This document shows, piece after piece, positions 1 through 39,272 of a stretch of DNA of 39,272 bases. The number at the start of each line of letters is the position of its first letter. The stretch's first letter is position 1. Both the position numbers and the translations under genes were made by a program. Source of the stretch: an uncultured Opitutaceae bacterium (GTDB lineage Bacteria > Verrucomicrobiota > Verrucomicrobiia > Opitutales > Opitutaceae); the NCBI GenBank assembly GCA_964527955.1, contig CAZGOX010000002.1, forward strand, positions 1-39,272, written 5' to 3'. Below the pieces are notes generated by a model. That model had not been told where the DNA came from. It searched no databases and was given only the letters and a program-made list of their open reading frames with translations.

Positions 1-1846
<1,846 letters not shown>

Positions 1847-1954
1847 GTTAATAGGTGGCTGATTTCGGGGTTAAAAGCGCGTCACCGCGTCACTTATCCC
1901 GCCAAGAGTTTCAAGCGTCAAGCGCAGGGGTGCTATTGTCCAGTCTCCCTTCGT

Positions 1955-3178
1955 ATGGAAAAAAAATCCGCGTCCGCCGCCGTCCCCCCCACCGGGACGC
2001 GGTCGGAATCCCCTCCCCCACAGGCGCCGTCCGACCAGGCCGGCCCCGGTTTTCCCCCGCCCGAGAACGTCATCCACGTCGAGGGTGTGCTCGATATTGA
2101 CACCCTCAAGGGAGGCAACGGCCAGCTGCTCGATCTCGCCAAGAACGGCAAACGCAAGCCGACGGACACCTTCGTCCCCAAGGAGCTGATCCGGCGCTTC
2201 AAGCTGAAGCCCGGCATGCTGGTCGGCGGGACGGCCTTCCCCCCGGAAGGACGCTTTCCCAATCCCAAGATGAAGTTCATCGAGACGGTGGACGGGAAGC
2301 CGCTGGAGGACCGCCGCGCCGCCGTGGAATTTACGTCGCTGACGACCGTCTCCCCGAACCAGCACCTGAAGATGGAGATGAAGGACGGCCGCATGACCAC
2401 CCGCGCCGTGGACCTCTTCTGCCCCATCGGCAAGGGCACCCGCGGCCTGATCGTGGCGCCGCCGCGGACCGGCAAGACGATCCTCCTGCGCGACATGGCT
2501 CTGGGCGTCCTGGAGAACAATCCCGAGTGCCACATCATGATCCTCCTGGTCGACGAGCGGCCCGAGGAGGTCACGGACTTCAAGCGGAGCGTGCCGGCCG
2601 AGATCTGGGCCTCGTCCAACGACGAGCAGATCGAGAACCACATCCACGTCGCCGACCTCTGCATCGAGCGGGCCAAGCGCCTGGTCGAGGTCGGCCGGGA
2701 CGTCGTCCTCTTCGTCGACTCGATCACCCGCCTCTCCCGCGCCCACAACACCCAGCGCAACAGCGGCCGCACCGGCTCGGGCGGCCTCGACGTCCGCGCG
2801 CTGGAGAAGCCCCGCCAGCTCTTCGCCTCGGCCCGCAAGACCGAGGAGGCCGGCTCCCTCACCATCATCGCCTCGGTGCTGGTCGAGACCGGCAGCCGCA
2901 TGGACGACGTCATCTTCCAGGAATTCAAGGGCACGGGCAACATGGAGCTCGTCCTCGACCGCAAGTGCGCCGAGATGCGCCTCTGGCCCGCGATCAATGT
3001 CGCCGCCTCGGGCACCCGCAAGGAGGAGCTCCTGATCGACCCGAAGAAGCTCGACGGCATCCACTTTTTCCGCCGCGCGCTCGTCCAGCAGAAGATCGAG
3101 GAGGCGACCGAGACTATGATCGCCCGCCTTTCCAAGACGAAGACCAACGACGAATTCCTGAAGCTGATCGCCCGCTAG
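1955..3178 (+). CDS. rho: Transcription termination factor Rho, short paralogue (407 aa) lacking a recognisable Rho_N helix bundle
   Basis: Track ORF. Walker [15 protein letters not shown], Walker [27 protein letters not shown]-loop region [31 protein letters not shown] and [21 protein letters not shown]-like segment (VIHVEGVLDI..GNGQLLD...FVPKELIRRFKLKPGMLV) follows directly after a Pro/Ser-rich N-terminus. Confidence 0.9.
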   Translation: MEKKSASAAVPPTGTRSESPPPQAPSDQAGPGFPPPENVIHVEGVLDIDTLKGGNGQLLDLAKNGKRKPTDTFVPKELIRRFKLKPGMLVGGTAFPPEGRFPNPKMKFIETVDGKPLEDRRAAVEFTSLTTVSPNQHLKMEMKDGRMTTRAVDLFCPIGKGTRGLIVAPPRTGKTILLRDMALGVLENNPECHIMILLVDERPEEVTDFKRSVPAEIWASSNDEQIENHIHVADLCIERAKRLVEVGRDVVLFVDSITRLSRAHNTQRNSGRTGSGGLDVRALEKPRQLFASARKTEEAGSLTIIASVLVETGSRMDDVIFQEFKGTGNMELVLDRKCAEMRLWPAINVAASGTRKEELLIDPKKLDGIHFFRRALVQQKIEEATETMIARLSKTKTNDEFLKLIAR

Positions 3179-3221
3179 CATCCTTTTTCCCCTCTCTCCG
3201 TCCTTCCGCCTCCAACCCTGC

Positions 3222-4985
3222 ATGCACAGTTTTTCCGAGCAATGCCTCGACATGGCCCGATCGATCCTCGGCCATAATCTCGACGCCATCCAGCCTGACG
3301 GCACCATCCTCCCCGCCCATGCGGAAGCCGCCCGCGCCGACGAGCCCGGCCACGTCGCCTACGCCCTCGGCGAGTACTACCGCGCGACCGGCGAGACCAC
3401 CCTCAAGGGCCACGACCTGATCGACCTCACCGCCCGCTGCGTGACGGCCCAGATGTTCACCGAGCCGCCGGCCGAGAACGGCCTGGCCTATGCCGCCCTC
3501 GGCCTCCTCTGCTTCGGCCCCTCCAAGGAGCGCAACCCGGTCTGGGAGCGCCTGGTCGAGGAGACCCAGCAGCGGATCGACAAGCAGCTCCTCCACCGCA
3601 GCGACTACGACAACCACTGGCAGGCCTTCAACATCGCCAAGGCGGTCGCCCGCTTCAGCTTCGGCCTGTCCAAGAAGGACGAGACCTCCCGGCTGATCGA
3701 ACAGATGGTCGAGCGGATCAGCCAGACGAGCTCCGCCGGCTTCTTCGACGATGCCGTGGGCAAGGGCATCGGGGGCAACTTCAACCTCTACGGCGTCCTC
3801 GCCCTCATCTTCACCCGCTCGGCCCTGCAGCTCCACGCCAACAGCGGCGTCCGCGACCGCAAGCTGCCGACCCTGCGGACCTACACCGAGAAGTACATCC
3901 GGATGATGCCCGACCTCGTGCGGGCGGACGGCCTCGGCTGGGCGTTCGGCCGCGCCGCGGGCGCCTACGGCCAGATGCACTGCATCACCCTCATCCTGCA
4001 GGGCCTGCGCGACGGCTGGATCCCCGACGAGCAGAAGGGGCGGTACTACGACATCCTGCGCCGGCTCTTCCTCTTCTTCTACGGGACCTACCTCGACCAG
4101 GAGCACGGCTTCCTCGACCTGCGCGACACCGAGCGCACGGCCTACGAGCTGCACACGACCCGCATGGCCAATTTTGACGCCGCGCGCTACCTCTGCCAGT
4201 GGTCCCGCCTGGCCAAGACCGTGCAGATGCCCGCGGGCGCCCCCAAGGTCGAGGCGCCCAAGACCTCCGCCCGCTTCGTCATCTTCGACAAGAGCAACCG
4301 CAAGGAGCAGGGCCTGTTCCTCTACCGCGACGCCGAGAGCGGCCTGCACCTGCAAGTCCCGCTGATCAGCTGCGGCGGCCACCTCTCGAGCGACGCCCTG
4401 CCCTTCCCCCACTGCCCGGGCGTCTTCGACTGGCCGAACAACGTCTACCTGCCGATCATGCTCCCCGAGCTGACCTTCGGCAGCCACGTCACCCTGCCGG
4501 CCTTCTACGGCAAGAACTGCGTCACCGGCCTCGGCCTGCGCAACAGCTTCTTCTTCCGTTACGAGCAGCCCGATCTCATCACGACCAGCGAGGAGATCGT
4601 CAAGGGGCTGGGCAGCGTGAAGGTCCAGTGGAACTTCACCGGCAGCAAGGTCGCCTGCGAGTTCGCCTACACCGTCCGCCAGCAGGTCACGCTCGACCAT
4701 TTCCGCTACGTCCTCGCGGTGGCCGCGCCGCACTCGAAGTACCGCACCGGCGGCTCGCTCGCGCTTGGCCCCGAGGGCTTCCGCTGCACCGTGGCCCGCG
4801 ATGACTTCCAGGCCGCCTGGCAGGCCACCGAGGTGGCCAGCGCCGATGCGACCTACCGCACGAACTACGGCAAGATCCACTACCTCCAGCACCTCGTGCG
4901 CGACCACCCGCTCATCATGCGGCCCGGCCAGACCTATCGCCTCGCGGTCAATTTCGATCCCCAGGTGACGCACGTCGACGGCTGA
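3222..4985 (+). CDS. Hypothetical protein, 587 aa (helix-rich N-terminal ~330 aa, beta-rich C-terminal ~250 aa; no signal peptide seen)
   Basis: Track ORF with natural amino-acid composition (K, N, Y, F, W present), unlike its R/G/A/V-rich antisense shadow 3114..4973. No motif I can name confidently. Confidence 0.75.
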
Positions 4986-4990
4986 GCGGC

Positions 4991-5755
4991 ATGCTCTCCC
5001 GCCGCATCATTCCCTGCCTGGACGTGACCGCGGGGCGGGTTGTCAAGGGCGTGAAGTTCCAGGAGCTGCGCGACGCCGGCGACCCGGTGGAATGCGCCCG
5101 CGCCTATGACGCCCAGGGTGCGGACGAGCTGGTCTTCCTCGACATCACCGCCTCGAGCGACGGTCGGCGGATCATGCGCGACGTCGTGGCCGCGACCGCC
5201 GAGCAGTGCTTCATGCCACTCACCGTCGGCGGCGGCCTCCGCTCCCTCGCCGACATCGAGGCCATGCTCAAGGCCGGTGCCGACAAGGTCTCGCTCAACA
5301 CCTCCGCCATCAAGGAGCCGGACCTGATCCGGGCCGCCTCGGACCGCTTCGGCGCCCAGTGCATCGTCCTCGCGATCGACGCCAAGCACGAGCCCGGCCC
5401 CGAGCCGAAATGGCGGGTCTACACCCACGGGGGCCGGAACCCGACCGAGCTCGACGCCGTGGAGTGGGCCCGGACCGCCGTCGCCCTCGGCGCGGGGGAG
5501 ATCCTCCTCACCAGCATGGACCGCGACGGCACCAAGGCCGGCTACGACCTCGGCCTGACCCAGCAGGTCAGCGACGCCGTCGAGGTCCCCGTCATCGCCA
5601 GCGGCGGCGCCGGAAGCCTGAAGGATTTCGCCGAGGTGCTGGAGCAGGGCCACGCCAGCGCCGTCCTCGCCGCCTCCCTCTTTCATTTCGGCACCTTCAC
5701 GGTGCCGCAGGTGAAGGATTACCTCGTCTCCCGCGGAATCCCGATCCGCCGCTAG
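4991..5755 (+). CDS. hisF: Imidazole glycerol phosphate synthase, cyclase subunit HisF
   Basis: [28 protein letters not shown]...[54 protein letters not shown]. Full-length match to the HisF TIM-barrel pattern. Confidence 0.97.
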
Positions 5756-5759
5756 CCGG

Positions 5760-6296
5760 CTATCGTGCTGCCGGTGCTGGAGCCGGCGGCACCTTCGCTT
5801 TCGGCTCACCCACCAGCATTCCGAGCTGCTCCTGCACCGCGGCGAAGAACTCCGGCGTCATCTCCCCAGCGGGGACCTCGTAGGACTGCTTGGATCGGCC
5901 GTGCTCGAAGATGTCCTTCTCGCCGTCGGCGCTCCGCCCGCGGGACCGGAGGAGTTTCTTCCGCTCCAGCATCAGGGCGAGAAAACGGACCAGGCGGTTC
6001 GTCTCGGGCGTCAGCTCCGTTCCGGGATCAGCCAGGGTAAGGAAGAGGTTCTCGGCGGTCAGCTTCAGCGTCCGCTCGGGATTCTCGTCGTGTGTCTTGG
6101 GCTTGAAGACGTGGATCCAGCGGCAGGCCACCACCCCATCGGGGGTGAAATCCCCGGCCCGGTCGGCCAGGATGTCATGGCGCAGGATTTGCAGCTCGGA
6201 GTCCCTGACCAGGTAGCTCACCACGCGGTCGCCGGCGGCAAAGGGCTGGTGCGAGACAAAGCAGGCGGTGGCGAGGGGCTGCAGATTCAATTCCAT
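5760..6296 (-). CDS. Hypothetical protein, 178 aa
   Basis: Track ORF with plausible composition. Convergent with hisF (4-nt gap) and divergent from the phosphoesterase. No recognisable motif. Confidence 0.6.
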   Translation of the reverse strand: MELNLQPLATACFVSHQPFAAGDRVVSYLVRDSELQILRHDILADRAGDFTPDGVVACRWIHVFKPKTHDENPERTLKLTAENLFLTLADPGTELTPETNRLVRFLALMLERKKLLRSRGRSADGEKDIFEHGRSKQSYEVPAGEMTPEFFAAVQEQLGMLVGEPKAKVPPAPAPAAR

Positions 6297-6392
6297 CGGT
6301 GTTCTTGTTTACTTGCACGTGGGGGCGACGCTAGCAAATTCACTGGGCATGCCGCTGCCGTCCCGCTTCCCGACCGCCAGCTTTCCCTGCGA

Positions 6393-7052
6393 ATGACCGG
6401 GCGCCTCATCGCGATCGGCGACGTCCACGGCTGCCACCTCGAACTGGCCGACCTGATTGCCAAGCTCGAGCTTGGACGGGACGATCGGCTGGTCTTCGTC
6501 GGGGACCTGGTCAACCGCGGTCCGGACAGCAGCAAGGTGCTGGATATCGCCCGGGCCAACAAGGCGATCTCCCTCCTCGGCAACCATGAGCTTCGCCTCC
6601 TGAAGTACCGCCGCACGAACGACCGCAAGTACGCCAAGGAGCACGACCTCGAAACCTACGAGCGGCTTCGCCCCCAGGACTGGGCCTACATGGAGACCAT
6701 GCCCCTCACCTACGAGGAGCCCGAGCTCAACACGGTCTTCGTCCACGGCGGCTTCCTGCCCAACGAGCCCTGGCAGAAGCAGCCCCCCGAGGTCGTCACC
6801 CGGATCCAGGTGGTGGACCGCGACGGCCACCCGGCGAAGCGCTCGGCCGCGCCCGACGCCCCGCTTTGGGCGGACCTGTGGAACGGCCCCCCGTTCGTCA
6901 TCTATGGCCACACGCCCCGGCCGGAGATCTACAAGTTGAAGTGGTCGGTCGGCATCGACACCGCCTGCGTTATGGGCGGCTACCTCACCGCCTGCGTCCT
7001 GCCGGAAAAGCGCTTCGTCCAGGTCAAGGCCCGCCGGGCCTACTACCCCTGA
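6393..7052 (+). CDS. Calcineurin-like metallophosphoesterase (ApaH / PrpE-type diadenosine tetraphosphatase or Ser/Thr phosphatase family)
   Basis: An internal ATG at 6393 of track ORF 5901..7052 gives MTGRLIAIGDVHGC...LVFVGDLVNRGPDS...LLGNHE...VFVHGG...IYGHTP, the canonical GDxHG / GDxxxRG / GNHE / H motifs. The upstream 164 codons are antisense to gene 5760..6296. Confidence 0.85.
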   Translation: MTGRLIAIGDVHGCHLELADLIAKLELGRDDRLVFVGDLVNRGPDSSKVLDIARANKAISLLGNHELRLLKYRRTNDRKYAKEHDLETYERLRPQDWAYMETMPLTYEEPELNTVFVHGGFLPNEPWQKQPPEVVTRIQVVDRDGHPAKRSAAPDAPLWADLWNGPPFVIYGHTPRPEIYKLKWSVGIDTACVMGGYLTACVLPEKRFVQVKARRAYYP

Positions 7053-7056
7053 CCCC

Positions 7057-8046
7057 ATGCCCGAATTTCCTCCCCTCCTGGCCGTGAAGGACGTCAAGGC
7101 GCTCGGCGCCGCCGGCGGCCAGGCGTTCGCCAGCATGCTCGTCGTGCGGAAGCTCGCGACCAAGCTCGCGGCCAACGGCAACCCCTTCCTCAGCCTGGAA
7201 TTGGGCGATCGGAGCGGGTCCTTTACCTGCACGGTCTTCAGCGACAGCCCGGCGTATGAGTCCATCAAGGCGGCCGGCGAGGGCGCCGTCCTGCGGGTCG
7301 AGGGCAAGATCGAATACTACCAGGGGCGCCTGTCGCCGCGCCTGGGGAAGGTCGCCGCGCTGGACGAGGGCAAGCTGAGCGATCCCGCCCTCGTCGCCAA
7401 TCTCGTGGAGAACGCCCCCGAGGACGCGAAGAAGCTGACGGCGGAGCTCGCCGCCTTTGTCACGGGCATCGGCCGGCCGGAGCTGCGCGCCACCGTGCAG
7501 GCGGTCTTCGAGGAGCTGGGGGATGTCTTCCACGTCGCCCCCGCCGCCCTGGGAATGCACCACGCCTACCGGCATGGGCTCCTTGAGCACACGGTCCGGA
7601 TGGCGCGCGCCGCCCAGGCCTTGGCCCCCCTCTATCCGGAAACCGACGCGGACCTCGTGATGGCGGGGGTCCTCCTCCACGACACGGGCAAGGCGATCGA
7701 GTACGAAGGCACCCTTTCGCCCCGCCGCACGCGCCGGGGCATCCTTCAGGGTCATGTCGTCCTCGGCTATCAGCTTGTGCGGAAGGCGGGCTTCAAGGCC
7801 AAGCTCGACGCCGAGCTGCTCGAGCGGCTGGAGCACGTTGTCCTTAGCCACCAGGGAAAGCTCGAGTGGGGCGCGGCCGTCATGGCCGCGACGCCCGAGG
7901 CGGTTCTCGTCTCGATGATCGACAACCTCGACGCCAAGATGGGCATGGTCCAGCGGGCCCTGCGCCAAGCCGCCGCCGGCGAGGAATTCTCGGAGCGGCT
8001 GCCGGGGCTCGAGTCGGCCTTGCTGACCCGCCCCCCGCCGAGCTGA
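7057..8046 (+). CDS. OB-fold + HD-domain protein, YhaM-like 3'-5' exoribonuclease family
   Basis: N-terminal OB-fold-like segment (FLSLELGDRSGSFTCTVFSDS...LRVEGKIEYYQGRLSPRL), then HD-domain motifs HHAYRHGLLEHT and LLHDTGK. Starts 4 nt after the phosphoesterase stop. Confidence 0.8.
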   Translation: MPEFPPLLAVKDVKALGAAGGQAFASMLVVRKLATKLAANGNPFLSLELGDRSGSFTCTVFSDSPAYESIKAAGEGAVLRVEGKIEYYQGRLSPRLGKVAALDEGKLSDPALVANLVENAPEDAKKLTAELAAFVTGIGRPELRATVQAVFEELGDVFHVAPAALGMHHAYRHGLLEHTVRMARAAQALAPLYPETDADLVMAGVLLHDTGKAIEYEGTLSPRRTRRGILQGHVVLGYQLVRKAGFKAKLDAELLERLEHVVLSHQGKLEWGAAVMAATPEAVLVSMIDNLDAKMGMVQRALRQAAAGEEFSERLPGLESALLTRPPPS

Positions 8047-8053
8047 ACCGGCC

Positions 8054-9913
8054 TTACTGCCGGCTGAGGCTCATCAGGAACTCGGCGTTCGACTTCGTCT
8101 TCTTCAGCCGCTGGATCAGCATTTCCATCGACTCGATCGGGCCCAGGCCCTGCATCGCCCGGCGCAGCCCGTAGATGCGCTGCAGTTCCTCGGGGTGATA
8201 GATCAGCTCCTCCTTGCGGGTGCCGGAGCGGTCGATGTTGATCGCCGGGAAGACCCGGCGCTCGACGAGCCCGCGGTCGAGGTGGAGCTCCATGTTGCCC
8301 GTGCCCTTGAATTCCTCGAAGATGACCTCGTCGGCGCGGCTGCCGGTGTCCACGAGGGCCGTCGCGATGATCGTCAGGCTGCCGGCGCCCTCGATGTTGC
8401 GGGCGGCGCCGAAGAAGCGCTTTGGCTTCTGGAGGGCGGTCGCCTCCAGGCCGCCCGACATGATCTTGCCCTGGCTCGAGGCCAGCGCGTTGTAGGCCCG
8501 CGCCAGGCGGGTGATCGAATCCAGCAGGATGACGACGTGCTGGCCCTGCTCGATCAGCCGGCGCGCCTTCTCCCCCACCATCTCGGCGCAGTGCACGTGG
8601 CTTTCGGGGGCCTCGTCAAAGGTCGAGGACACGACCTCGCCCTTGGTGTGGCGCCGGAAATCGGTGACCTCCTCGGGGCGCTCGTCGATCAGGAGGAGGA
8701 TCAGCTTGGTCTCCGGGCTGTTCTCCGAGATCGAATTGGCGATGTTCTGGAGGAGGATGGTCTTGCCGGTGCGCGGCGGGGCCACGATCAGCCCGCGCTG
8801 CCCGTAGCCGATGGGGGTCAGGATATCGACCGCCCGCATCGAGACGTCCTTTTGCACCTCCGGGGCCTCCAGGAGGACCCGCTTGAGGGGATAGTAGGGA
8901 ATCAGCTCCTCGAAGGGCGTAACCTTGGAAATATCCTCCGGATCCATGCCCATCACCTTGTCGATGCGGACCACGGCCGGGCAGCGCTCGCCCTCGCCGG
9001 GCGCCTGGACCAGCACCTCCACCTGGTGGCCCCGCTTGAGGCCGTAGCGGCGGATCAGGCTCTCCGGCAGGAAGGCGTCCTCCGGATAGAGCCGGTAGTT
9101 CACGTGCTCGTGGACGATGAAGGCTCCGCGGTCGGTCAGGTCCACGTATCCGTGGTCGCAGATCGCGCGCTTGGCGTCGCCCGCTTTCGCAAAGATCTGC
9201 CCGAGGAGTTGCTTGCGATTGGGGGCGCCCTCGAATTCGGCGCCGTACTCGCGGGCGAAGGCGGTCAGGTCCGCCAGGGTCAGGGCGTAAAGCTCGTCCA
9301 GGCGGAGCGCCTTGCCCTTGCCGGAGGAAATTTCCTTGGCCAGCGCGTCGAGCGCCGCCACGTCGGCGAAGCGTGAGGGATTGGGCAGTTCGCCGTAGAC
9401 GGGCGCATTGCTCGGCGGGGGCGGTTGCGCCGGATAGGCCGAGCCGCCATGGCCCCCGTGTCCGCCCTGCTGCCAGCCGCCGCCACCGCCGTGGCGGCCA
9501 CCGCGCTTGCGCTTGTTGCGCTTCCATTGGTTGCGGTCCTGCCATTCACCGCGGCCGCCTCCGCCTCCGCCACCCCCGCCGTGGCCACCCTGGCCCTGGG
9601 GACTTTGGCCGCCCTCATACCCCTGGCCGCCGCCCTGGCCGTTGGACGGACCTGCCTCCGGGGCACCGCCGGACGGTGTTTCCGCCGGGGCGGGCGCCTG
9701 CTCGCGCTCGTCGCTGCGGCCAGCCGACTCTTCACGGGCCGGCGCTTCCGCCGTGCCCTCGCCTTCGCGGCGGCGCGGTCCGCGCGTGCGGATCCGGCGG
9801 CCCTTCTGGCCTTCGCCGGCTTCGGCGTCGGTGGGCGGATTGTCTGCGTCGGTCTTCTCGGGGGTTGCCATGTAAGGTGATTGAGCCGCGAAGCGGCTGG
9901 AGGGGATGGACAC
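8054..9913 (-). CDS. rho: Transcription termination factor Rho, full-length paralogue with ~180-aa Gly/Gln/Arg-rich N-terminal extension
   Basis: Rho_N-like [20 protein letters not shown]...KQLLGQIF; [16 protein letters not shown]...[18 protein letters not shown]; [14 protein letters not shown]; [14 protein letters not shown]; [10 protein letters not shown]; [31 protein letters not shown]; [16 protein letters not shown]. The start may instead be the second ATG at 9871 (MATPEK...). Confidence 0.93.
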
Positions 9914-9918
9914 CGCGC

Positions 9919-10494
9919 TCAGGCGAGCGTGGCGACGAGGCGGTCGACCTGGGCCTTGAGGAAGTCAGGTGTGCCCTCGTTCCAAAGGACGAAATCGGAC
10001 AGCTCTATTTTTTTTGCCAGCGGCAATTGCTTGGAAATGCGTTGTCCAGCGAACGTGCGATTTATGCCACACTGCTCCAGCCGAACCAGTTGCTGTTCAG
10101 GAGCACACGCGACGCAGACGATGAAATCAAACCATTTCTCGAGCGATTTTTCAAAGAGAAGCGGCACTTCGACCGCCCAGCGGCCTCCCGGATCCGAGGC
10201 GAGGGCCTCTCGCCACAATGCGAAAACACGCGGATGGGTAAGATCCTCGAGCCACGCTAGTTCCGCATCGTCTGCAAACACCTTGCCCGCCAGGACCCGG
10301 CGATCGACCTCTCCGGAGACGCCGATCACCCCGGGCCCATGGCGCGCCTTCAGTTCCGTGATCACGGCGGGATCGGTCAGCACCTTTTCCCGGATCAGCT
10401 GGTCGGAATCGAGCCGGCGAAAGCCCCGCTGCTCGAAGAGCCGCGCCGCAGTCGACTTGCCGGACCCAAACCCGCCCGTGATGCCGAGGATCAT
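9919..10494 (-). CDS. coaE: Dephospho-CoA kinase
   Basis: MILGITGGFGSGKST P-loop at the N-terminus, LDSD, 191 aa, overall CoaE pattern. Stop lies 5 nt upstream of the rho start, so the two are likely co-transcribed. Confidence 0.92.
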   Translation of the reverse strand: MILGITGGFGSGKSTAARLFEQRGFRRLDSDQLIREKVLTDPAVITELKARHGPGVIGVSGEVDRRVLAGKVFADDAELAWLEDLTHPRVFALWREALASDPGGRWAVEVPLLFEKSLEKWFDFIVCVACAPEQQLVRLEQCGINRTFAGQRISKQLPLAKKIELSDFVLWNEGTPDFLKAQVDRLVATLA

Positions 10495-10598
10495 GCGGCC
10501 GATGCTCTAAGGCCGGACGGGGGTCGGTTCAAGAGTACTCCTTGCCTCGAATCCGCCGAGGCGTTCACTCAACGGCTTTTGCTCCCCGCAAACCGATC

Positions 10599-11669
10599 AT
10601 GAGGATTGTCTACGGCGTATCCGGCGAAGGCCTCGGGCATGTGCGCGAAGCCATCGAAATAGCCGAAATCCTGCAGCGGGAGGGCCACCTCGTGAAGGTG
10701 CTTACCTATGGCGAGCGCGCGTGCGAGTCGCTGGGGCGGTTCCATCCTACCCGGATCGAGGGCCTCCCGCTGTATTTCGACGAGAAAGGCCTATCCCTCG
10801 TCCAGACGATCGGGAAGAACCTCCATTGCATCCCCTTCTACGTCCGGAACTGGGGCCGGCTGAAGCAGGAGCTCCGCGCTTTCCGGCCCGACGTCTTCCT
10901 CACCGCCTACGAACCCTTCACCACCATCGCCGCCCACGTCCTGCGGAGGCCGCTCGTCAGCATGGACAACCAGAACGAGCTCCGCTTTCTCCGGCCACCG
11001 GCCGGCCGGCAGGGGTTTGCTTTCCGCGTGGCGCGGCTGGCGACCCGGATCTGCACCTACGGGGCTGACTGGTACATCGTCAAGTCGTTCACTCCCTTCA
11101 CGCCAGGCCGGCGGGACGTGCGCGTGGTCTTCCCGATCATCCAGGCCGAGATCAGGAAGCTGCAGCCGCGCGAGGCTCCGTATGTGCTCGTCTACCTGAC
11201 CAAGCCCAACCCCGGGCTGATCCGGGTCCTGCAATCCCTGGCCGGCGAGGTCTTCCACGTCTACTCCCACAACCAAGCCGGCGAGGCGGGCAATGTCCGC
11301 TTCCGGCCGCCGGGTCCCGGGTTCCTGCGCGACCTCGGCGATTGCAAGGCGATCATCGCCACCGCCGGCTTCTCGCTGATCGCGGACGCGCTCTATCTGC
11401 GGAAGCCCTACTTCGCGGTTCCGCTGAAGAAGCAGTTCGAGCAGACCCACAACGCCAATTTTCTGCGCCGCTCCGGCTTTGGCGCCAGCGCGGAAAGCCC
11501 CACCCGGAACGATCTTGAGCAGTTTCTGGCACGGCTGGACCAGTATCGCGAAAGACTGGCTGGCTATCGCTTCAATCCGGCCGAGCAGGAGGAGATGCTC
11601 CTCGGGATCCTGAAGACCATCGAGGCCGCCCCGGACCGGGATGCCGCCGTCACAGGCGCTTGCCCCTGA
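10599..11669 (+). CDS. Glycosyltransferase, MurG/GT28-like (MJ1255-type) family
   Basis: The internal ATG at 10599 gives MRIVYGVSGEGLGHVREAIEIAEILQREGH.V.VLTYG, typical of this family's N-terminus. C-terminal AIIATAGFSLIADALYLRKP resembles the nucleotide-sugar binding half. Confidence 0.8.
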   Translation: MRIVYGVSGEGLGHVREAIEIAEILQREGHLVKVLTYGERACESLGRFHPTRIEGLPLYFDEKGLSLVQTIGKNLHCIPFYVRNWGRLKQELRAFRPDVFLTAYEPFTTIAAHVLRRPLVSMDNQNELRFLRPPAGRQGFAFRVARLATRICTYGADWYIVKSFTPFTPGRRDVRVVFPIIQAEIRKLQPREAPYVLVYLTKPNPGLIRVLQSLAGEVFHVYSHNQAGEAGNVRFRPPGPGFLRDLGDCKAIIATAGFSLIADALYLRKPYFAVPLKKQFEQTHNANFLRRSGFGASAESPTRNDLEQFLARLDQYRERLAGYRFNPAEQEEMLLGILKTIEAAPDRDAAVTGACP

Positions 11670-12219
11670 CCTTCAGGAGCACAGCGCGGTAGAGGTTCAT
11701 GGAGATCAGGAAGAGGCCGAAGGCAAGGATCTGCCCGCCAACCACCGCCCAGCCCACCTGACCACCCAGCAGCAGGAAATGGTGGGAGGTCAGGTAGATC
11801 GCCGGATCGTAGACCAGAAATCCCAGGACGATCGCCCCGGGCGTGAAGTAGCCGATATCGCTGGCCAGGCCCCGCGCATGGAAGCTCTTCGCCCGCACCT
11901 GGTCCCAGATCCGCGCCCCCAGCCAGAAAAGGGTGCCCCCGAGCAAAGTCCCGACCACCGCCGAAGCCGAGATGACACCGGCCCGATGCGTATAATGAGA
12001 CACCGCCACCGCCCCGAAATTCGCGACCAGCAGTGCGCCGCACTCCCCCAGAAGAAGCTCCTTGTTGAAGTTGAGGGTGGATTGGTGCACGCAAGTCGCC
12101 ACGCGCAGCAGCGCATCGCCAACGAATGCAGCCCGGCCAACCGCCTCACGGCAAGTGCGCAACCAAGCAATCAAGCGCCAGCACCGCCTCCGGACCGGAG
12201 TGCCCGCGACCACGATCAT
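11650..12219 (-). CDS. Hypothetical membrane protein (about 4 predicted TM segments)
   Basis: Track ORF with hydrophobic stretches (GALLVANFGAVAV, VVGTLLGGTLFWLG, GAIVLGFLVY, VVGGQILAFGLFLISM). The first ~40 codons have poorer GC3, so the true start may be internal. 3' end overlaps the GT gene by 20 nt (convergent). Confidence 0.5.
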   Translation of the reverse strand: MIVVAGTPVRRRCWRLIAWLRTCREAVGRAAFVGDALLRVATCVHQSTLNFNKELLLGECGALLVANFGAVAVSHYTHRAGVISASAVVGTLLGGTLFWLGARIWDQVRAKSFHARGLASDIGYFTPGAIVLGFLVYDPAIYLTSHHFLLLGGQVGWAVVGGQILAFGLFLISMNLYRAVLLKVRGKRL

Positions 12220-12258
12220 GAAAGGGACAGGCTCGCGATCATGAAAGGGACAGGCTCG
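12213..12258. repeat. Perfect tandem duplication of a 23-bp unit CGATCATGAAAGGGACAGGCTCG (12213-12235, 12236-12258)
   Basis: Read directly from the sequence. The first copy contains the ATG (minus strand) of ORF 11650..12219. The AGGGACAGG core is the reverse complement of CCTGTCCCT at 13412-13420. Confidence 0.9.
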
Positions 12259-12312
12259 TAAAGAATAGCCAGCCGGCGGATACCTGGTCGTTGATGCATT
12301 TCGCCTAAGTCG

Positions 12313-12328
12313 GCGACGAAAGCGTCGC
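12313..12328. other. Small perfect hairpin GCGACG-aaag-CGTCGC
   Basis: 6-bp GC-rich stem with a 4-nt loop, seen directly, 62 nt downstream of the transposase stop. No U-tract on either strand, so function (terminator vs REP-like hairpin) is undetermined. Confidence 0.3.
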
Positions 12329-12389
12329 TTCCATGACAGCGAAAGGAAAGCCTAGTGGGCCGCCCGGTATTTCTGCTGACGGTCCCTAT

Positions 12390-13376
12390 TTAGCCCACGA
12401 CTGGCTGGCGCACCCTGCGCAATACGGCCAAATCTCCCCAGTCGGCTATCGCCGGGAGCGCTCGCGGGCCTGTTCGTTCCCTCCTGCCTGTCCTGATTCG
12501 ATAGGCCGCTAACTGCGTTTCGACATACGCCCTGCTTCCGAGCACCGCGCCATTTGTAAAATAGCGGACCCGGCAGCGCAGAACATCGGCCAAGGCAAGT
12601 TTTCCTCCCGCGATCATGACCTGATTGAAGGCTTCGAGCGATATGCCTCGGCCCTTTTCCCGCGGCGCTGCCCCGGTTCCGAACAAGATCCTGCGGTAAT
12701 CCGCCTGGGCCTGCTCCCAGGCTGTGCCGCCGAAGATCGAGCTGATTCCCTCCCTGGCGACCTTACTGCCTGCCACGGCTTCCGCGTACCCGCCAAAACG
12801 GTAGTCCTTGGGATCGTAGGCCAGACCCGCCCTCACGCTGTTCAGGTCGATGTAGGCCGCCATCGTTCGGAGAACTTCCCCCTTACCTTCAACGAGAACA
12901 CTCTTGAATCGTTCGGACCAGAGTGTCCCAAAGCGATTGTAGCTCTTGTTGAACCAGATCGAGAAGCGCTGCTTCAGGAGCTTCATGTACTGCGAAACAT
13001 CACCCATCAGGGCTAACATTTGCCGGCGCCATGCTGTGGCCTCGGGCCCGTTCTCGGCCAACTGCGCTGCAATGACTTCTAGTCGTGCGGCCTGATAGCG
13101 AGTTGGCTGAGAATGCAGCAGCCGATAGCGCCGCAGCAGCTCCGTGTCTGAAATTTCGGTTTTCCGCGGCACGCACACCAGGACGTGAAAATGATTGGAG
13201 AGAATTTGGTAGGTCACGACCCGCAGTCCGCAGAACTCGGCAACCAACCATAGCTGCTTGCGCAGCACTTCCTTCGCGATGTCCGTGAACATCCGTTCGC
13301 CGTTCACGGTTCGCGATGTGCAGTGATAGGAAGCTTCGCCCAGTTCTGGAGCTACTTTGATTCGGGGTGTTCGCAC
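12390..13376 (-). CDS. IS200/IS605-like Y1 (HUH) transposase, long RAYT-like form (328 aa)
   Basis: [27 protein letters not shown] motif [12 protein letters not shown] and catalytic-Tyr helix [13 protein letters not shown], plus a long C-terminal extension ending [16 protein letters not shown]. Visibly lower GC than its flanks. Confidence 0.85.
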
Positions 13377-13413
13377 GCTCCCATCATAGCAAGCAGCGCA
13401 TCCGTACTGAACC

Positions 13414-13444
13414 TGTCCCTACTGCAGGGTTGTCCCTACTGCAG
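13414..13444. repeat. Two tandem copies of TGTCCCTACTGCAG (13414-13427, 13431-13444; 17-bp period)
   Basis: Read directly. Each copy can fold as CCCT-actgc-AGGG (4-bp stem). Located 38 nt upstream of the transposase start. Confidence 0.85.
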
Positions 13445-13595
13445 AATGAGAGGCTGGGTTTGGGTCTTGCCTCCGGCTCCCGTCTGGCCGCGGAGGGATG
13501 AACCGGAGACGGCGGCCTTGGTCGCCGCACCGGAGGGCTTCCGGCTGGGTGGCGCCTCAGTCGGACCTGCGTGCGGACTGGCTATAGTGGAGTGG

Positions 13596-15128
13596 ATGCT
13601 TGCTACCCTGACTTCGGCCACGCTGCACGGAATCGCTGCCGAACGGGTTGAGGTGGAGGTGAATGCCAATCAGGCGGGCGAGCCGCGCCTGATCCTGGTC
13701 GGATTGCCCGATGCCGCGGTGAAGGAATCGGAGGATCGGGTCTGCTCCGCGCTGTCGAACTCCGGATTTGCGGCCCCGCGCACCCGCACGACCATCAACC
13801 TCGCGCCGGGGGATCTTCGCAAGCAGGGGCCCCTGTATGACCTGCCGATCGCCCTGGCGATACTGGTCGCCACCGGGCAACTGAAGGCGGACTCACTGGA
13901 AGACTGCATGGTTGCGGGCGAACTCAGCCTCGCGGGCGGCACCCGGCCGATCTGCGGGGGACTCGCTATCGCCCGCCTGGCTCTCCGTCTGGGCAAAAGG
14001 CGATTGCTCCTGCCTCCCGGGTCGGCCGAGGAAGCCGCGCTGGTGCAGGGGTTGCCGGTCTACCGCATCGAGTCGCTCGACGAGGCTCGGCGCTTTCTCG
14101 CCGGCGAATGTTCACTGACCCCGGTGGCGGTCCCGCGCGGGAGGACGCCGGCATCCGAGCCTGGACCCGACTTCGCCGACATCAAGGGCCAGGCGGCGCT
14201 TCGCCGGGCCGTCGAGGTCGCGGTGAGCGGCAATCACAACCTCCTTATCATTGGCCCTCCCGGTTCGGGAAAATCGATGCTGGCGCAGCGCATTCCCGGC
14301 ATCATCCCGCCGCTGGGACATGAGGAGCACCTCGACGTCCTAGGCATCCATTCGGCCGCCGGACGAAATCTTCTGCGGGATGGCGTCGCGGCTGGACGCG
14401 CTCCGTTTCGGGCGCCGCACCATTCGGCGTCGGACATTGCGCTCCTCGGAGGCGGCGCCATTCCCGGCCCGGGCGAGATTTCATTGGCGCATCATGGCGT
14501 CCTCTTTCTCGACGAGCTGCCCGAATTCAGGCGCTCGGTGCTCGAGGTCCTGCGCCAGCCGCTGGAGGACGGGCAGGTCACGATCTCCCGGGCCGCGGCG
14601 AAGGTGACGATGCCCTGCGCCTTCATGCTGGTCGCGGCCATGAACCCCTGCCCCTGCGGGCACCTGGCGGACCGCAATCAGCCGTGCCGCTGCACTCCCT
14701 CCCAGATTCAGCGCTACCGGGCGAAGGTAAGCGGGCCGCTCCTCGACCGGATCGACCTGCACATCGAGGCTCCCGCCCTCTCCTTCGCCGAATTGCGCTC
14801 GCCGCAGACTGGCGAGCCGTCGGCGCCCATCCGCCGGCGGGTCGAGGCCGCCCGCGATCGCCAGCGCGCGCGCTTTGCCGGCGCCCGCCTGCCGGTCAAC
14901 GCCCGGATGACCCATGCGCAAATCCGCGAGCATTGCGCCGTCGACCGGGCCATGGGCGACCTGCTGCAGCAGGCCATGGAACGGCTTTCCCTTTCGGCGC
15001 GCGCCTACGACCGGATCCTCAAGGTCTCGCGGACGATCGCCGACCTGGCGGGCACCGAGAAAATCGAGCCCCCTCACCTCCTTGAGGCGATCCAATACCG
15101 GAGTCTGGACCGGAACCTGTTCCCCTGA
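13596..15128 (+). CDS. comM: Mg-chelatase-like AAA+ protein ComM/YifB
   Basis: The internal ATG at 13596 gives [22 protein letters not shown]...[18 protein letters not shown]...[24 protein letters not shown]. Walker [14 protein letters not shown], Walker [12 protein letters not shown], Cys cluster MNPCPCGH...CRC, and C-terminal [18 protein letters not shown]. Confidence 0.93.
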
Positions 15129-15270
15129 CTGCCCAACGAGGAAATCCTCCGGAAGTACCCCTGCCCGCCCGGGCACCCCGACCCCTTCCAGAATATCCGC
15201 TCCCGGACGGAATGAGCCTTCCCGGGGCCCAATTCAGCCCCAAAATCCGCCTTCGCGGGCAAATCGCTGC

Positions 15271-15276
15271 TACAAT
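15271..15276 (+). promoter_or_regulatory. Candidate -10 hexamer TACAAT upstream of the receiver gene
   Basis: TACAAT lies 22 nt upstream of ATG 15299. No convincing -35. Promoter consensus for this lineage is not known to me. Confidence 0.25.
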
Positions 15277-15298
15277 CCGACCAAGCGACGCGCACGCC

Positions 15299-15820
15299 AT
15301 GGATCCCCTGCCCCCCCCTCCGTCGGTCCTGATCGTCGACGATGATACCATGGTCCTGGCCACCCTGCAGGTCACCCTGGCCACCGAGCCCTATGAGGTC
15401 ATTGTCAGTTCCAGCCCGATCCACGCGCTGACCCTGCTGCCGACCCGGGATTTCGCCGTTATCATCTCGGACCAGAGGATGCCGAAGATGATGGGACTCG
15501 ACTTCCTGGTCGAATGCCGGCGGCTCCGCCCCCGGGCCTCGCGGATCCTGCTCACGGCCGTCCTCGACCTGACCACGGCCATGGATGCGATCAACCGCGG
15601 CCAGATCTGCCGATTTATCGCCAAGCCCTGGCTGAGCGCCGAGCTGATCTCCGCAATTCGCGACGCCATCCAGCGACATGCCCTGGCGACCCATCACGCG
15701 GAGCTGGAAGCGGAGACCGTACGGCTCAACGAACAGCTGGCCCTGGCCAAACGGGAGCTCGCGATCGGCCGGGAGGAGCTGGAGCGCCAGCGCGCCCTGC
15801 AGGCGGCTGCCGGCCGCTGA
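15299..15820 (+). CDS. Stand-alone response-regulator receiver protein with C-terminal coiled coil
   Basis: The internal ATG at 15299 gives VLIVDDD..., phospho-acceptor context AVIISDQRMPKMMG, LLTA, and FIAKPW. The tail AELEAETVRLNEQLALAKRELAIGREELERQR is coiled-coil-like. No output domain. Confidence 0.85.
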   Translation: MDPLPPPPSVLIVDDDTMVLATLQVTLATEPYEVIVSSSPIHALTLLPTRDFAVIISDQRMPKMMGLDFLVECRRLRPRASRILLTAVLDLTTAMDAINRGQICRFIAKPWLSAELISAIRDAIQRHALATHHAELEAETVRLNEQLALAKRELAIGREELERQRALQAAAGR

Positions 15821-15840
15821 CCCAGCCCGGGAGGCCTGGG
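15821..15840. terminator. GC-rich hairpin between convergent genes (CCCAGCC-cggga-GGCCTGGG, one bulge)
   Basis: Seen directly in the 24-nt gap between the receiver stop (15820) and the ParB-like stop (15845). No U-tract. Confidence 0.25.
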
Positions 15841-15844
15841 CGGC

Positions 15845-16771
15845 CTATTCCCGCCCGAGGAGGTGGGCCTCCAGCCGGGTGTAGCTGAGCTTTCCCGTCG
15901 CGTAGCGATGGACCAGCATCAGCGTCCCCAGCCGGTCCTGCGCGACCGGATTGGGAGCAAAGCGGAGGGCGTCGCCCAACCGCGTCGAAAGGTCGTACAG
16001 GCGCGCCCGCACCCGGTCGATCGGGCGCTCCGGTTCGGCGGCCGGCCGCACGGCCCCCCCGGCGGTTTCCCAGGCAAAGTCCTTCGGGAGGATCTTGTCC
16101 CGATGATGCCGCTCGGCCTCGGCCAGCGCGGCGCATGCCTTCACCACCTGCTGGTCCGCCGGAAAGGTGCGGAGCAGCCGCAGGGCGAGTTTTTGGGAGA
16201 TGCGGCCCTCCCGCACGAATTCGAGCAGGCGCGGGTCGGCCGAATTCAGGTTCTGGGCATTCGCGATGTGGGTCCGCGAAAAGCCCGTCCGCAGTGCCAG
16301 CTGCTCCCGAGTGCCACCCCCCAGGCGGCTCAGGCGGGAGAGGAAAATCATGCGCTCGAGCAGCGTGAAGGGCTTGCCGGAGTTGTAGGTCAGCTGGGAG
16401 GCGAACAGGTCGGCCTCTCCTGCCATCGGGTCAACCAGCCAGCAGACGATATGCGCCGAATCAAAGTCCCGGTGCAGCGGCCCCGGGGCCTCGCGTAGCG
16501 GCTGGTTGCCCTCGTAGACCACGTGCCGGGCTCCCTCCGCCGCGATCCGCAGGTGCTGGGCGCGGGCGAAGGCCCGGTGGCGCCGGTGCCCGTCCACGAG
16601 GAAGAACTCTTCCCCGTGGCGCCGGACCTTGACCGGCTCGAGCTGGCCCTCGGTCATGAGCCGGATCGCCAGGCCGTCGATGTCGCCGTAGAAGATCCGG
16701 AGATTGAAGTTCCGATCCTCGAGGACCCGCTCGAGCGGAAGGATGAAGGGGGCGGAACCTTCTCTGCGCAT
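15845..16771 (-). CDS. ParB/Srx-fold N-terminal domain + HTH protein (orphan ParB-like, no ParA nearby)
   Basis: ParB box pattern LEPVKVRRHGEEFFLVDGHRRHRAFARA (GxRRxRA, the ParB CTP-pocket motif), followed by a ParB-type HTH REQLALRTGFSRTHIANAQNLNSADPRLLEFVREGRIS. The C-terminal ~110 aa are unique. Confidence 0.75.
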   Translation of the reverse strand: MRREGSAPFILPLERVLEDRNFNLRIFYGDIDGLAIRLMTEGQLEPVKVRRHGEEFFLVDGHRRHRAFARAQHLRIAAEGARHVVYEGNQPLREAPGPLHRDFDSAHIVCWLVDPMAGEADLFASQLTYNSGKPFTLLERMIFLSRLSRLGGGTREQLALRTGFSRTHIANAQNLNSADPRLLEFVREGRISQKLALRLLRTFPADQQVVKACAALAEAERHHRDKILPKDFAWETAGGAVRPAAEPERPIDRVRARLYDLSTRLGDALRFAPNPVAQDRLGTLMLVHRYATGKLSYTRLEAHLLGRE

Positions 16772-16800
16772 GTCCGGAGGGATCAGGCGCCGGGCGTCGT

Positions 16801-18108
16801 TCAGACCGCGCAGGCCAGGGCCGGCGCTTCCGCGGAAAAGGAGGCGGCGGACGGTTCGACCGACCCGATCAGGCAGATGCGCGCCGGCTCGTCGACCGTC
16901 TTGACCGCCGCCGCGGCCGACGCCCGGCCTCGCGCCAGGGACAGGGCGGCCTCGTCGCGGAACAAACGGGCCGCCAGTTCGGCGGCGTCGCCGATATCGT
17001 TGCGCATCGCGATGACAAATTGCTTCAGCAGGTCCAGCTCCAGCACCCGGGCGTGCAGGATCCGGGCTATATCGTCCTGCTCAGCCGCCTCGCGCGGCCG
17101 CAGGGCCGCCGGGTCCGCGACCACGTCCTGCAGCCGCATTTCCTCGTCGCCGAAGCCCGGCAGCGGATCCTCCATCGACTGGACCTGCGGGATCAGGCTG
17201 ATGGAATCGCCCGATCCGTCAGTGGCACCCTCCGGGAGCTGCCGCTGGCGCCGGGCCTTTTCCTGCAGGCCGATCGGGATCCGGATCACGTAGCGGGTCT
17301 TGGCCACAAAGCGGTCGATCGCCATCTTGACCCAGGGCATCGCATAGGTGCTGAACTGGCCGACCGTTGGGTCATAGCGGCCCGCCGCGATCATCAGCCC
17401 GTCGGTGCCGGCGGTGAACAGGTCGTCCAAGACGACGCTGGTCTGGTAGCGGCCGCGCTGGCAGGCGATCTTGGCCGCCAGGAGGAGATTGCCGGTGAGG
17501 ATCTCGTCGCGCAGCCCGCGCGCGGCCGTCAGCGCGGTCGTCAACTCGTTCCGCAGGGCCTCCGTGCAGGCCCGGGCCGGCAGGGCGCGCAGCGCCACCT
17601 GCTCGATGATCTCGAAGGTGAAACCGATGAGAAAGCCGGCCTCCCAGTCGGCGGCCTGGGCCGCCGTCAGGCGCCCCTCGCGCCGGTCGGCTTGGCGCGC
17701 CTCATATTCCTCAACGTGGCTTCGGGCCAGGCCGGCGAAGCGATGCGAGGCCTTTTTGCCCGAGTGCCGCTTGCGGTCCTCGTCGGAGCCCTCGCGGAAA
17801 TACTCGATGTGCCCCGCCTTCAGTTCCTGGACGAGGCGCTCGAGCGGATAGGCCAGCGCGGCCAACTGGACGCAGACCGCCGACTGGGCCTCGGTGAACG
17901 CCGCCGCGAGTTCCCGCGTGCGCGTCGAGGGCAGCGCGGGATGCTGGCGCAGGAGCAGTTTCATTCCTTCGCTGAATTCGCAGTTGGACATGGGGGGTAT
18001 CTCCGATGATCCCGTCAGGCTCCGCACCGGTGTTCGCCGGAGATCCGGCGAAGGCGGCGAGAAGCGCGATGGGAGGTTGAACCTGATGTGGTCAGTTGCA
18101 TTGGACAC
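16801..18108 (-). CDS. Atypical sigma-70-family protein with ~215-aa N-terminal extension
   Basis: Region 2 is clear: LRDEILTGNLLLAAKIACQ...LDDLFTAGTDGLMIAAGRYDPTVGQFSTYAMPWVKMAIDRFVAKTRYVIRIP. A weak region-4-like segment is LELDLLKQFVIAMRNDIGDAAELAARL...SLARGRA. Alternative start at 17991 (M40). Stop is 29 nt upstream of the ParB-like start. Confidence 0.65.
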   Translation of the reverse strand: MSNATDHIRFNLPSRFSPPSPDLRRTPVRSLTGSSEIPPMSNCEFSEGMKLLLRQHPALPSTRTRELAAAFTEAQSAVCVQLAALAYPLERLVQELKAGHIEYFREGSDEDRKRHSGKKASHRFAGLARSHVEEYEARQADRREGRLTAAQAADWEAGFLIGFTFEIIEQVALRALPARACTEALRNELTTALTAARGLRDEILTGNLLLAAKIACQRGRYQTSVVLDDLFTAGTDGLMIAAGRYDPTVGQFSTYAMPWVKMAIDRFVAKTRYVIRIPIGLQEKARRQRQLPEGATDGSGDSISLIPQVQSMEDPLPGFGDEEMRLQDVVADPAALRPREAAEQDDIARILHARVLELDLLKQFVIAMRNDIGDAAELAARLFRDEAALSLARGRASAAAAVKTVDEPARICLIGSVEPSAASFSAEAPALACAV

Positions 18109-18264
18109 ACCACGAACATCCCAATGTCCTGCATTGTGAATTTTTTCCCGTTCAATTCTTGTTCAAGCAGGCCTAGGTAGAACTACCCAGGGGGTTTTCC
18201 CGGTTCCTTGCCCGGGGCCCCGCCCTTCCTGCCCCGGACCTTCGTCCGGAACCGGTTTCCTCCC

Positions 18265-18984
18265 TCAGCCTCCGGTGGGAATCCGGACCCGGAAGCATGC
18301 GCCCGGCGCACCGGGCGGCGACACCAGGCTGATCGTCCCGCGCAGCTGCAAGAGCGCGTCGCGGCAGATGGATAGGCCGAAACCGGCGCCCGCTTGGCCT
18401 TCCTTGTCCAGCCGGAGAAAGAGGCTTGAGCGCTTCCCCGGGGGCACGCCCGGGCCGTTGTCGGCAATTTCCACCTGCAGCCAGCCGGCCTCGCCCGCGA
18501 GGCGGACCTCGATCTGGGGATCGGTCACGCCCCGGAGGGCCTCGACGGCGTTCCGCAGCAGGTTGAGAACCGTCACCCGCAGCAGTCGCCGGTCGGTCCG
18601 GATTGTATCGGTGGGGTGACGGAATGATGGCAGGAGGCGGATCCCGGACCGGGCAGCCAGGGGTTCGATCATCCCCACGGCCTCCTGCACCAGTTCCTGG
18701 ATGGAAACCGGTTCCAGCACGGTGCAATCGCACCGCAGCATGTCCAGGCCGATGTTGAAATCCCCGATGAACACGTCGAATTCGTGCAGGAGGCTGGCGC
18801 GATATTCGGCCGACAGGTTTGCCTCCATCCCCGCCTCGAGGAGCTCGAGCGCCGCGCGCAGCGTCGCCAGCCGGCCGCGCGCCTCGTGCCCGATCAGCGA
18901 GGCGACATAGGCGACCGCCGCCAGCCGTTCACGCGCCAGCGCGTCGCCACCTCCGGGCACTTCCAGGGAGGGGGAGCCGCTCAT
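18265..18984 (-). CDS. Small cytoplasmic histidine kinase (DHp + HATPase_c only, no sensor or TM region)
   Basis: H-box SLIGHEARGRLATL, N-box VLNLLRNAVEAL, G1 IADNGPGV and G2 GAGFGLSI. 239 aa. Start ATG overlaps the upstream stop (ATGA). Confidence 0.85.
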   Translation of the reverse strand: MSGSPSLEVPGGGDALARERLAAVAYVASLIGHEARGRLATLRAALELLEAGMEANLSAEYRASLLHEFDVFIGDFNIGLDMLRCDCTVLEPVSIQELVQEAVGMIEPLAARSGIRLLPSFRHPTDTIRTDRRLLRVTVLNLLRNAVEALRGVTDPQIEVRLAGEAGWLQVEIADNGPGVPPGKRSSLFLRLDKEGQAGAGFGLSICRDALLQLRGTISLVSPPGAPGACFRVRIPTGG

Positions 18985-20174
18985 AGTGCCACCGGAAATG
19001 CCGTCTCGACCGTGAACACACCGGCGACCGGCCGGGGCAGGAAGACGGCGCCGCGGGCGGCCGAAAGGACGCCGGCGAGGACATGCAGGTTGCCGGTCCG
19101 GCCCTCGTCCAGGCCGAAGGCGAAGGCATCGCGGATCTCGTCCACGGACGCCCCCGACAGGCTGCCGGAGATCCGGAATATCACGTAGGGCCGGTCGCGG
19201 CGGATCGTCTCGCGGTTCAGGACGCAGGCGGCCTGGCCGAGCCGTTCCGTCATCAGGCCGGCCGAATGCACGATAGAGGCGACAAGGGTCGTCTCCGCCC
19301 CGGGCGCTGCCCGCACGAAAAAGTACTCCACCAGGTGGCGCAGCCCGTTCAGGAGCTCAAGCGGGGCGCATTCCACCAGCGTGTCGCTGAGGAGGTCCCG
19401 CAACACCAGGCTCTTCCGGTCCGCAGTCCACCGATCCACGCCGACAAAGAATTGCCGCAGCGCCCCGAGGCACAGGTTGACGGGGGCCCGGGAGGCCGCG
19501 CTGCCGACCCCGAAGGGCCCGTCGAGGAACGCGTTGACCGAATCCACCATCTTGCCGACCAGGCTCGCCGACCGCCGCGCATGCTCCTCGAACTCCGCGT
19601 TGCCGCCGCGCCGGGCGTCCGTGCTGAGGAGCGAACCCAGCGCCGACAGCACGGTCAGCTGGTTGCGCAGCTGGTGGACCAGCCCGCGATGGAGGTCTGC
19701 CGCCGCCAGCCGCAAGTCGTAGCTCCCCAGCGCCTCGGCGAGCTTCTCCTTCGTGACGCCGGCTTCGCGGGCCGCCTGGGTCGTCTCGCGCCGTTCGCGG
19801 GTCTCGCGGATCGCCTGCTCGGTGCTGTGCCGCAGCTCCGCCAGAGTCGTCTTCGACTTAACCGCCCGCTTGATCGCGCGGAGCTCGATCGCCCGGTCCG
19901 CGATCTGGTCGGAGTCGTTCGCCGTGCGGATGATGATCGCGAGGTCCTTGTCAAACTCCCGCAGGGCGCGGAGGAAGGCGATCCCGTCCATCTCCGAGCG
20001 GGCGAGCCGCACGTCGACGATGGCCGCGTCGCACCGGTTCGCGCGCGCATATTTGAGCGCCGGCTCCGGCGTCATGAAATCGACCAGCTTCCCCAGCCCC
20101 GCGAGCTGCGCCTGCAGCGTCAGGATCTGCGAGCGCTCGTCCTCCAGGATCAGGATGATGGGGTCGGGCGTCAT
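18981..20174 (-). CDS. Receiver + DHp protein with degenerate catalytic (CA) domain (pseudo-kinase / phosphorelay-type)
   Basis: The internal ATG at 20174 gives MTPDPIILILEDE..., acceptor AAIVDVRL, IIIRTAN, and H-box LVHQLRNQLTVLSAL. C-terminal region: N-box Asn missing (LLNGLRHLVEYF); G1/G2 degenerate (ISGSLSG, RTGNLHVLAG). ATGA overlap with the upstream OmpR-type gene. The first 214 codons of track ORF 18981..20819 are rejected. Confidence 0.75.
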   Translation of the reverse strand: MTPDPIILILEDERSQILTLQAQLAGLGKLVDFMTPEPALKYARANRCDAAIVDVRLARSEMDGIAFLRALREFDKDLAIIIRTANDSDQIADRAIELRAIKRAVKSKTTLAELRHSTEQAIRETRERRETTQAAREAGVTKEKLAEALGSYDLRLAAADLHRGLVHQLRNQLTVLSALGSLLSTDARRGGNAEFEEHARRSASLVGKMVDSVNAFLDGPFGVGSAASRAPVNLCLGALRQFFVGVDRWTADRKSLVLRDLLSDTLVECAPLELLNGLRHLVEYFFVRAAPGAETTLVASIVHSAGLMTERLGQAACVLNRETIRRDRPYVIFRISGSLSGASVDEIRDAFAFGLDEGRTGNLHVLAGVLSAARGAVFLPRPVAGVFTVETAFPVAL

Positions 20175-20911
20175 GGGCTTCGCCGGGCGGCCCGGGAGTC
20201 GATCCGCCACCCGGCCTTCGGCTCGCTCACGACCCAGCGGTTCAGGTCGAGTCCGTGGCGGGAATACAGGCCGCGCAGTTTTGAGACGTATTCGTTCACC
20301 GAATGTCCGGCATCGTTGGCGTCCGAGCCCCAGACGGCCTTGACCAGCTCGTCCTTGAGCACCAGGCCGCCGGCCTTTTCCGCGAAGACCCGCAGGATCC
20401 CGAGGTGCTTCGGGCCGATCCGCTCCTCCGTGCCGTCGGGAAACCGGAGCATCAGGTCGGGCGTGACGGTGGCCTCGCCAAAGTTGAATTCCTTCTGGCC
20501 CAGGATCACCCCGCCGGCCCGGCGCATCGTCGTCTTTACGTCGCCCCGCGCCAGCAGCTTGCGGATGCGCACCAGCAATTCCTCGTAGTGAAAGGGCTTC
20601 CGCAGAAAATCGTCGGCCCCGGCATCCAGCGCCTCCACCGCGAGCGACGGCTGGGGGAGGTCCGACAGGGCGATGATCGGAAAACCGGCTCCGGCCTCCC
20701 GCCAATCCCGGATGGCATCCAGGCCGGCGGGCCGGCCGCCCAGGGCAAGGTCGACGAGGGCCAGGTCGAAGGAACGGCGGAGGACGGCATCCCGCGCCGG
20801 GCCGGCCTTGGTATGCCACTCCAGCTCGTGGGGCTGGAGCGCCAGCTGGAGAATGCCGCCAAGTTCTGGACTTTCGATGAGGAGCAGCAGGCAGCTCCGG
20901 CGGGGCACCAT
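20171..20911 (-). CDS. OmpR/PhoB-type response regulator (receiver + winged-helix)
   Basis: Receiver LLLLIESPE..., FDLALVDLAL, IIALSD and GADDFLRKPF. Winged helix FNFGEATV...IGPKHLGILRVFAEKAGGLVLKDELVKAVWG...SVNEYVSKLRGL...GWRI. Start set at M43 (20911); ATG 21037 is the alternative. Confidence 0.85.
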   Translation of the reverse strand: MVPRRSCLLLLIESPELGGILQLALQPHELEWHTKAGPARDAVLRRSFDLALVDLALGGRPAGLDAIRDWREAGAGFPIIALSDLPQPSLAVEALDAGADDFLRKPFHYEELLVRIRKLLARGDVKTTMRRAGGVILGQKEFNFGEATVTPDLMLRFPDGTEERIGPKHLGILRVFAEKAGGLVLKDELVKAVWGSDANDAGHSVNEYVSKLRGLYSRHGLDLNRWVVSEPKAGWRIDSRAARRSP

Positions 20912-21051
20912 GGTAGCGAGGGTTTTGCGCGACGCGGGCGGCGGAGACAAGACATCAATTGGCGGTGCGCCGCCCGGCGCCGGGGACCGGCCGCCGACGG
21001 CCTTGCCGCCGGCCCGGTGTACAGTCGCCTCGGCCATCGCGCCCGGACGCC

Positions 21052-23013
21052 TCAGGACTCGACCTTGTCGGCGATCGGGAGGCGCTCGACACCCTCCCGG
21101 GCCGCATCGAGCTGCCGGCGCACCCGCTCGGCGCGGAGGGAGGTGGGCGCGGTCAGCTCGTCCTTGGCCATTCTCAGTTCACCCAGCCGCACGTCGATCA
21201 GGGAGAGCTCTATGGCCATTTGCCCGAAGCGATTGAGCACCGAATCCTTGTTCAGGCGGTTGGCGCTGGCCTGCAGGGCGGTGATGTCGGCGGGCATGCC
21301 CTCCAGGCTTTGCACGACCTGGGAGAGCGATTCGTCTTTCGCCCCCTGGAACAGCCGATGCCGGAAGGGCGGGACAACCGCCGCCTCGCCGGGCGGGGCC
21401 GTCGACTCGGTCTGGATGAGCTCCGGGGTGATGAAGGCGAGCAGGGTCGTGTGAATGACGCTGTCGCTCTTGTTCTTGAAGGCGTAGCCGATCAACGGGA
21501 GGTCCCCGAAGATAGGAATCTTGTTGTCGGTGGTCTGCCGGCTGCGCTCCTCCAGGCCGGCGATCGCGAGGGTCTCTCCATTGGGAATCGCCACCGAATA
21601 GGCATACGTCCGTGAACTCGTTATGGGGTATTGATTGCCGTTGATCGTCTGCTGCCCGATGATCGAGGATACGTTGATCGACAGGTTAAGCTGGACCAAC
21701 TCCTTGGCTGGGCCTGATCCGGGCAAAATGCAGGGCAGGATGGTCACTTCGGTGCCGACGTCGATGTAGGCGATCTGCGAAGTGGTTGCCGCTGTCGCCG
21801 AGCCGATCGTCGTCGTCCCCTCCTGGATCGGCTGCTGGCTCGTGGCCTTGAAGGATACCTCCCGGTTGTTCGAGGTATAGATTACCGGATCCTGCACGAT
21901 GGAGCTCATGTGATCCGAGGCGATGGCTTGGACGGTCCATTGGAAGGCGGGGGCCGACAGCAGCGCGATCGGGGGGAGCTTGGTGTTGCCCGGATGGTTT
22001 AGATCGACTCCCGTGACCAGGCGCGCGTCAGGAGGACCTTGGAAGATAGCGCCGCCGGTGATGGGATCCTTGGTCTCCGTCGCCCAGCCGCCTAAACTGA
22101 TCGGTCCCCCGGAGCCCAGCGGAGTGTTGGACCAATCCACGCCGAGCGCCTGCGTCGGATTGCGCGCCGTTTCGATGAACTTGACCGAAATGCGGATGAG
22201 TTTCTGCGGCCGGTCCACGGTCTTGAGATAGGACGCGATCAGGGAGTGCTGCTGGCGGGTGGCCACGACGAACAGCTGGCTCGTGTCGGGATTCCAGATC
22301 GGCTCGATCTTGGGCGAATCGACCGACTTGCGCGCAGCCCCGATCCCGGGAACTGCGCTGCTGCCTTCCAGCGACAGCGTCTCCAGGCCGGCGGTGGGAA
22401 CCCCGAGGATTTTCTTGATGTCATCGATGATCTTGTCGGTCTTCACCGTGAAGGCCGACGACTTTCCCGACCCGGCCGACGAGGCGTAGGACGAACCGGA
22501 ACCGCCGGCGCCGGCGCCGCCACCGTTCGTCATGCTGCCCATGGCCGCGAGCTGGCTGTTGATGCCCGAGGAAGTGATGGAGACCTGCTGCATATTGTTG
22601 AAACGCAGGGTGTAGGACTTGCTGACTAGCTCGTTTAAATTGATGCGGTAGAACTGCCAGACGCCGCCGCGGTAGTCGGCTGCGAAGTTGTAGTTCTCGG
22701 CCAGGATCTGGATGAGGGCGTAGGGATTCATCCGCACGTCGCTCGTCACCCGCTCGCTGAAATCGGCCTCCGCCGGAGAAAGATAGGACATGTGGGCGGC
22801 CTGGGCCAGGAGACGGATGGCGCTGGCCAGCGTCGCCCCCTTGAGCGGGATGTGGCTGGGCGGCAGCGCTTCAAGGCGGGCCATTTCCGCCTCTTGGGCG
22901 AGCGGCGCGGCCACGACCTCCGCAGGCGCGGCCGGCGCGGGCGCGTCGGCAGCATGGAGCCGGGAAATCGAGAGCAACAGCACGGCGGCAGCGGAGAGCC
23001 TCAGCTTGGGCAT
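21052..23013 (-). CDS. Secretin (GspD/PilQ family) with signal peptide and ~119-aa helical C-terminal extension
   Basis: The internal ATG at 23013 gives MPKLRLSAAAVLLLSISRLHA|AD. N0-like IPLKGATLASAIRLLAQAAHMSYL, N-domain KLIRISVKFIETARN, and secretin core ...GETLAIAGLEERSRQTTDNKIPIFGDLPLIGYAFKNKSDSVIHTTLLAFITPELI. The 5' 423 codons of track ORF 21052..24282 are antisense to the peptidase gene. Confidence 0.9.
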   Translation of the reverse strand: MPKLRLSAAAVLLLSISRLHAADAPAPAAPAEVVAAPLAQEAEMARLEALPPSHIPLKGATLASAIRLLAQAAHMSYLSPAEADFSERVTSDVRMNPYALIQILAENYNFAADYRGGVWQFYRINLNELVSKSYTLRFNNMQQVSITSSGINSQLAAMGSMTNGGGAGAGGSGSSYASSAGSGKSSAFTVKTDKIIDDIKKILGVPTAGLETLSLEGSSAVPGIGAARKSVDSPKIEPIWNPDTSQLFVVATRQQHSLIASYLKTVDRPQKLIRISVKFIETARNPTQALGVDWSNTPLGSGGPISLGGWATETKDPITGGAIFQGPPDARLVTGVDLNHPGNTKLPPIALLSAPAFQWTVQAIASDHMSSIVQDPVIYTSNNREVSFKATSQQPIQEGTTTIGSATAATTSQIAYIDVGTEVTILPCILPGSGPAKELVQLNLSINVSSIIGQQTINGNQYPITSSRTYAYSVAIPNGETLAIAGLEERSRQTTDNKIPIFGDLPLIGYAFKNKSDSVIHTTLLAFITPELIQTESTAPPGEAAVVPPFRHRLFQGAKDESLSQVVQSLEGMPADITALQASANRLNKDSVLNRFGQMAIELSLIDVRLGELRMAKDELTAPTSLRAERVRRQLDAAREGVERLPIADKVES

Positions 23014-23019
23014 GGTGGC

Positions 23020-23028
23020 AGTATAACA
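23020..23028 (-). promoter_or_regulatory. Candidate extended -10 (TGTTATACT on minus strand) only 6 nt upstream of the secretin ATG
   Basis: Plus strand AGTATAACA is TGT-TATACT on the minus strand. This spacing would imply a leaderless or near-leaderless secretin mRNA. No good -35. Confidence 0.25.
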
Positions 23029-23029
23029 G

Positions 23030-23096
23030 CGAATTTGGCGCGGATCATTTTCCCGACGCGGCAACATTGACAGGCCGCCGAATTTGCCCCGAATTT
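23030..23096. promoter_or_regulatory. Three CGAATTT boxes in the divergent secretin / pilus-operon control region (23030, 23079, 23090)
   Basis: GCGAATTTGGC, GCCGAATTTGCC and CCCGAATTTCCC, read directly. The last two are direct repeats exactly 11 bp apart (one helical turn), as expected for winged-helix OmpR/PhoB-type binding. Confidence 0.3.
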
Positions 23097-23109
23097 CCCT
23101 CCTTCGGCC

Positions 23110-23307
23110 ATGCATTGGTTCACCGCGAGCGATGGAAGCCGCTTCCTCGTCCAGACCCCCTCCGAGTGCGCGAAAACGCTGGCGCGGGCCTTCCCCTCCC
23201 CCCTCGTGCCGGTGACTTCGCGGCGGTTTCTGGCCCAGGCCAGGGCCGAGTGTCCGCTGCCCGCGCGCCGCGGAAAGCGGCTTTCGATCAAGGGGACCGC
23301 CGGGTAG
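23110..23307 (+). CDS. Candidate small ORF (65 aa) at the head of the pilus operon
   Basis: Track ORF MHWFTASDGSRFLVQTPSECAKTLARAFPSPLV.... I count about 56 of 65 codons ending in G/C, matching the genes of this window. Ends 33 nt before the peptidase ATG. Caveat: antisense ORF 23001..23291 shares the same third positions. Confidence 0.3.
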   Translation: MHWFTASDGSRFLVQTPSECAKTLARAFPSPLVPVTSRRFLAQARAECPLPARRGKRLSIKGTAG

Positions 23308-23340
23308 CCCGCATTTCCCTGCTAGACTAGGCGGAGACCC

Positions 23341-24216
23341 ATGAGCGGTTCCGCCCTCCTTTCCGCCTTCCCGTCCCACTGGCTCTGGGGCGCGCTGATC
23401 TTCCTGCTCGGCACGCTCGCCGGCCGGGGACTGGGCATGGTGGTCCAGGCGTTTGCGGAAGCGGAGTGCCCCCCGGGGGCGGCGCCCCCCGCCCGGGGAC
23501 GCCGGGAGCTCATCCCCGTCCTCGGCCCGATGCTGGCGCCGCGCCGGCCCGGCTTCCGGCGGGCGGCGTTGCTCGAACTGCTCGGCGGGGGCGTGGTCCT
23601 CGCCTGCTGGCTGCTCTTCCCGCCGGCCAAGGCGGCCTGCGGCTGCATCTTCGTCCTCGGGCTGATTGGAGCGTCGGTCATCGACCTCGACCACATGATC
23701 ATTCCCGACTTCTTTACCATGGGCCTCGCCCTCGCGGGTGTGCTGCTGTCGATCGCCGTCCCCGCGCTCCACCGGATGGGCCCCTTCGGCCCGGAGGCCT
23801 GCGTCCGCTCGGGCGCCGCCGCCCTGCTGGGGATCGGGCTCGGTTCCGCGCTTCCCCTTTGGTTCGGGCTCGTCGGCGAGCGCGTCCTGCAGAAGGAGGT
23901 CCTCGGTTTCGGCGACGTGAAATTCCTGGGTGCGATCGGCGCTTTCTGCGGCTGGCAAGGCGCCGTCTTCTCTCTCTTCGGCGGGGCGGTCGTCGGCGCC
24001 GTCGCGCTCGTCCTGGCCGCCCTCCACGAACGGCTCGCGCCCGGCCGCCCAGCCCGCCTGCTCCACCTGGAGTCCGCCGACGGCCAGTCGGCCCGGCTCG
24101 GCTGGGGCGTGCATTTCCCCTTCGGACCCATGCTGGCGATCGCCGCCGGCCTTTACTTCCTGGCGCTGCATCCCTGGGTCGATGGCTATCTTGCCCGCTA
24201 TCAGGCGCTTTTCTGA
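23341..24216 (+). CDS. Prepilin peptidase (A24 aspartic protease, PilD/GspO family)
   Basis: Catalytic Asp motifs IDLDHMIIPD and GFGDVKFLGAIGAF, polytopic hydrophobic profile, 291 aa. The N-terminal region lacks the paired CxxC motifs. Confidence 0.9.
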   Translation: MSGSALLSAFPSHWLWGALIFLLGTLAGRGLGMVVQAFAEAECPPGAAPPARGRRELIPVLGPMLAPRRPGFRRAALLELLGGGVVLACWLLFPPAKAACGCIFVLGLIGASVIDLDHMIIPDFFTMGLALAGVLLSIAVPALHRMGPFGPEACVRSGAAALLGIGLGSALPLWFGLVGERVLQKEVLGFGDVKFLGAIGAFCGWQGAVFSLFGGAVVGAVALVLAALHERLAPGRPARLLHLESADGQSARLGWGVHFPFGPMLAIAAGLYFLALHPWVDGYLARYQALF

Positions 24217-24313
24217 GCCACCGCCAAAAAACGCTCCCCGGGGGCCGGTTCGGCCCAACCGCGTGCTACACTTGGATCGCACTCAAGTACCAAACCAAAA
24301 CAAAAAAGGTCAT

Positions 24314-24745
24314 ATGCAACTCATCCAGAAGCTTCTGAAGCGGACCCGTCCGCACTCCGCCCGGAATCGTCTTTTGCGCGGGCTCAGCACGGCGGAACTC
24401 GTCGGCATCATCGTCATCGTCGGCATCCTGGGCGCCCTCGGCGGCACCTACGTCAACGGTCTGGTCAACCAGGCCAACACCAACGGCGGTAACCAGAACG
24501 CCAACACGCTCAACACGGTCGCCGCCTCCATCTTCGCGGCCGGCGCCACGGTCGGCTCGGGCGCGGGCCAGCTGGACACGACCTCTGCGGCGACGGCCAT
24601 CGCCGCGGTCAACACCGGGGTCACGGTCGGCGGCGTCCTCTACAAGATGACCCCGCAGATCGCCGCCGGCAGCATCGCGTCCTACACCATGACCGGGGCC
24701 GGCACGACCAACGTGGTCTTCAGCTACGCCGGGCCGACGCCGTAA
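24314..24745 (+). CDS. Prepilin-like protein A (major-pilin candidate), 23-aa basic leader, cleavage G|LSTAE
   Basis: The internal ATG at 24314 gives MQLIQKLLKRTRPHSARNRLLRG|LSTAELVGIIVIVGILGALGG, with Gly-1, Glu+5 and a hydrophobic helix. Mature ~120 aa, Thr/Ala/Gly-rich, no Cys. First pilin gene, preceded by an A-rich leader. Confidence 0.8.
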   Translation: MQLIQKLLKRTRPHSARNRLLRGLSTAELVGIIVIVGILGALGGTYVNGLVNQANTNGGNQNANTLNTVAASIFAAGATVGSGAGQLDTTSAATAIAAVNTGVTVGGVLYKMTPQIAAGSIASYTMTGAGTTNVVFSYAGPTP

Positions 24746-24805
24746 CGGCGGCCCTTGCCGCCCTCCCCGGGGCAGCTCCCCGGCGGACGGCGACCCTTTG
24801 GACCT

Positions 24806-25228
24806 ATGTTTGGTAACGTCCGAGCACTTCTCCGATCCCGCCGCAACCGGGCCCTACCCAGGGCCCGGTTGTCCGGCATGACGCTGGTCGAGGGGATCGG
24901 GATGGTCGTGCTGGTCGGCTTGATGGCGAGCCTGGCCTTTCCCGCGATCACCGGATTGCGGCAGGCCGGGCTGGACCAGCAGGCGATCAGCGTGGCCCAG
25001 GCCTTGAACCAGGCGCAGCAGACCTACCAGCTGCGGGTGGCCAACGCCGCCACCAATTGGAGCGGCGCCACCGATTCGGCCTCGAAGTACCTGCTGATTT
25101 CGGGGTACGTGCCGTATGCGACCGCCACAATCACCGATTACACGCCGTCCGGCTACACGCTGACGCTGGGGTCGACGCTCAACACCAAGGTCGTCATCGC
25201 GGGACCCAGCGGCACGGTGTCATATTGA
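24806..25228 (+). CDS. Prepilin-like protein B, 24-aa basic leader, cleavage G|MTLVE
   Basis: MFGNVRALLRSRRNRALPRARLSG|MTLVEGIGMVVLVGLMASLAFP. The alternative upstream ATG at 24755 would lengthen the leader further. Confidence 0.75.
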   Translation: MFGNVRALLRSRRNRALPRARLSGMTLVEGIGMVVLVGLMASLAFPAITGLRQAGLDQQAISVAQALNQAQQTYQLRVANAATNWSGATDSASKYLLISGYVPYATATITDYTPSGYTLTLGSTLNTKVVIAGPSGTVSY

Positions 25229-25246
25229 TATCCAAGCCCTGCCGCC

Positions 25247-26095
25247 ATGAAACCGGTTTCGTCATCCGGGCGCGGGGGGTTCTCGATCGTCGAGGCCATC
25301 GGCTACCTGATCATCTTCGCGATCATGATGGCCGCCCTGACCTTCGGCATGAGCAGCCTGTTCACGCAGCAGGCCCGCGGCCAGGTCACCTACAACCAGG
25401 AGCCATACTCCCAGGCTCCCAGCTTCGACGACTTCCGGCAGGCCATCGACCTGCATGCAGCCTTCTCGACCGCGACGGACCAGGCCGACTCGATCGTCGT
25501 CCTCGGCGGCACACGCAGCCACCCGGCCTTCGATCCGACCGGCCCCTCCAGCGCCCTGAAGGCGACCTTTGCCGATTCCACCCTCGCTGCCGCGGCCAAT
25601 GGCGACGGCTCCAAGGCCTTTTCCTCCTGGGACCAGCGGCAGGTCAATTCGAGCCAGTTCAGCATCTACCTGACGTCGAATCCGGACCCCGCGGACTTCA
25701 CCGTCCTCACCGTCCAGGGCCTTTCGCGGATCACCTCGGTCACCCAGCAGCGGCGCTACCAGGCCACGATCAACGGGCAGGCTCTTTCGCTTTACGAGGT
25801 CACGCACCAGTCGATCGACTGGTCCTCGGGCTCCCCGGTCCCGATCCCGAACGCGGCGACCGGCACCGGCCCGACCTACGCCTACCGCTTTTTCTACGCC
25901 GCGGGCGAGGACGTCTGGTCGATGGCCCCGGGGGCCACGCACTACTGGTACCGGACCGATGCCACCTGGAACCGCGACCAGGAGGGACCCGCGCGGGTCA
26001 TCTTCGCCGACCCGTACGCCATGGCGGGCCAGGATCCGAACTCCCAGCTGAGCCCGGTCTCGCGCTTCATCTATTTCCTCCCCCAGCTCCGATGA
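25247..26095 (+). CDS. Minor pilin / pseudopilin-like protein (282 aa), cleavage G|FSIVE
   Basis: MKPVSSSGRGG|FSIVEAIGYLIIFAIMMAAL. Short leader, Phe+1, Glu+5. The globular part has no recognisable family. Confidence 0.7.
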   Translation: MKPVSSSGRGGFSIVEAIGYLIIFAIMMAALTFGMSSLFTQQARGQVTYNQEPYSQAPSFDDFRQAIDLHAAFSTATDQADSIVVLGGTRSHPAFDPTGPSSALKATFADSTLAAAANGDGSKAFSSWDQRQVNSSQFSIYLTSNPDPADFTVLTVQGLSRITSVTQQRRYQATINGQALSLYEVTHQSIDWSSGSPVPIPNAATGTGPTYAYRFFYAAGEDVWSMAPGATHYWYRTDATWNRDQEGPARVIFADPYAMAGQDPNSQLSPVSRFIYFLPQLR

Positions 26096-27450
26096 AACGG
26101 CCCCCTTCACCCTGGCAAAACGAGCGCGGGATGGCGAGCGTCGCCGTCTTCGTCTTCGCCGTCGTCTCGGTGCTTATCCTCGTCGCCAATTTCAAGCTCA
26201 ACTATGCGGTGAACGCCACGAGCGACGGCTACGACACCTTCGCATCGCAGCTGGTCGAGAAGAACGGGATCGCGCAGATCGTGAAGGAAAGCATCCTCGC
26301 CGTCGGCGAGACCGCGAACACCACCAGCGCGAATTCCCTGCAGACCGAGATCCAGAACCGGCTCTCGAGCATGTCGTTTCCGACGGGGATCGCAGTCGCG
26401 CTGGATCCCTCCACCCCGGTGCCCGGCGTGCCGGCCAACTCCTTTTTTCCCCTGGGCGCGCCGGCCAGCGGCTCCTGGCCCGCCTATTTCACGCCTTCCG
26501 GGACCACGCGTCCGCTGGCGGGAATGGGAAACCTCCTTTCGTCCTTTTGCATGCTCGGGCCGGCCGCCGACCTGGGCCGGCTGACGCTCGCCTTCAATCG
26601 CACGAGCACCGCCTCCGCGGATGACAACCGGAAGTACACGGTGAACGCCGACCTGTTTTCCGTGCCGCTCACGAACGTCGATGTGGTCGCCTACGGGCTG
26701 CCCGCGAGCGGCATCATCCCGCAGTCCGCCCCGGCGGTGCCGGCGGGCTTTTTCGGGTCCGGCGTCTCCTCGCTCGTCGTCACCTCCAACAATCCCGCCA
26801 ACGATGCCACGGCCTACCCCGATCTCTTCGCCTCCTCCGGCACCGAGCACCTCCCCTACCAGTACCGCAACGCCGTCAGCTTCGCCTGGAACGCGTACGA
26901 ATACCTCTGGTCCGCGACCTACCAGAGCGCCCTGCTCGCCACCGCCTCGGCCAACAGCGCCATCTACAATTTCCAGTTTCCCCCCAGCCAGTCAATCCCC
27001 GGGGTGACCGCCGCCGGCAGCGCGGTGACGATAGACTGCAGTGCCGTCGTAGGCCCGATTCTCGCCATCGTGGATCCCGATGGCAGCGGCACCGTCACCG
27101 TGACCGGCAGCCCGGCCAACGGCGCCCCGTTCATCCTGTTGGTGCGCAATACCGCCGGCCCGGCGACCCCGGTGACCTTCTCCGGGGACAACCACCGCCC
27201 GGCCATCTACTATCTCGAGAACGCCAACGCCGGCTTCTCCGGCAGCCCGCAGATCCAGGGTGCCCTTTTTCTCGATCCGCGCGCGGTGGCCCATGGCAGC
27301 GTGACCTGGTTCGGCCATTTTTCGTTCTATGGCCCCGCGAGCCCCCTCGGCGCGCTCAACCTCACGATGGCCGACAGTCCCCCGGTCAAGGACGCCCTCG
27401 CGGCGCTCGCCCCGCGGGTTCTGCTCGTGTCGACCAGCTCCACCCGCTAG
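26092..27450 (+). CDS. Large minor-pilin-like protein lacking Glu+5 (GspK/PilX-like position), 452 aa
   Basis: The internal ATG at 26092 (ATGA overlap with the previous stop) gives MKRPPSPWQNERG|MASVAVFVFAVVSVLILV. Hydrophobic helix present, but residue +5 is Ala. The first 345 codons of track ORF 25057..27450 overlap the two upstream pilin genes (24806..25228, 25247..26095) on the same strand in other frames and are rejected. Confidence 0.55.
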   Translation: MKRPPSPWQNERGMASVAVFVFAVVSVLILVANFKLNYAVNATSDGYDTFASQLVEKNGIAQIVKESILAVGETANTTSANSLQTEIQNRLSSMSFPTGIAVALDPSTPVPGVPANSFFPLGAPASGSWPAYFTPSGTTRPLAGMGNLLSSFCMLGPAADLGRLTLAFNRTSTASADDNRKYTVNADLFSVPLTNVDVVAYGLPASGIIPQSAPAVPAGFFGSGVSSLVVTSNNPANDATAYPDLFASSGTEHLPYQYRNAVSFAWNAYEYLWSATYQSALLATASANSAIYNFQFPPSQSIPGVTAAGSAVTIDCSAVVGPILAIVDPDGSGTVTVTGSPANGAPFILLVRNTAGPATPVTFSGDNHRPAIYYLENANAGFSGSPQIQGALFLDPRAVAHGSVTWFGHFSFYGPASPLGALNLTMADSPPVKDALAALAPRVLLVSTSSTR

Positions 27451-27465
27451 CCAATTCCTTACCCC

Positions 27466-28677
27466 ATGTCGCCCAAGGCCAATGCCGGGTTTTCCACCGT
27501 CGAGCTCGTCGTAGCCGTCATGCTCTTCAGCGCAGCCACGGCGGGGGTCCTCGTCATGGGGAAGGGCATGCGCGACCATCGGATGGCGGCGGTGTCCGCC
27601 AACCAGCAGAACGCATATGCCACCTTCCAGTCGCAGGTGGCCCTGCAGGGCATCGATCCGACGCTCGTGGCGAATCCCATGGCTGACGCGATCAGCCAGG
27701 GCGGGACCGTCACCGGGCAGGCGGCGACAGGGGGAAGGAACCTTTCGGCGGCGTTCGAAGGCGGCGCCGTCTCCCAGCCGGTCGGCGCCCAGCGCAACCT
27801 GGCCGGATCGGTCCGGGTGGACGCCCTGAACTACGCGGTGGCTTCCGCGGGCAGCCAGGCGACCCGGGGCGTCGGGATAGGATTCACGATCGAGACCGCC
27901 GGGGCGGCTCCGGCGGGCCCGGCCAACGCGATTCCCCTCGCGCCCCCCTCCTTCAACGTGACGGGCGACCTCACGGGAGCCGCCTTTCCCCTGAACAATC
28001 TCGCGGTGTTGCCGAGCGGAAATCCCGCGGGAACGGTCTACCGCTACACCACCGACGGCTCCACCCCCAACGGCTCGAGTCCGGTGTGGGACAACAACCC
28101 CGGCTGGACCGCGGCCACGTTTCCCGCGCAGGTGACGCTCGAGGCCTTCAATCCCGATCCCCAATACTCCCCCAGCCCGTCCGTGAGCGCATCGTATTCG
28201 ATCCAGCTCAGCGTGACCTATGCCCGCGCCGACGGCCGGGCGGCCAACCTCTACGACTTCACCCTGGCCGACCTGGGCGCGCCCGCGGTTTCCGGCGTCG
28301 TCCTGACGGGGAATCTCGACGGTTTTCCCGTCGTTTTCACACTCGATGGATCTGATCCGCGGACGTCCCCTTCGGCCGCGACCTACGACAGCGCCTTCGC
28401 CCCCCTTCAGGCGCAGTTCGGACCCAATGTCACGTTGAAGGTCGCCGCGCTGTCGAACGATCCCCGGGTGAATCCGTCCTCGGTCACGACCTACACCCTG
28501 GATCCCCAGGCGATGGCCCTTTCCGCCCCCTCCTTCATCACCGACAACAGCCAGCCCCTGGCGCCGGGCACCCCCGTCCAGATCAGCATGAACGGCGCCG
28601 GCGGGTCGCCCCGGACCGAAATCAACGGCCCGCCCACCAACTCGAGCAGCCAATCCACCTCCTTTCCCCTCAACTAG
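27466..28677 (+). CDS. Minor pilin-like protein (403 aa), cleavage G|FSTVE, with C-terminal Fn3-associated / chitobiase-C-like modules
   Basis: MSPKANAG|FSTVELVVAVMLF. C-terminal repeats VYRYTTDGSTPNGSSPVW and VVFTLDGSDPRTSPSAATYDSAF...TLKVAALSND match the 'xYYTxDGSxPxxSSxxY' signature of CHB_HEX_C_1-type domains. Confidence 0.75.
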   Translation: MSPKANAGFSTVELVVAVMLFSAATAGVLVMGKGMRDHRMAAVSANQQNAYATFQSQVALQGIDPTLVANPMADAISQGGTVTGQAATGGRNLSAAFEGGAVSQPVGAQRNLAGSVRVDALNYAVASAGSQATRGVGIGFTIETAGAAPAGPANAIPLAPPSFNVTGDLTGAAFPLNNLAVLPSGNPAGTVYRYTTDGSTPNGSSPVWDNNPGWTAATFPAQVTLEAFNPDPQYSPSPSVSASYSIQLSVTYARADGRAANLYDFTLADLGAPAVSGVVLTGNLDGFPVVFTLDGSDPRTSPSAATYDSAFAPLQAQFGPNVTLKVAALSNDPRVNPSSVTTYTLDPQAMALSAPSFITDNSQPLAPGTPVQISMNGAGGSPRTEINGPPTNSSSQSTSFPLN

Positions 28678-28725
28678 TTGCCCGGCGGCGCATAATCGCG
28701 CATTTTAGCGTGTTATACTCGACGG

Positions 28726-29769
28726 ATGGATTGGCCCCAATTCTTCGAGAATCACTGTGACCGCAAGGGGCTGAGCGACTTCTTCATCCGCGAAACCGGG
28801 GAAGTGTCCCTGATGATCGGCCGGCAGATAGAATTCATTGACGGGAAGATCACCGCCGACGACTTCGACAACCTGGTGAAGCTGATCTGGCGGGAGGGCG
28901 CGCCCGAACTGGGCCTGCGGGCCCATGAACCGGCGTTCTCCCTGGTCGGTCGCCGCTTCCGCGTCTCCTACTACCGCACGCTGGGCGGCCGGGAAATCAC
29001 CCTCCGCCTCCCGGCCATCATCATCCCCTCGCCCGAGGCCCTGCGGGTGCCCCCGGCCGTCGTGGCCAACTTCTGCCGGATCCGTGGCGGCCTGGTCCTC
29101 GTCTCCGGGCAGATGGGCTCCGGCAAGAGCACGACCGTCTCGTCCCTGTGGATGCACCTCGCGGCCACGCAGGCGCACCGCATCGTCGCCATCGAGGATC
29201 CCGTCGAGTTCGTGTATCCCACCCGCCACGGGCCCAGCCTCTTCACGATGCGCGAGTTGGACACCTCCTGCGAGGGCTATGAGCAGGCGCTGCTGGAGGT
29301 GCGGCGCCAGAACGCCACCGCCGTGAGCATCGGCGAGATCCGCGGCGCCGAATCCGCCGAAAAATGCCTCCGCTTTGCGCTCATCGGCCTGCTGGTGGTC
29401 GCCACGATCCACGGGGAGAACGTACCTTCCACCCTGGCCTCGTACGTCGCCGAGCTGCCCAAGGAGCGCGCCGCCTGGGCTCTGGCGAATCTCGCCTCCG
29501 CCTGCCGCATGGTGCTCGCCCAGCGGCTGATCCGGAATCCCGAGACCGGCTCCCTCGTCGCGGTGCACGAGACGATGTTCAACCTGAGCTACGAGGGCAA
29601 GCACCTCGGGATCGCCGCCAACATCCGCGAGGGCCATCTCGAGCGCCTGCGCCGGGACATCCAGGGACACCGGGCCGACGGGATGCAGACCTTCGAGGAT
29701 GGCATCAACCGCGCGGTCAACGAGGGGGCGCTGCCCGCCGAGTTCCGTCCGCCCCCGAACGCCCTATGA
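28726..29769 (+). CDS. PilT/PilU-family hexameric ATPase (retraction-type), divergent motifs
   Basis: LVLVSGQMGSGKSTT (Walker A), IVAIEDPVEFVY, Asp-box region VSIGEIRG, His-box LLVVATIHG, PilT-signature-like GIAANIREGH, and GMQTFEDGI. 347 aa with no N-terminal GspE-type domains. Confidence 0.85.
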   Translation: MDWPQFFENHCDRKGLSDFFIRETGEVSLMIGRQIEFIDGKITADDFDNLVKLIWREGAPELGLRAHEPAFSLVGRRFRVSYYRTLGGREITLRLPAIIIPSPEALRVPPAVVANFCRIRGGLVLVSGQMGSGKSTTVSSLWMHLAATQAHRIVAIEDPVEFVYPTRHGPSLFTMRELDTSCEGYEQALLEVRRQNATAVSIGEIRGAESAEKCLRFALIGLLVVATIHGENVPSTLASYVAELPKERAAWALANLASACRMVLAQRLIRNPETGSLVAVHETMFNLSYEGKHLGIAANIREGHLERLRRDIQGHRADGMQTFEDGINRAVNEGALPAEFRPPPNAL

Positions 29770-31226
29770 TCCAGCAGTGCCTCGACCTCGCCCTGGGCCG
29801 TGCTTTCAAGCCCGATCCCCTCGACACCGCCGTGCCGCTGGCCCGCCGGTTTGCGAAGCGTCCCCTGATTGCGATCACCGTCTACAAGGACGGGCTCGAG
29901 GTGGCCCTGGTCACCTTCGCCGGGGAGGTGCCCACGATCGGCCGGCCGGAATTCGGCCCGACGGGCGGCGAGGAGGTCGACGCCGCCTTCGTGCGCTCCT
30001 TTGCCGAGCGCCACAAGGCCCGCGAGTGCCTGGTCAACCTGACCACCGGCTACACCGCCGTCCTTTCGTCCCGCGCCCGCCGCCCGGACAATGACGAGGA
30101 GGCTCTCGTCCTGATGCGGGACAACCCCGAGCGGCTCCTCGGCGAGCCGCCCGCGCAGGGCTGCCGGCACTCGCTCGCCTTCCACCCCACGCACAATTTC
30201 GCGGTCGCCTTCGCCCACAAGGAGCACGACATCACCTCTGTCGTCTCCCTGGTCGCGAAGGCGGACCTCTCGATCGCGCGGCTGCAGTGCGGGATGACCA
30301 GCCTGCTCATCCACGTCCTCGGGCATTCCTGGGCCGAGGTCGGCCGGGAGGCCGAGCTCCTCTTCGTGGACCGGGCTTCCCTCTTCTACATGACCGTCTC
30401 CGAGGGTTCCTTCGGCCGGCCGCTGTTCGACATCGGCCTGAAGGAAGCCGCGCTCCGGCAGGCCGTCTCCGAGCGCATCGAGCGGCTCAAGCCGGAGGGC
30501 CGCGTGATCCTGATCAACAGCTCGGGCCTCGACATTGAGGCCATGCTCCTCGAGCGGCGCCAGACCCTCGACATTGTCCAGCCGATGAAGGGCCAGCCCT
30601 CCCCGGCGCTCGTCGCCTGCTGCAGCGACCGGCCGCGGCTGGGCTACGACCTTTTTCCCAGCGAGCGCCTGGTGCGGCCGTTCGCCCCGGGGCGCCTGTG
30701 GGTCGTGCCGGCCCTCCTCTGGACCACGGTCGCGGCGGCGGTGCTGATCGTCGGGACCAACACCTTCCGCTCCACCCAGGCCGACCGGCTGGCCGCGAGC
30801 TTCAAGACCCAGGCCCAGATGCTCGGCGACTCGGAAAAGCGGACCGAGGGCGTGATCCACGACGTCGAGTCCCGCGCCCAGGCCGCCGACGCCATGTGCA
30901 GCTGGCTGCTTATCAGCCCGCCGACGGAGGCCCTGCTGATCGACCTGTCGAAGGAGATCGAGGCCGCGACCAACCAGGGGTTGCAGGAGAGCAAGTCGGT
31001 GGCGCAGGTCGACAGCCTGTCGCTGACCCGCCAGGAGGGGCAGCCGCAGATGCGGCTGGTCATCGTCGTCCTCGGGGACGCCGCGTCCGCGAACCGCGTG
31101 TTCCAGCGCATTTCCGCGCTCTTCGGGCGGATGGGCTACAGCACCGTGGACCTGAAGGAGACGCTCGTGCCGCAGGGCTTCCGCTACGAGCACCTGCTCA
31201 ACATCCCCCGGCCCCTGGGAACATGA
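29766..31226 (+). CDS. PilM-PilN fusion-like (GspL-like) bitopic assembly protein
   Basis: Internal ATG at 29766 (ATGA overlap). ~310-aa cytoplasmic domain, PilN-like N-terminal peptide GYDLFPSER, one TM LWVVPALLWTTVAAAVLIVG, then ~155 periplasmic aa beginning with a coiled-coil-like stretch. Assignment rests on topology and position, not strong motifs. Confidence 0.55.
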   Translation: MIQQCLDLALGRAFKPDPLDTAVPLARRFAKRPLIAITVYKDGLEVALVTFAGEVPTIGRPEFGPTGGEEVDAAFVRSFAERHKARECLVNLTTGYTAVLSSRARRPDNDEEALVLMRDNPERLLGEPPAQGCRHSLAFHPTHNFAVAFAHKEHDITSVVSLVAKADLSIARLQCGMTSLLIHVLGHSWAEVGREAELLFVDRASLFYMTVSEGSFGRPLFDIGLKEAALRQAVSERIERLKPEGRVILINSSGLDIEAMLLERRQTLDIVQPMKGQPSPALVACCSDRPRLGYDLFPSERLVRPFAPGRLWVVPALLWTTVAAAVLIVGTNTFRSTQADRLAASFKTQAQMLGDSEKRTEGVIHDVESRAQAADAMCSWLLISPPTEALLIDLSKEIEAATNQGLQESKSVAQVDSLSLTRQEGQPQMRLVIVVLGDAASANRVFQRISALFGRMGYSTVDLKETLVPQGFRYEHLLNIPRPLGT

Positions 31227-31762
31227 AGCGCTTCACCCTCCCCGCCCTCGTCCTCCTCGCCGTCAGCGCGCTCCTGCTGCTGGCGATCCTCCGGAGTTTC
31301 GGGCGGGCCAGCCAGGCCGCGGGCAAGCTCGCCGCCGAGCAGCAGACGGTGGAGCTTTCCCGGCTCCGGCTGACCTCGGTCCTGCGGGCCGCGGCCACCG
31401 CGAAGAGCAAGAGCGCGGCGGCCGACAAGTTCCTGGAAACCTGGACCCAAGAGCTGGACGCCGAGTCCAACATCGAGCACGTCTTCGGCCGGCTCGACAC
31501 CCTCGCGGTGAACAACCTGCTGTCCCCTTCCGGCAAGAATTTCACGCTGAACAAGAACTACTTCTTCAACGGCCGCCACCTGCCCGTGCAGAACGTGAAC
31601 ATCACCGTGGCCGGCGACTACGCCCGCACGCTCAATTGGCTCGGCGCGGTGGAGTTCGCCTTCCCGCTGGCGCGGGTCGAGCAGATCTCCTACACGACCA
31701 ACGGGAACTCGCTCTCGCTCTCGGTCCAGTTCGTCTTTCCCCTCAAGTTCGAAGTGGAATGA
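31223..31762 (+). CDS. PilO/GspM-like bitopic protein
   Basis: Internal ATG at 31223 (ATGA overlap). MKRFTLPALVLLAVSALLLLAIL TM, a coiled-coil stretch, and a ~100-aa C-terminal domain. Called by topology and gene order only. Confidence 0.45.
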   Translation: MKRFTLPALVLLAVSALLLLAILRSFGRASQAAGKLAAEQQTVELSRLRLTSVLRAAATAKSKSAAADKFLETWTQELDAESNIEHVFGRLDTLAVNNLLSPSGKNFTLNKNYFFNGRHLPVQNVNITVAGDYARTLNWLGAVEFAFPLARVEQISYTTNGNSLSLSVQFVFPLKFEVE

Positions 31763-32256
31763 AAGCCGCCCCGCTCCTGCTCCTCGCCGTCCTGGCAGCG
31801 CCGCCCCCGGGCGCCGCCGCGCCCGCCCCGGCCAGCCCGGCCGCCCCCTCCCTCTTTGAGCGCGTCGGCAGCGACTACAAGAAGCCCCAGGAGGTGCCGG
31901 ACAGCTTTTTCAACCCGTTCAAGATCCAGGCGACGGGGGTGTCCGCCCCCAAGAAAGGGAGCGCTGCGATCACCAACGAATTGGTCAGCGACGCGGTGGG
32001 ACGCCGGGGCGTCTCGGGCGTCGTCTATGCGGCGCCGGCGGAGACGAGCCACGTCATCATCGGCGACCAGGTGTTCGGCATCGGCGACGAGCTCGTCTTC
32101 CCGGAGGCGGACGGCGCCGGCTCGGCCCCGCTCGTGCCCGGGGCCGCGGTGGTGCTGCGCGAAATCGGCGCCCACGACCTTGCCCTGGACCTCACGCCGG
32201 AGGGCGAGGCGACCCGCCGGGTCAATTTTCCGCTGCACGCCTTCTGGCGGCCCTAG
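31759..32256 (+). CDS. Secreted PilP/GspC-HR-like small protein
   Basis: Internal ATG at 31759 (ATGA overlap). Signal peptide MKAAPLLLLAVLAAPPPGAAA, no lipobox Cys. C-terminal VIIGDQVFGIGDELVFPE...AVVLREIGAHDLALDL resembles the PilP/GspC beta-domain pattern. Weak. Confidence 0.4.
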   Translation: MKAAPLLLLAVLAAPPPGAAAPAPASPAAPSLFERVGSDYKKPQEVPDSFFNPFKIQATGVSAPKKGSAAITNELVSDAVGRRGVSGVVYAAPAETSHVIIGDQVFGIGDELVFPEADGAGSAPLVPGAAVVLREIGAHDLALDLTPEGEATRRVNFPLHAFWRP

Positions 32257-32269
32257 CCCCATCCGGACC

Positions 32270-34426
32270 ATGGCCCTGATCTCCCCCTCGGCGCTGCCCC
32301 TTCCCTCCCCCGTGGCGGACCTCGATCCGCCGCCCGCGGACGAGCGTCTGGACTTGGAGCGGCTCTTTGACACCTATGCGATCATTCCCCTGCCGCTGGG
32401 ACTGAGGCGGGTGCCGCTCGACCTGCTGCGCGCCTACCAGAATTGGTGCGATCTGCTGGGGAACTCGCCCGACCTGGACCGCGAGCCCTGGCTGCCCGTG
32501 GGCTCGATCGGCCCGCTGCTGATCCTGGGGCACTATCAGCCGCCGCGGCAGCAGCCGGCGCTCCTGCCGCCCTGGATGTCCGGCCGGGCGCTCGTCCAGG
32601 AGGAGACCTACCGCAAGATAGCCGGCGACCTGCGCGTCAGCGCCGTCCAGAATTTTCGCCACACCTACGAGGCTCCCGCGCAGCGCCGGCTGCCCGACTC
32701 GGCCCCGACCGTCGCCGACGACCGCTCCGCCCTCCAGTTCGTGCTCGACCACTTCATCCTCGAGCCGACGACGCGGGCGCTCGCCCGGGCGGCGCAGGAA
32801 AAGGGCACCCCGGCCTCCGAGCTGGGGCTCGGCCTCCGGGAGACCGTGATGTTCCTGCGCCGGCGCACCCCGGTCGTGGACGTGCGTTTCCTGGACGTGC
32901 CCAAGGAGCTGCTCCAGCTGGCGCCGCGGACCACCCGCGACTACCACGGCTTCTGCTTCAAGCGGACGCCGGACGCCTTCTTCGTGGCTTTTCACGAGGC
33001 GCCGCCCCATCCGGCCTGCGACGAGTTCACCGCGATGTTCCGCGCGGAGGTGGAGGACGAGCACCGCCGGCCGATTCATTTCGCCCTGACCGACCTCGAC
33101 CAGCTGCGGCAGATGCGGCAGCAGTCGAGCGACGCCGAGGTCCGGGTCACCGCCCCGCCGGCCGAGAGCGGCAGCACGTTTGTCCGGGCGGTCGAGTGCA
33201 AGCTGACCACCGACGCCATCCGCCGGATCGACCCCGACCGGCTGGGCACGACGGACGAGCAGCTCGTGCACTGGGCCCTCGGCCAGGCCATCATGGCCAA
33301 CGCCCAGGACCTCCACGTCATGTTCGAGCGCAGTTCCGGGATCTTTCGCATCAGCAAGGACGGCGTCCTCCAGACCCTCTACAGCTTCAGCGAGCAGCGC
33401 TGGGGAAGCGTGGTGGGGGTGCTCCGCGACATGAGCAAGATCTCGGGGCCGTTTTTCCAGGCCGTCAGCGCCCGCTTCAGCATCCTCTATGACGGCTCGG
33501 CGGTCGACTTCCGCGTCGAGTCCACCCCCTTCCGCGACTTCGACCTGCCGCCGAACATGAGCCTCCGCCTCCGGCGGATGGACAGCCGCATCCGGACGCT
33601 CGGCGACCTCCAGATGGAGGAAAGCGACCTGAAGCAGATGCGGCGGCTGATCTCGCGCCCGGACGGCATGTTCCTCTTCACCGGGCCCACCTGCCACGGG
33701 AAATCGACCACGATTTACGCCGCGCTGAACGAATTGAACCGGCCCGAGATCAAGATCATGACGGCCGAGGACCCGATCGAGCAGTTGATCGAGGGCGCCC
33801 ACCAGGCCCAGGTGGACAATGTGAAGGGGCTCACCTTCGCGGCCCTCCTGCGCTCCTTCCTCCGCTCGGCCCCGAACATCATCCTCGTCGGCGAGATCCG
33901 CGATCCTGAGACGGCCGAGATGGCCGTGGGCGCCGCGCACACCGGGCACCTCGTCTTCAGCACCCTGCACGTGCGCAGCGCGGCGGCCGTGCCCACCCGC
34001 CTCGCCGATCTGAAGATCCCGCCCGGCATGGTGGCCGACACCCTCATCGCCTCGCAGTCCCAGCGCCTGATCCGGGTCCTCTGCCCCCTGTGCAAGGTGG
34101 CGGCCGGCGTCGGCCTGGCCGACGCCCGGATGTTCGAGGAGGCGGGGCTGGAGCCCCCGCGGACGGTCTATGCCCCCGGCAGCGACGGCCGGTGCGCGCG
34201 CTGCCAGGGCCGGGGCTACAGTGGCCTGACCGCCGTGATGGAACTCCTGGAGCCGGATGACGAGGGCTTCGACCTGATCCGGCAGTCGGCGGGCATGCGC
34301 GCCATCTCCGCGGCCGCCGAGAAGAAGGGCTTCAAGCCCCTGCGGGTCCAGGCGCTGCGCCGCGTGGCCGAGGGCCAGACCTCCCTGGAGGAGGCCAAGC
34401 GCAAGGTGATCTTCACGATCGGCTAG
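32270..34426 (+). CDS. GspE/PilB-family assembly ATPase with long N-terminal region (718 aa)
   Basis: Internal ATG at 32270. Walker A FTGPTCHGKSTT at about aa 472, TAEDPIEQ, Asp box ILVGEIRDPETA, His box GHLVFSTLH, and tetracysteine CPLC...CARC. N-terminal WLPVGSIGPLLILGHYQP resembles T2SSE_N. Confidence 0.9.
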   Translation: MALISPSALPLPSPVADLDPPPADERLDLERLFDTYAIIPLPLGLRRVPLDLLRAYQNWCDLLGNSPDLDREPWLPVGSIGPLLILGHYQPPRQQPALLPPWMSGRALVQEETYRKIAGDLRVSAVQNFRHTYEAPAQRRLPDSAPTVADDRSALQFVLDHFILEPTTRALARAAQEKGTPASELGLGLRETVMFLRRRTPVVDVRFLDVPKELLQLAPRTTRDYHGFCFKRTPDAFFVAFHEAPPHPACDEFTAMFRAEVEDEHRRPIHFALTDLDQLRQMRQQSSDAEVRVTAPPAESGSTFVRAVECKLTTDAIRRIDPDRLGTTDEQLVHWALGQAIMANAQDLHVMFERSSGIFRISKDGVLQTLYSFSEQRWGSVVGVLRDMSKISGPFFQAVSARFSILYDGSAVDFRVESTPFRDFDLPPNMSLRLRRMDSRIRTLGDLQMEESDLKQMRRLISRPDGMFLFTGPTCHGKSTTIYAALNELNRPEIKIMTAEDPIEQLIEGAHQAQVDNVKGLTFAALLRSFLRSAPNIILVGEIRDPETAEMAVGAAHTGHLVFSTLHVRSAAAVPTRLADLKIPPGMVADTLIASQSQRLIRVLCPLCKVAAGVGLADARMFEEAGLEPPRTVYAPGSDGRCARCQGRGYSGLTAVMELLEPDDEGFDLIRQSAGMRAISAAAEKKGFKPLRVQALRRVAEGQTSLEEAKRKVIFTIG

Positions 34427-34435
34427 GACGCCCCC

Positions 34436-35719
34436 ATGGCCGCCGTCGCCCAACCCTGGATCTTCCGGGTCTTCACGATCCGCTACCGCGGGCGCAAGCG
34501 CGAGGTGGACGTCTACTCGCCCGCCTCGGCGTCCGCCGCCCGCTTCGCCGCGGGCAAGGCCGACGACGAGGAGCTGTCCGAGAAGCGCCTCGAGGCCTTC
34601 GACCGGAGCTTCCGGACCTTCTGGACCAGGAAGACGGCCAAGGTCAGCGAGCTGGAGAAATTCTACAGCGGCATGGCCGAAGCCCTGCACATGGGGGCGG
34701 ACTTCCGCTCCGCCCTCGATCTCGTGGCCCCGAGCGCGGAAACCGCCTATTTCCGGGGGGTGATCGCGGCCGTCTACGAGCGCAAGGCCTCCTCGGCCAG
34801 CATCGCGGCGCTGATGCGGGATTTTCCCGGGGCCTTCAGCAACGTCGCCGTGGCGATGGTCGCCCAGGGCGAGACCTCCGGCAAGCTCGAGGTGGTCTTC
34901 GACAAGCTGGCGACGATGACGAAGAACCGGATGATGATCATGGGGGAGATCAAGTCCGGCCTGTATTATCCCGGTTTCATCGGCTGCATGCTCCTGGTTG
35001 CGATCATCGTCGTGAATTTCATCGTCCTGCCGATGATCACGGCGAACTTTAAGCTTTTTCACACCGAGCTGCCGCCCGTGACCCAGATGCTGTTCGACGG
35101 GCTGGGCTTCATGTCCGCGCATCCGCAGGTGGCCTTCATGCCGCCCATCATCGTGTTCGTGGCGGTGCTGCGCTGGCGGTGGATCTGCCGGCAGCCGTTC
35201 ACGCAGAAGGTGATGGTGCGGCTGCCCACGATCGGCGTGCTCTTCCAGAAGGAGATCCTCTCGCGCAGCCTGCGGACGCTGGCCATGCTCTACCAGACCG
35301 GGGTCTACCAGCGCGACGCCTTCGCGATCACGGCCAGCGTGGCCGACCACGTCGAGTATTCCGCCTACTTCCGGTCGATCAGCGAGCACCTCTCGAAATC
35401 GGCCAGCCTGTACCAGGCGTTCCTGCGGGAACGCCACCGCATCGGCAGGATCGGGAAGGCCGTGGCCGACCAGATGAAAGTCGCCTCGTCGTCGGCCGAT
35501 CCGTCGCTCATCCTGAGCCGCATCGCCTCCCTGTTCGAGGAGCAGGCCATGCGGGATGCCCGAAACCTGCCCAAGCTCATCGAGCCCATCCTCATCTTGA
35601 TTATTCTCGTTTTTGTGGGTTTCCTCGCCGCCGCCATCTATCTGCCCAACCTCTATCTGATGTCCCATGTCGTCCAGCATCCCAGCTTGATGAATACCAA
35701 TCAGATACCGCCCCATTAA
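34436..35719 (+). CDS. GspF/PilC-family inner-membrane platform protein
   Basis: N-terminal F.IRYRGRKREVDVYSPASASAARFAAGK pattern, two T2SSF-like halves (MVAQGETSGKLEVVFDKLA... and ...ADQMKVASSSADPSLILSRIASLFEEQ), three hydrophobic blocks, 427 aa. Confidence 0.85.
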   Translation: MAAVAQPWIFRVFTIRYRGRKREVDVYSPASASAARFAAGKADDEELSEKRLEAFDRSFRTFWTRKTAKVSELEKFYSGMAEALHMGADFRSALDLVAPSAETAYFRGVIAAVYERKASSASIAALMRDFPGAFSNVAVAMVAQGETSGKLEVVFDKLATMTKNRMMIMGEIKSGLYYPGFIGCMLLVAIIVVNFIVLPMITANFKLFHTELPPVTQMLFDGLGFMSAHPQVAFMPPIIVFVAVLRWRWICRQPFTQKVMVRLPTIGVLFQKEILSRSLRTLAMLYQTGVYQRDAFAITASVADHVEYSAYFRSISEHLSKSASLYQAFLRERHRIGRIGKAVADQMKVASSSADPSLILSRIASLFEEQAMRDARNLPKLIEPILILIILVFVGFLAAAIYLPNLYLMSHVVQHPSLMNTNQIPPH

Positions 35720-35762
35720 TCGGTGCCGGGAAAGTCCCCCGGCGTGCTACACTAGGGGTGGC

Positions 35763-38700
35763 ATGAAATCCGCCGTTTTCCTTCGCTGGTGTCGCTGGGC
35801 CCTCCTGCTGGGCGCCGGCCTGCCCGCGCTGGCGGTGGTCAGCAGGGCCGATACCACGCTCAGCTCGACCGTCTTTTCCTGCCGAAACCAGAACCAGTCT
35901 TATACGGTCCCAGCCGGTGCCGACTACATCATCGTCAAAGCCTGGGGTGGCGGCGGTGCCTGCGGGACCAACACCTCCGGCGGCGACGGCAGCTTTTCCC
36001 AGGCCACCTGCGATGTGAGCCCCGGCCAGAGCTGCACGATCAAGGTCGGCAGCGGCGGCACGCGCCAGTCCAGCGGAGGCTGGCCGAACGGCTCGTCATC
36101 CCGTGGGAACGGCTGCGGCGGCGGCGGCGGGGCCACCGAAGTCGATACGCCCAACTGCACCCTCACCGCGTGCGGCGGTGGCGGCGGCGGATCGTCGCGT
36201 GCGGGCTACCCCGGCAACTCGGACGGGAACAATCACAACCAATGCGGCGGTAGCGACCACAACTGGGATGGCGGCAACGGCGGCGGTGACGGCGCCCCCA
36301 CGTTCAGCGGCAGCTGTCGCAGCACCCGGACTCAGTGTGGCGGCAACGGCACCCCGCCCTGCACCAATGATTCAGACTACCCCGGCAACAACGTGGGCTG
36401 CGCGGGAACTGCCTCCCGGCACAACGACGGCTGCCCCGGAGCCGTCGTCGTCATCGCCTGCAAGCGCGTGTCAGCCCAGACGATCACCTTTCCCAATCCC
36501 GGCACCCAGTGCACCAATACGAGCGTGGTCCTGAACGCCACGGCCTCGTCCGCGCTCCCGGTGAGCTATGTGGTCACCAGCGGCCCGGCCACCCTGACGG
36601 GATCCTCCGCGCGGCTGACCGCCACCGGTTCGGTGACCGTCACCGCCTCCCAGGCCGGCTCGAGCGCCTACACCGCCGCCACCCCCGTCAGTGTCACCTT
36701 CCCTGTCTATGCGAAGCCGGTCATCACCAGCCCGCTGACTTCCGGGGGAAAACTGAACGAGTCCGTCACCTACGCGATCACCGCCACCAACAGTCCGACC
36801 AGCTACGGCGCCACGGGACTGCCCCAGGGCCTGTCGGTTAGTCCCGGCACGGGCCTGATCTCGGGCACGCCCGCCGTAACGGGAACTTTCCCGGTGACCA
36901 TTTCCGCCTCCAACGTCGTGGGCACCGGATCTGCCACCCTGACGCTCACCGTCTCCCAGACGTACAGCCTCGCGATCACCGGGTCTCCCGCGGTCGGTGG
37001 TACGTTCGCTGGGGGCGGCACCTACGATCCGGGAACGGTCGTCTCCATCTCGGAAACGGCCAACTCGGGCTACCGCGCCGGCGGCTGGGGCGGAACGGAC
37101 GGCAGCAGGACGGCCGCGCCGTCCCATGCGTCCACCACCATCGTCATGAGCGGCAACCGCTCGCTCGTCGCCAATTTCGTCCCGCAGGCCACCTTGACCG
37201 TCACCGCGGGGACCGGGGGCGTCACCACCGGGGGCGGGACCTACGACGTCGGGGCGACCGTGCCGATCACGGCCACCGCGACGGGAAACTACGTCTTCAT
37301 GGGGTGGAGCGGATCCGGCGTGGCGAGCACGCATGCGGCGTCGACGACGGTCGTCCTGCCCGGAAACGAGATTGTGACGGCCAGCTTCATGCAGCCGCCA
37401 ACCTTCACCGGCGGAATCTCAAACCAGATCCTGGTGGTCGGCCGCCACTGCTCGCTCCCGGTCAATGCCACGGGGGCCACGAGCTTCAGCGGCGCCAGCC
37501 TGCCGCCGGGAATTTCGATCAATCCCACCACCGGGCTCATCAGCGGCAGTCCCACGACCCCCGGTCCCTGGTCCGCGACAATCACGGCGTCCAACGCCGG
37601 GGGCTCGGCGAGCGAACCCGTCGTCTTCACTGTCTACGCCACGCCGGTCATCACGAGCCCGACGCCGGTGAACGGCAAACTGAACGAGCCCTTCAGCACG
37701 ACGATCACGGCCTCCGGCAATCCGACCAGCTTTGGCGCCACCGGGCTGCCGCCCGGCCTGTCGATCGATCCGTCCTCCGGCGTCATTTCGGGCACTCCGA
37801 CCTCCGCGGGATCGTTTCCCGCCACGGTCACGGCAACCAACCCCGGGACCTCGGGTTCGGCCACGGTCACGGTGGTCGTGGGCCAGACCTATACCCTGAC
37901 GATCGCAGCCTCGCCGGCGGCTGGCGGCAGCTATTCGGGGGCGGGCACCTTCGATCCCGGCACCGTCGTCACCGTGTCGGAGACGGCCAATGCCGGATAC
38001 CGGGCGAGCGGCTGGGGCGGGGCGAACGGGAGCCAGACAGCCGCGCCGTCCAGCGCCACCACCACGATCGTGATGAACGGCAATCGGAGCCTTTCTGCCA
38101 ATTTCGTCGCCCAAGCCACGCTGACCGTCACCGCCCTGGCCGGGGGCTCCGCCATCGGCGGAGGCGTCTATGATATCGGGGCGACCGTGCCGATCGCGGC
38201 CACGCCGGCGAGCGGCTATAGCTTCACGACCTGGACCGGCACGGGCGTGGGCGTTCCAGGCTCCGCCGCAACTTCGGTGACGGTCGCGGGCAACGAGGTC
38301 GTGGTGGCGAACTTCACTCCCCTCCCCCCGCCTCCGGTCATCCCCAACTACAATTTGACGATCATCGGCTCGACCGGATCCGGCGGCACCTTCACCGGCG
38401 CCGGGACCTATCCGGCCGGGACGGTCGTGACGATCACCGAGGCTCCCGCCGCGGGGTACCGCACCAACGGCTGGGGCGGACCCGACGCCGGGAACACGGC
38501 CGCGCCCTCCAACGCCTCCACGACCATCGTGATGAACGCAGATGCGAGCCTCGTTGCCAACTTTGTCCAGCAGGGCACGCTGACGGTCTCCGCCGGGACG
38601 GGCGGCGCCGTCACCGCCGCCAACGGAACCTATGACGTCGGCACGGTCGTGCCGATCAGCGCGGCGCCCAATGCCACCTATGTCTTCGGCAGCTGGAGCG

Positions 38701-39197
38701 GCGGGGCGGCGGATCCCTCCCTGGCGTCCTCCACGGTCACGATCACCGGGAACCTGGCGCTCGTCGCGAACTTCACCCATGTGCCCCAGCCCCCGACGGC
38801 GACCCTCGATGCGGCCGCGTCGGCCTACACCGGATCGCCGTTCACGGTCACCAGCCTCGCGGGCGCCCCCGACGACAATCTCACGCTCCATAGCATCGAA
38901 TGGCTCTCGCCGGCCGGAGCCTGGACCGTCGACAGCGCCGCCGCCTCCGGCTCTTCGGACAATCGCTCGCTCGGGATCAATTTCGACACCGCCGGCGTCT
39001 GGACCCTGCGGGCCGGAGCCAGCGTCGACAACGGCGTCACCTGGGTCTACAGCCCGAGTGTCCAGGTCACGGTCGCGAACGGCATCAGCTCGTATACCCT
39101 TCAGTCCATGGCGGTGCCGAGCGGCAATTCCCTGGCCTGGTACGCGAGCTCGCCCGTTGTCCAGCGGACCTACCAGGTCAAGCATCTCAACCCGTAG
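35763..39197 (+). CDS. Secreted 1144-aa multidomain protein: Gly/Cys-rich domain + Ig-like + He_PIG ('putative Ig') domains + six InlB-B-repeat-like domains + unique C-terminal domain
   Basis: Signal peptide MKSAVFLRWCRWALLLGAGLPALAVVSRA|D. Glycine-rich domain YTVPAGADYIIVKAWGGGGACG...GGDGSFSQ...IKVGSGG...GCGGGGGATEV...ACGGGGGGS with 15 Cys in aa 30-250. He_PIG signature GATGLPQGLSVSPGTGLISGTPAVTGTFPVTISASN (three copies). B-repeat signature Y.L.I...GG.F.G.GTY..GTVV.I.E.A..GYR..GWGG......M..N.SL.ANF (six copies). Confidence 0.85.
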   Translation: MKSAVFLRWCRWALLLGAGLPALAVVSRADTTLSSTVFSCRNQNQSYTVPAGADYIIVKAWGGGGACGTNTSGGDGSFSQATCDVSPGQSCTIKVGSGGTRQSSGGWPNGSSSRGNGCGGGGGATEVDTPNCTLTACGGGGGGSSRAGYPGNSDGNNHNQCGGSDHNWDGGNGGGDGAPTFSGSCRSTRTQCGGNGTPPCTNDSDYPGNNVGCAGTASRHNDGCPGAVVVIACKRVSAQTITFPNPGTQCTNTSVVLNATASSALPVSYVVTSGPATLTGSSARLTATGSVTVTASQAGSSAYTAATPVSVTFPVYAKPVITSPLTSGGKLNESVTYAITATNSPTSYGATGLPQGLSVSPGTGLISGTPAVTGTFPVTISASNVVGTGSATLTLTVSQTYSLAITGSPAVGGTFAGGGTYDPGTVVSISETANSGYRAGGWGGTDGSRTAAPSHASTTIVMSGNRSLVANFVPQATLTVTAGTGGVTTGGGTYDVGATVPITATATGNYVFMGWSGSGVASTHAASTTVVLPGNEIVTASFMQPPTFTGGISNQILVVGRHCSLPVNATGATSFSGASLPPGISINPTTGLISGSPTTPGPWSATITASNAGGSASEPVVFTVYATPVITSPTPVNGKLNEPFSTTITASGNPTSFGATGLPPGLSIDPSSGVISGTPTSAGSFPATVTATNPGTSGSATVTVVVGQTYTLTIAASPAAGGSYSGAGTFDPGTVVTVSETANAGYRASGWGGANGSQTAAPSSATTTIVMNGNRSLSANFVAQATLTVTALAGGSAIGGGVYDIGATVPIAATPASGYSFTTWTGTGVGVPGSAATSVTVAGNEVVVANFTPLPPPPVIPNYNLTIIGSTGSGGTFTGAGTYPAGTVVTITEAPAAGYRTNGWGGPDAGNTAAPSNASTTIVMNADASLVANFVQQGTLTVSAGTGGAVTAANGTYDVGTVVPISAAPNATYVFGSWSGGAADPSLASSTVTITGNLALVANFTHVPQPPTATLDAAASAYTGSPFTVTSLAGAPDDNLTLHSIEWLSPAGAWTVDSAAASGSSDNRSLGINFDTAGVWTLRAGASVDNGVTWVYSPSVQVTVANGISSYTLQSMAVPSGNSLAWYASSPVVQRTYQVKHLNP
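36714..37394 (+). repeat. Intragenic module copy A (He_PIG + two B-repeats, aa 318-544)
   Basis: KPVITSPLTSGGKLNESVTYAITATNSPTSYGATGLP...SQTYSLAITGSPAVGGTF...ANFVPQATLTVTAGTGG... aligns residue-for-residue by eye with copy B, 309 aa downstream. Confidence 0.8.
37641..38321 (+). repeat. Intragenic module copy B (He_PIG + two B-repeats, aa 627-853); a third B-repeat pair follows at 38346-38777
   Basis: TPVITSPTPVNGKLNEPFSTTITASGNPTSFGATGLP...GQTYTLTIAASPAAGGSY...ANFVAQATLTVTALAGG.... Same order and spacing as copy A. Confidence 0.8.
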
Positions 39198-39272
39198 CTA
39201 GTGGGCCAATTTGCCGAAGAGGGCTCTCGCAGCGGCCTTTTGGCCTCATCGCCGTCTCTGGGCCAGCGTTTG

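Follow-up and report, generated by a model that had tools for sequence, protein, structure and literature searches.

What a second, short Rho might do beside a long one in the same cell is the question raised by a contig of an Opitutaceae bacterium (Verrucomicrobiota, 67% G+C genome), which was analysed over its full 39272 bp (the window). Both rho reading frames were recovered where an earlier note had placed them, and full Rho profile matches, low dN/dS values and invariant catalytic residues confirm its claim of two intact Rho termination factors on one Opitutaceae contig. The features used below are:

1..1846, minus strand: acs (acetyl-CoA synthetase, presumed), cut by the contig end and divergent from rho-1; 623-aa open frame
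1955..3178, plus strand: rho-1, short Rho of 407 aa ('Type 4 / Group B' architecture); ORF, NF006886 profile
1955..2062, plus strand: Rho-1 residues 1-36, Pro/Ser/Ala-rich tail, predicted to be disordered; composition, pLDDT ~35
2072..2314, plus strand: OB-fold scaffold (Rho-1 residues ~40-120) in which the canonical primary RNA-binding residues are replaced; predicted structure, residue audit
2399..3010, plus strand: Rho-1 RecA-type ATPase core; Pfam ATP-synt_ab, E=6.7e-21
3222..4985, plus strand: orf587, conserved 587-aa protein, 43 bp downstream of rho-1
8054..9913, minus strand: rho-2, long Rho, maximal ORF of 619 aa ('Type 2' architecture); ORF, NF006886 and TIGR00767
8225..8839, minus strand: Rho-2 ATPase core; Pfam ATP-synt_ab, E=5.9e-27
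8936..9154, minus strand: Rho-2 OB-fold RNA-binding domain, partly canonical; Pfam Rho_RNA_bind, E=3.8e-15
9164..9301, minus strand: divergent region of the N-terminal helix bundle (Rho-2 residues ~205-250); NF006886 and E. coli alignment
9344..9871, minus strand: Rho-2 low-complexity N-terminal extension; composition
9919..10494, minus strand: coaE (dephospho-CoA kinase), the gene just before rho-2 on the same strand; Pfam CoaE, E=2.4e-40

The two rho genes lie 5 kb apart on opposite strands, and rho-1, which diverges from acs, is its own transcription unit, separate from rho-2. The ~108-bp gap between acs and rho-1 is presumed to be the rho-1 promoter region; the acs frame I take to be Acs from recognising its sequence, not from a family scan.

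On Rho-1, the NCBIfam profile NF006886 ('transcription termination factor Rho') scored 433.7 bits (cutoff 315) over profile positions 46-412 only. Since positions 1-45 were unmatched, the N-terminal helix bundle is absent, in agreement with the earlier note; at its site sits the Pro/Ser/Ala-rich tail of the first ~36 residues, where a search of residues 1-36 returned no Pfam match at E<=10. A longer in-frame N-terminus is impossible because an upstream stop codon bounds the ORF and the divergent acs lies ~108 bp upstream. The tail differs in length among orthologues (maximal ORFs of 393-482 aa). Beyond it, the OB-fold scaffold is retained in the predicted structure, with strands at residues 40-48, 56-59, 72-74, 89-95 and 105-112 plus one helix (pLDDT 70-85), and the modest quality of the model as a whole (mean pLDDT 61) is due to a shallow alignment. 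Rho-1 aligns with solved Rho structures from E. coli (Rho-1 residues 43-406, E ~1e-93) and M. tuberculosis, the ATPase core end to end, and the top PDB match of its core is M. tuberculosis Rho, 7OQH.

A missing N-terminal domain, and a Pfam Rho_RNA_bind score of 26.7 bits that falls just short of the cutoff of 27, might point to a duplicate in decay, a pseudogene or an artefact of assembly, but the data refute such an origin. Independent genomes and MAGs, the cultured Horticoccus and Cephaloticoccus among them, carry 78 intact Rho-1 orthologues with 78-92% identity, all catalytic residues are invariant, and the dN/dS of the core is 0.05-0.13 for Rho-1 (0.04-0.15 for Rho-2). At 49% identity over 347 residues (E=2e-104), Rho-1 is no mis-assembled copy of Rho-2 either. 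Pseudogene, hidden Rho_N and assembly duplicate, the three outcomes that would have overturned the earlier note's view, all fail for Rho-1. The exact protein (P0001) is present in NCBI and JGI, and, compared over the same pairs of genomes, the Rho-1 core shows a lower dN than hisF, coaE and a YhaM-like gene.

Short-Rho orthologues were found across the class Opitutae, in Opitutaceae, Oleiharenicola, Didemnitutus, Puniceicoccales and GWF2_51_19. In a distance-based Rho tree, the short clade and the Rho-2 clade were each monophyletic in 200/200 bootstraps and never sisters (0/200), and the split is therefore old, although the long branch of the short clade makes the deep branching unreliable. 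Where the earlier note had asked whether Rho-1 is an old, lineage-wide paralogue or a recent duplicate, the tree points to the former. The window and 11 related loci have both genes on a single contig, often within 10 kb, with co-occurrence scored only where the two share a contig; several contigs of equal size also recur in the Rho-1 and Rho-2 match lists. Judged by these comparisons, the gene pair appears to be conserved across this verrucomicrobial class, and Rho-1 is a paralogue that split off long ago and is strongly constrained.

The pairing as such is no novelty: it is already published and belongs to a catalogued kind, in which a long Rho of 'Type 2' is accompanied by a short one of 'Type 4 / Group B'. 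Second rho genes without the N-terminal domain are the 'Group B' of D'Heygère 2013, where the pairing is Group A/B, and the 'Type 4' Rho, paired with Type 2, of Moreira et al. 2024 (NAR, PMC11347177), who surveyed 2730 genomes and counted 116 with at least two rho genes, 30 of these from the PVC group. Rho-1 resembles these proteins in lacking the helix bundle while having an OB-type domain and a complete ATPase, in its conserved catalytic and bicyclomycin-pocket residues, in its co-occurrence with a long Rho bearing extra low-complexity regions, and in belonging to a high-GC genome with an old rather than recent duplication. The Opitutae short clade differs from them in that every canonical primary-binding-site residue is replaced. 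NCBIfam also holds a family of short paralogues without the N-terminal domain, NF041509 ('paralog_Rho2: transcription termination factor Rho, short form'), which aligns with Rho-1 residues 68-403 but scores only 379 bits on Rho-1 and 382-402 bits on other Opitutae short forms, against a cutoff of 628. The Opitutae short clade is not this family and is therefore annotated simply as 'Rho'.

The most informative difference between the paralogues, passed over in the earlier note, is that the residues of the primary RNA-binding site are completely replaced in Rho-1. Both paralogues share Walker A and Walker B, a catalytic Glu, an Arg finger and the Q- and R-loops, which bears out the earlier note on Walker A/B and the Q-loop, and K184, T185, E211, R212, D265, R269, R353 and R366 are invariant in 78/78 Rho-1 and 9/9 Rho-2 orthologues. 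Every ATPase, Q-loop and R-loop residue is shown to be kept in Rho-1, the changes K283R and T286S in the Q-loop and K326R in the R-loop all being conservative; ATPase, both loops and Arg finger are the same as in E. coli Rho (PDB 1PVO, 3ICE and others). At the true R-loop (E. coli 322-326) both paralogues have the sequence TGSR. The 'R-loop region' in which the earlier note saw them differ (NSGRTGSGGLD... and its Rho-2 counterpart) aligns with E. coli ~279-301, which by established numbering is the Q-loop.

Equivalents of E. coli residues 1-47, F62, F64, R66, E108, R109 and Y110 are, in contrast, missing from Rho-1. Across the 78 orthologues the replacements are F62N, F64Q, R66L/I/V, E108F, R109P and Y110N, turning GFGFLR into GNGQLL and the E108-R109-Y110 region into an F-P-N-P-K motif. 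Rho-1 is thereby shown to have lost both canonical RNA-capture devices: the helix bundle, and the pockets by which the primary site binds pyrimidines. None of 128 short-clade proteins has an aromatic residue at position 64 or an Arg at position 66, while F64 is found in 38/50 and R66 in 44/50 other Rho representatives; the loss of bundle and primary-site residues dates back to the ancestor of the short clade as a whole. What is new here is a Rho that keeps the motor residues and OB scaffold but has neither the bundle nor the canonical primary RNA-binding residues.

Rho-2 is closer to the textbook protein. NF006886 and TIGR00767 scored 529.8 and 525.9 bits, both above cutoff, over profile positions 3-412. 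The length of 619 aa given in the earlier note holds for the maximal, GTG-started ORF, while the database protein (P0394, same contig) has 605 aa with an ATG at 9871; orthologues span 586-690 aa. The long low-complexity extension described there was found as well, with ~175 residues (G 25%, A 11%, P 11%, R 10%), a poly-Gly run and a KRNKRKR patch. This Gly/Arg/Pro-rich region before the core resembles that of 'Type 2' Rho from Bacteroides thetaiotaomicron, Mycobacterium tuberculosis and Micrococcus luteus, except that it lies ahead of the N-terminal bundle (an 'initial region') and does not interrupt the N-terminal domain as an insertion. A 'full Rho_N' was only partly upheld: the bundle is recognisable by the full-length NCBIfam profile (positions 3-45) and by alignment to E. 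coli residues 1-47 (38/47 positions aligned) only, whereas Pfam Rho_N (PF07498) gave no match even at E<=10. Of the primary-site residues F64, E108 and R109 are kept and, besides an extra disordered N-terminus of ~190 residues, R66V and Y110C set Rho-2 apart from E. coli Rho. The coaE-rho arrangement is as the earlier note had it, and coaE-rho2 adjacency recurs in those related loci that extend far enough.

The best reading of the whole, to which I give a probability of roughly 0.45, is that Rho-2 is conventional and Rho-1 a second RNA translocase loaded without a primary binding site. Rho-2, with its disordered Gly/Arg-rich extension, divergent bundle, partly kept primary site and ATPase ring, would act as a conventional termination factor. 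Rho-1 would be an active hexameric RNA translocase whose Q- and R-loops may grip RNA in the central channel; C-rich rut sites would probably not be selectable by Rho-1 alone, and RNA would therefore have to be loaded by a route that bypasses the primary site, with the elongation complex, NusG or another protein as candidate loaders. If true, the cell would possess, besides Rho-2, another motor for termination or RNA remodelling, one whose targets differ in range. The earlier note's interpretation of the pair is partly supported: two intact, selected paralogues, the short one without Rho_N, are upheld, and the roles that it lists (sub-functionalisation, hetero-hexamers, a regulatory paralogue) are all candidates.

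To say that Rho-1 cannot capture RNA may prove too strong, because the RNP3 region has not simply decayed but is replaced by a conserved motif, and the OB cleft may still bind RNA or another ligand with new specificity. Rho-1 might then be a stand-alone terminator whose remodelled cleft recognises something other than YC dinucleotides. The apparent retention of the scaffold in the model would fit, as would N62, Q64, F80, F108 and N110, fixed within Opitutaceae (77-78 of 78 orthologues), the class-wide [F/Y]-P-N-P-[K/R] motif (P in 128/128 short-clade proteins) and other high-GC Rho proteins without a conserved RNP1 motif (Moreira et al. 2024, PMC11347177). I nevertheless consider this unlikely: positions 62 and 64 are variable at class level (62 takes rank 11 in variability among the 76 OB positions), a pattern that resembles relaxed selection more than redirected selection, the aromatic stacking platform at 64 and the Arg at 66 are gone, and so is the bundle, which E. 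coli deletion studies found to be needed for RNA binding (cited in PMC11347177). An altered specificity could suit the 67% G+C genome or a particular transcript set.

The conserved motif also bears on a possible, if doubtful, role of Rho-1 in hetero-hexamers, as a purely passive subunit would not need it. Rho-2 could supply the functions missing from Rho-1 in such mixed rings, giving bundle, primary site and disordered extension in trans, with the ratio of the two tuning RNA capture. Moreira et al. (2024, PMC11347177) already proposed hetero-hexamers for Type 4 and Type 2 pairs, both genes co-occur throughout the lineage at often short distance, and the inter-subunit ATP-site residues, Arg finger included, are identical in both paralogues. 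Against this stand the low mutual identity after very long separation and the separate transcription units on opposite strands, the two genes not being adjacent in many genomes.

As for the neighbours of Rho-1, orf587 matched no Pfam or NCBIfam family at threshold, its sole family signal being a weak, sub-threshold match to DUF2264. In 78/83 rho-selected loci it is the next gene 3' of the short rho, in the same orientation (gaps of 34-444 bp), and the pair is kept in Puniceicoccales and GWF2_51_19 contigs where all other neighbours differ, which might suggest a two-gene module with orf587 as loader, regulator or substrate-handling partner of Rho-1, outside general termination. This is improbable, since the short rho precedes orf587 in only 37 of 61 orf587-selected loci (metagenome loci with enough upstream sequence), acs abuts orf587 without a rho in 13 of them, three rho-1 loci have no adjacent orf587, and the DUF2264 match says nothing on nucleic acids. 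orf587 is a frequent but not obligate neighbour of rho-1. On the other side, acs adjoins rho1 upstream in 69 of 72 rho1-selected loci.

Two Rho genes were found on the contig, as the earlier note had claimed, and the coaE-rho arrangement that it described for the longer one was recovered as well:

1955..3178, plus strand: rho-1, complete Rho-family ORF of 407 aa
8054..9913, minus strand: rho-2, complete Rho-family ORF of 619 aa
9919..10494, minus strand: coaE, directly upstream of rho-2

Both products scored above the cutoff of 315 bits for NF006886, 'transcription termination factor Rho' (Rho-1 433.7 bits, Rho-2 529.8 bits), and they share 49% identity across 347 residues (E=2e-104). For TIGR00767 (cutoff 509.45), Rho-2 passed at 525.9 bits and Rho-1 failed at 427.4 bits. 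The Pfam families ATP-synt_ab and Rho_RNA_bind were matched in both; the OB and ATPase domains of Rho-2 lie above the Pfam thresholds, and the Rho_RNA_bind match of Rho-1 is borderline (26.7 bits against a cutoff of 27). The length of 619 aa given previously for Rho-2 holds for the maximal, GTG-started ORF, but the database protein from this contig (P0394) is called at 605 aa from an ATG at 9871. The window seems to span its 39,272-bp contig from end to end, as the exact Rho-1 and Rho-2 proteins are on record for a contig that long. By evolutionary criteria, both rho genes were confirmed as real and functional.

The roles of individual residues in E. coli Rho, whose numbering is followed here, are well established. 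K184, T185, E211, R212, D265, R269, R353, and R366 are invariant in Rho-1, Rho-2, and their orthologues (78 and 9, respectively), so that the earlier statement that Walker A/B and the Q-loop are kept in both paralogues withstood this residue audit. Each protein has the complete set of a RecA-type ATPase (Walker A/B, the catalytic Glu211, Arg212, and the arginine finger R366), and the bicyclomycin-pocket and catalytic residues P180, K184, E211, D265, S266, G337, and L320 are kept; from the retained pocket, bicyclomycin sensitivity is predicted for Rho-1 as well as Rho-2. The secondary RNA-binding site in the central channel, formed by Q-loop and R-loop, is present in both with conservative changes: in the Q-loop, Rho-1 has R in place of K283 where Rho-2 retains K, both proteins have S for T286, and G287 and G288 are kept; the R-loop retains T-G-S, with R instead of K at position 326 in either protein. 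The strings previously compared as the 'R-loop region' were misassigned, as they align to E. coli residues ~279-301, which by the established numbering form the Q-loop; the true R-loop reads T-G-S-R in both paralogues.

Selection on the core regions was estimated by comparing the contig with nine related genomes. For Rho-1, the core gave dN of 0.033-0.099, dS of 0.52-2.0, and dN/dS of roughly 0.05-0.13, and the Rho-2 core gave dN of 0.034-0.12, dS of 0.59-1.08, and dN/dS of roughly 0.04-0.15; for matched genome pairs, dN of both rho cores was lower than that of hisF, coaE, and a YhaM-like gene. A pseudogene or an assembly duplicate was ruled out for rho-1 by the 49% identity, the intact orthologues, and the dN/dS of 0.05-0.13. 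In Rho-1, the Rho motor and the RNA site of its central channel are thus both intact, and the motor is under strong constraint.

The two proteins differ at their N-termini. The match to NF006886 starts at profile position 46 in Rho-1 and at position 3 in Rho-2, residues aligned to positions 1-45 are absent from Rho-1, and Pfam Rho_N (PF07498) was not matched in it even at E<=10, which bears out the earlier view that Rho-1 is without the N-terminal three-helix bundle of the Rho family. What precedes its OB domain is a tail of ~36-40 aa, rich in Pro, Ser, and Ala and modelled as disordered. A hidden Rho_N upstream of rho-1 or in another frame was ruled out, given that a stop codon bounds the ORF, a ~108-bp gap and then the divergent acs follow, and all 78 orthologue ORFs are short. 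With acs divergent, rho-1 probably is driven by a promoter region of its own; a scan for promoter and terminator consensus around rho-1 gave no match, a negative that is uninformative for this phylum. Across the whole contig, a tRNA scan found no tRNA gene and an Rfam scan found no family at gathering score. Rho-2 does have the long low-complexity extension ascribed to it (~175-190 residues, 25% Gly), located ahead of a bundle-like segment. Its description as a full Rho_N + CSD + ATPase protein stood for the OB and ATPase domains and for a full-length profile match from position 3, but Pfam did not detect Rho_N in the N-terminal segment even at E<=10, and the bundle-like segment was recognised only via the full-length NCBIfam profile and alignment to E. 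coli residues 1-47.

The primary RNA-binding site on the OB fold (F62/F64/R66, Y80, and E108-R109-Y110) is not retained in Rho-1. GFGFLR has become GNGQLL (F62N, F64Q, R66L/I/V), Y80 is F, and E108-R109-Y110 is F-P-N, with the replaced states fixed in 77-78 of the 78 orthologues. No member of the short clade (n=128) has an aromatic residue at position 64 or Arg at position 66, whereas the other Rho representatives (n=50) have F64 in 38/50 and R66 in 44/50 cases; the loss of the primary site is ancestral to the whole short clade. The OB scaffold is kept, with five strands and the characteristic helix modelled at pLDDT 70-85 in a model that is modest as a whole (mean pLDDT 61). Neither the helix bundle nor the pyrimidine pockets of canonical Rho are present in Rho-1.

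My preferred reading, tentatively held at a probability of roughly 45%, is that Rho-1 is a ring-forming RNA translocase, that selecting rut sites in the manner of E. coli Rho would be beyond it, and that it would therefore have to load onto RNA by another route. One alternative is that the Rho-1 OB cleft was remodelled towards a new specificity. This idea is kept alive by the RNP3 region of the short clade, where a new [F/Y]-P-N-P-[K/R] motif is conserved (P in 128/128 and N in 124/128 sequences); positions 62 and 64 are variable at class level, 62 ranking 11th most variable among 76 OB positions, and this variability looks like relaxed selection. Overall, I regard a new specificity as improbable.

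Rho-2 retains part of the canonical primary site, namely F64, E108, and R109; R66V and Y110C are found in this contig and in 9/9 orthologues, and position 80 is F here and Y in the orthologues. The R66V change in its OB domain (8936-9154, minus strand) departs from the R66 present in 44 of the 50 other representatives. Even the main Rho of this lineage may capture RNA in an unusual way.

The proteins closest to Rho-1 and 80 genome loci all belonged to Opitutaceae or Opitutales (Verrucomicrobiota), including the cultured Horticoccus and Cephaloticoccus. Rho-1 orthologues were 78-92% identical and always short (maximal ORFs of 393-482 aa). In an exhaustive search of representatives, the only other 50%-identity cluster near Rho-1 was that of P0122, a short Rho of 393 aa with 55% identity; every representative beyond it was at most 51% identical to Rho-1. 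Relatives of P0122 come from Puniceicoccales, Oleiharenicola, Didemnitutus, 'Opitutae bacterium', and 'Verrucomicrobia bacterium GWF2_51_19', and since all of them are short (373-412 aa), the short Rho is a class-wide feature of Opitutae.

A neighbour-joining tree of 101 Rho sequences (357 core columns, 200 bootstraps) recovered the short clade as monophyletic in 200/200 replicates and the Rho-2 clade likewise in 200/200, and grouped the two as sisters in 0/200. A recent duplication of Rho-2 within the family was consequently ruled out, as it also was by distance: Rho-1 is 49% identical to Rho-2 and at most 51% to any other Rho. The deep placement of the short clade in this distance tree cannot be trusted; the branch of this clade is longer, the mean distance to other Rho being 0.87-0.92 for the short clade and 0.74-0.76 for Rho-2. 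The question of an old, lineage-wide paralogue or a recent duplicate was settled in favour of the former by the absent sister grouping and the short orthologues across Opitutae. The survey of related genomes for co-occurrence, also proposed earlier, found the long Rho on the same contig as short rho here and in 11 related loci; coaE lies upstream of long rho wherever the sequence extends that far, and several contigs seem common to the match lists of Rho-1 and Rho-2.

Second Rho genes ('Group B') were reportedly catalogued earlier, by D'Heygère in 2013. Moreira et al. 2024 (PMC11347177) describe at least two rho genes in 116/2730 genomes, 62 of them Actinomycetota and 30 of the PVC group, with short copies that keep catalytic and bicyclomycin residues, and they infer ancient duplications and suggest hetero-hexamers. 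Like Type 4 / Group B proteins, Rho-1 has no N-terminal domain, retains the OB domain and an ATPase with catalytic and bicyclomycin-pocket residues, and co-occurs with a longer Rho following an old duplication (11 other loci; sisters in 0/200). Its pre-OB tail of ~36-40 aa is close to their 25-aa limit for an additional region of defined type ahead of the RNA-binding domain, so that a '2d' label is also conceivable in their scheme. Like Type 2 proteins, Rho-2 has an additional region of >25 aa, its OB and ATPase domains being found by Pfam and its N-terminal domain by the full-length profile only. Rho-1 corresponds to Type 4 and Rho-2 to Type 2; the pair fits what Moreira et al. 2024 describe and is therefore an instance of an already known kind. 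Membership of the Opitutae short Rho in NF041509 (paralog_Rho2, a short form) was ruled out on score: Rho-1 reached 379.1 bits and the other Opitutae short forms P0122, L081, and L082 reached 382-402, against a cutoff of 628.

The main rival to an independently loading Rho-1 ring is that Rho-1 and Rho-2 assemble into mixed rings, an idea already published for pairs of short and long Rho by Moreira et al. 2024. I consider this possible but rather unlikely. With such gene pairs and the hetero-hexamer hypothesis both published before, the discovery is incremental. Its added value is a sharper statement on the short paralogue, namely that the motor was kept and RNA capture lost, and relative to the main text of Moreira et al. 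2024 the linkage of short rho to the following gene is new:

3222-4985, plus strand: orf587, 587 aa, 43 bp after rho-1

The orf587 product is 80-91% conserved across Opitutaceae and 47% and 58% over its full length in the Puniceicoccales and GWF2_51_19 contigs, with many invariant residues, including an F-P-H-C-P-G-x-F-D-W-P stretch. No Pfam or NCBIfam family matched at threshold, a weak sub-threshold match to DUF2264 covers residues ~100-244, and no sequence relative was found in the PDB. A single-sequence model, unusable at a mean pLDDT of 39, suggested a beta-rich C-terminus behind an all-helical N-terminal part of ~335 residues.

Among loci selected via rho, orf587 follows short rho in 78/83, and it lies beside short rho even in the Puniceicoccales and GWF2_51_19 contigs, where every other neighbour is different. 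This would suit a dedicated two-component system in which the short Rho is a ring translocase fully uncoupled from rut recognition: a protein adaptor, and not RNA sequence, would then recruit a Rho-derived motor, for example to particular transcripts or R-loops. A reciprocal test used 80 loci chosen via orf587, in which 61 metagenome loci had enough upstream sequence, and short rho was upstream of orf587 in only 37 of these 61. In 13 orf587-selected loci (among L088-L118 and others), acs on the minus strand directly abuts orf587 on the plus strand, which is the layout seen here minus rho-1; either short rho accordingly entered an ancestral acs|orf587 junction, or some lineages have since lost it from there. 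Conversely, three rho-1 loci have no orf587 in the available downstream sequence (L030, L031 on a 1.1-Mb contig of 'Opitutus sp.', and L062), and their short rho is ~90% identical over residues 35-407. Together, these three sets of loci weakened the case for orf587 as an obligate Rho-1 partner. I therefore regard orf587 as a frequent neighbour that may or may not be functionally linked to Rho-1, and the two-component system as very improbable.

With its fully conserved, strongly constrained motor and both RNA-capture devices gone, the Opitutae short clade is a clean natural experiment, bearing on the live question of how far Rho depends on its primary binding site as against delivery by the elongation complex. 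No functional study of a Rho paralogue was found in the literature searched, and a 2025 review of Rho-dependent termination leaves Rho paralogues unmentioned. Experimental access is offered by the cultured genera Horticoccus, Cephaloticoccus, and Oleiharenicola within the clade. In current annotation, the Opitutae short Rho simply carries the name 'transcription termination factor Rho' and falls outside NCBI's only short-form model (NF041509).

Further genes were noted between the two rho genes. On the minus strand, orf178 (5760-6296, 178 aa) matched nothing in Pfam or NCBIfam and is 47-72% conserved at the same position across Opitutaceae loci. A metallophosphatase gene (6387-7052, plus strand), syntenic in related loci, encodes a protein similar to ApaH/PrpE bis(5'-nucleosyl)-tetraphosphatases (NF001204, 92 bits against a cutoff of 176). 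The gene at 7057-8046 (plus strand) encodes an OB-fold and HD-domain protein resembling the 3'-5' exoribonuclease YhaM (NF010007, 185.9 bits against a cutoff of 460). This gene is convergent with rho-2, 8 bp from the rho-2 stop codon, and most related loci likewise have it between the two rho genes, so that a putative RNA-degrading enzyme adjoins the canonical Rho.

Follow-up and report, generated by a model that had tools for sequence, protein, structure and literature searches.

Nucleotide switches of the ParB family are emerging as long-range regulators of transcription, with KorB, VirB and BisD as the principal examples. To our knowledge, the well-studied ParB-like transcription switches all reside on plasmids or integrative elements. 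Those established as NTP switches that regulate transcription, some with partner proteins, include KorB with KorA/TrbA (PMC11790492, PMC13584720), VirB (PMC10770331) and BisD with BisC (PMC12409273). Control of pilus, secretion or transfer clusters by a ParB-like regulator of transcription has precedents (PMC11790492, PMC10770331, PMC12409273). In addition, a 2025 survey describes a ParB-CTPase fold fused to Sigma70 domains (PMC12704722).

The window, i.e., the whole stretch of 39,272 bp analysed here, is from an uncultured Opitutaceae bacterium. It carries two adjacent genes on the minus strand, one encoding a divergent sigma-70-family factor of 396 amino acids (16801..17991) and the other a ParB-fold protein of 308 amino acids that has no ParA partner (15845..16771). 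Both are minus-strand open reading frames, the second 29 nt downstream of the first (minus strand, 16772..16800), as the initial annotation had described. No terminator was found in the 29-nt gap, and co-transcription of the two genes is therefore likely. The same annotation had considered the pair an undescribed module. This is correct only in part, as ParB-family transcription switches and a ParB-Sigma70 fusion are already known. None of the switches compared (KorB, VirB and BisD) is paired with a sigma factor.

KorB of the IncP plasmid RK2 has an N-terminal NTP fold followed by a helix-turn-helix (HTH), as does the Opitutaceae protein; it regulates pilus/transfer genes and acts with a partner protein, KorA or TrbA (PMC11790492, PMC13584720). 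The KorB structure 8qa9 is among the top TM-scores of the PDB matches (TMt 0.53). However, KorB is plasmid-borne and functions also in partition with the ParA homologue IncC, whereas the protein described here is chromosomal, has no ParA and shares 16–18% sequence identity with KorB. The adjacent partner gene is a sigma factor and not a small repressor. In BisD–BisC of ICEclc (Pseudomonas), a ParB-like CTP clamp activates transfer/secretion promoters together with a separately encoded transcription factor. BisD, on the other hand, carries its own activator domain, has BisC as partner, and belongs, along with the bisS sites, to a mobile element; the available part of the source mentions no sigma factor (PMC12409273). 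The homology shown to the Opitutaceae protein is that of the ParB fold. VirB of the Shigella plasmid pINV is likewise a ParA-less ParB-like protein and, with CTP as switch ligand, activates the regulon of a secretion system (PMC10770331, PMC10653881). It does so by countering the silencing of AT-rich DNA by H-NS, whereas the G+C content of the pilus cluster equals that of its surroundings, and VirB has no paired sigma factor. The phage protein uvig_297896_22 contains both a ParB NTP-binding fold and sigma-70-type domains, in support of the view that the two can function jointly. It differs in being a single phage polypeptide with Box II GEHRVRA and reported ATP binding (PMC12704722). The Opitutaceae pair consists of two separate full-length proteins encoded on a bacterial chromosome, and the comparison is by domain make-up.

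By profile and fold, the sigma gene product is a genuine sigma-70-family protein. It has a unique helical N-terminal domain (residues ~1–140) followed by regions 1.2/2.1–2.4, a linker and region 4; in the AlphaFold model (pLDDT 75), a short disordered linker (257–296) stands in for most of region 3 and the region 4 part is formed by helices 299–363. The presence of sigma region 2, proposed initially from the sequence, is borne out by several lines of evidence. NCBIfam models of the RpoD/RpoS/SigB type match region 1.2–2 with 35–61 bits (residues ~180–291 of the long sigma open reading frame), a 22-sequence family profile recovers primary sigma factors from the PDB (E ~1e-23), and SigA/RpoD chains are matched by the model at Foldseek probability 1.0. 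The Pfam model Sigma70_r2 (PF04542) scores 22.6 bits, just below its gathering score of 24, and several relatives carry a precomputed PF04542 match. Region 4 had been termed weak. It is divergent, and the Pfam r4 models do not match the single sequence, yet the family profile aligns clearly with SigA and RpoD, starting at the helix that precedes region 2.1 and continuing to the end of region 4.2 (profile position ~376–378). Pfam models for region 1.1 (Sigma70_r1_1) and for r3 gave no match.

In the family profile alignment, the sigma factor retains the core-binding motif of region 2.2 as well as the melting motif FSTYA, and region 2, predicted to serve core binding and promoter melting, is well conserved. 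Residues that would contact the −10 and −35 elements differ from those of primary sigmas; by manual reading of the alignment, these are Q437M, T440D, H455G, R584L, E585A and Q589A. The factor thus shares aligned regions 1.2/2.1–2.4 and 4.1–4.2 with the group 1–3 factors (RpoD/RpoS/SigB types) but has its unique N-terminal domain and scores far under every equivalog cut-off. Assignment to the primary or group 1–2 sigmas (RpoD/RpoS equivalogs) was rejected, the best NCBIfam score being 61 bits against cut-offs of 354–555 and matches to regions 1.1 and 3 being absent. An ECF (group 4) factor was rejected as well (TIGR02937, 34.9 bits against a cut-off of 42.9), the region 1.2/2 similarity being to group 1–3 sigmas. 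The MzaA sigma of the MZA anti-phage system is matched in sigma region 2 only (NF041931, 53 bits against a cut-off of 800; PADLOC MzaA, 29.5 bits, with only the shared sigma domain matching), and a PADLOC scan of four neighbouring proteins produced no match; membership in a defence system was not found.

Database relatives of the sigma factor all begin with MSN, and their ATG codons share one column in the upstream alignment. This places the start at ATG 17991; the longer form from GTG 18108 has no support from the relatives. With this start, the unique N-terminal part measures about 140 amino acids and not the ~215 first suggested. It has no significant match in the PDB or Pfam, and an impression that residues 8–36 are region 1.2-like found no support.

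The second gene product is a member of the ParB-fold DNA-binding class, in which the N-domain fold is followed by a ParB-type HTH. Its layout consists of an N-terminal ParB NTP-binding fold with a β-hairpin insertion at residues 74–95, the HTH (residues ~137–221), a disordered linker and a three-helix C-terminal domain. HTH_ParB (Pfam) is matched with 27.7 bits, which exceeds the cut-off of 22.6. The phage family phrog_1033 aligns over residues 11–221 (74.2 bits, E 3e-20), and the family profile finds Myxococcus ParB and Noc in the PDB (E ~4e-7). The AlphaFold model (pLDDT 78) matches chains of ParB, Noc and KorB at Foldseek probability 1.0 (E 4e-8 to 1e-6). The motif GHRRxRA (G61 H62 R63 R64 x R66 A67) is invariant in 18 relatives. 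These findings agree with the initial description of a ParB N-terminal domain with GxRRxRA and a ParB-type HTH, and the HMM classification it had proposed as a check yields sigma-70 for one protein (NCBIfam and family profile) and ParB-like for the other (HTH_ParB and phrog_1033). The C-terminus, on the other hand, had been called unique; its end motif is common to a wider phage-type ParB-like subfamily.

GHRRxRA and the Box I residues are unchanged across relatives of 48–100% identity, which argues that selection acts on the nucleotide pocket. In the wider phage-type subfamily, too, GHRR is the usual form. Of interest is His62, which occupies the position of the catalytic glutamate (E93 of Myxococcus ParB) in alignments to PDB 7bnr, 7bnk and 7o0n, of which 7bnr and 7o0n are the mutants Q52A and E93A. 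In addition, Box III reads SQLxYNSGKPF in place of ENLQR. Because of this replacement, NTP binding as predicted from the sequence is uncertain; the two changes together suggest that nucleotide would more likely act as a binding switch than as a fast-turnover fuel. A canonical ParB/Spo0J partition protein was considered and rejected. Box II GxRRxRA is present, but there is no adjacent ParA, and Box III and the glutamate are changed. On the profile side, TIGR00180 reaches 39 bits on the N-terminal part against a cut-off of 58, and neither Pfam ParB_N nor the C-terminal dimerisation domain PF23552 matches. The initial remark that ParA is missing is correct for this contig: ParA-type (AAA_31) matches in the genome are confined to contigs C340 and C295, with none on the 39-kb contig. 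No ParA was called next to the pair in any of the related loci. The sole other ParB-type match in the genome is on contig C126.

The phage "ParB-like partition proteins" of phrog_1033 are the best family-level match. They have in common with the Opitutaceae protein the C-terminal end motif and the variants of all three boxes (FNxRxDYGD in Box I, DGHRRxRA in Box II, NxGKPFxxLE in Box III), and the flanking open reading frames scanned in two prophage loci gave no ParA-type family match. They differ in that identity is 24–30% and that these phage genes lie in early/regulatory regions with no sigma gene nearby. Sigma fusions were not found among the longest ParB-like relatives, and a metagenome scan with the outgroup ParB-like protein P0165 found nothing.

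The sigma and ParB-like genes are neighbours in every related locus examined, amounting to 13 distinct loci, which answers in the affirmative the earlier suggestion that their co-occurrence and synteny be checked. Synteny is kept in L001, L002, L004, L012–L019, L109 and L110 and in the rearranged P0122 contig, which represents one clade where three other genes lie between the two. The ParB-like gene is carried by eight GTDB species, with the sigma gene alongside in all eight, and the pair-bearing loci are all Opitutaceae MAGs or metagenome contigs; as these are closely related genomes, the loci count as few independent observations. The distribution of carriers is taken from an exhaustive pattern scan and a genus-weighted sample. 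Samples of 150 genomes of the family and 400 genomes of the phylum missed carriers through sampling. A second sigma subfamily, type-B, shares about 33% identity and is found beside a paralogous, 45%-identical secretin. Type-B sigmas also carry the unique N-terminal domain and a conserved loop, and their loci are without any ParB-like gene. As the link between sigma family and secretin persists in the subfamily that has no ParB-like gene, the ParB-like protein is an add-on and not an obligate partner of the sigma factor.

The pair had been described as an operon; it is not free-standing and proves to be the terminal part of a conserved but optional type IV pilus/T2SS-like cluster. This pilus cluster with its own two-component system is the context that best explains the pair. 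Upstream of the sigma gene and on the same strand are three regulatory genes (18265..20920), which encode a HATPase_c protein (18265–18984), a receiver-containing protein (18981–20174) and an OmpR-type response regulator (20171 to ~20920). They are followed by a minus-strand gene for a secretin of 653 amino acids (21052..23013). The divergent type IV pilus/T2SS-like operon (23110..39197, plus strand) contains a small open reading frame and genes for a prepilin peptidase, pilins, PilT-like and PilB-like ATPases, a platform protein and a giant adhesin. In the conserved block, pilins and prepilin peptidase lie on one side and, on the other, secretin, OmpR-type regulator, split histidine kinase, sigma factor, ParB-like protein and usually a receiver.

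Across the 13 loci, the pair is always accompanied by the secretin/pilus block, and the two-component system is usually present; in 12 loci, gene order with respect to the pilus genes is fixed. The block stops at the ParB-like or the receiver gene, the flanks beyond vary between species, and the block occupies different genomic sites. A secretin ortholog is found in five of 18 genomes of the same genus, though the neighbouring Rho genes are common to them. Synteny with same-genus genomes that have no cluster ends near 10.5 kb of the window (two of three contigs being too short for the far boundary). G+C content is uniform across the window, the cluster having that of its surroundings. Within the block, no integrase, replication or phage structural genes were found. 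A Y1 transposase lies 2.5 kb from the pair.

Several DNA motifs precede the genes of the cluster. A direct repeat, TTGAAC-N5-TTGAAC, with 11-bp phasing and followed by an A-tract, is present on the minus strand at 18150..18166, ~160 nt upstream of the sigma ATG, and a match with ≤2 substitutions lies just upstream of the sigma gene in 12 loci. It is a candidate site for the OmpR-type regulator of the cluster or a candidate promoter part. At 18171..18190 (minus strand), 5–8 nt upstream of the TTGAAC boxes, is an imperfect palindrome, CCTGGGTAG-TT-CTACCTAGG, with the family consensus CTRGGG-N6-8-CCCYAG. The palindrome is single in the genome, with no further copy within three mismatches, and other palindromes conserved across the block were not found. 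L110 retains a hairpin at this position with a different sequence. The palindrome is a candidate operator or loading site for the ParB-like protein or, alternatively, a candidate terminator hairpin of the upstream kinase operon.

The secretin promoter has an extended −10, TGTTATACT, at 6 nt upstream of the ATG, and the mRNA is accordingly predicted to be leaderless. Both pilA and the secretin gene are preceded by a TGnTAnACT extended −10 and the peptidase gene by TTGACA. Judging by their motifs, these three promoters, the ones visible in the pilus cluster, resemble those of ordinary housekeeping genes, and the regulon of the sigma factor may therefore lie elsewhere. A common unusual promoter motif marking this regulon was sought and rejected, the three promoters being housekeeping-like and unlike the region upstream of the sigma gene.

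Our preferred reading, which we hold to be probable though far from assured, is that the pair represents a co-transcribed regulatory cassette specific to the optional type IV pilus/T2SS-like cluster of one uncultured Opitutaceae genus. The OmpR-type regulator would turn on the sigma–ParB operon via the conserved 11-bp-phased TTGAAC repeats, and the sigma factor would then steer RNA polymerase to a small secretin/pilus-linked regulon. The ParB-like protein may act as do KorB, VirB and BisD, as a nucleotide-gated DNA-binding dimer with a palindromic loading site, for which the sole candidate is the palindrome that immediately precedes the operon; nucleotide would presumably serve it by being bound more than by rapid turnover. 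In this way, it might modulate transcription of the operon that encodes it, of the neighbouring pilus genes, or of both. The pair belongs to a narrow uncultured clade, and the functional steps are all inferred.

Whether the two proteins work together is where the readings part. According to one, they have separate jobs and share only a promoter, the ParB-like protein being a plain HTH repressor/autoregulator or a nucleoid-associated protein with a decayed pocket. This is unlikely, if the least so of the alternatives. The replaced Box III and the change of the catalytic glutamate to histidine are in its favour, as are the sub-threshold TIGR00180 score, the lack of a Pfam ParB_N match and the type-B sigma loci that have no ParB-like gene; invariance of GHRRxRA and Box I across 48–100% identity speaks against decay, as does the prevalence of GHRR in the wider phage-type subfamily. 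A direct sigma–ParB partnership, doubtful to a slightly greater degree, would have the clamp load near the cluster and recruit, deliver or gate the dedicated sigma factor or holoenzyme, as a two-polypeptide form of the sigma–ParB fusion. It is consistent with the 29-nt gap that has no terminator, with a linkage that outlasts the rearrangement placing three genes between the two, with the phage protein in which a ParB-CTPase fold is fused to Sigma70 domains (PMC12704722) and with the requirement of BisD for its partner activator BisC (PMC12409273). Yet the unique N-terminal domain and loop are present also in type-B sigmas, which lack a ParB-like gene, and are therefore not a ParB-specific docking feature. 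In addition, no sigma-like gene was found within 5 kb of 80 distant viral ParB-like relatives. The stricter proposal that the two are physical partners, an NTP-gated clamp beside the cluster holding the sigma factor or holoenzyme and so restricting promoter recognition to the locus, is somewhat more doubtful still. If true, it would point, together with the reported ParB-Sigma70 fusion, to an undescribed class of clamp-coupled sigma regulators in pilus, secretion and transfer clusters.

Two further explanations turn on the origin of the ParB-like gene and on the pilus itself. The gene, and perhaps that of the sigma factor, might be left over from a phage or plasmid maintenance or regulation module beside the pilus cluster. 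In its favour, phages supply both the best family match, phrog_1033, and, with their ParB-like proteins, the best matches by fold; the cluster is patchy in the genus and found at different sites, and the Y1 transposase is close by. But viral relatives (IMG/VR) are only 24–30% identical to the ParB-like protein and have no sigma gene nearby, GenBank phages and PLSDB plasmids gave no match, the block is devoid of integrase, replication and phage structural genes, G+C is even across the window, and 12 loci share one gene order relative to the pilus genes; a remnant is thus improbable. The initial annotation had itself raised a prophage or plasmid remnant as a possible explanation, and no close relative was found in IMG/VR, GenBank phages or PLSDB plasmids. 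Least probable is a role in DNA uptake, with the ParB-like protein handling DNA imported by a retractile type IV pilus. The cluster does have a PilT-like ATPase and a secretin, and a ComM-type gene adjoins the receiver gene in the window and in L001. This adjacency is lacking in L002, L004, L109 and L110, however, the HTH is of the sequence-specific type, and the N-terminus of the ParB-like protein has, by reading, no apparent signal peptide.

Returning to the preferred reading of a cluster-specific cassette, the locus represents a conserved chromosomal case in which a ParB-like protein belongs to a type IV pilus gene set and is connected both with a two-component system and with a dedicated sigma factor of unusual structure. 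The sister sigma subfamily without a ParB-like gene provides a natural control. Cooperation between the sigma factor and the ParB-like protein, if it occurs, would be a new means of keeping the action of a sigma factor at a single locus; otherwise, the pair is still the first clue to how an optional pilus system of soil/peat Opitutaceae is regulated.

A convergent gene next to the pair, noted already in the initial annotation, encodes a stand-alone receiver (15299..15820, plus strand). The open reading frame opens at 15212, with 15299 as the likely start. The Response_reg profile matches with 63.8 bits, and a C-terminal coiled coil is found in addition. The receiver gene adjoins the pair in most, not all, loci, and its strand varies.

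The window comprises contig C2 in its entirety (39,272 bp), from a metagenome-assembled genome of 3.17 Mb that is 86% complete; G+C is even along it (60–72% in each 1-kb window). Both minus-strand open reading frames described in the initial annotation, 16801–18108 and 15845–16771, were found. Database relatives of the sigma protein are 385–416 amino acids long and all start MSN..., and when nine upstream regions are aligned, the ATGs of the relatives line up with the ATG at 17991. The sigma gene is therefore placed at 16801–17991 (396 amino acids), and the unique N-terminal extension of ~215 amino acids initially proposed is reduced to an unmatched domain of residues 1–140. A gap of 29 nt separates it from the ParB-like gene; no terminator-like site was found there.

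The product of 16801–17991 is a genuine sigma-70-family member, as first read from its region 2, and lies outside every curated sigma subgroup. Its Pfam Sigma70_r2 score of 22.6 is just below the threshold of 24, and the NCBIfam RpoD, RpoS, SigB and SigF models match region 1.2–2 with 35–61 bits, all far under their equivalog cut-offs. The family profile (A2, 22 members) retrieves primary sigma factors from the PDB at E ~1e-23, in an alignment unbroken from the helix preceding region 2.1 through the end of region 4.2, and the AlphaFold model (pLDDT 75) retrieves SigA and RpoD chains. Region 2.2 (DDLFTAGTDGLMIA..RYD) is retained, as is the FSTYA melting motif. Replacements relative to E. coli sigma-70 at the -10, extended -10 and -35 contacts, hand-read from the A2–PDB profile alignment, are Q437M, T440D, H455G, R584L, E585A and Q589A, and a disordered linker (residues 257–296) stands for most of region 3. 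Residues 1–140 form a conserved all-helical domain that includes a disordered, strongly conserved loop (YFREGSDQDRK..GKK.SYRFAG) and has no significant match in PDB or Pfam. An ECF sigma identity was ruled out (TIGR02937, 34.9 against a cut-off of 42.9).

The ParB assignment of the second protein is also upheld. HTH_ParB exceeds its cut-off, and the N-terminal part matches the TIGR00180 and Noc models under theirs. The family profile A1 matches Myxococcus ParB, Noc and Spo0J in the PDB, and a structure search with the AlphaFold model (pLDDT 78) reaches probability 1.0 for ParB, Noc and KorB; phage ParB-like proteins are slightly better structural matches, and the top family match is phrog_1033 (74 bits). 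The GxRRxRA-type motif is invariant in the family as G61-H62-R63-R64-x-R66-A67. On a residue map drawn from the PDB mutant chains 7bnr (Q52A, within the DKDQPR stretch) and 7o0n (E93A, the Glu of GERR), His62 occupies the position of the catalytic Glu. Box III reads SQLxYNSGKPF instead of ENLQR, and a beta-hairpin insertion (residues 74–95) follows Box II. The C-terminus is not unique as thought: its end motif, like these variants, is common to a wider uncharacterised subfamily that takes in ParA-less prophage proteins. ParA is indeed missing from the locus, as a genome-wide look found ParA-type matches on contigs C340 and C295 only and none on the window contig; the sole other ParB-type match is on C126.

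The operon pairing is kept across genomes. In a collection of 5.8 billion proteins each family forms ~64 clusters at 90% identity, and the source names, where given, are Opitutaceae throughout; the hits to the two families also agree in the lengths of their contigs. When 185,579 species representatives were scanned exhaustively by pattern, eight genomes proved to have the ParB-like gene, with sigma alongside in all eight; these carriers were missed by random sampling of 150 genomes from the family and 400 from the phylum. Gene maps or tblastn place the ParB-like gene after sigma in the window and in the related Opitutaceae loci L001, L002, L004, L012, L013, L014, L016, L017, L018, L109 and L110 (L015 and L019 are the same places as L002 and L004, respectively). 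A single 5.7-kb contig from the most divergent clade also carries both genes, with bPH_2, HIRAN and receiver-protein genes intervening.

The pair ends a larger block. Positions 21052–39197 encode a type IV pilus/T2SS-like machine: secretin, a small conserved open reading frame, prepilin peptidase, pilins, PilT-like and PilB-like ATPases, a platform protein and a giant adhesin. Genes for an OmpR-type regulator, a receiver-containing protein and a HATPase protein lie between secretin and sigma. The order pilins-peptidase / secretin-regulator-receiver-HATPase-sigma-ParB-like is identical in nine loci, usually terminated by a receiver gene, and species differ in their neighbours past the ParB-like or receiver gene. 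Cluster-less genomes of the same genus share the Rho genes (72–77% identity), and synteny with two of them (G125, G537) ends past a CoaE-like gene near 10.5 kb. The block thus behaves as an optional unit of which sigma and the ParB-like gene are the last members; its secretin occurs in 5 of 18 same-genus genomes (genus-weighted sample). For a ComM-type gene (13611–15128, plus strand), five genomes of the genus gave no match at E<=1e-50, and with the synteny end near 10.5 kb this suggests that the optional region may extend beyond the pilus block. An IS200-like Y1 transposase gene (RAYT-like, 328 amino acids; 12390–13376, minus strand) lies 2.5 kb from the pair, and is also present in L001 and absent from other loci. 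Between secretin and prepilin peptidase lies a 65-amino-acid open reading frame (23110–23307, plus strand) without a family match; tblastn recovers it from six related loci with 55–80% identity, and gene calling picks it up in L001 and L003.

A second sigma subfamily (L026, 10001–11191; L027, 10001–11137) has ~33% identity and the same domain plan, including the N-terminal domain. The secretin beside it is 45% identical to that of the window; upstream there is usually a gene for a small receiver, and a ParB-like gene is absent. As secretin is kept here without the ParB-like gene, sigma-secretin is the older link and the ParB-like gene a later addition. No relationship was detectable between the receivers of the two subfamilies. 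L026 and L027 also have PIN/VapB and TraG/TrwC genes within 10 kb.

Transcriptional regulation by a ParB-family CTP switch is established for KorB with KorA or TrbA (PMC11790492, PMC13584720), VirB (PMC10770331, PMC10653881), HerB (bioRxiv 10.64898/2026.07.07.736705) and BisD with BisC (PMC12409273). A 2025 survey describes an ATP-binding ParB-CTPase fold fused to Sigma70 domains (PMC12704722), a protein of phage origin according to its supplement. A full-text literature search found no published account of a separately encoded sigma/ParB-like operon. The observation of the pair is confirmed, with corrections. Its initial interpretation is partly supported: the two folds and their linkage hold, and the pair is not free-standing. 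The reading we lean towards is a regulatory cassette dedicated to the cluster, with the ParB-like protein acting as a putative KorB/VirB/BisD-type regulator; a direct sigma-ParB partnership is a less probable alternative.

Upstream of sigma, 12 loci have a TTGAAC-N5-TTGAAC repeat (18150–18166 in the window), exact or with no more than two substitutions, and an A-tract after it. Phasing of 11 bp is the geometry of OmpR/PhoB-type dimers, so the repeat is a candidate site for the OmpR-type regulator of the cluster. An imperfect palindrome (18171–18190; consensus CTRGGG-N6-8-CCCYAG), 5–8 bases further upstream and occurring once in the genome, may be a site of the ParB-like protein. This assignment is less firm because the palindrome can also form a hairpin downstream of the kinase gene, L110 (3631–3789) keeps the TTGAAC boxes with a different GC-rich hairpin (CGGCGCC-N11-GGCGCCG) in its place, and no second conserved palindrome was found in the block; operator and terminator are about equally probable. 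L110 also has a 47-amino-acid open reading frame called between sigma and the ParB-like gene.

The other visible promoters of the cluster (pilA, secretin and peptidase side) look housekeeping-like. The pilA extended -10 (TGCTACACT, 24264–24272, plus strand) is found ahead of the first pilin gene in nine loci, and the peptidase-side promoter carries TTGACA. The secretin extended -10 (TGTTATACT, 23020–23028, minus strand), likewise conserved, lies 6 nt ahead of the ATG, a spacing that implies a putative leaderless mRNA; the paralogous secretin beside the second sigma subfamily has CGTTATAGT 5 nt ahead of its ATG. In L108, from the most divergent clade, a 70-bp divergent region directly upstream of sigma (718–787) contains a perfect 15-bp inverted repeat, TTTACCACGGAATTC-N10-GAATTCCGTGGTAAA; bPH_2 and HIRAN genes follow sigma there, and a sister contig has the ParB-like gene 2.5 kb further on.

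Follow-up and report, generated by a model that had tools for sequence, protein, structure and literature searches.

Organisation and conservation of the locus

Gene calls on the window, that is, the whole 39,272-nucleotide stretch of Opitutaceae DNA analysed here, place a secretin, an A24 peptidase, five prepilins, a PilT-like ATPase, a PilM-PilN fusion, a PilB/GspE-like ATPase and a PilC/GspF platform between positions 21052 and 35719, together with two small bitopic or periplasmic proteins (Table 1). All core parts of a type IV filament (T4F) machine are present, with intact motifs. The locus is self-contained and complete, as an earlier note on this DNA had described it, each listed part having been recovered where that note had placed it. 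Its contents stand, but its extent (18265-39197) was drawn too narrowly: the conserved block covers ~15299-39197, the leftward part adding a sigma-70-like factor and, further left, the ParB-like and receiver proteins. The ATGA stop/start overlaps were present in 6/6 cases. Five conserved promoter-like motifs subdivide the locus, which makes a single plus-strand operon doubtful; the plus-strand genes probably form several transcription units.

Table 1. Genes and promoter-like motifs of the conserved block (a slash in the prepilin rows marks the cleavage site)
Feature	Position	Strand	Evidence and remarks
Stand-alone receiver-domain response regulator (RR)	15299..15820	+	PF00072, E 2e-17; REC + C-terminal coiled coil
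ParB-HTH-like protein, 308 aa	15845..16771	-	PF17762, E 3e-6; syntenic in L023, L024
Sigma-70-family protein	16801..18108	-	Sigma70_r2, E 9e-5; syntenic in L023, L024
Soluble histidine kinase	18265..18984	-	H-box + HATPase_c; PF02518, E 5e-19; syntenic in L023, L024
Receiver + HisKA-like fusion	18981..20174	-	PF00072, E 2e-11; weak HisKA
OmpR-type response regulator	20171..20911	-	PF00072 + PF00486; ATGA overlap; syntenic
Secretin	21052..23013	-	PF00263, E 5e-33
TGTTATACT promoter-like motif	23020..23028	-	6 nt before secretin ATG; conserved in L001, L004, L005, L007, L009, L023
TGCTAGACT motif	23320..23328	+	12 nt before A24 peptidase ATG; L024 has one too
A24 prepilin peptidase	23341..24216	+	PF01478, E 6e-15
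TGCTACACT motif	24264..24272	+	41 nt before prepilin 1 ATG; conserved in 7 orthologous loci
Prepilin 1, candidate major pilin	24314..24745	+	23-aa basic leader, G/LSTAE
Prepilin 2, GspI/PilV position	24806..25228	+	24-aa leader, G/MTLVE
Prepilin 3, GspJ/PilW position	25247..26095	+	G/FSIVE, 282 aa
Prepilin 4, GspK/PilX-type	26092..27450	+	G/MASVA, no Glu5
Prepilin 5, modular pilin	27466..28677	+	G/FSTVE; PF13290, E 1e-8; PF13287, E 3e-8
TGTTATACT motif	28711..28719	+	6 nt before PilT-like ATG; conserved in 8 orthologous loci
PilT-clade ATPase	28726..29769	+	pilT_fam 163 bits; best PDB matches PilT/PilU
GspL-type fusion, 486 aa	29766..31226	+	AF2 + Foldseek
Bitopic 179-aa protein	31223..31762	+	PilO/GspM-like by position, size and topology only
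165-aa protein with signal peptide	31759..32256	+	PilP/GspC-HR-like by position and motif only
Assembly ATPase (PilB/GspE family)	32270..34426	+	PF00437, E 1e-78
Platform (PilC/GspF family), inner membrane	34436..35719	+	Two T2SSF domains, three TM segments
TGCTACACT motif	35745..35753	+	9 nt before giant protein ATG; L001, L009, L010 likewise
Secreted repeat protein, 1144 aa	35763..39197	+	Signal peptide, Gly_rich_2, 3 He_PIG, 6 Flg_new_2

The same gene order was found in at least ten Opitutaceae loci from MAGs or metagenomes, and variants at a greater distance occur elsewhere; the relatives are all uncultured MAGs or metagenome contigs, and the carriers are uncultured soil and freshwater Opitutaceae. 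Gene order is conserved in subfamily A (L001, L004-L007, L009, L010, L013, L023, L024; L-like protein 55-92% identical), in subfamily B (L002, L003, L011, L012; ~36% identity), in a further group at ~52% PilB identity and in the distant variant L014 (23-36% identity). The components all co-diverge across the subfamilies, which points to one coherent, vertically evolving system. A literature search found no published description of the locus.

Motor, platform, secretin and peptidase

The assembly ATPase has a ~330-aa family-specific N-terminus and carries Walker A/B motifs, Asp and His boxes and a CxxC...CxxC pattern. It is marginally nearer GspE than PilB: PDB scores were 222 bits for GspE (1p9r), ~180-195 for PilB and 87 for BfpD, the PilB-like profile scored 472 against E. 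coli GspE, 404 against HofB, 262 against R64 PilQ and 249 against LngH in hhalign, and the top plasmid tblastn matches were gspE, at 37%. In a neighbour-joining (NJ) tree with few references, the locus ATPases formed their own clade (99% support) within the non-T4bP group, which likewise had 99% bootstrap support. The PilT-type ATPase noticed earlier inside the block groups with PilT at 100% in the same tree; it has intact Walker A/B motifs and an intact Asp box, Leu replaces the first His-box histidine family-wide, and the gene is retained in three subfamilies. By hhalign the platform is slightly nearer HofC than GspF.

The secretin comprises a signal peptide, an N0-like region, a Gly/Ser linker, one weak N-domain, the core (residues 364-533) and a ~115-aa helical C-terminal extension, with neither an AMIN domain nor a lipobox; in hhalign, GspD and HofQ come out roughly level, with R64 PilN behind them. 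The A24 peptidase carries both Asp motifs (DLDHMIIPD and GFGDVK), and no DiS_P_DiS/methyltransferase domain was detected in it. In BLASTP its alignment with LngP, a T4bP peptidase, is longer than the one with GspO; hhalign slightly favours GspO.

Every curated family cut-off was missed, by GspE (279 of 630 bits), PilB (267 of 676), pilT_fam (163 of 319), GspD (117 of 351) and PilQ (93 of 284). This supports the view that the locus fits no curated class and is uncharacterised. In Denise et al. 2019, 884 T4F systems remained 'generic', and missing the textbook classes is therefore common in under-studied phyla.

Prepilins and alignment-complex-like proteins

Each of the five prepilins carries a cleavage motif with G at -1 and a hydrophobic alpha1 segment, and, as had been noticed, one lacks Glu+5: the fourth has Val there, Glu+5 being absent from every ortholog too. 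The basic leaders of 23-24 aa and the Leu/Met at +1 of pilins 1 and 2 were likewise found; the leaders are conserved from the ATG in orthologs and are therefore not start-codon artefacts. Mature prepilin 1 has 120 aa and no Cys, and its similarity to GspG/PpdD by hhalign is confined to the N-terminal helix; prepilin 2 has weak GspG/GspH NCBIfam matches, and hhalign aligns its alpha1 helix with GspG (96.5%). The large modular minor pilins (403 and 452 aa) are conserved and match no Pfam family. Prepilin 4 has a pilin helix and, towards the C-terminus, a beta-solenoid-like domain; the strand at its extreme C-terminus (APRVLLVSTS) is conserved. Prepilin 5 carries CHB_HEX_C_1/Fn3_assoc modules and is conserved in subfamily A and L014.

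In the AF2 model of the 486-aa protein (pLDDT 79), an actin-like domain is followed by a long TM/coiled-coil helix and then, C-terminally, by an alpha/beta domain, with PilM, FtsA and the cytoplasmic domains of GspL/EpsL/PulL as best Foldseek matches. The proposed GspL-like PilM-PilN fusion is thereby borne out at the level of the model, in which the protein has its PilM-like domain in the cytoplasm and, beyond the TM/coiled-coil helix, a ferredoxin-like (PilN-like) domain in the periplasm. For the GspM/PilO-like protein beside it, position, size and topology agree with the proposal, but the 179-aa protein has no significant family or PDB match; the GspC PDB match of the 165-aa protein (E 0.57) is not significant either. 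The alignment proteins match no Pfam family, and Pfam and NCBIfam searches (E<=0.1) gave no match to GspC/L/M or PilM/N/O/P, nor to PilY1, FimU/PilVWX, a pilotin or an AMIN domain, the last four absences having been noted before.

Regulators, promoter-like motifs and the giant protein

A signalling module of the locus's own, as earlier proposed, lies at 18265-20911 on the minus strand and is syntenic in other genomes. The start codon of the histidine kinase and the stop codon of the RR/HisKA gene upstream of it overlap in an ATGA. No ATPase domain was detected in the REC-HisKA-like protein, orthologs of which flank the secretin in L001, L004-L007, L009, L023 and L024. The sigma-70-family protein spans regions 2 to 3, perhaps together with some of region 4, with RpoS/RpoD as best PDB matches over residues 199-371; its true start may be downstream, because orthologs have 409-412 aa. 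The stand-alone regulator has a TGCTACAAT motif 22 nt ahead of its ATG, and in L024, where the homologous gene adjoins the ParB-like gene, TGTTACACT precedes it. Within the window the 9-mer TGyTAnACT is found five times against 0.36 expected, always before locus genes, and is kept in orthologous loci though the flanks diverge.

The 1144-aa secreted repeat protein was correctly identified as the last gene and is conserved and syntenic in other genomes, directly following pilC in six of the seven other subfamily-A loci that reach beyond pilC. Its signal peptide and Gly-rich domain are followed by three He_PIG repeats, six InlB-B-repeat-like units and a unique conserved C-terminal domain (53-68% identical among subfamily-A loci), ending ...SPVVQRTYQVKHLNP.

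Functional interpretation

We lean towards the reading that the block at ~15299-39197 is one complete Opitutaceae (Verrucomicrobiota)-specific T4F machine of the T4aP/MSH/T2SS supergroup, in a clade of its own, and most likely a surface pilus that retracts and bears an adhesive tip. The A24 peptidase, to judge from intact catalytic motifs and cleavage sites, would process the five prepilins. Pilins 2, 3 and 4, which stand in I-J-K order and whose K-type member is without Glu5 and has a conserved C-terminal strand of its own, would form a priming tip complex, near which pilin 5 may join with its carbohydrate-binding-type modules, the shaft being polymerised pilin 1. Extension would be driven by the hexameric PilB/GspE-like ATPase and the PilC/GspF-like platform, both presumably held by the GspL-type fusion, and the two small partner proteins may connect to the AMIN-less secretin. 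Homology suggests that the PilT-clade ATPase retracts the fibre. The giant Ig-repeat protein would be exported and work with the pilus as an associated adhesin or as cargo. Expression may be under a local phosphorelay (histidine kinase, REC-HisKA, OmpR-type and single-domain regulators) with the sigma-70-like factor and the ParB-like protein, possibly acting via TGyTAnACT as a locus-specific extended -10-like motif; the motif could also be a promoter type that the organism uses generally. Against a retractile pilus count the GspE-leaning ATPase, the substituted His-box histidine of the PilT-like family and L014, which is without PilT, so that retraction does not extend to the whole of the wider family.

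The main rival is a T2SS-like exporter, possible but distinctly less probable, in which a short periplasmic endopilus on a GspE/GspL/GspM-type platform would push folded proteins, including the giant repeat protein, through the secretin, the PilT-like ATPase only aiding endopilus disassembly. The ATPase scores, the GspL-type architecture, the lack of PilT in L014 and the absence of PilY1 and an AMIN domain fit this reading, as does the conserved secreted protein adjoining the system, many T2SS substrates being encoded next to theirs. The pilins-L-M order also resembles gspG-M and the T2SS-annotated cluster of the Opitutales isolate Verruconatronum alginivorum (J, FimT, K, hypothetical proteins of 449 and 173 aa, secretin, a hypothetical protein, GspE, GspF; PMC13274419). 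However, the T2SS equivalog scores all lie far under cut-off, the GspC/G/H/I/J/K/L/M profiles are unmatched, PilT is conserved in three subfamilies here though reported as lost in T2SS (PMC6668835), the pilin leaders are long, and the minor pilins, with their extra modules, greatly exceed T2SS pseudopilins in bulk.

The earlier note's own view, an evolutionary mosaic with parts recruited from T2SS, T4aP and T4bP, now appears improbable. The leaders and +1 residues of two pilins, the longer peptidase alignment with LngP and the company of PilT with a GspE-like ATPase would suit it. Nevertheless, ATPase, platform and secretin agree in lying near T2SS/T4aP references and far from T4bP, and sequence comparison assigns them to the T4aP/MSH/T2SS supergroup as a clade of their own; the components moreover co-diverge as one system. 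Peptidase genes are exchangeable and their trees known as unreliable (PMC6668835), and hhalign leans slightly to GspO. Two supposed class markers proved not class-specific: the I-J-K tip set with a K lacking Glu5, taken for a T2SS trait, is common to T2SS, T4aP and MSH (PMC13533445), and the single-locus layout, taken for a T4bP trait, is typical of MSH and Tad too (PMC6668835). The long leaders and Leu/Met at +1 are real, and in the sister subfamily B the +1 residue is Phe; T4bP likeness is limited to these features of two pilins, and a mosaic of classes is therefore not supported.

A DNA-uptake (competence) pilus with the large K-type minor pilin as tip DNA receptor, comparable with Thermus ComZ, is very improbable: ComZ (6qvi) is what the pilin-4 model, with its beta-solenoid domain, matches best in the PDB, a PilT-type retraction motor is present and a ComM/YifB-like gene lies at 13323-15128, but the match is not significant (E 0.09, TM 0.23), comM is a widespread gene and not syntenic in L023 or L024, ComEA and ComEC genes are absent from the window, and the CHB_HEX_C modules and the giant Ig-repeat protein indicate adhesion rather than DNA binding.

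Comparison with known systems

The T4bP (Bfp, Lng/Cof, R64 thin pilus) share with the locus its compactness and, in two pilins, long basic leaders followed by a +1 residue other than Phe, and some, such as Bfp, likewise encode a retraction ATPase. They differ in their specific accessory proteins, which the locus lacks, in a mature pilin of ~190 aa and not 120 aa, and in ATPase, platform and secretin, which in the locus are much nearer T2SS/T4aP references.

According to Denise et al., T2SS and MSH derive from a polyphyletic T4aP. The PilB/PilT motor pair, the secretin, the I-J-K-type minor pilins and the platform slightly nearer HofC recall T4aP (Pil/Hof), whose genes, however, are scattered; in the single locus studied here PilM and PilN are fused, the PilM/N/O/P, FimU/PilVWX and PilY1 profiles are unmatched, AMIN is absent, the pilin +1 residue is Leu/Met after a long leader, and the peptidase is without a detectable methyltransferase domain. 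The MSH pilus (mshI-Q), the retraction of which depends on PilT, is also a single locus with alignment proteins followed by ATPase and platform. Associated with its minor pilins is MshQ, very large at ~1100-1200 aa (PMC13533445), whereas the giant protein here follows pilC and not the K-type pilin; MSH loci are without a prepilin peptidase of their own (PMC6668835), which this locus has, while it lacks MshM and MshN homologues and scores 73 bits for MshL against a cut-off of 250.

With the T2SS (Gsp/Pul/Eps), T2SS-annotated Opitutales clusters like that of Verruconatronum alginivorum included, the locus shares an assembly ATPase nearest GspE, the GspL-like fusion of actin-like domain, TM segment and periplasmic domain, pilin genes followed by L-like and M-like genes, a K-type pilin without Glu5 and with its own C-terminal strand, the lack of PilY1 and AMIN, and an adjacent gene for a secreted protein. 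Unlike the T2SS, it scores 2-3-fold under the equivalog cut-offs with GspC/G-M profiles unmatched, has a PilT-clade ATPase, places E and F after the pilins and L/M and not before, and combines very large, modular minor pilins and long leaders with the family-specific ATPase N-terminus of ~330 aa. The locus is an uncharacterised pilus or secretion machine of the known type IV filament superfamily, a lineage-specific variant rather than a new kind of machine.

Gene content of the locus

Raw ORF lists were noisy because the G+C content of the window is 62-70 %, and the gene set (see table) was obtained from ORFs filtered by third-position G+C and N-terminal motifs. Every part that the earlier note had listed proved to be real on comparison with the gene calls and Pfam matches (Secretin, Peptidase_A24, T2SSE twice, T2SSF, HATPase_c, Response_reg and Trans_reg_C), and all six of the ATGA stop/start overlaps it had read are present. 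A generic type IV filament (T4F) has been defined as a cluster of a PilB/GspE-family ATPase, a T2SSF platform and at least one prepilin, with peptidase and secretin being optional (Denise et al. 2019); the locus falls within this superfamily definition, with matches to PF00437, PF00482, PF01478 and PF00263 and five prepilin N-termini. At its C-terminus the secretin is prolonged by a conserved helical segment of ~115 aa (residues ~540-653), far longer than a pilotin-binding S-domain.

Features of the T4F locus and occurrences of the 9-mer TGyTAnACT, in window coordinates
Feature	Coordinates	Strand	Match
Single-domain response regulator	15299-15820		
ParB-HTH-like protein	15845-16771		
Sigma-70-family protein	16801-18108		
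Histidine kinase	18265-18984	minus	HATPase_c (Pfam)
REC+HisKA-like protein	18981-20174	minus	
OmpR-type regulator	20171-20911	minus	
Secretin	21052-23013	minus	Secretin PF00263 (Pfam)
A24 peptidase	23341-24216	plus	Peptidase_A24 PF01478
Pilin 1	24314-24745	plus	
Pilin 2	24806-25228	plus	
Pilin 3	25247-26095	plus	
Pilin 4	26092-27450	plus	
Pilin 5	27466-28677	plus	CHB_HEX_C_1/Fn3_assoc modules (Pfam)
PilT-like ATPase	28726-29769	plus	
L-like protein, 486 aa	29766-31226	plus	
179-aa protein	31223-31762	plus	
165-aa protein	31759-32256	plus	
PilB/GspE-like ATPase, 718 aa	32270-34426	plus	
PilC/GspF-like platform	34436-35719	plus	
Giant protein, 1144 aa	35763-39197	plus	
TGyTAnACT copy	23020-23028	minus	
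TGyTAnACT copy	23320-23328		
TGyTAnACT copy	24264-24272		
TGyTAnACT copy	28711-28719		
TGyTAnACT copy	35745-35753		
TGyTAnACT near-match	15268-15276		

Distribution and conservation

In our searches, relatives of the locus were found only in Opitutaceae MAGs and metagenomes. Subfamily A (related loci L001, L004-L007, L009, L010, L013, L023 and L024) retains the same gene order from the regulators through the giant protein. Subfamily B (L002, L003, L011 and L012), at ~36-45 % identity, has genes for four pilins, for PilT and for the L-, O- and P-like proteins, with those for PilB and PilC after them and, further downstream, CHB_HEX_C proteins with a PEP-CTERM-like anchor. A third group, with PilB 52 % identical, possesses the full set including PilT, and the distant locus L014, at 23-36 % identity in every component, comprises pilins, L, O, P, B, C and secretin and lacks PilT. 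Since all components co-diverge across these groups, they are best regarded as one vertically evolving system and not as a mosaic.

The sigma-70-family and ParB-HTH-like proteins belong to the conserved block in L023 and L024, and the single-domain response regulator has a homologue in L024, in opposite orientation there. The genes at 15299-18108, which lie outside the stretch delimited earlier, are probably part of the T4F locus, being syntenic in these two loci. The proposal of a self-contained locus is upheld, with a block larger and better conserved than could be seen from the window itself.

Motors, platform and secretin

Walker A/B, Asp box, His box and tetracysteine motifs are all intact in the 718-aa ATPase. 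It scored 279 bits with the NCBIfam model of GspE, 267 with that of PilB and 252 with that of TfpB, all far under cut-off, and against PDB sequences phmmer ranked GspE (222 bits) over PilF (195), PilB (179-188), BfpD and CpaF. When the PilB-family profile was compared by hhalign with E. coli Gsp, Hof and YggR, R64 Pil and Lng references, GspE scored 472, HofB 404, R64 PilQ 262 and LngH 249; the platform and secretin gave an agreeing pattern, with weak matches to PilR/LngI and LngD.

Identity among the ATPases is at least 52 % within their own clade and at most 36 % beyond it. In a bootstrapped NJ tree (367 columns, 25 sequences) the family assembly ATPases form one clade (99 %), which together with GspE, HofB and the nearest database neighbours makes up a group without T4bP ATPases (99 %), the branch order inside this group having only 28 % support. 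The small ATPase groups with PilT, represented by YggR and Termitidicoccus PilT (100 %), a placement that holds at a coarse level only. It retains Walker A/B and the Asp box, while in all members of the family the first His-box histidine is replaced by leucine (TGH to IGL/TGL), with the other ATPase motifs intact.

In the framework of Denise et al. 2019, T4bP is basal, ComM then separates from T4aP, MSH and T2SS, and T4aP is polyphyletic. Placed in this framework by proxies (Pfam, NCBIfam, PDB phmmer, hhalign and the small NJ tree), the system sits as its own lineage inside the T4aP/MSH/T2SS supergroup. The earlier note had described an uncharacterised machine mixing T2SS, T4aP and T4bP characters. 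The first half of this description stands, and no curated class definition was matched, but the mosaic does not: none of the machine components shows T4bP affinity in the ATPase, platform and secretin comparisons or in the tree, and the system is instead a coherent, divergent member of the supergroup.

Alignment proteins and the likely mode of action

The 486-aa L-like protein gave no match in Pfam and NCBIfam scans, and Pfam domains were found in none of 10 sampled relatives. Its AF2 model (pLDDT 79) shows an actin-like domain connected to an alpha/beta domain at the C-terminus by a 75-residue helix that contains the TM segment, and Foldseek related it to PilM (5eou, 2ych), FtsA and the cytoplasmic domains of EpsL, PulL and GspL (1w97, 5tkw, 4pht) with E-values of 1e-10 to 1e-6, which bears out at the fold level the suggested GspL-like PilM-PilN fusion. 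The family profile recovered only 133 proteins at E<=1e-3 among 1.84 billion representatives, the named ones from Opitutaceae and Puniceicoccales. The family includes both fused forms of ~470-530 aa and split forms, of ~295 aa (N-terminal, actin-like) plus ~195 aa (C-terminal, bitopic), and therefore fusion or fission of PilM and PilN occurred within the lineage.

In the 179-aa protein, a TM segment is combined with a coiled coil and an alpha/beta domain, whereas the 165-aa protein starts with a signal peptide and is beta-rich at its C-terminus, where it bears a GspC-HR/PilP-like motif; by position and topology, they would correspond to PilO/GspM (O-like) and PilP/GspC (P-like), respectively. 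Relaxed Pfam scans and PDB profile searches gave no significant match for either family, the best sub-significant scores being T2SSM at E 0.14 (one of 11 members) and GspC at E 0.57. On hhalign comparison of the accessory-protein profiles with E. coli Gsp/Hof, R64 Pil and Lng, similarity was confined to pilin N-termini.

We lean towards a retractile adhesive pilus as the most likely function of the machine, with somewhat better than even confidence. The main rival, a T2SS-like exporter, appears possible though rather unlikely: like T2SS, the system has the GspL-like fold at the structural level, but T2SS is reported to have lost PilT (PMC6668835), whereas a PilT-clade ATPase is kept here in three subfamilies.

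Pilins and the giant protein

In each of the five pilins, a G(-1) cleavage site precedes a hydrophobic helix. Translations agree with the earlier reading of pilins 1 and 2, whose basic leaders are 23 and 24 aa long with Leu and Met, respectively, at +1. The pilin-1 leader is not a start-codon artefact, as it is conserved from the ATG in orthologs (MQLIxKLL...RG/LSTAE, with the slash at the cleavage site); the +1 residue is Phe in the sister subfamily B. The major pilin of T4bP has a long leader, a residue other than Phe at +1 and a mature size of ~180-200 aa; pilin 1 agrees in its leader of 23 aa and Leu at +1 and disagrees in its mature size of only 120 aa.

The prepilin described as lacking Glu+5 is pilin 4, in which the residue is absent from every ortholog. 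An I-J-K-like pilin order is present with this K-type pilin, while Pfam and NCBIfam searches gave no match to FimU/PilV/W/X profiles and no PilY1 domain. With 26 sequences as input, AF2 gave a pilin 4 model (pLDDT 72, exceeding 90 at residues 290-410) that comprises a long helix at the N-terminus, a small sheet, a beta-solenoid-like C-terminal domain and a closing strand (443-447), whose sequence, APRVLLVSTS, is nearly invariant. Foldseek found no significant match for this model in PDB, the top hit being the Thermus competence pilin ComZ (E 0.09). The CHB_HEX_C/Fn3_assoc modules of pilin 5 also occur in two proteins of ~650-675 aa encoded after pilC in the subfamily B locus L002 (13297-17545), each ending in a Pro/Thr-rich linker, a TM segment and a basic tail that resemble a PEP-CTERM-type anchor.

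The giant protein starts with a Sec signal peptide and contains the Pfam domains Gly_rich_2, He_PIG (three copies) and Flg_new_2 (six copies); no sorting signal for the cell surface could be recognised. An ortholog directly follows pilC in L004, L007, L009, L010, L023 and L024, not in L001, and its unique C-terminal domain is 53-68 % identical with nearly invariant last residues (SPVxQRTYQVxHxNP). The protein is functionally linked to the machine, and it may be cargo, a pilus-associated adhesin or a tip partner of PilY1/MshQ type, all three being compatible with the data. The last of these, in which its C-terminal beta-strand would be donated to the K-type pilin, fits the conserved extreme C-terminus, but is made less likely by the conserved strand at the C-terminus of pilin 4 itself, since GspK and CpaL complete the tip complex with such a strand in cis (PMC13533445).

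Regulation

The window contains exactly five copies of the 9-mer TGyTAnACT, where 0.36 would be expected (none of 100 shuffles reached five), each copy 6-41 nt upstream of a start codon of the locus, namely those of the secretin, peptidase, pilin 1, PilT-like and giant protein genes. It recurs at orthologous positions in nine other loci with diverged flanks, and none was seen before the regulator genes even allowing one mismatch. From its sequence the motif looks like an extended -10 element, and the 6-9-nt spacing between motif and ATG suggests that the secretin, PilT-like and giant protein mRNAs are leaderless or nearly so. Judging from the copies and their spacing, the plus-strand genes probably form four transcription units, in place of the single operon proposed before. 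The alignment of the sigma protein with RpoS/RpoD spans regions 2 to 3, and this protein may be the factor that recognises the motif. Scans for Rfam RNA families and for canonical sigma-70 promoters gave no hits, and terminators were about as frequent as expected by chance.

Just past the giant-protein gene of L007, a sixth motif copy (TGTTATACT) lies 42 nt upstream of a gene (20296-20733) for a 128-aa secreted protein with a sequence like a secretin N0/STN-type domain; the window stops short of the equivalent position.

Other features of the window

Two Rho-like proteins (Rho_RNA_bind + ATP-synt_ab) are encoded within 7 kb, at 1955-3178(+) and 8054-9913(-), one of 407 aa and the other, of 619 aa, greatly extended at its N-terminus. 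The 328-aa ORF at 12390-13376(-) contains only an N-terminal fragment of an IS200-like Y1 transposase, and shares its 5' end with the beginning of the longest ORF for a ComM/YifB-type Mg-chelatase-like ATPase on the opposite strand, 13323-15128(+); the G+C content falls to 62-64 % in this part of the window (10-14 kb). ORFs of 587 and 579 aa at 3222-4985(+) and 86-1825(+) have high third-position G+C and no Pfam match.

Significance

Verrucomicrobiota rank among the major degraders of polysaccharides in soil and water, and to our knowledge their surface machines are essentially unstudied. The locus defines a coherent family of ~20 genes, and current profile libraries miss both the alignment proteins and the minor pilins, so automated tools will label it as "generic" or T2SS. 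The general picture of type IV filaments remains unchanged, and 884 "generic" T4F systems are already known (Denise et al. 2019); what the system adds are family-specific alignment proteins, new tip pilins of modular build, the pairing of a GspE/GspL-type platform with PilT, offering a natural test of whether such a platform works with a retraction motor, and a compact candidate regulon of sigma factor, phosphorelay and promoter motif that is directly testable.

Taken jointly, these features could be read as a distinct, unnamed T4F class confined to Opitutales-type Verrucomicrobiota, although we consider this reading improbable. It would couple a T2SS-type platform (GspE-like ATPase and GspL-type fusion) to a PilT-type retraction motor, carry large modular minor pilins at the tip and attach to polysaccharides or particles by means of a co-regulated giant Ig-repeat protein acting as tip partner or cargo, the whole forming a private regulon of the locus-encoded sigma factor with leaderless extended -10 promoters (TGyTAnACT).

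Comparison with known systems

The locus stays below the equivalog cut-offs of T2SS for GspE (TIGR02533, 279 bits against 630), GspF (TIGR02120, 135 against 424) and GspD (TIGR02517, 117 against 351). No Pfam/NCBIfam match at E<=0.1 was obtained to GspC/L/M or the pseudopilins GspG-K, save weak N-terminal GspG/H matches of pilin 2, and hhalign probabilities against E. coli GspC/H/I/J/K/L/M were at most 39 % outside alpha1. The same holds for T4aP, at the level of the ATPase families (PilB, TIGR02538, 267 bits against 676; PilT, TIGR01420, 163 against 319) and of the secretin (PilQ, 93 against 284). Here M and N are fused, whereas T4aP has separate PilM, PilN, PilO and PilP and a PilQ that often contains an AMIN domain, and no locus protein matched the PilM_2, PilN, PilO, PilP or AMIN profiles.

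T4bP and Tad differ in their ATPases, with 87 bits for BfpD against 222 for GspE, 25 bits for CpaF and 54 bits against 373 for the TadA-family model, as does ComM (ComGA, 164 bits against 300). MSH loci require mshA, E, G, L and M and are without a prepilin peptidase (PMC6668835); the block, in contrast, has its own peptidase and no MshM-like AAA or MshN TPR protein, and reaches 73 bits against 250 for MshL (TIGR02519). The Amuc_1098-type Akkermansia pilus is likewise distinct, its secretin model NF042912 giving 81 bits where 750 is the cut-off.

Neither Opitutus nor Opitutaceae nor Akkermansia has a per-genome entry in the supplements of Denise et al., and no description of the system was found in the literature on Opitutaceae/Verrucomicrobia pili and T2SS. 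A different T4P-like cluster is borne by the 102-kb plasmid NZ_CP109797.1 of the cultured Opitutaceae Termitidicoccus mucosus (L017/L018), with PilT, an overlapping 528-aa hypothetical gene and PilC-like and pilin-like genes in a partly fragmented-looking record; it was ruled out as the same system, with PilT 30 % identical and no L-like homologue. The T2SS-annotated cluster of the Opitutales isolate Verruconatronum alginivorum follows the same logic as the locus, with pilins, proteins of ~450 aa and ~170 aa having one TM segment each, and then E and F (PMC13274419).
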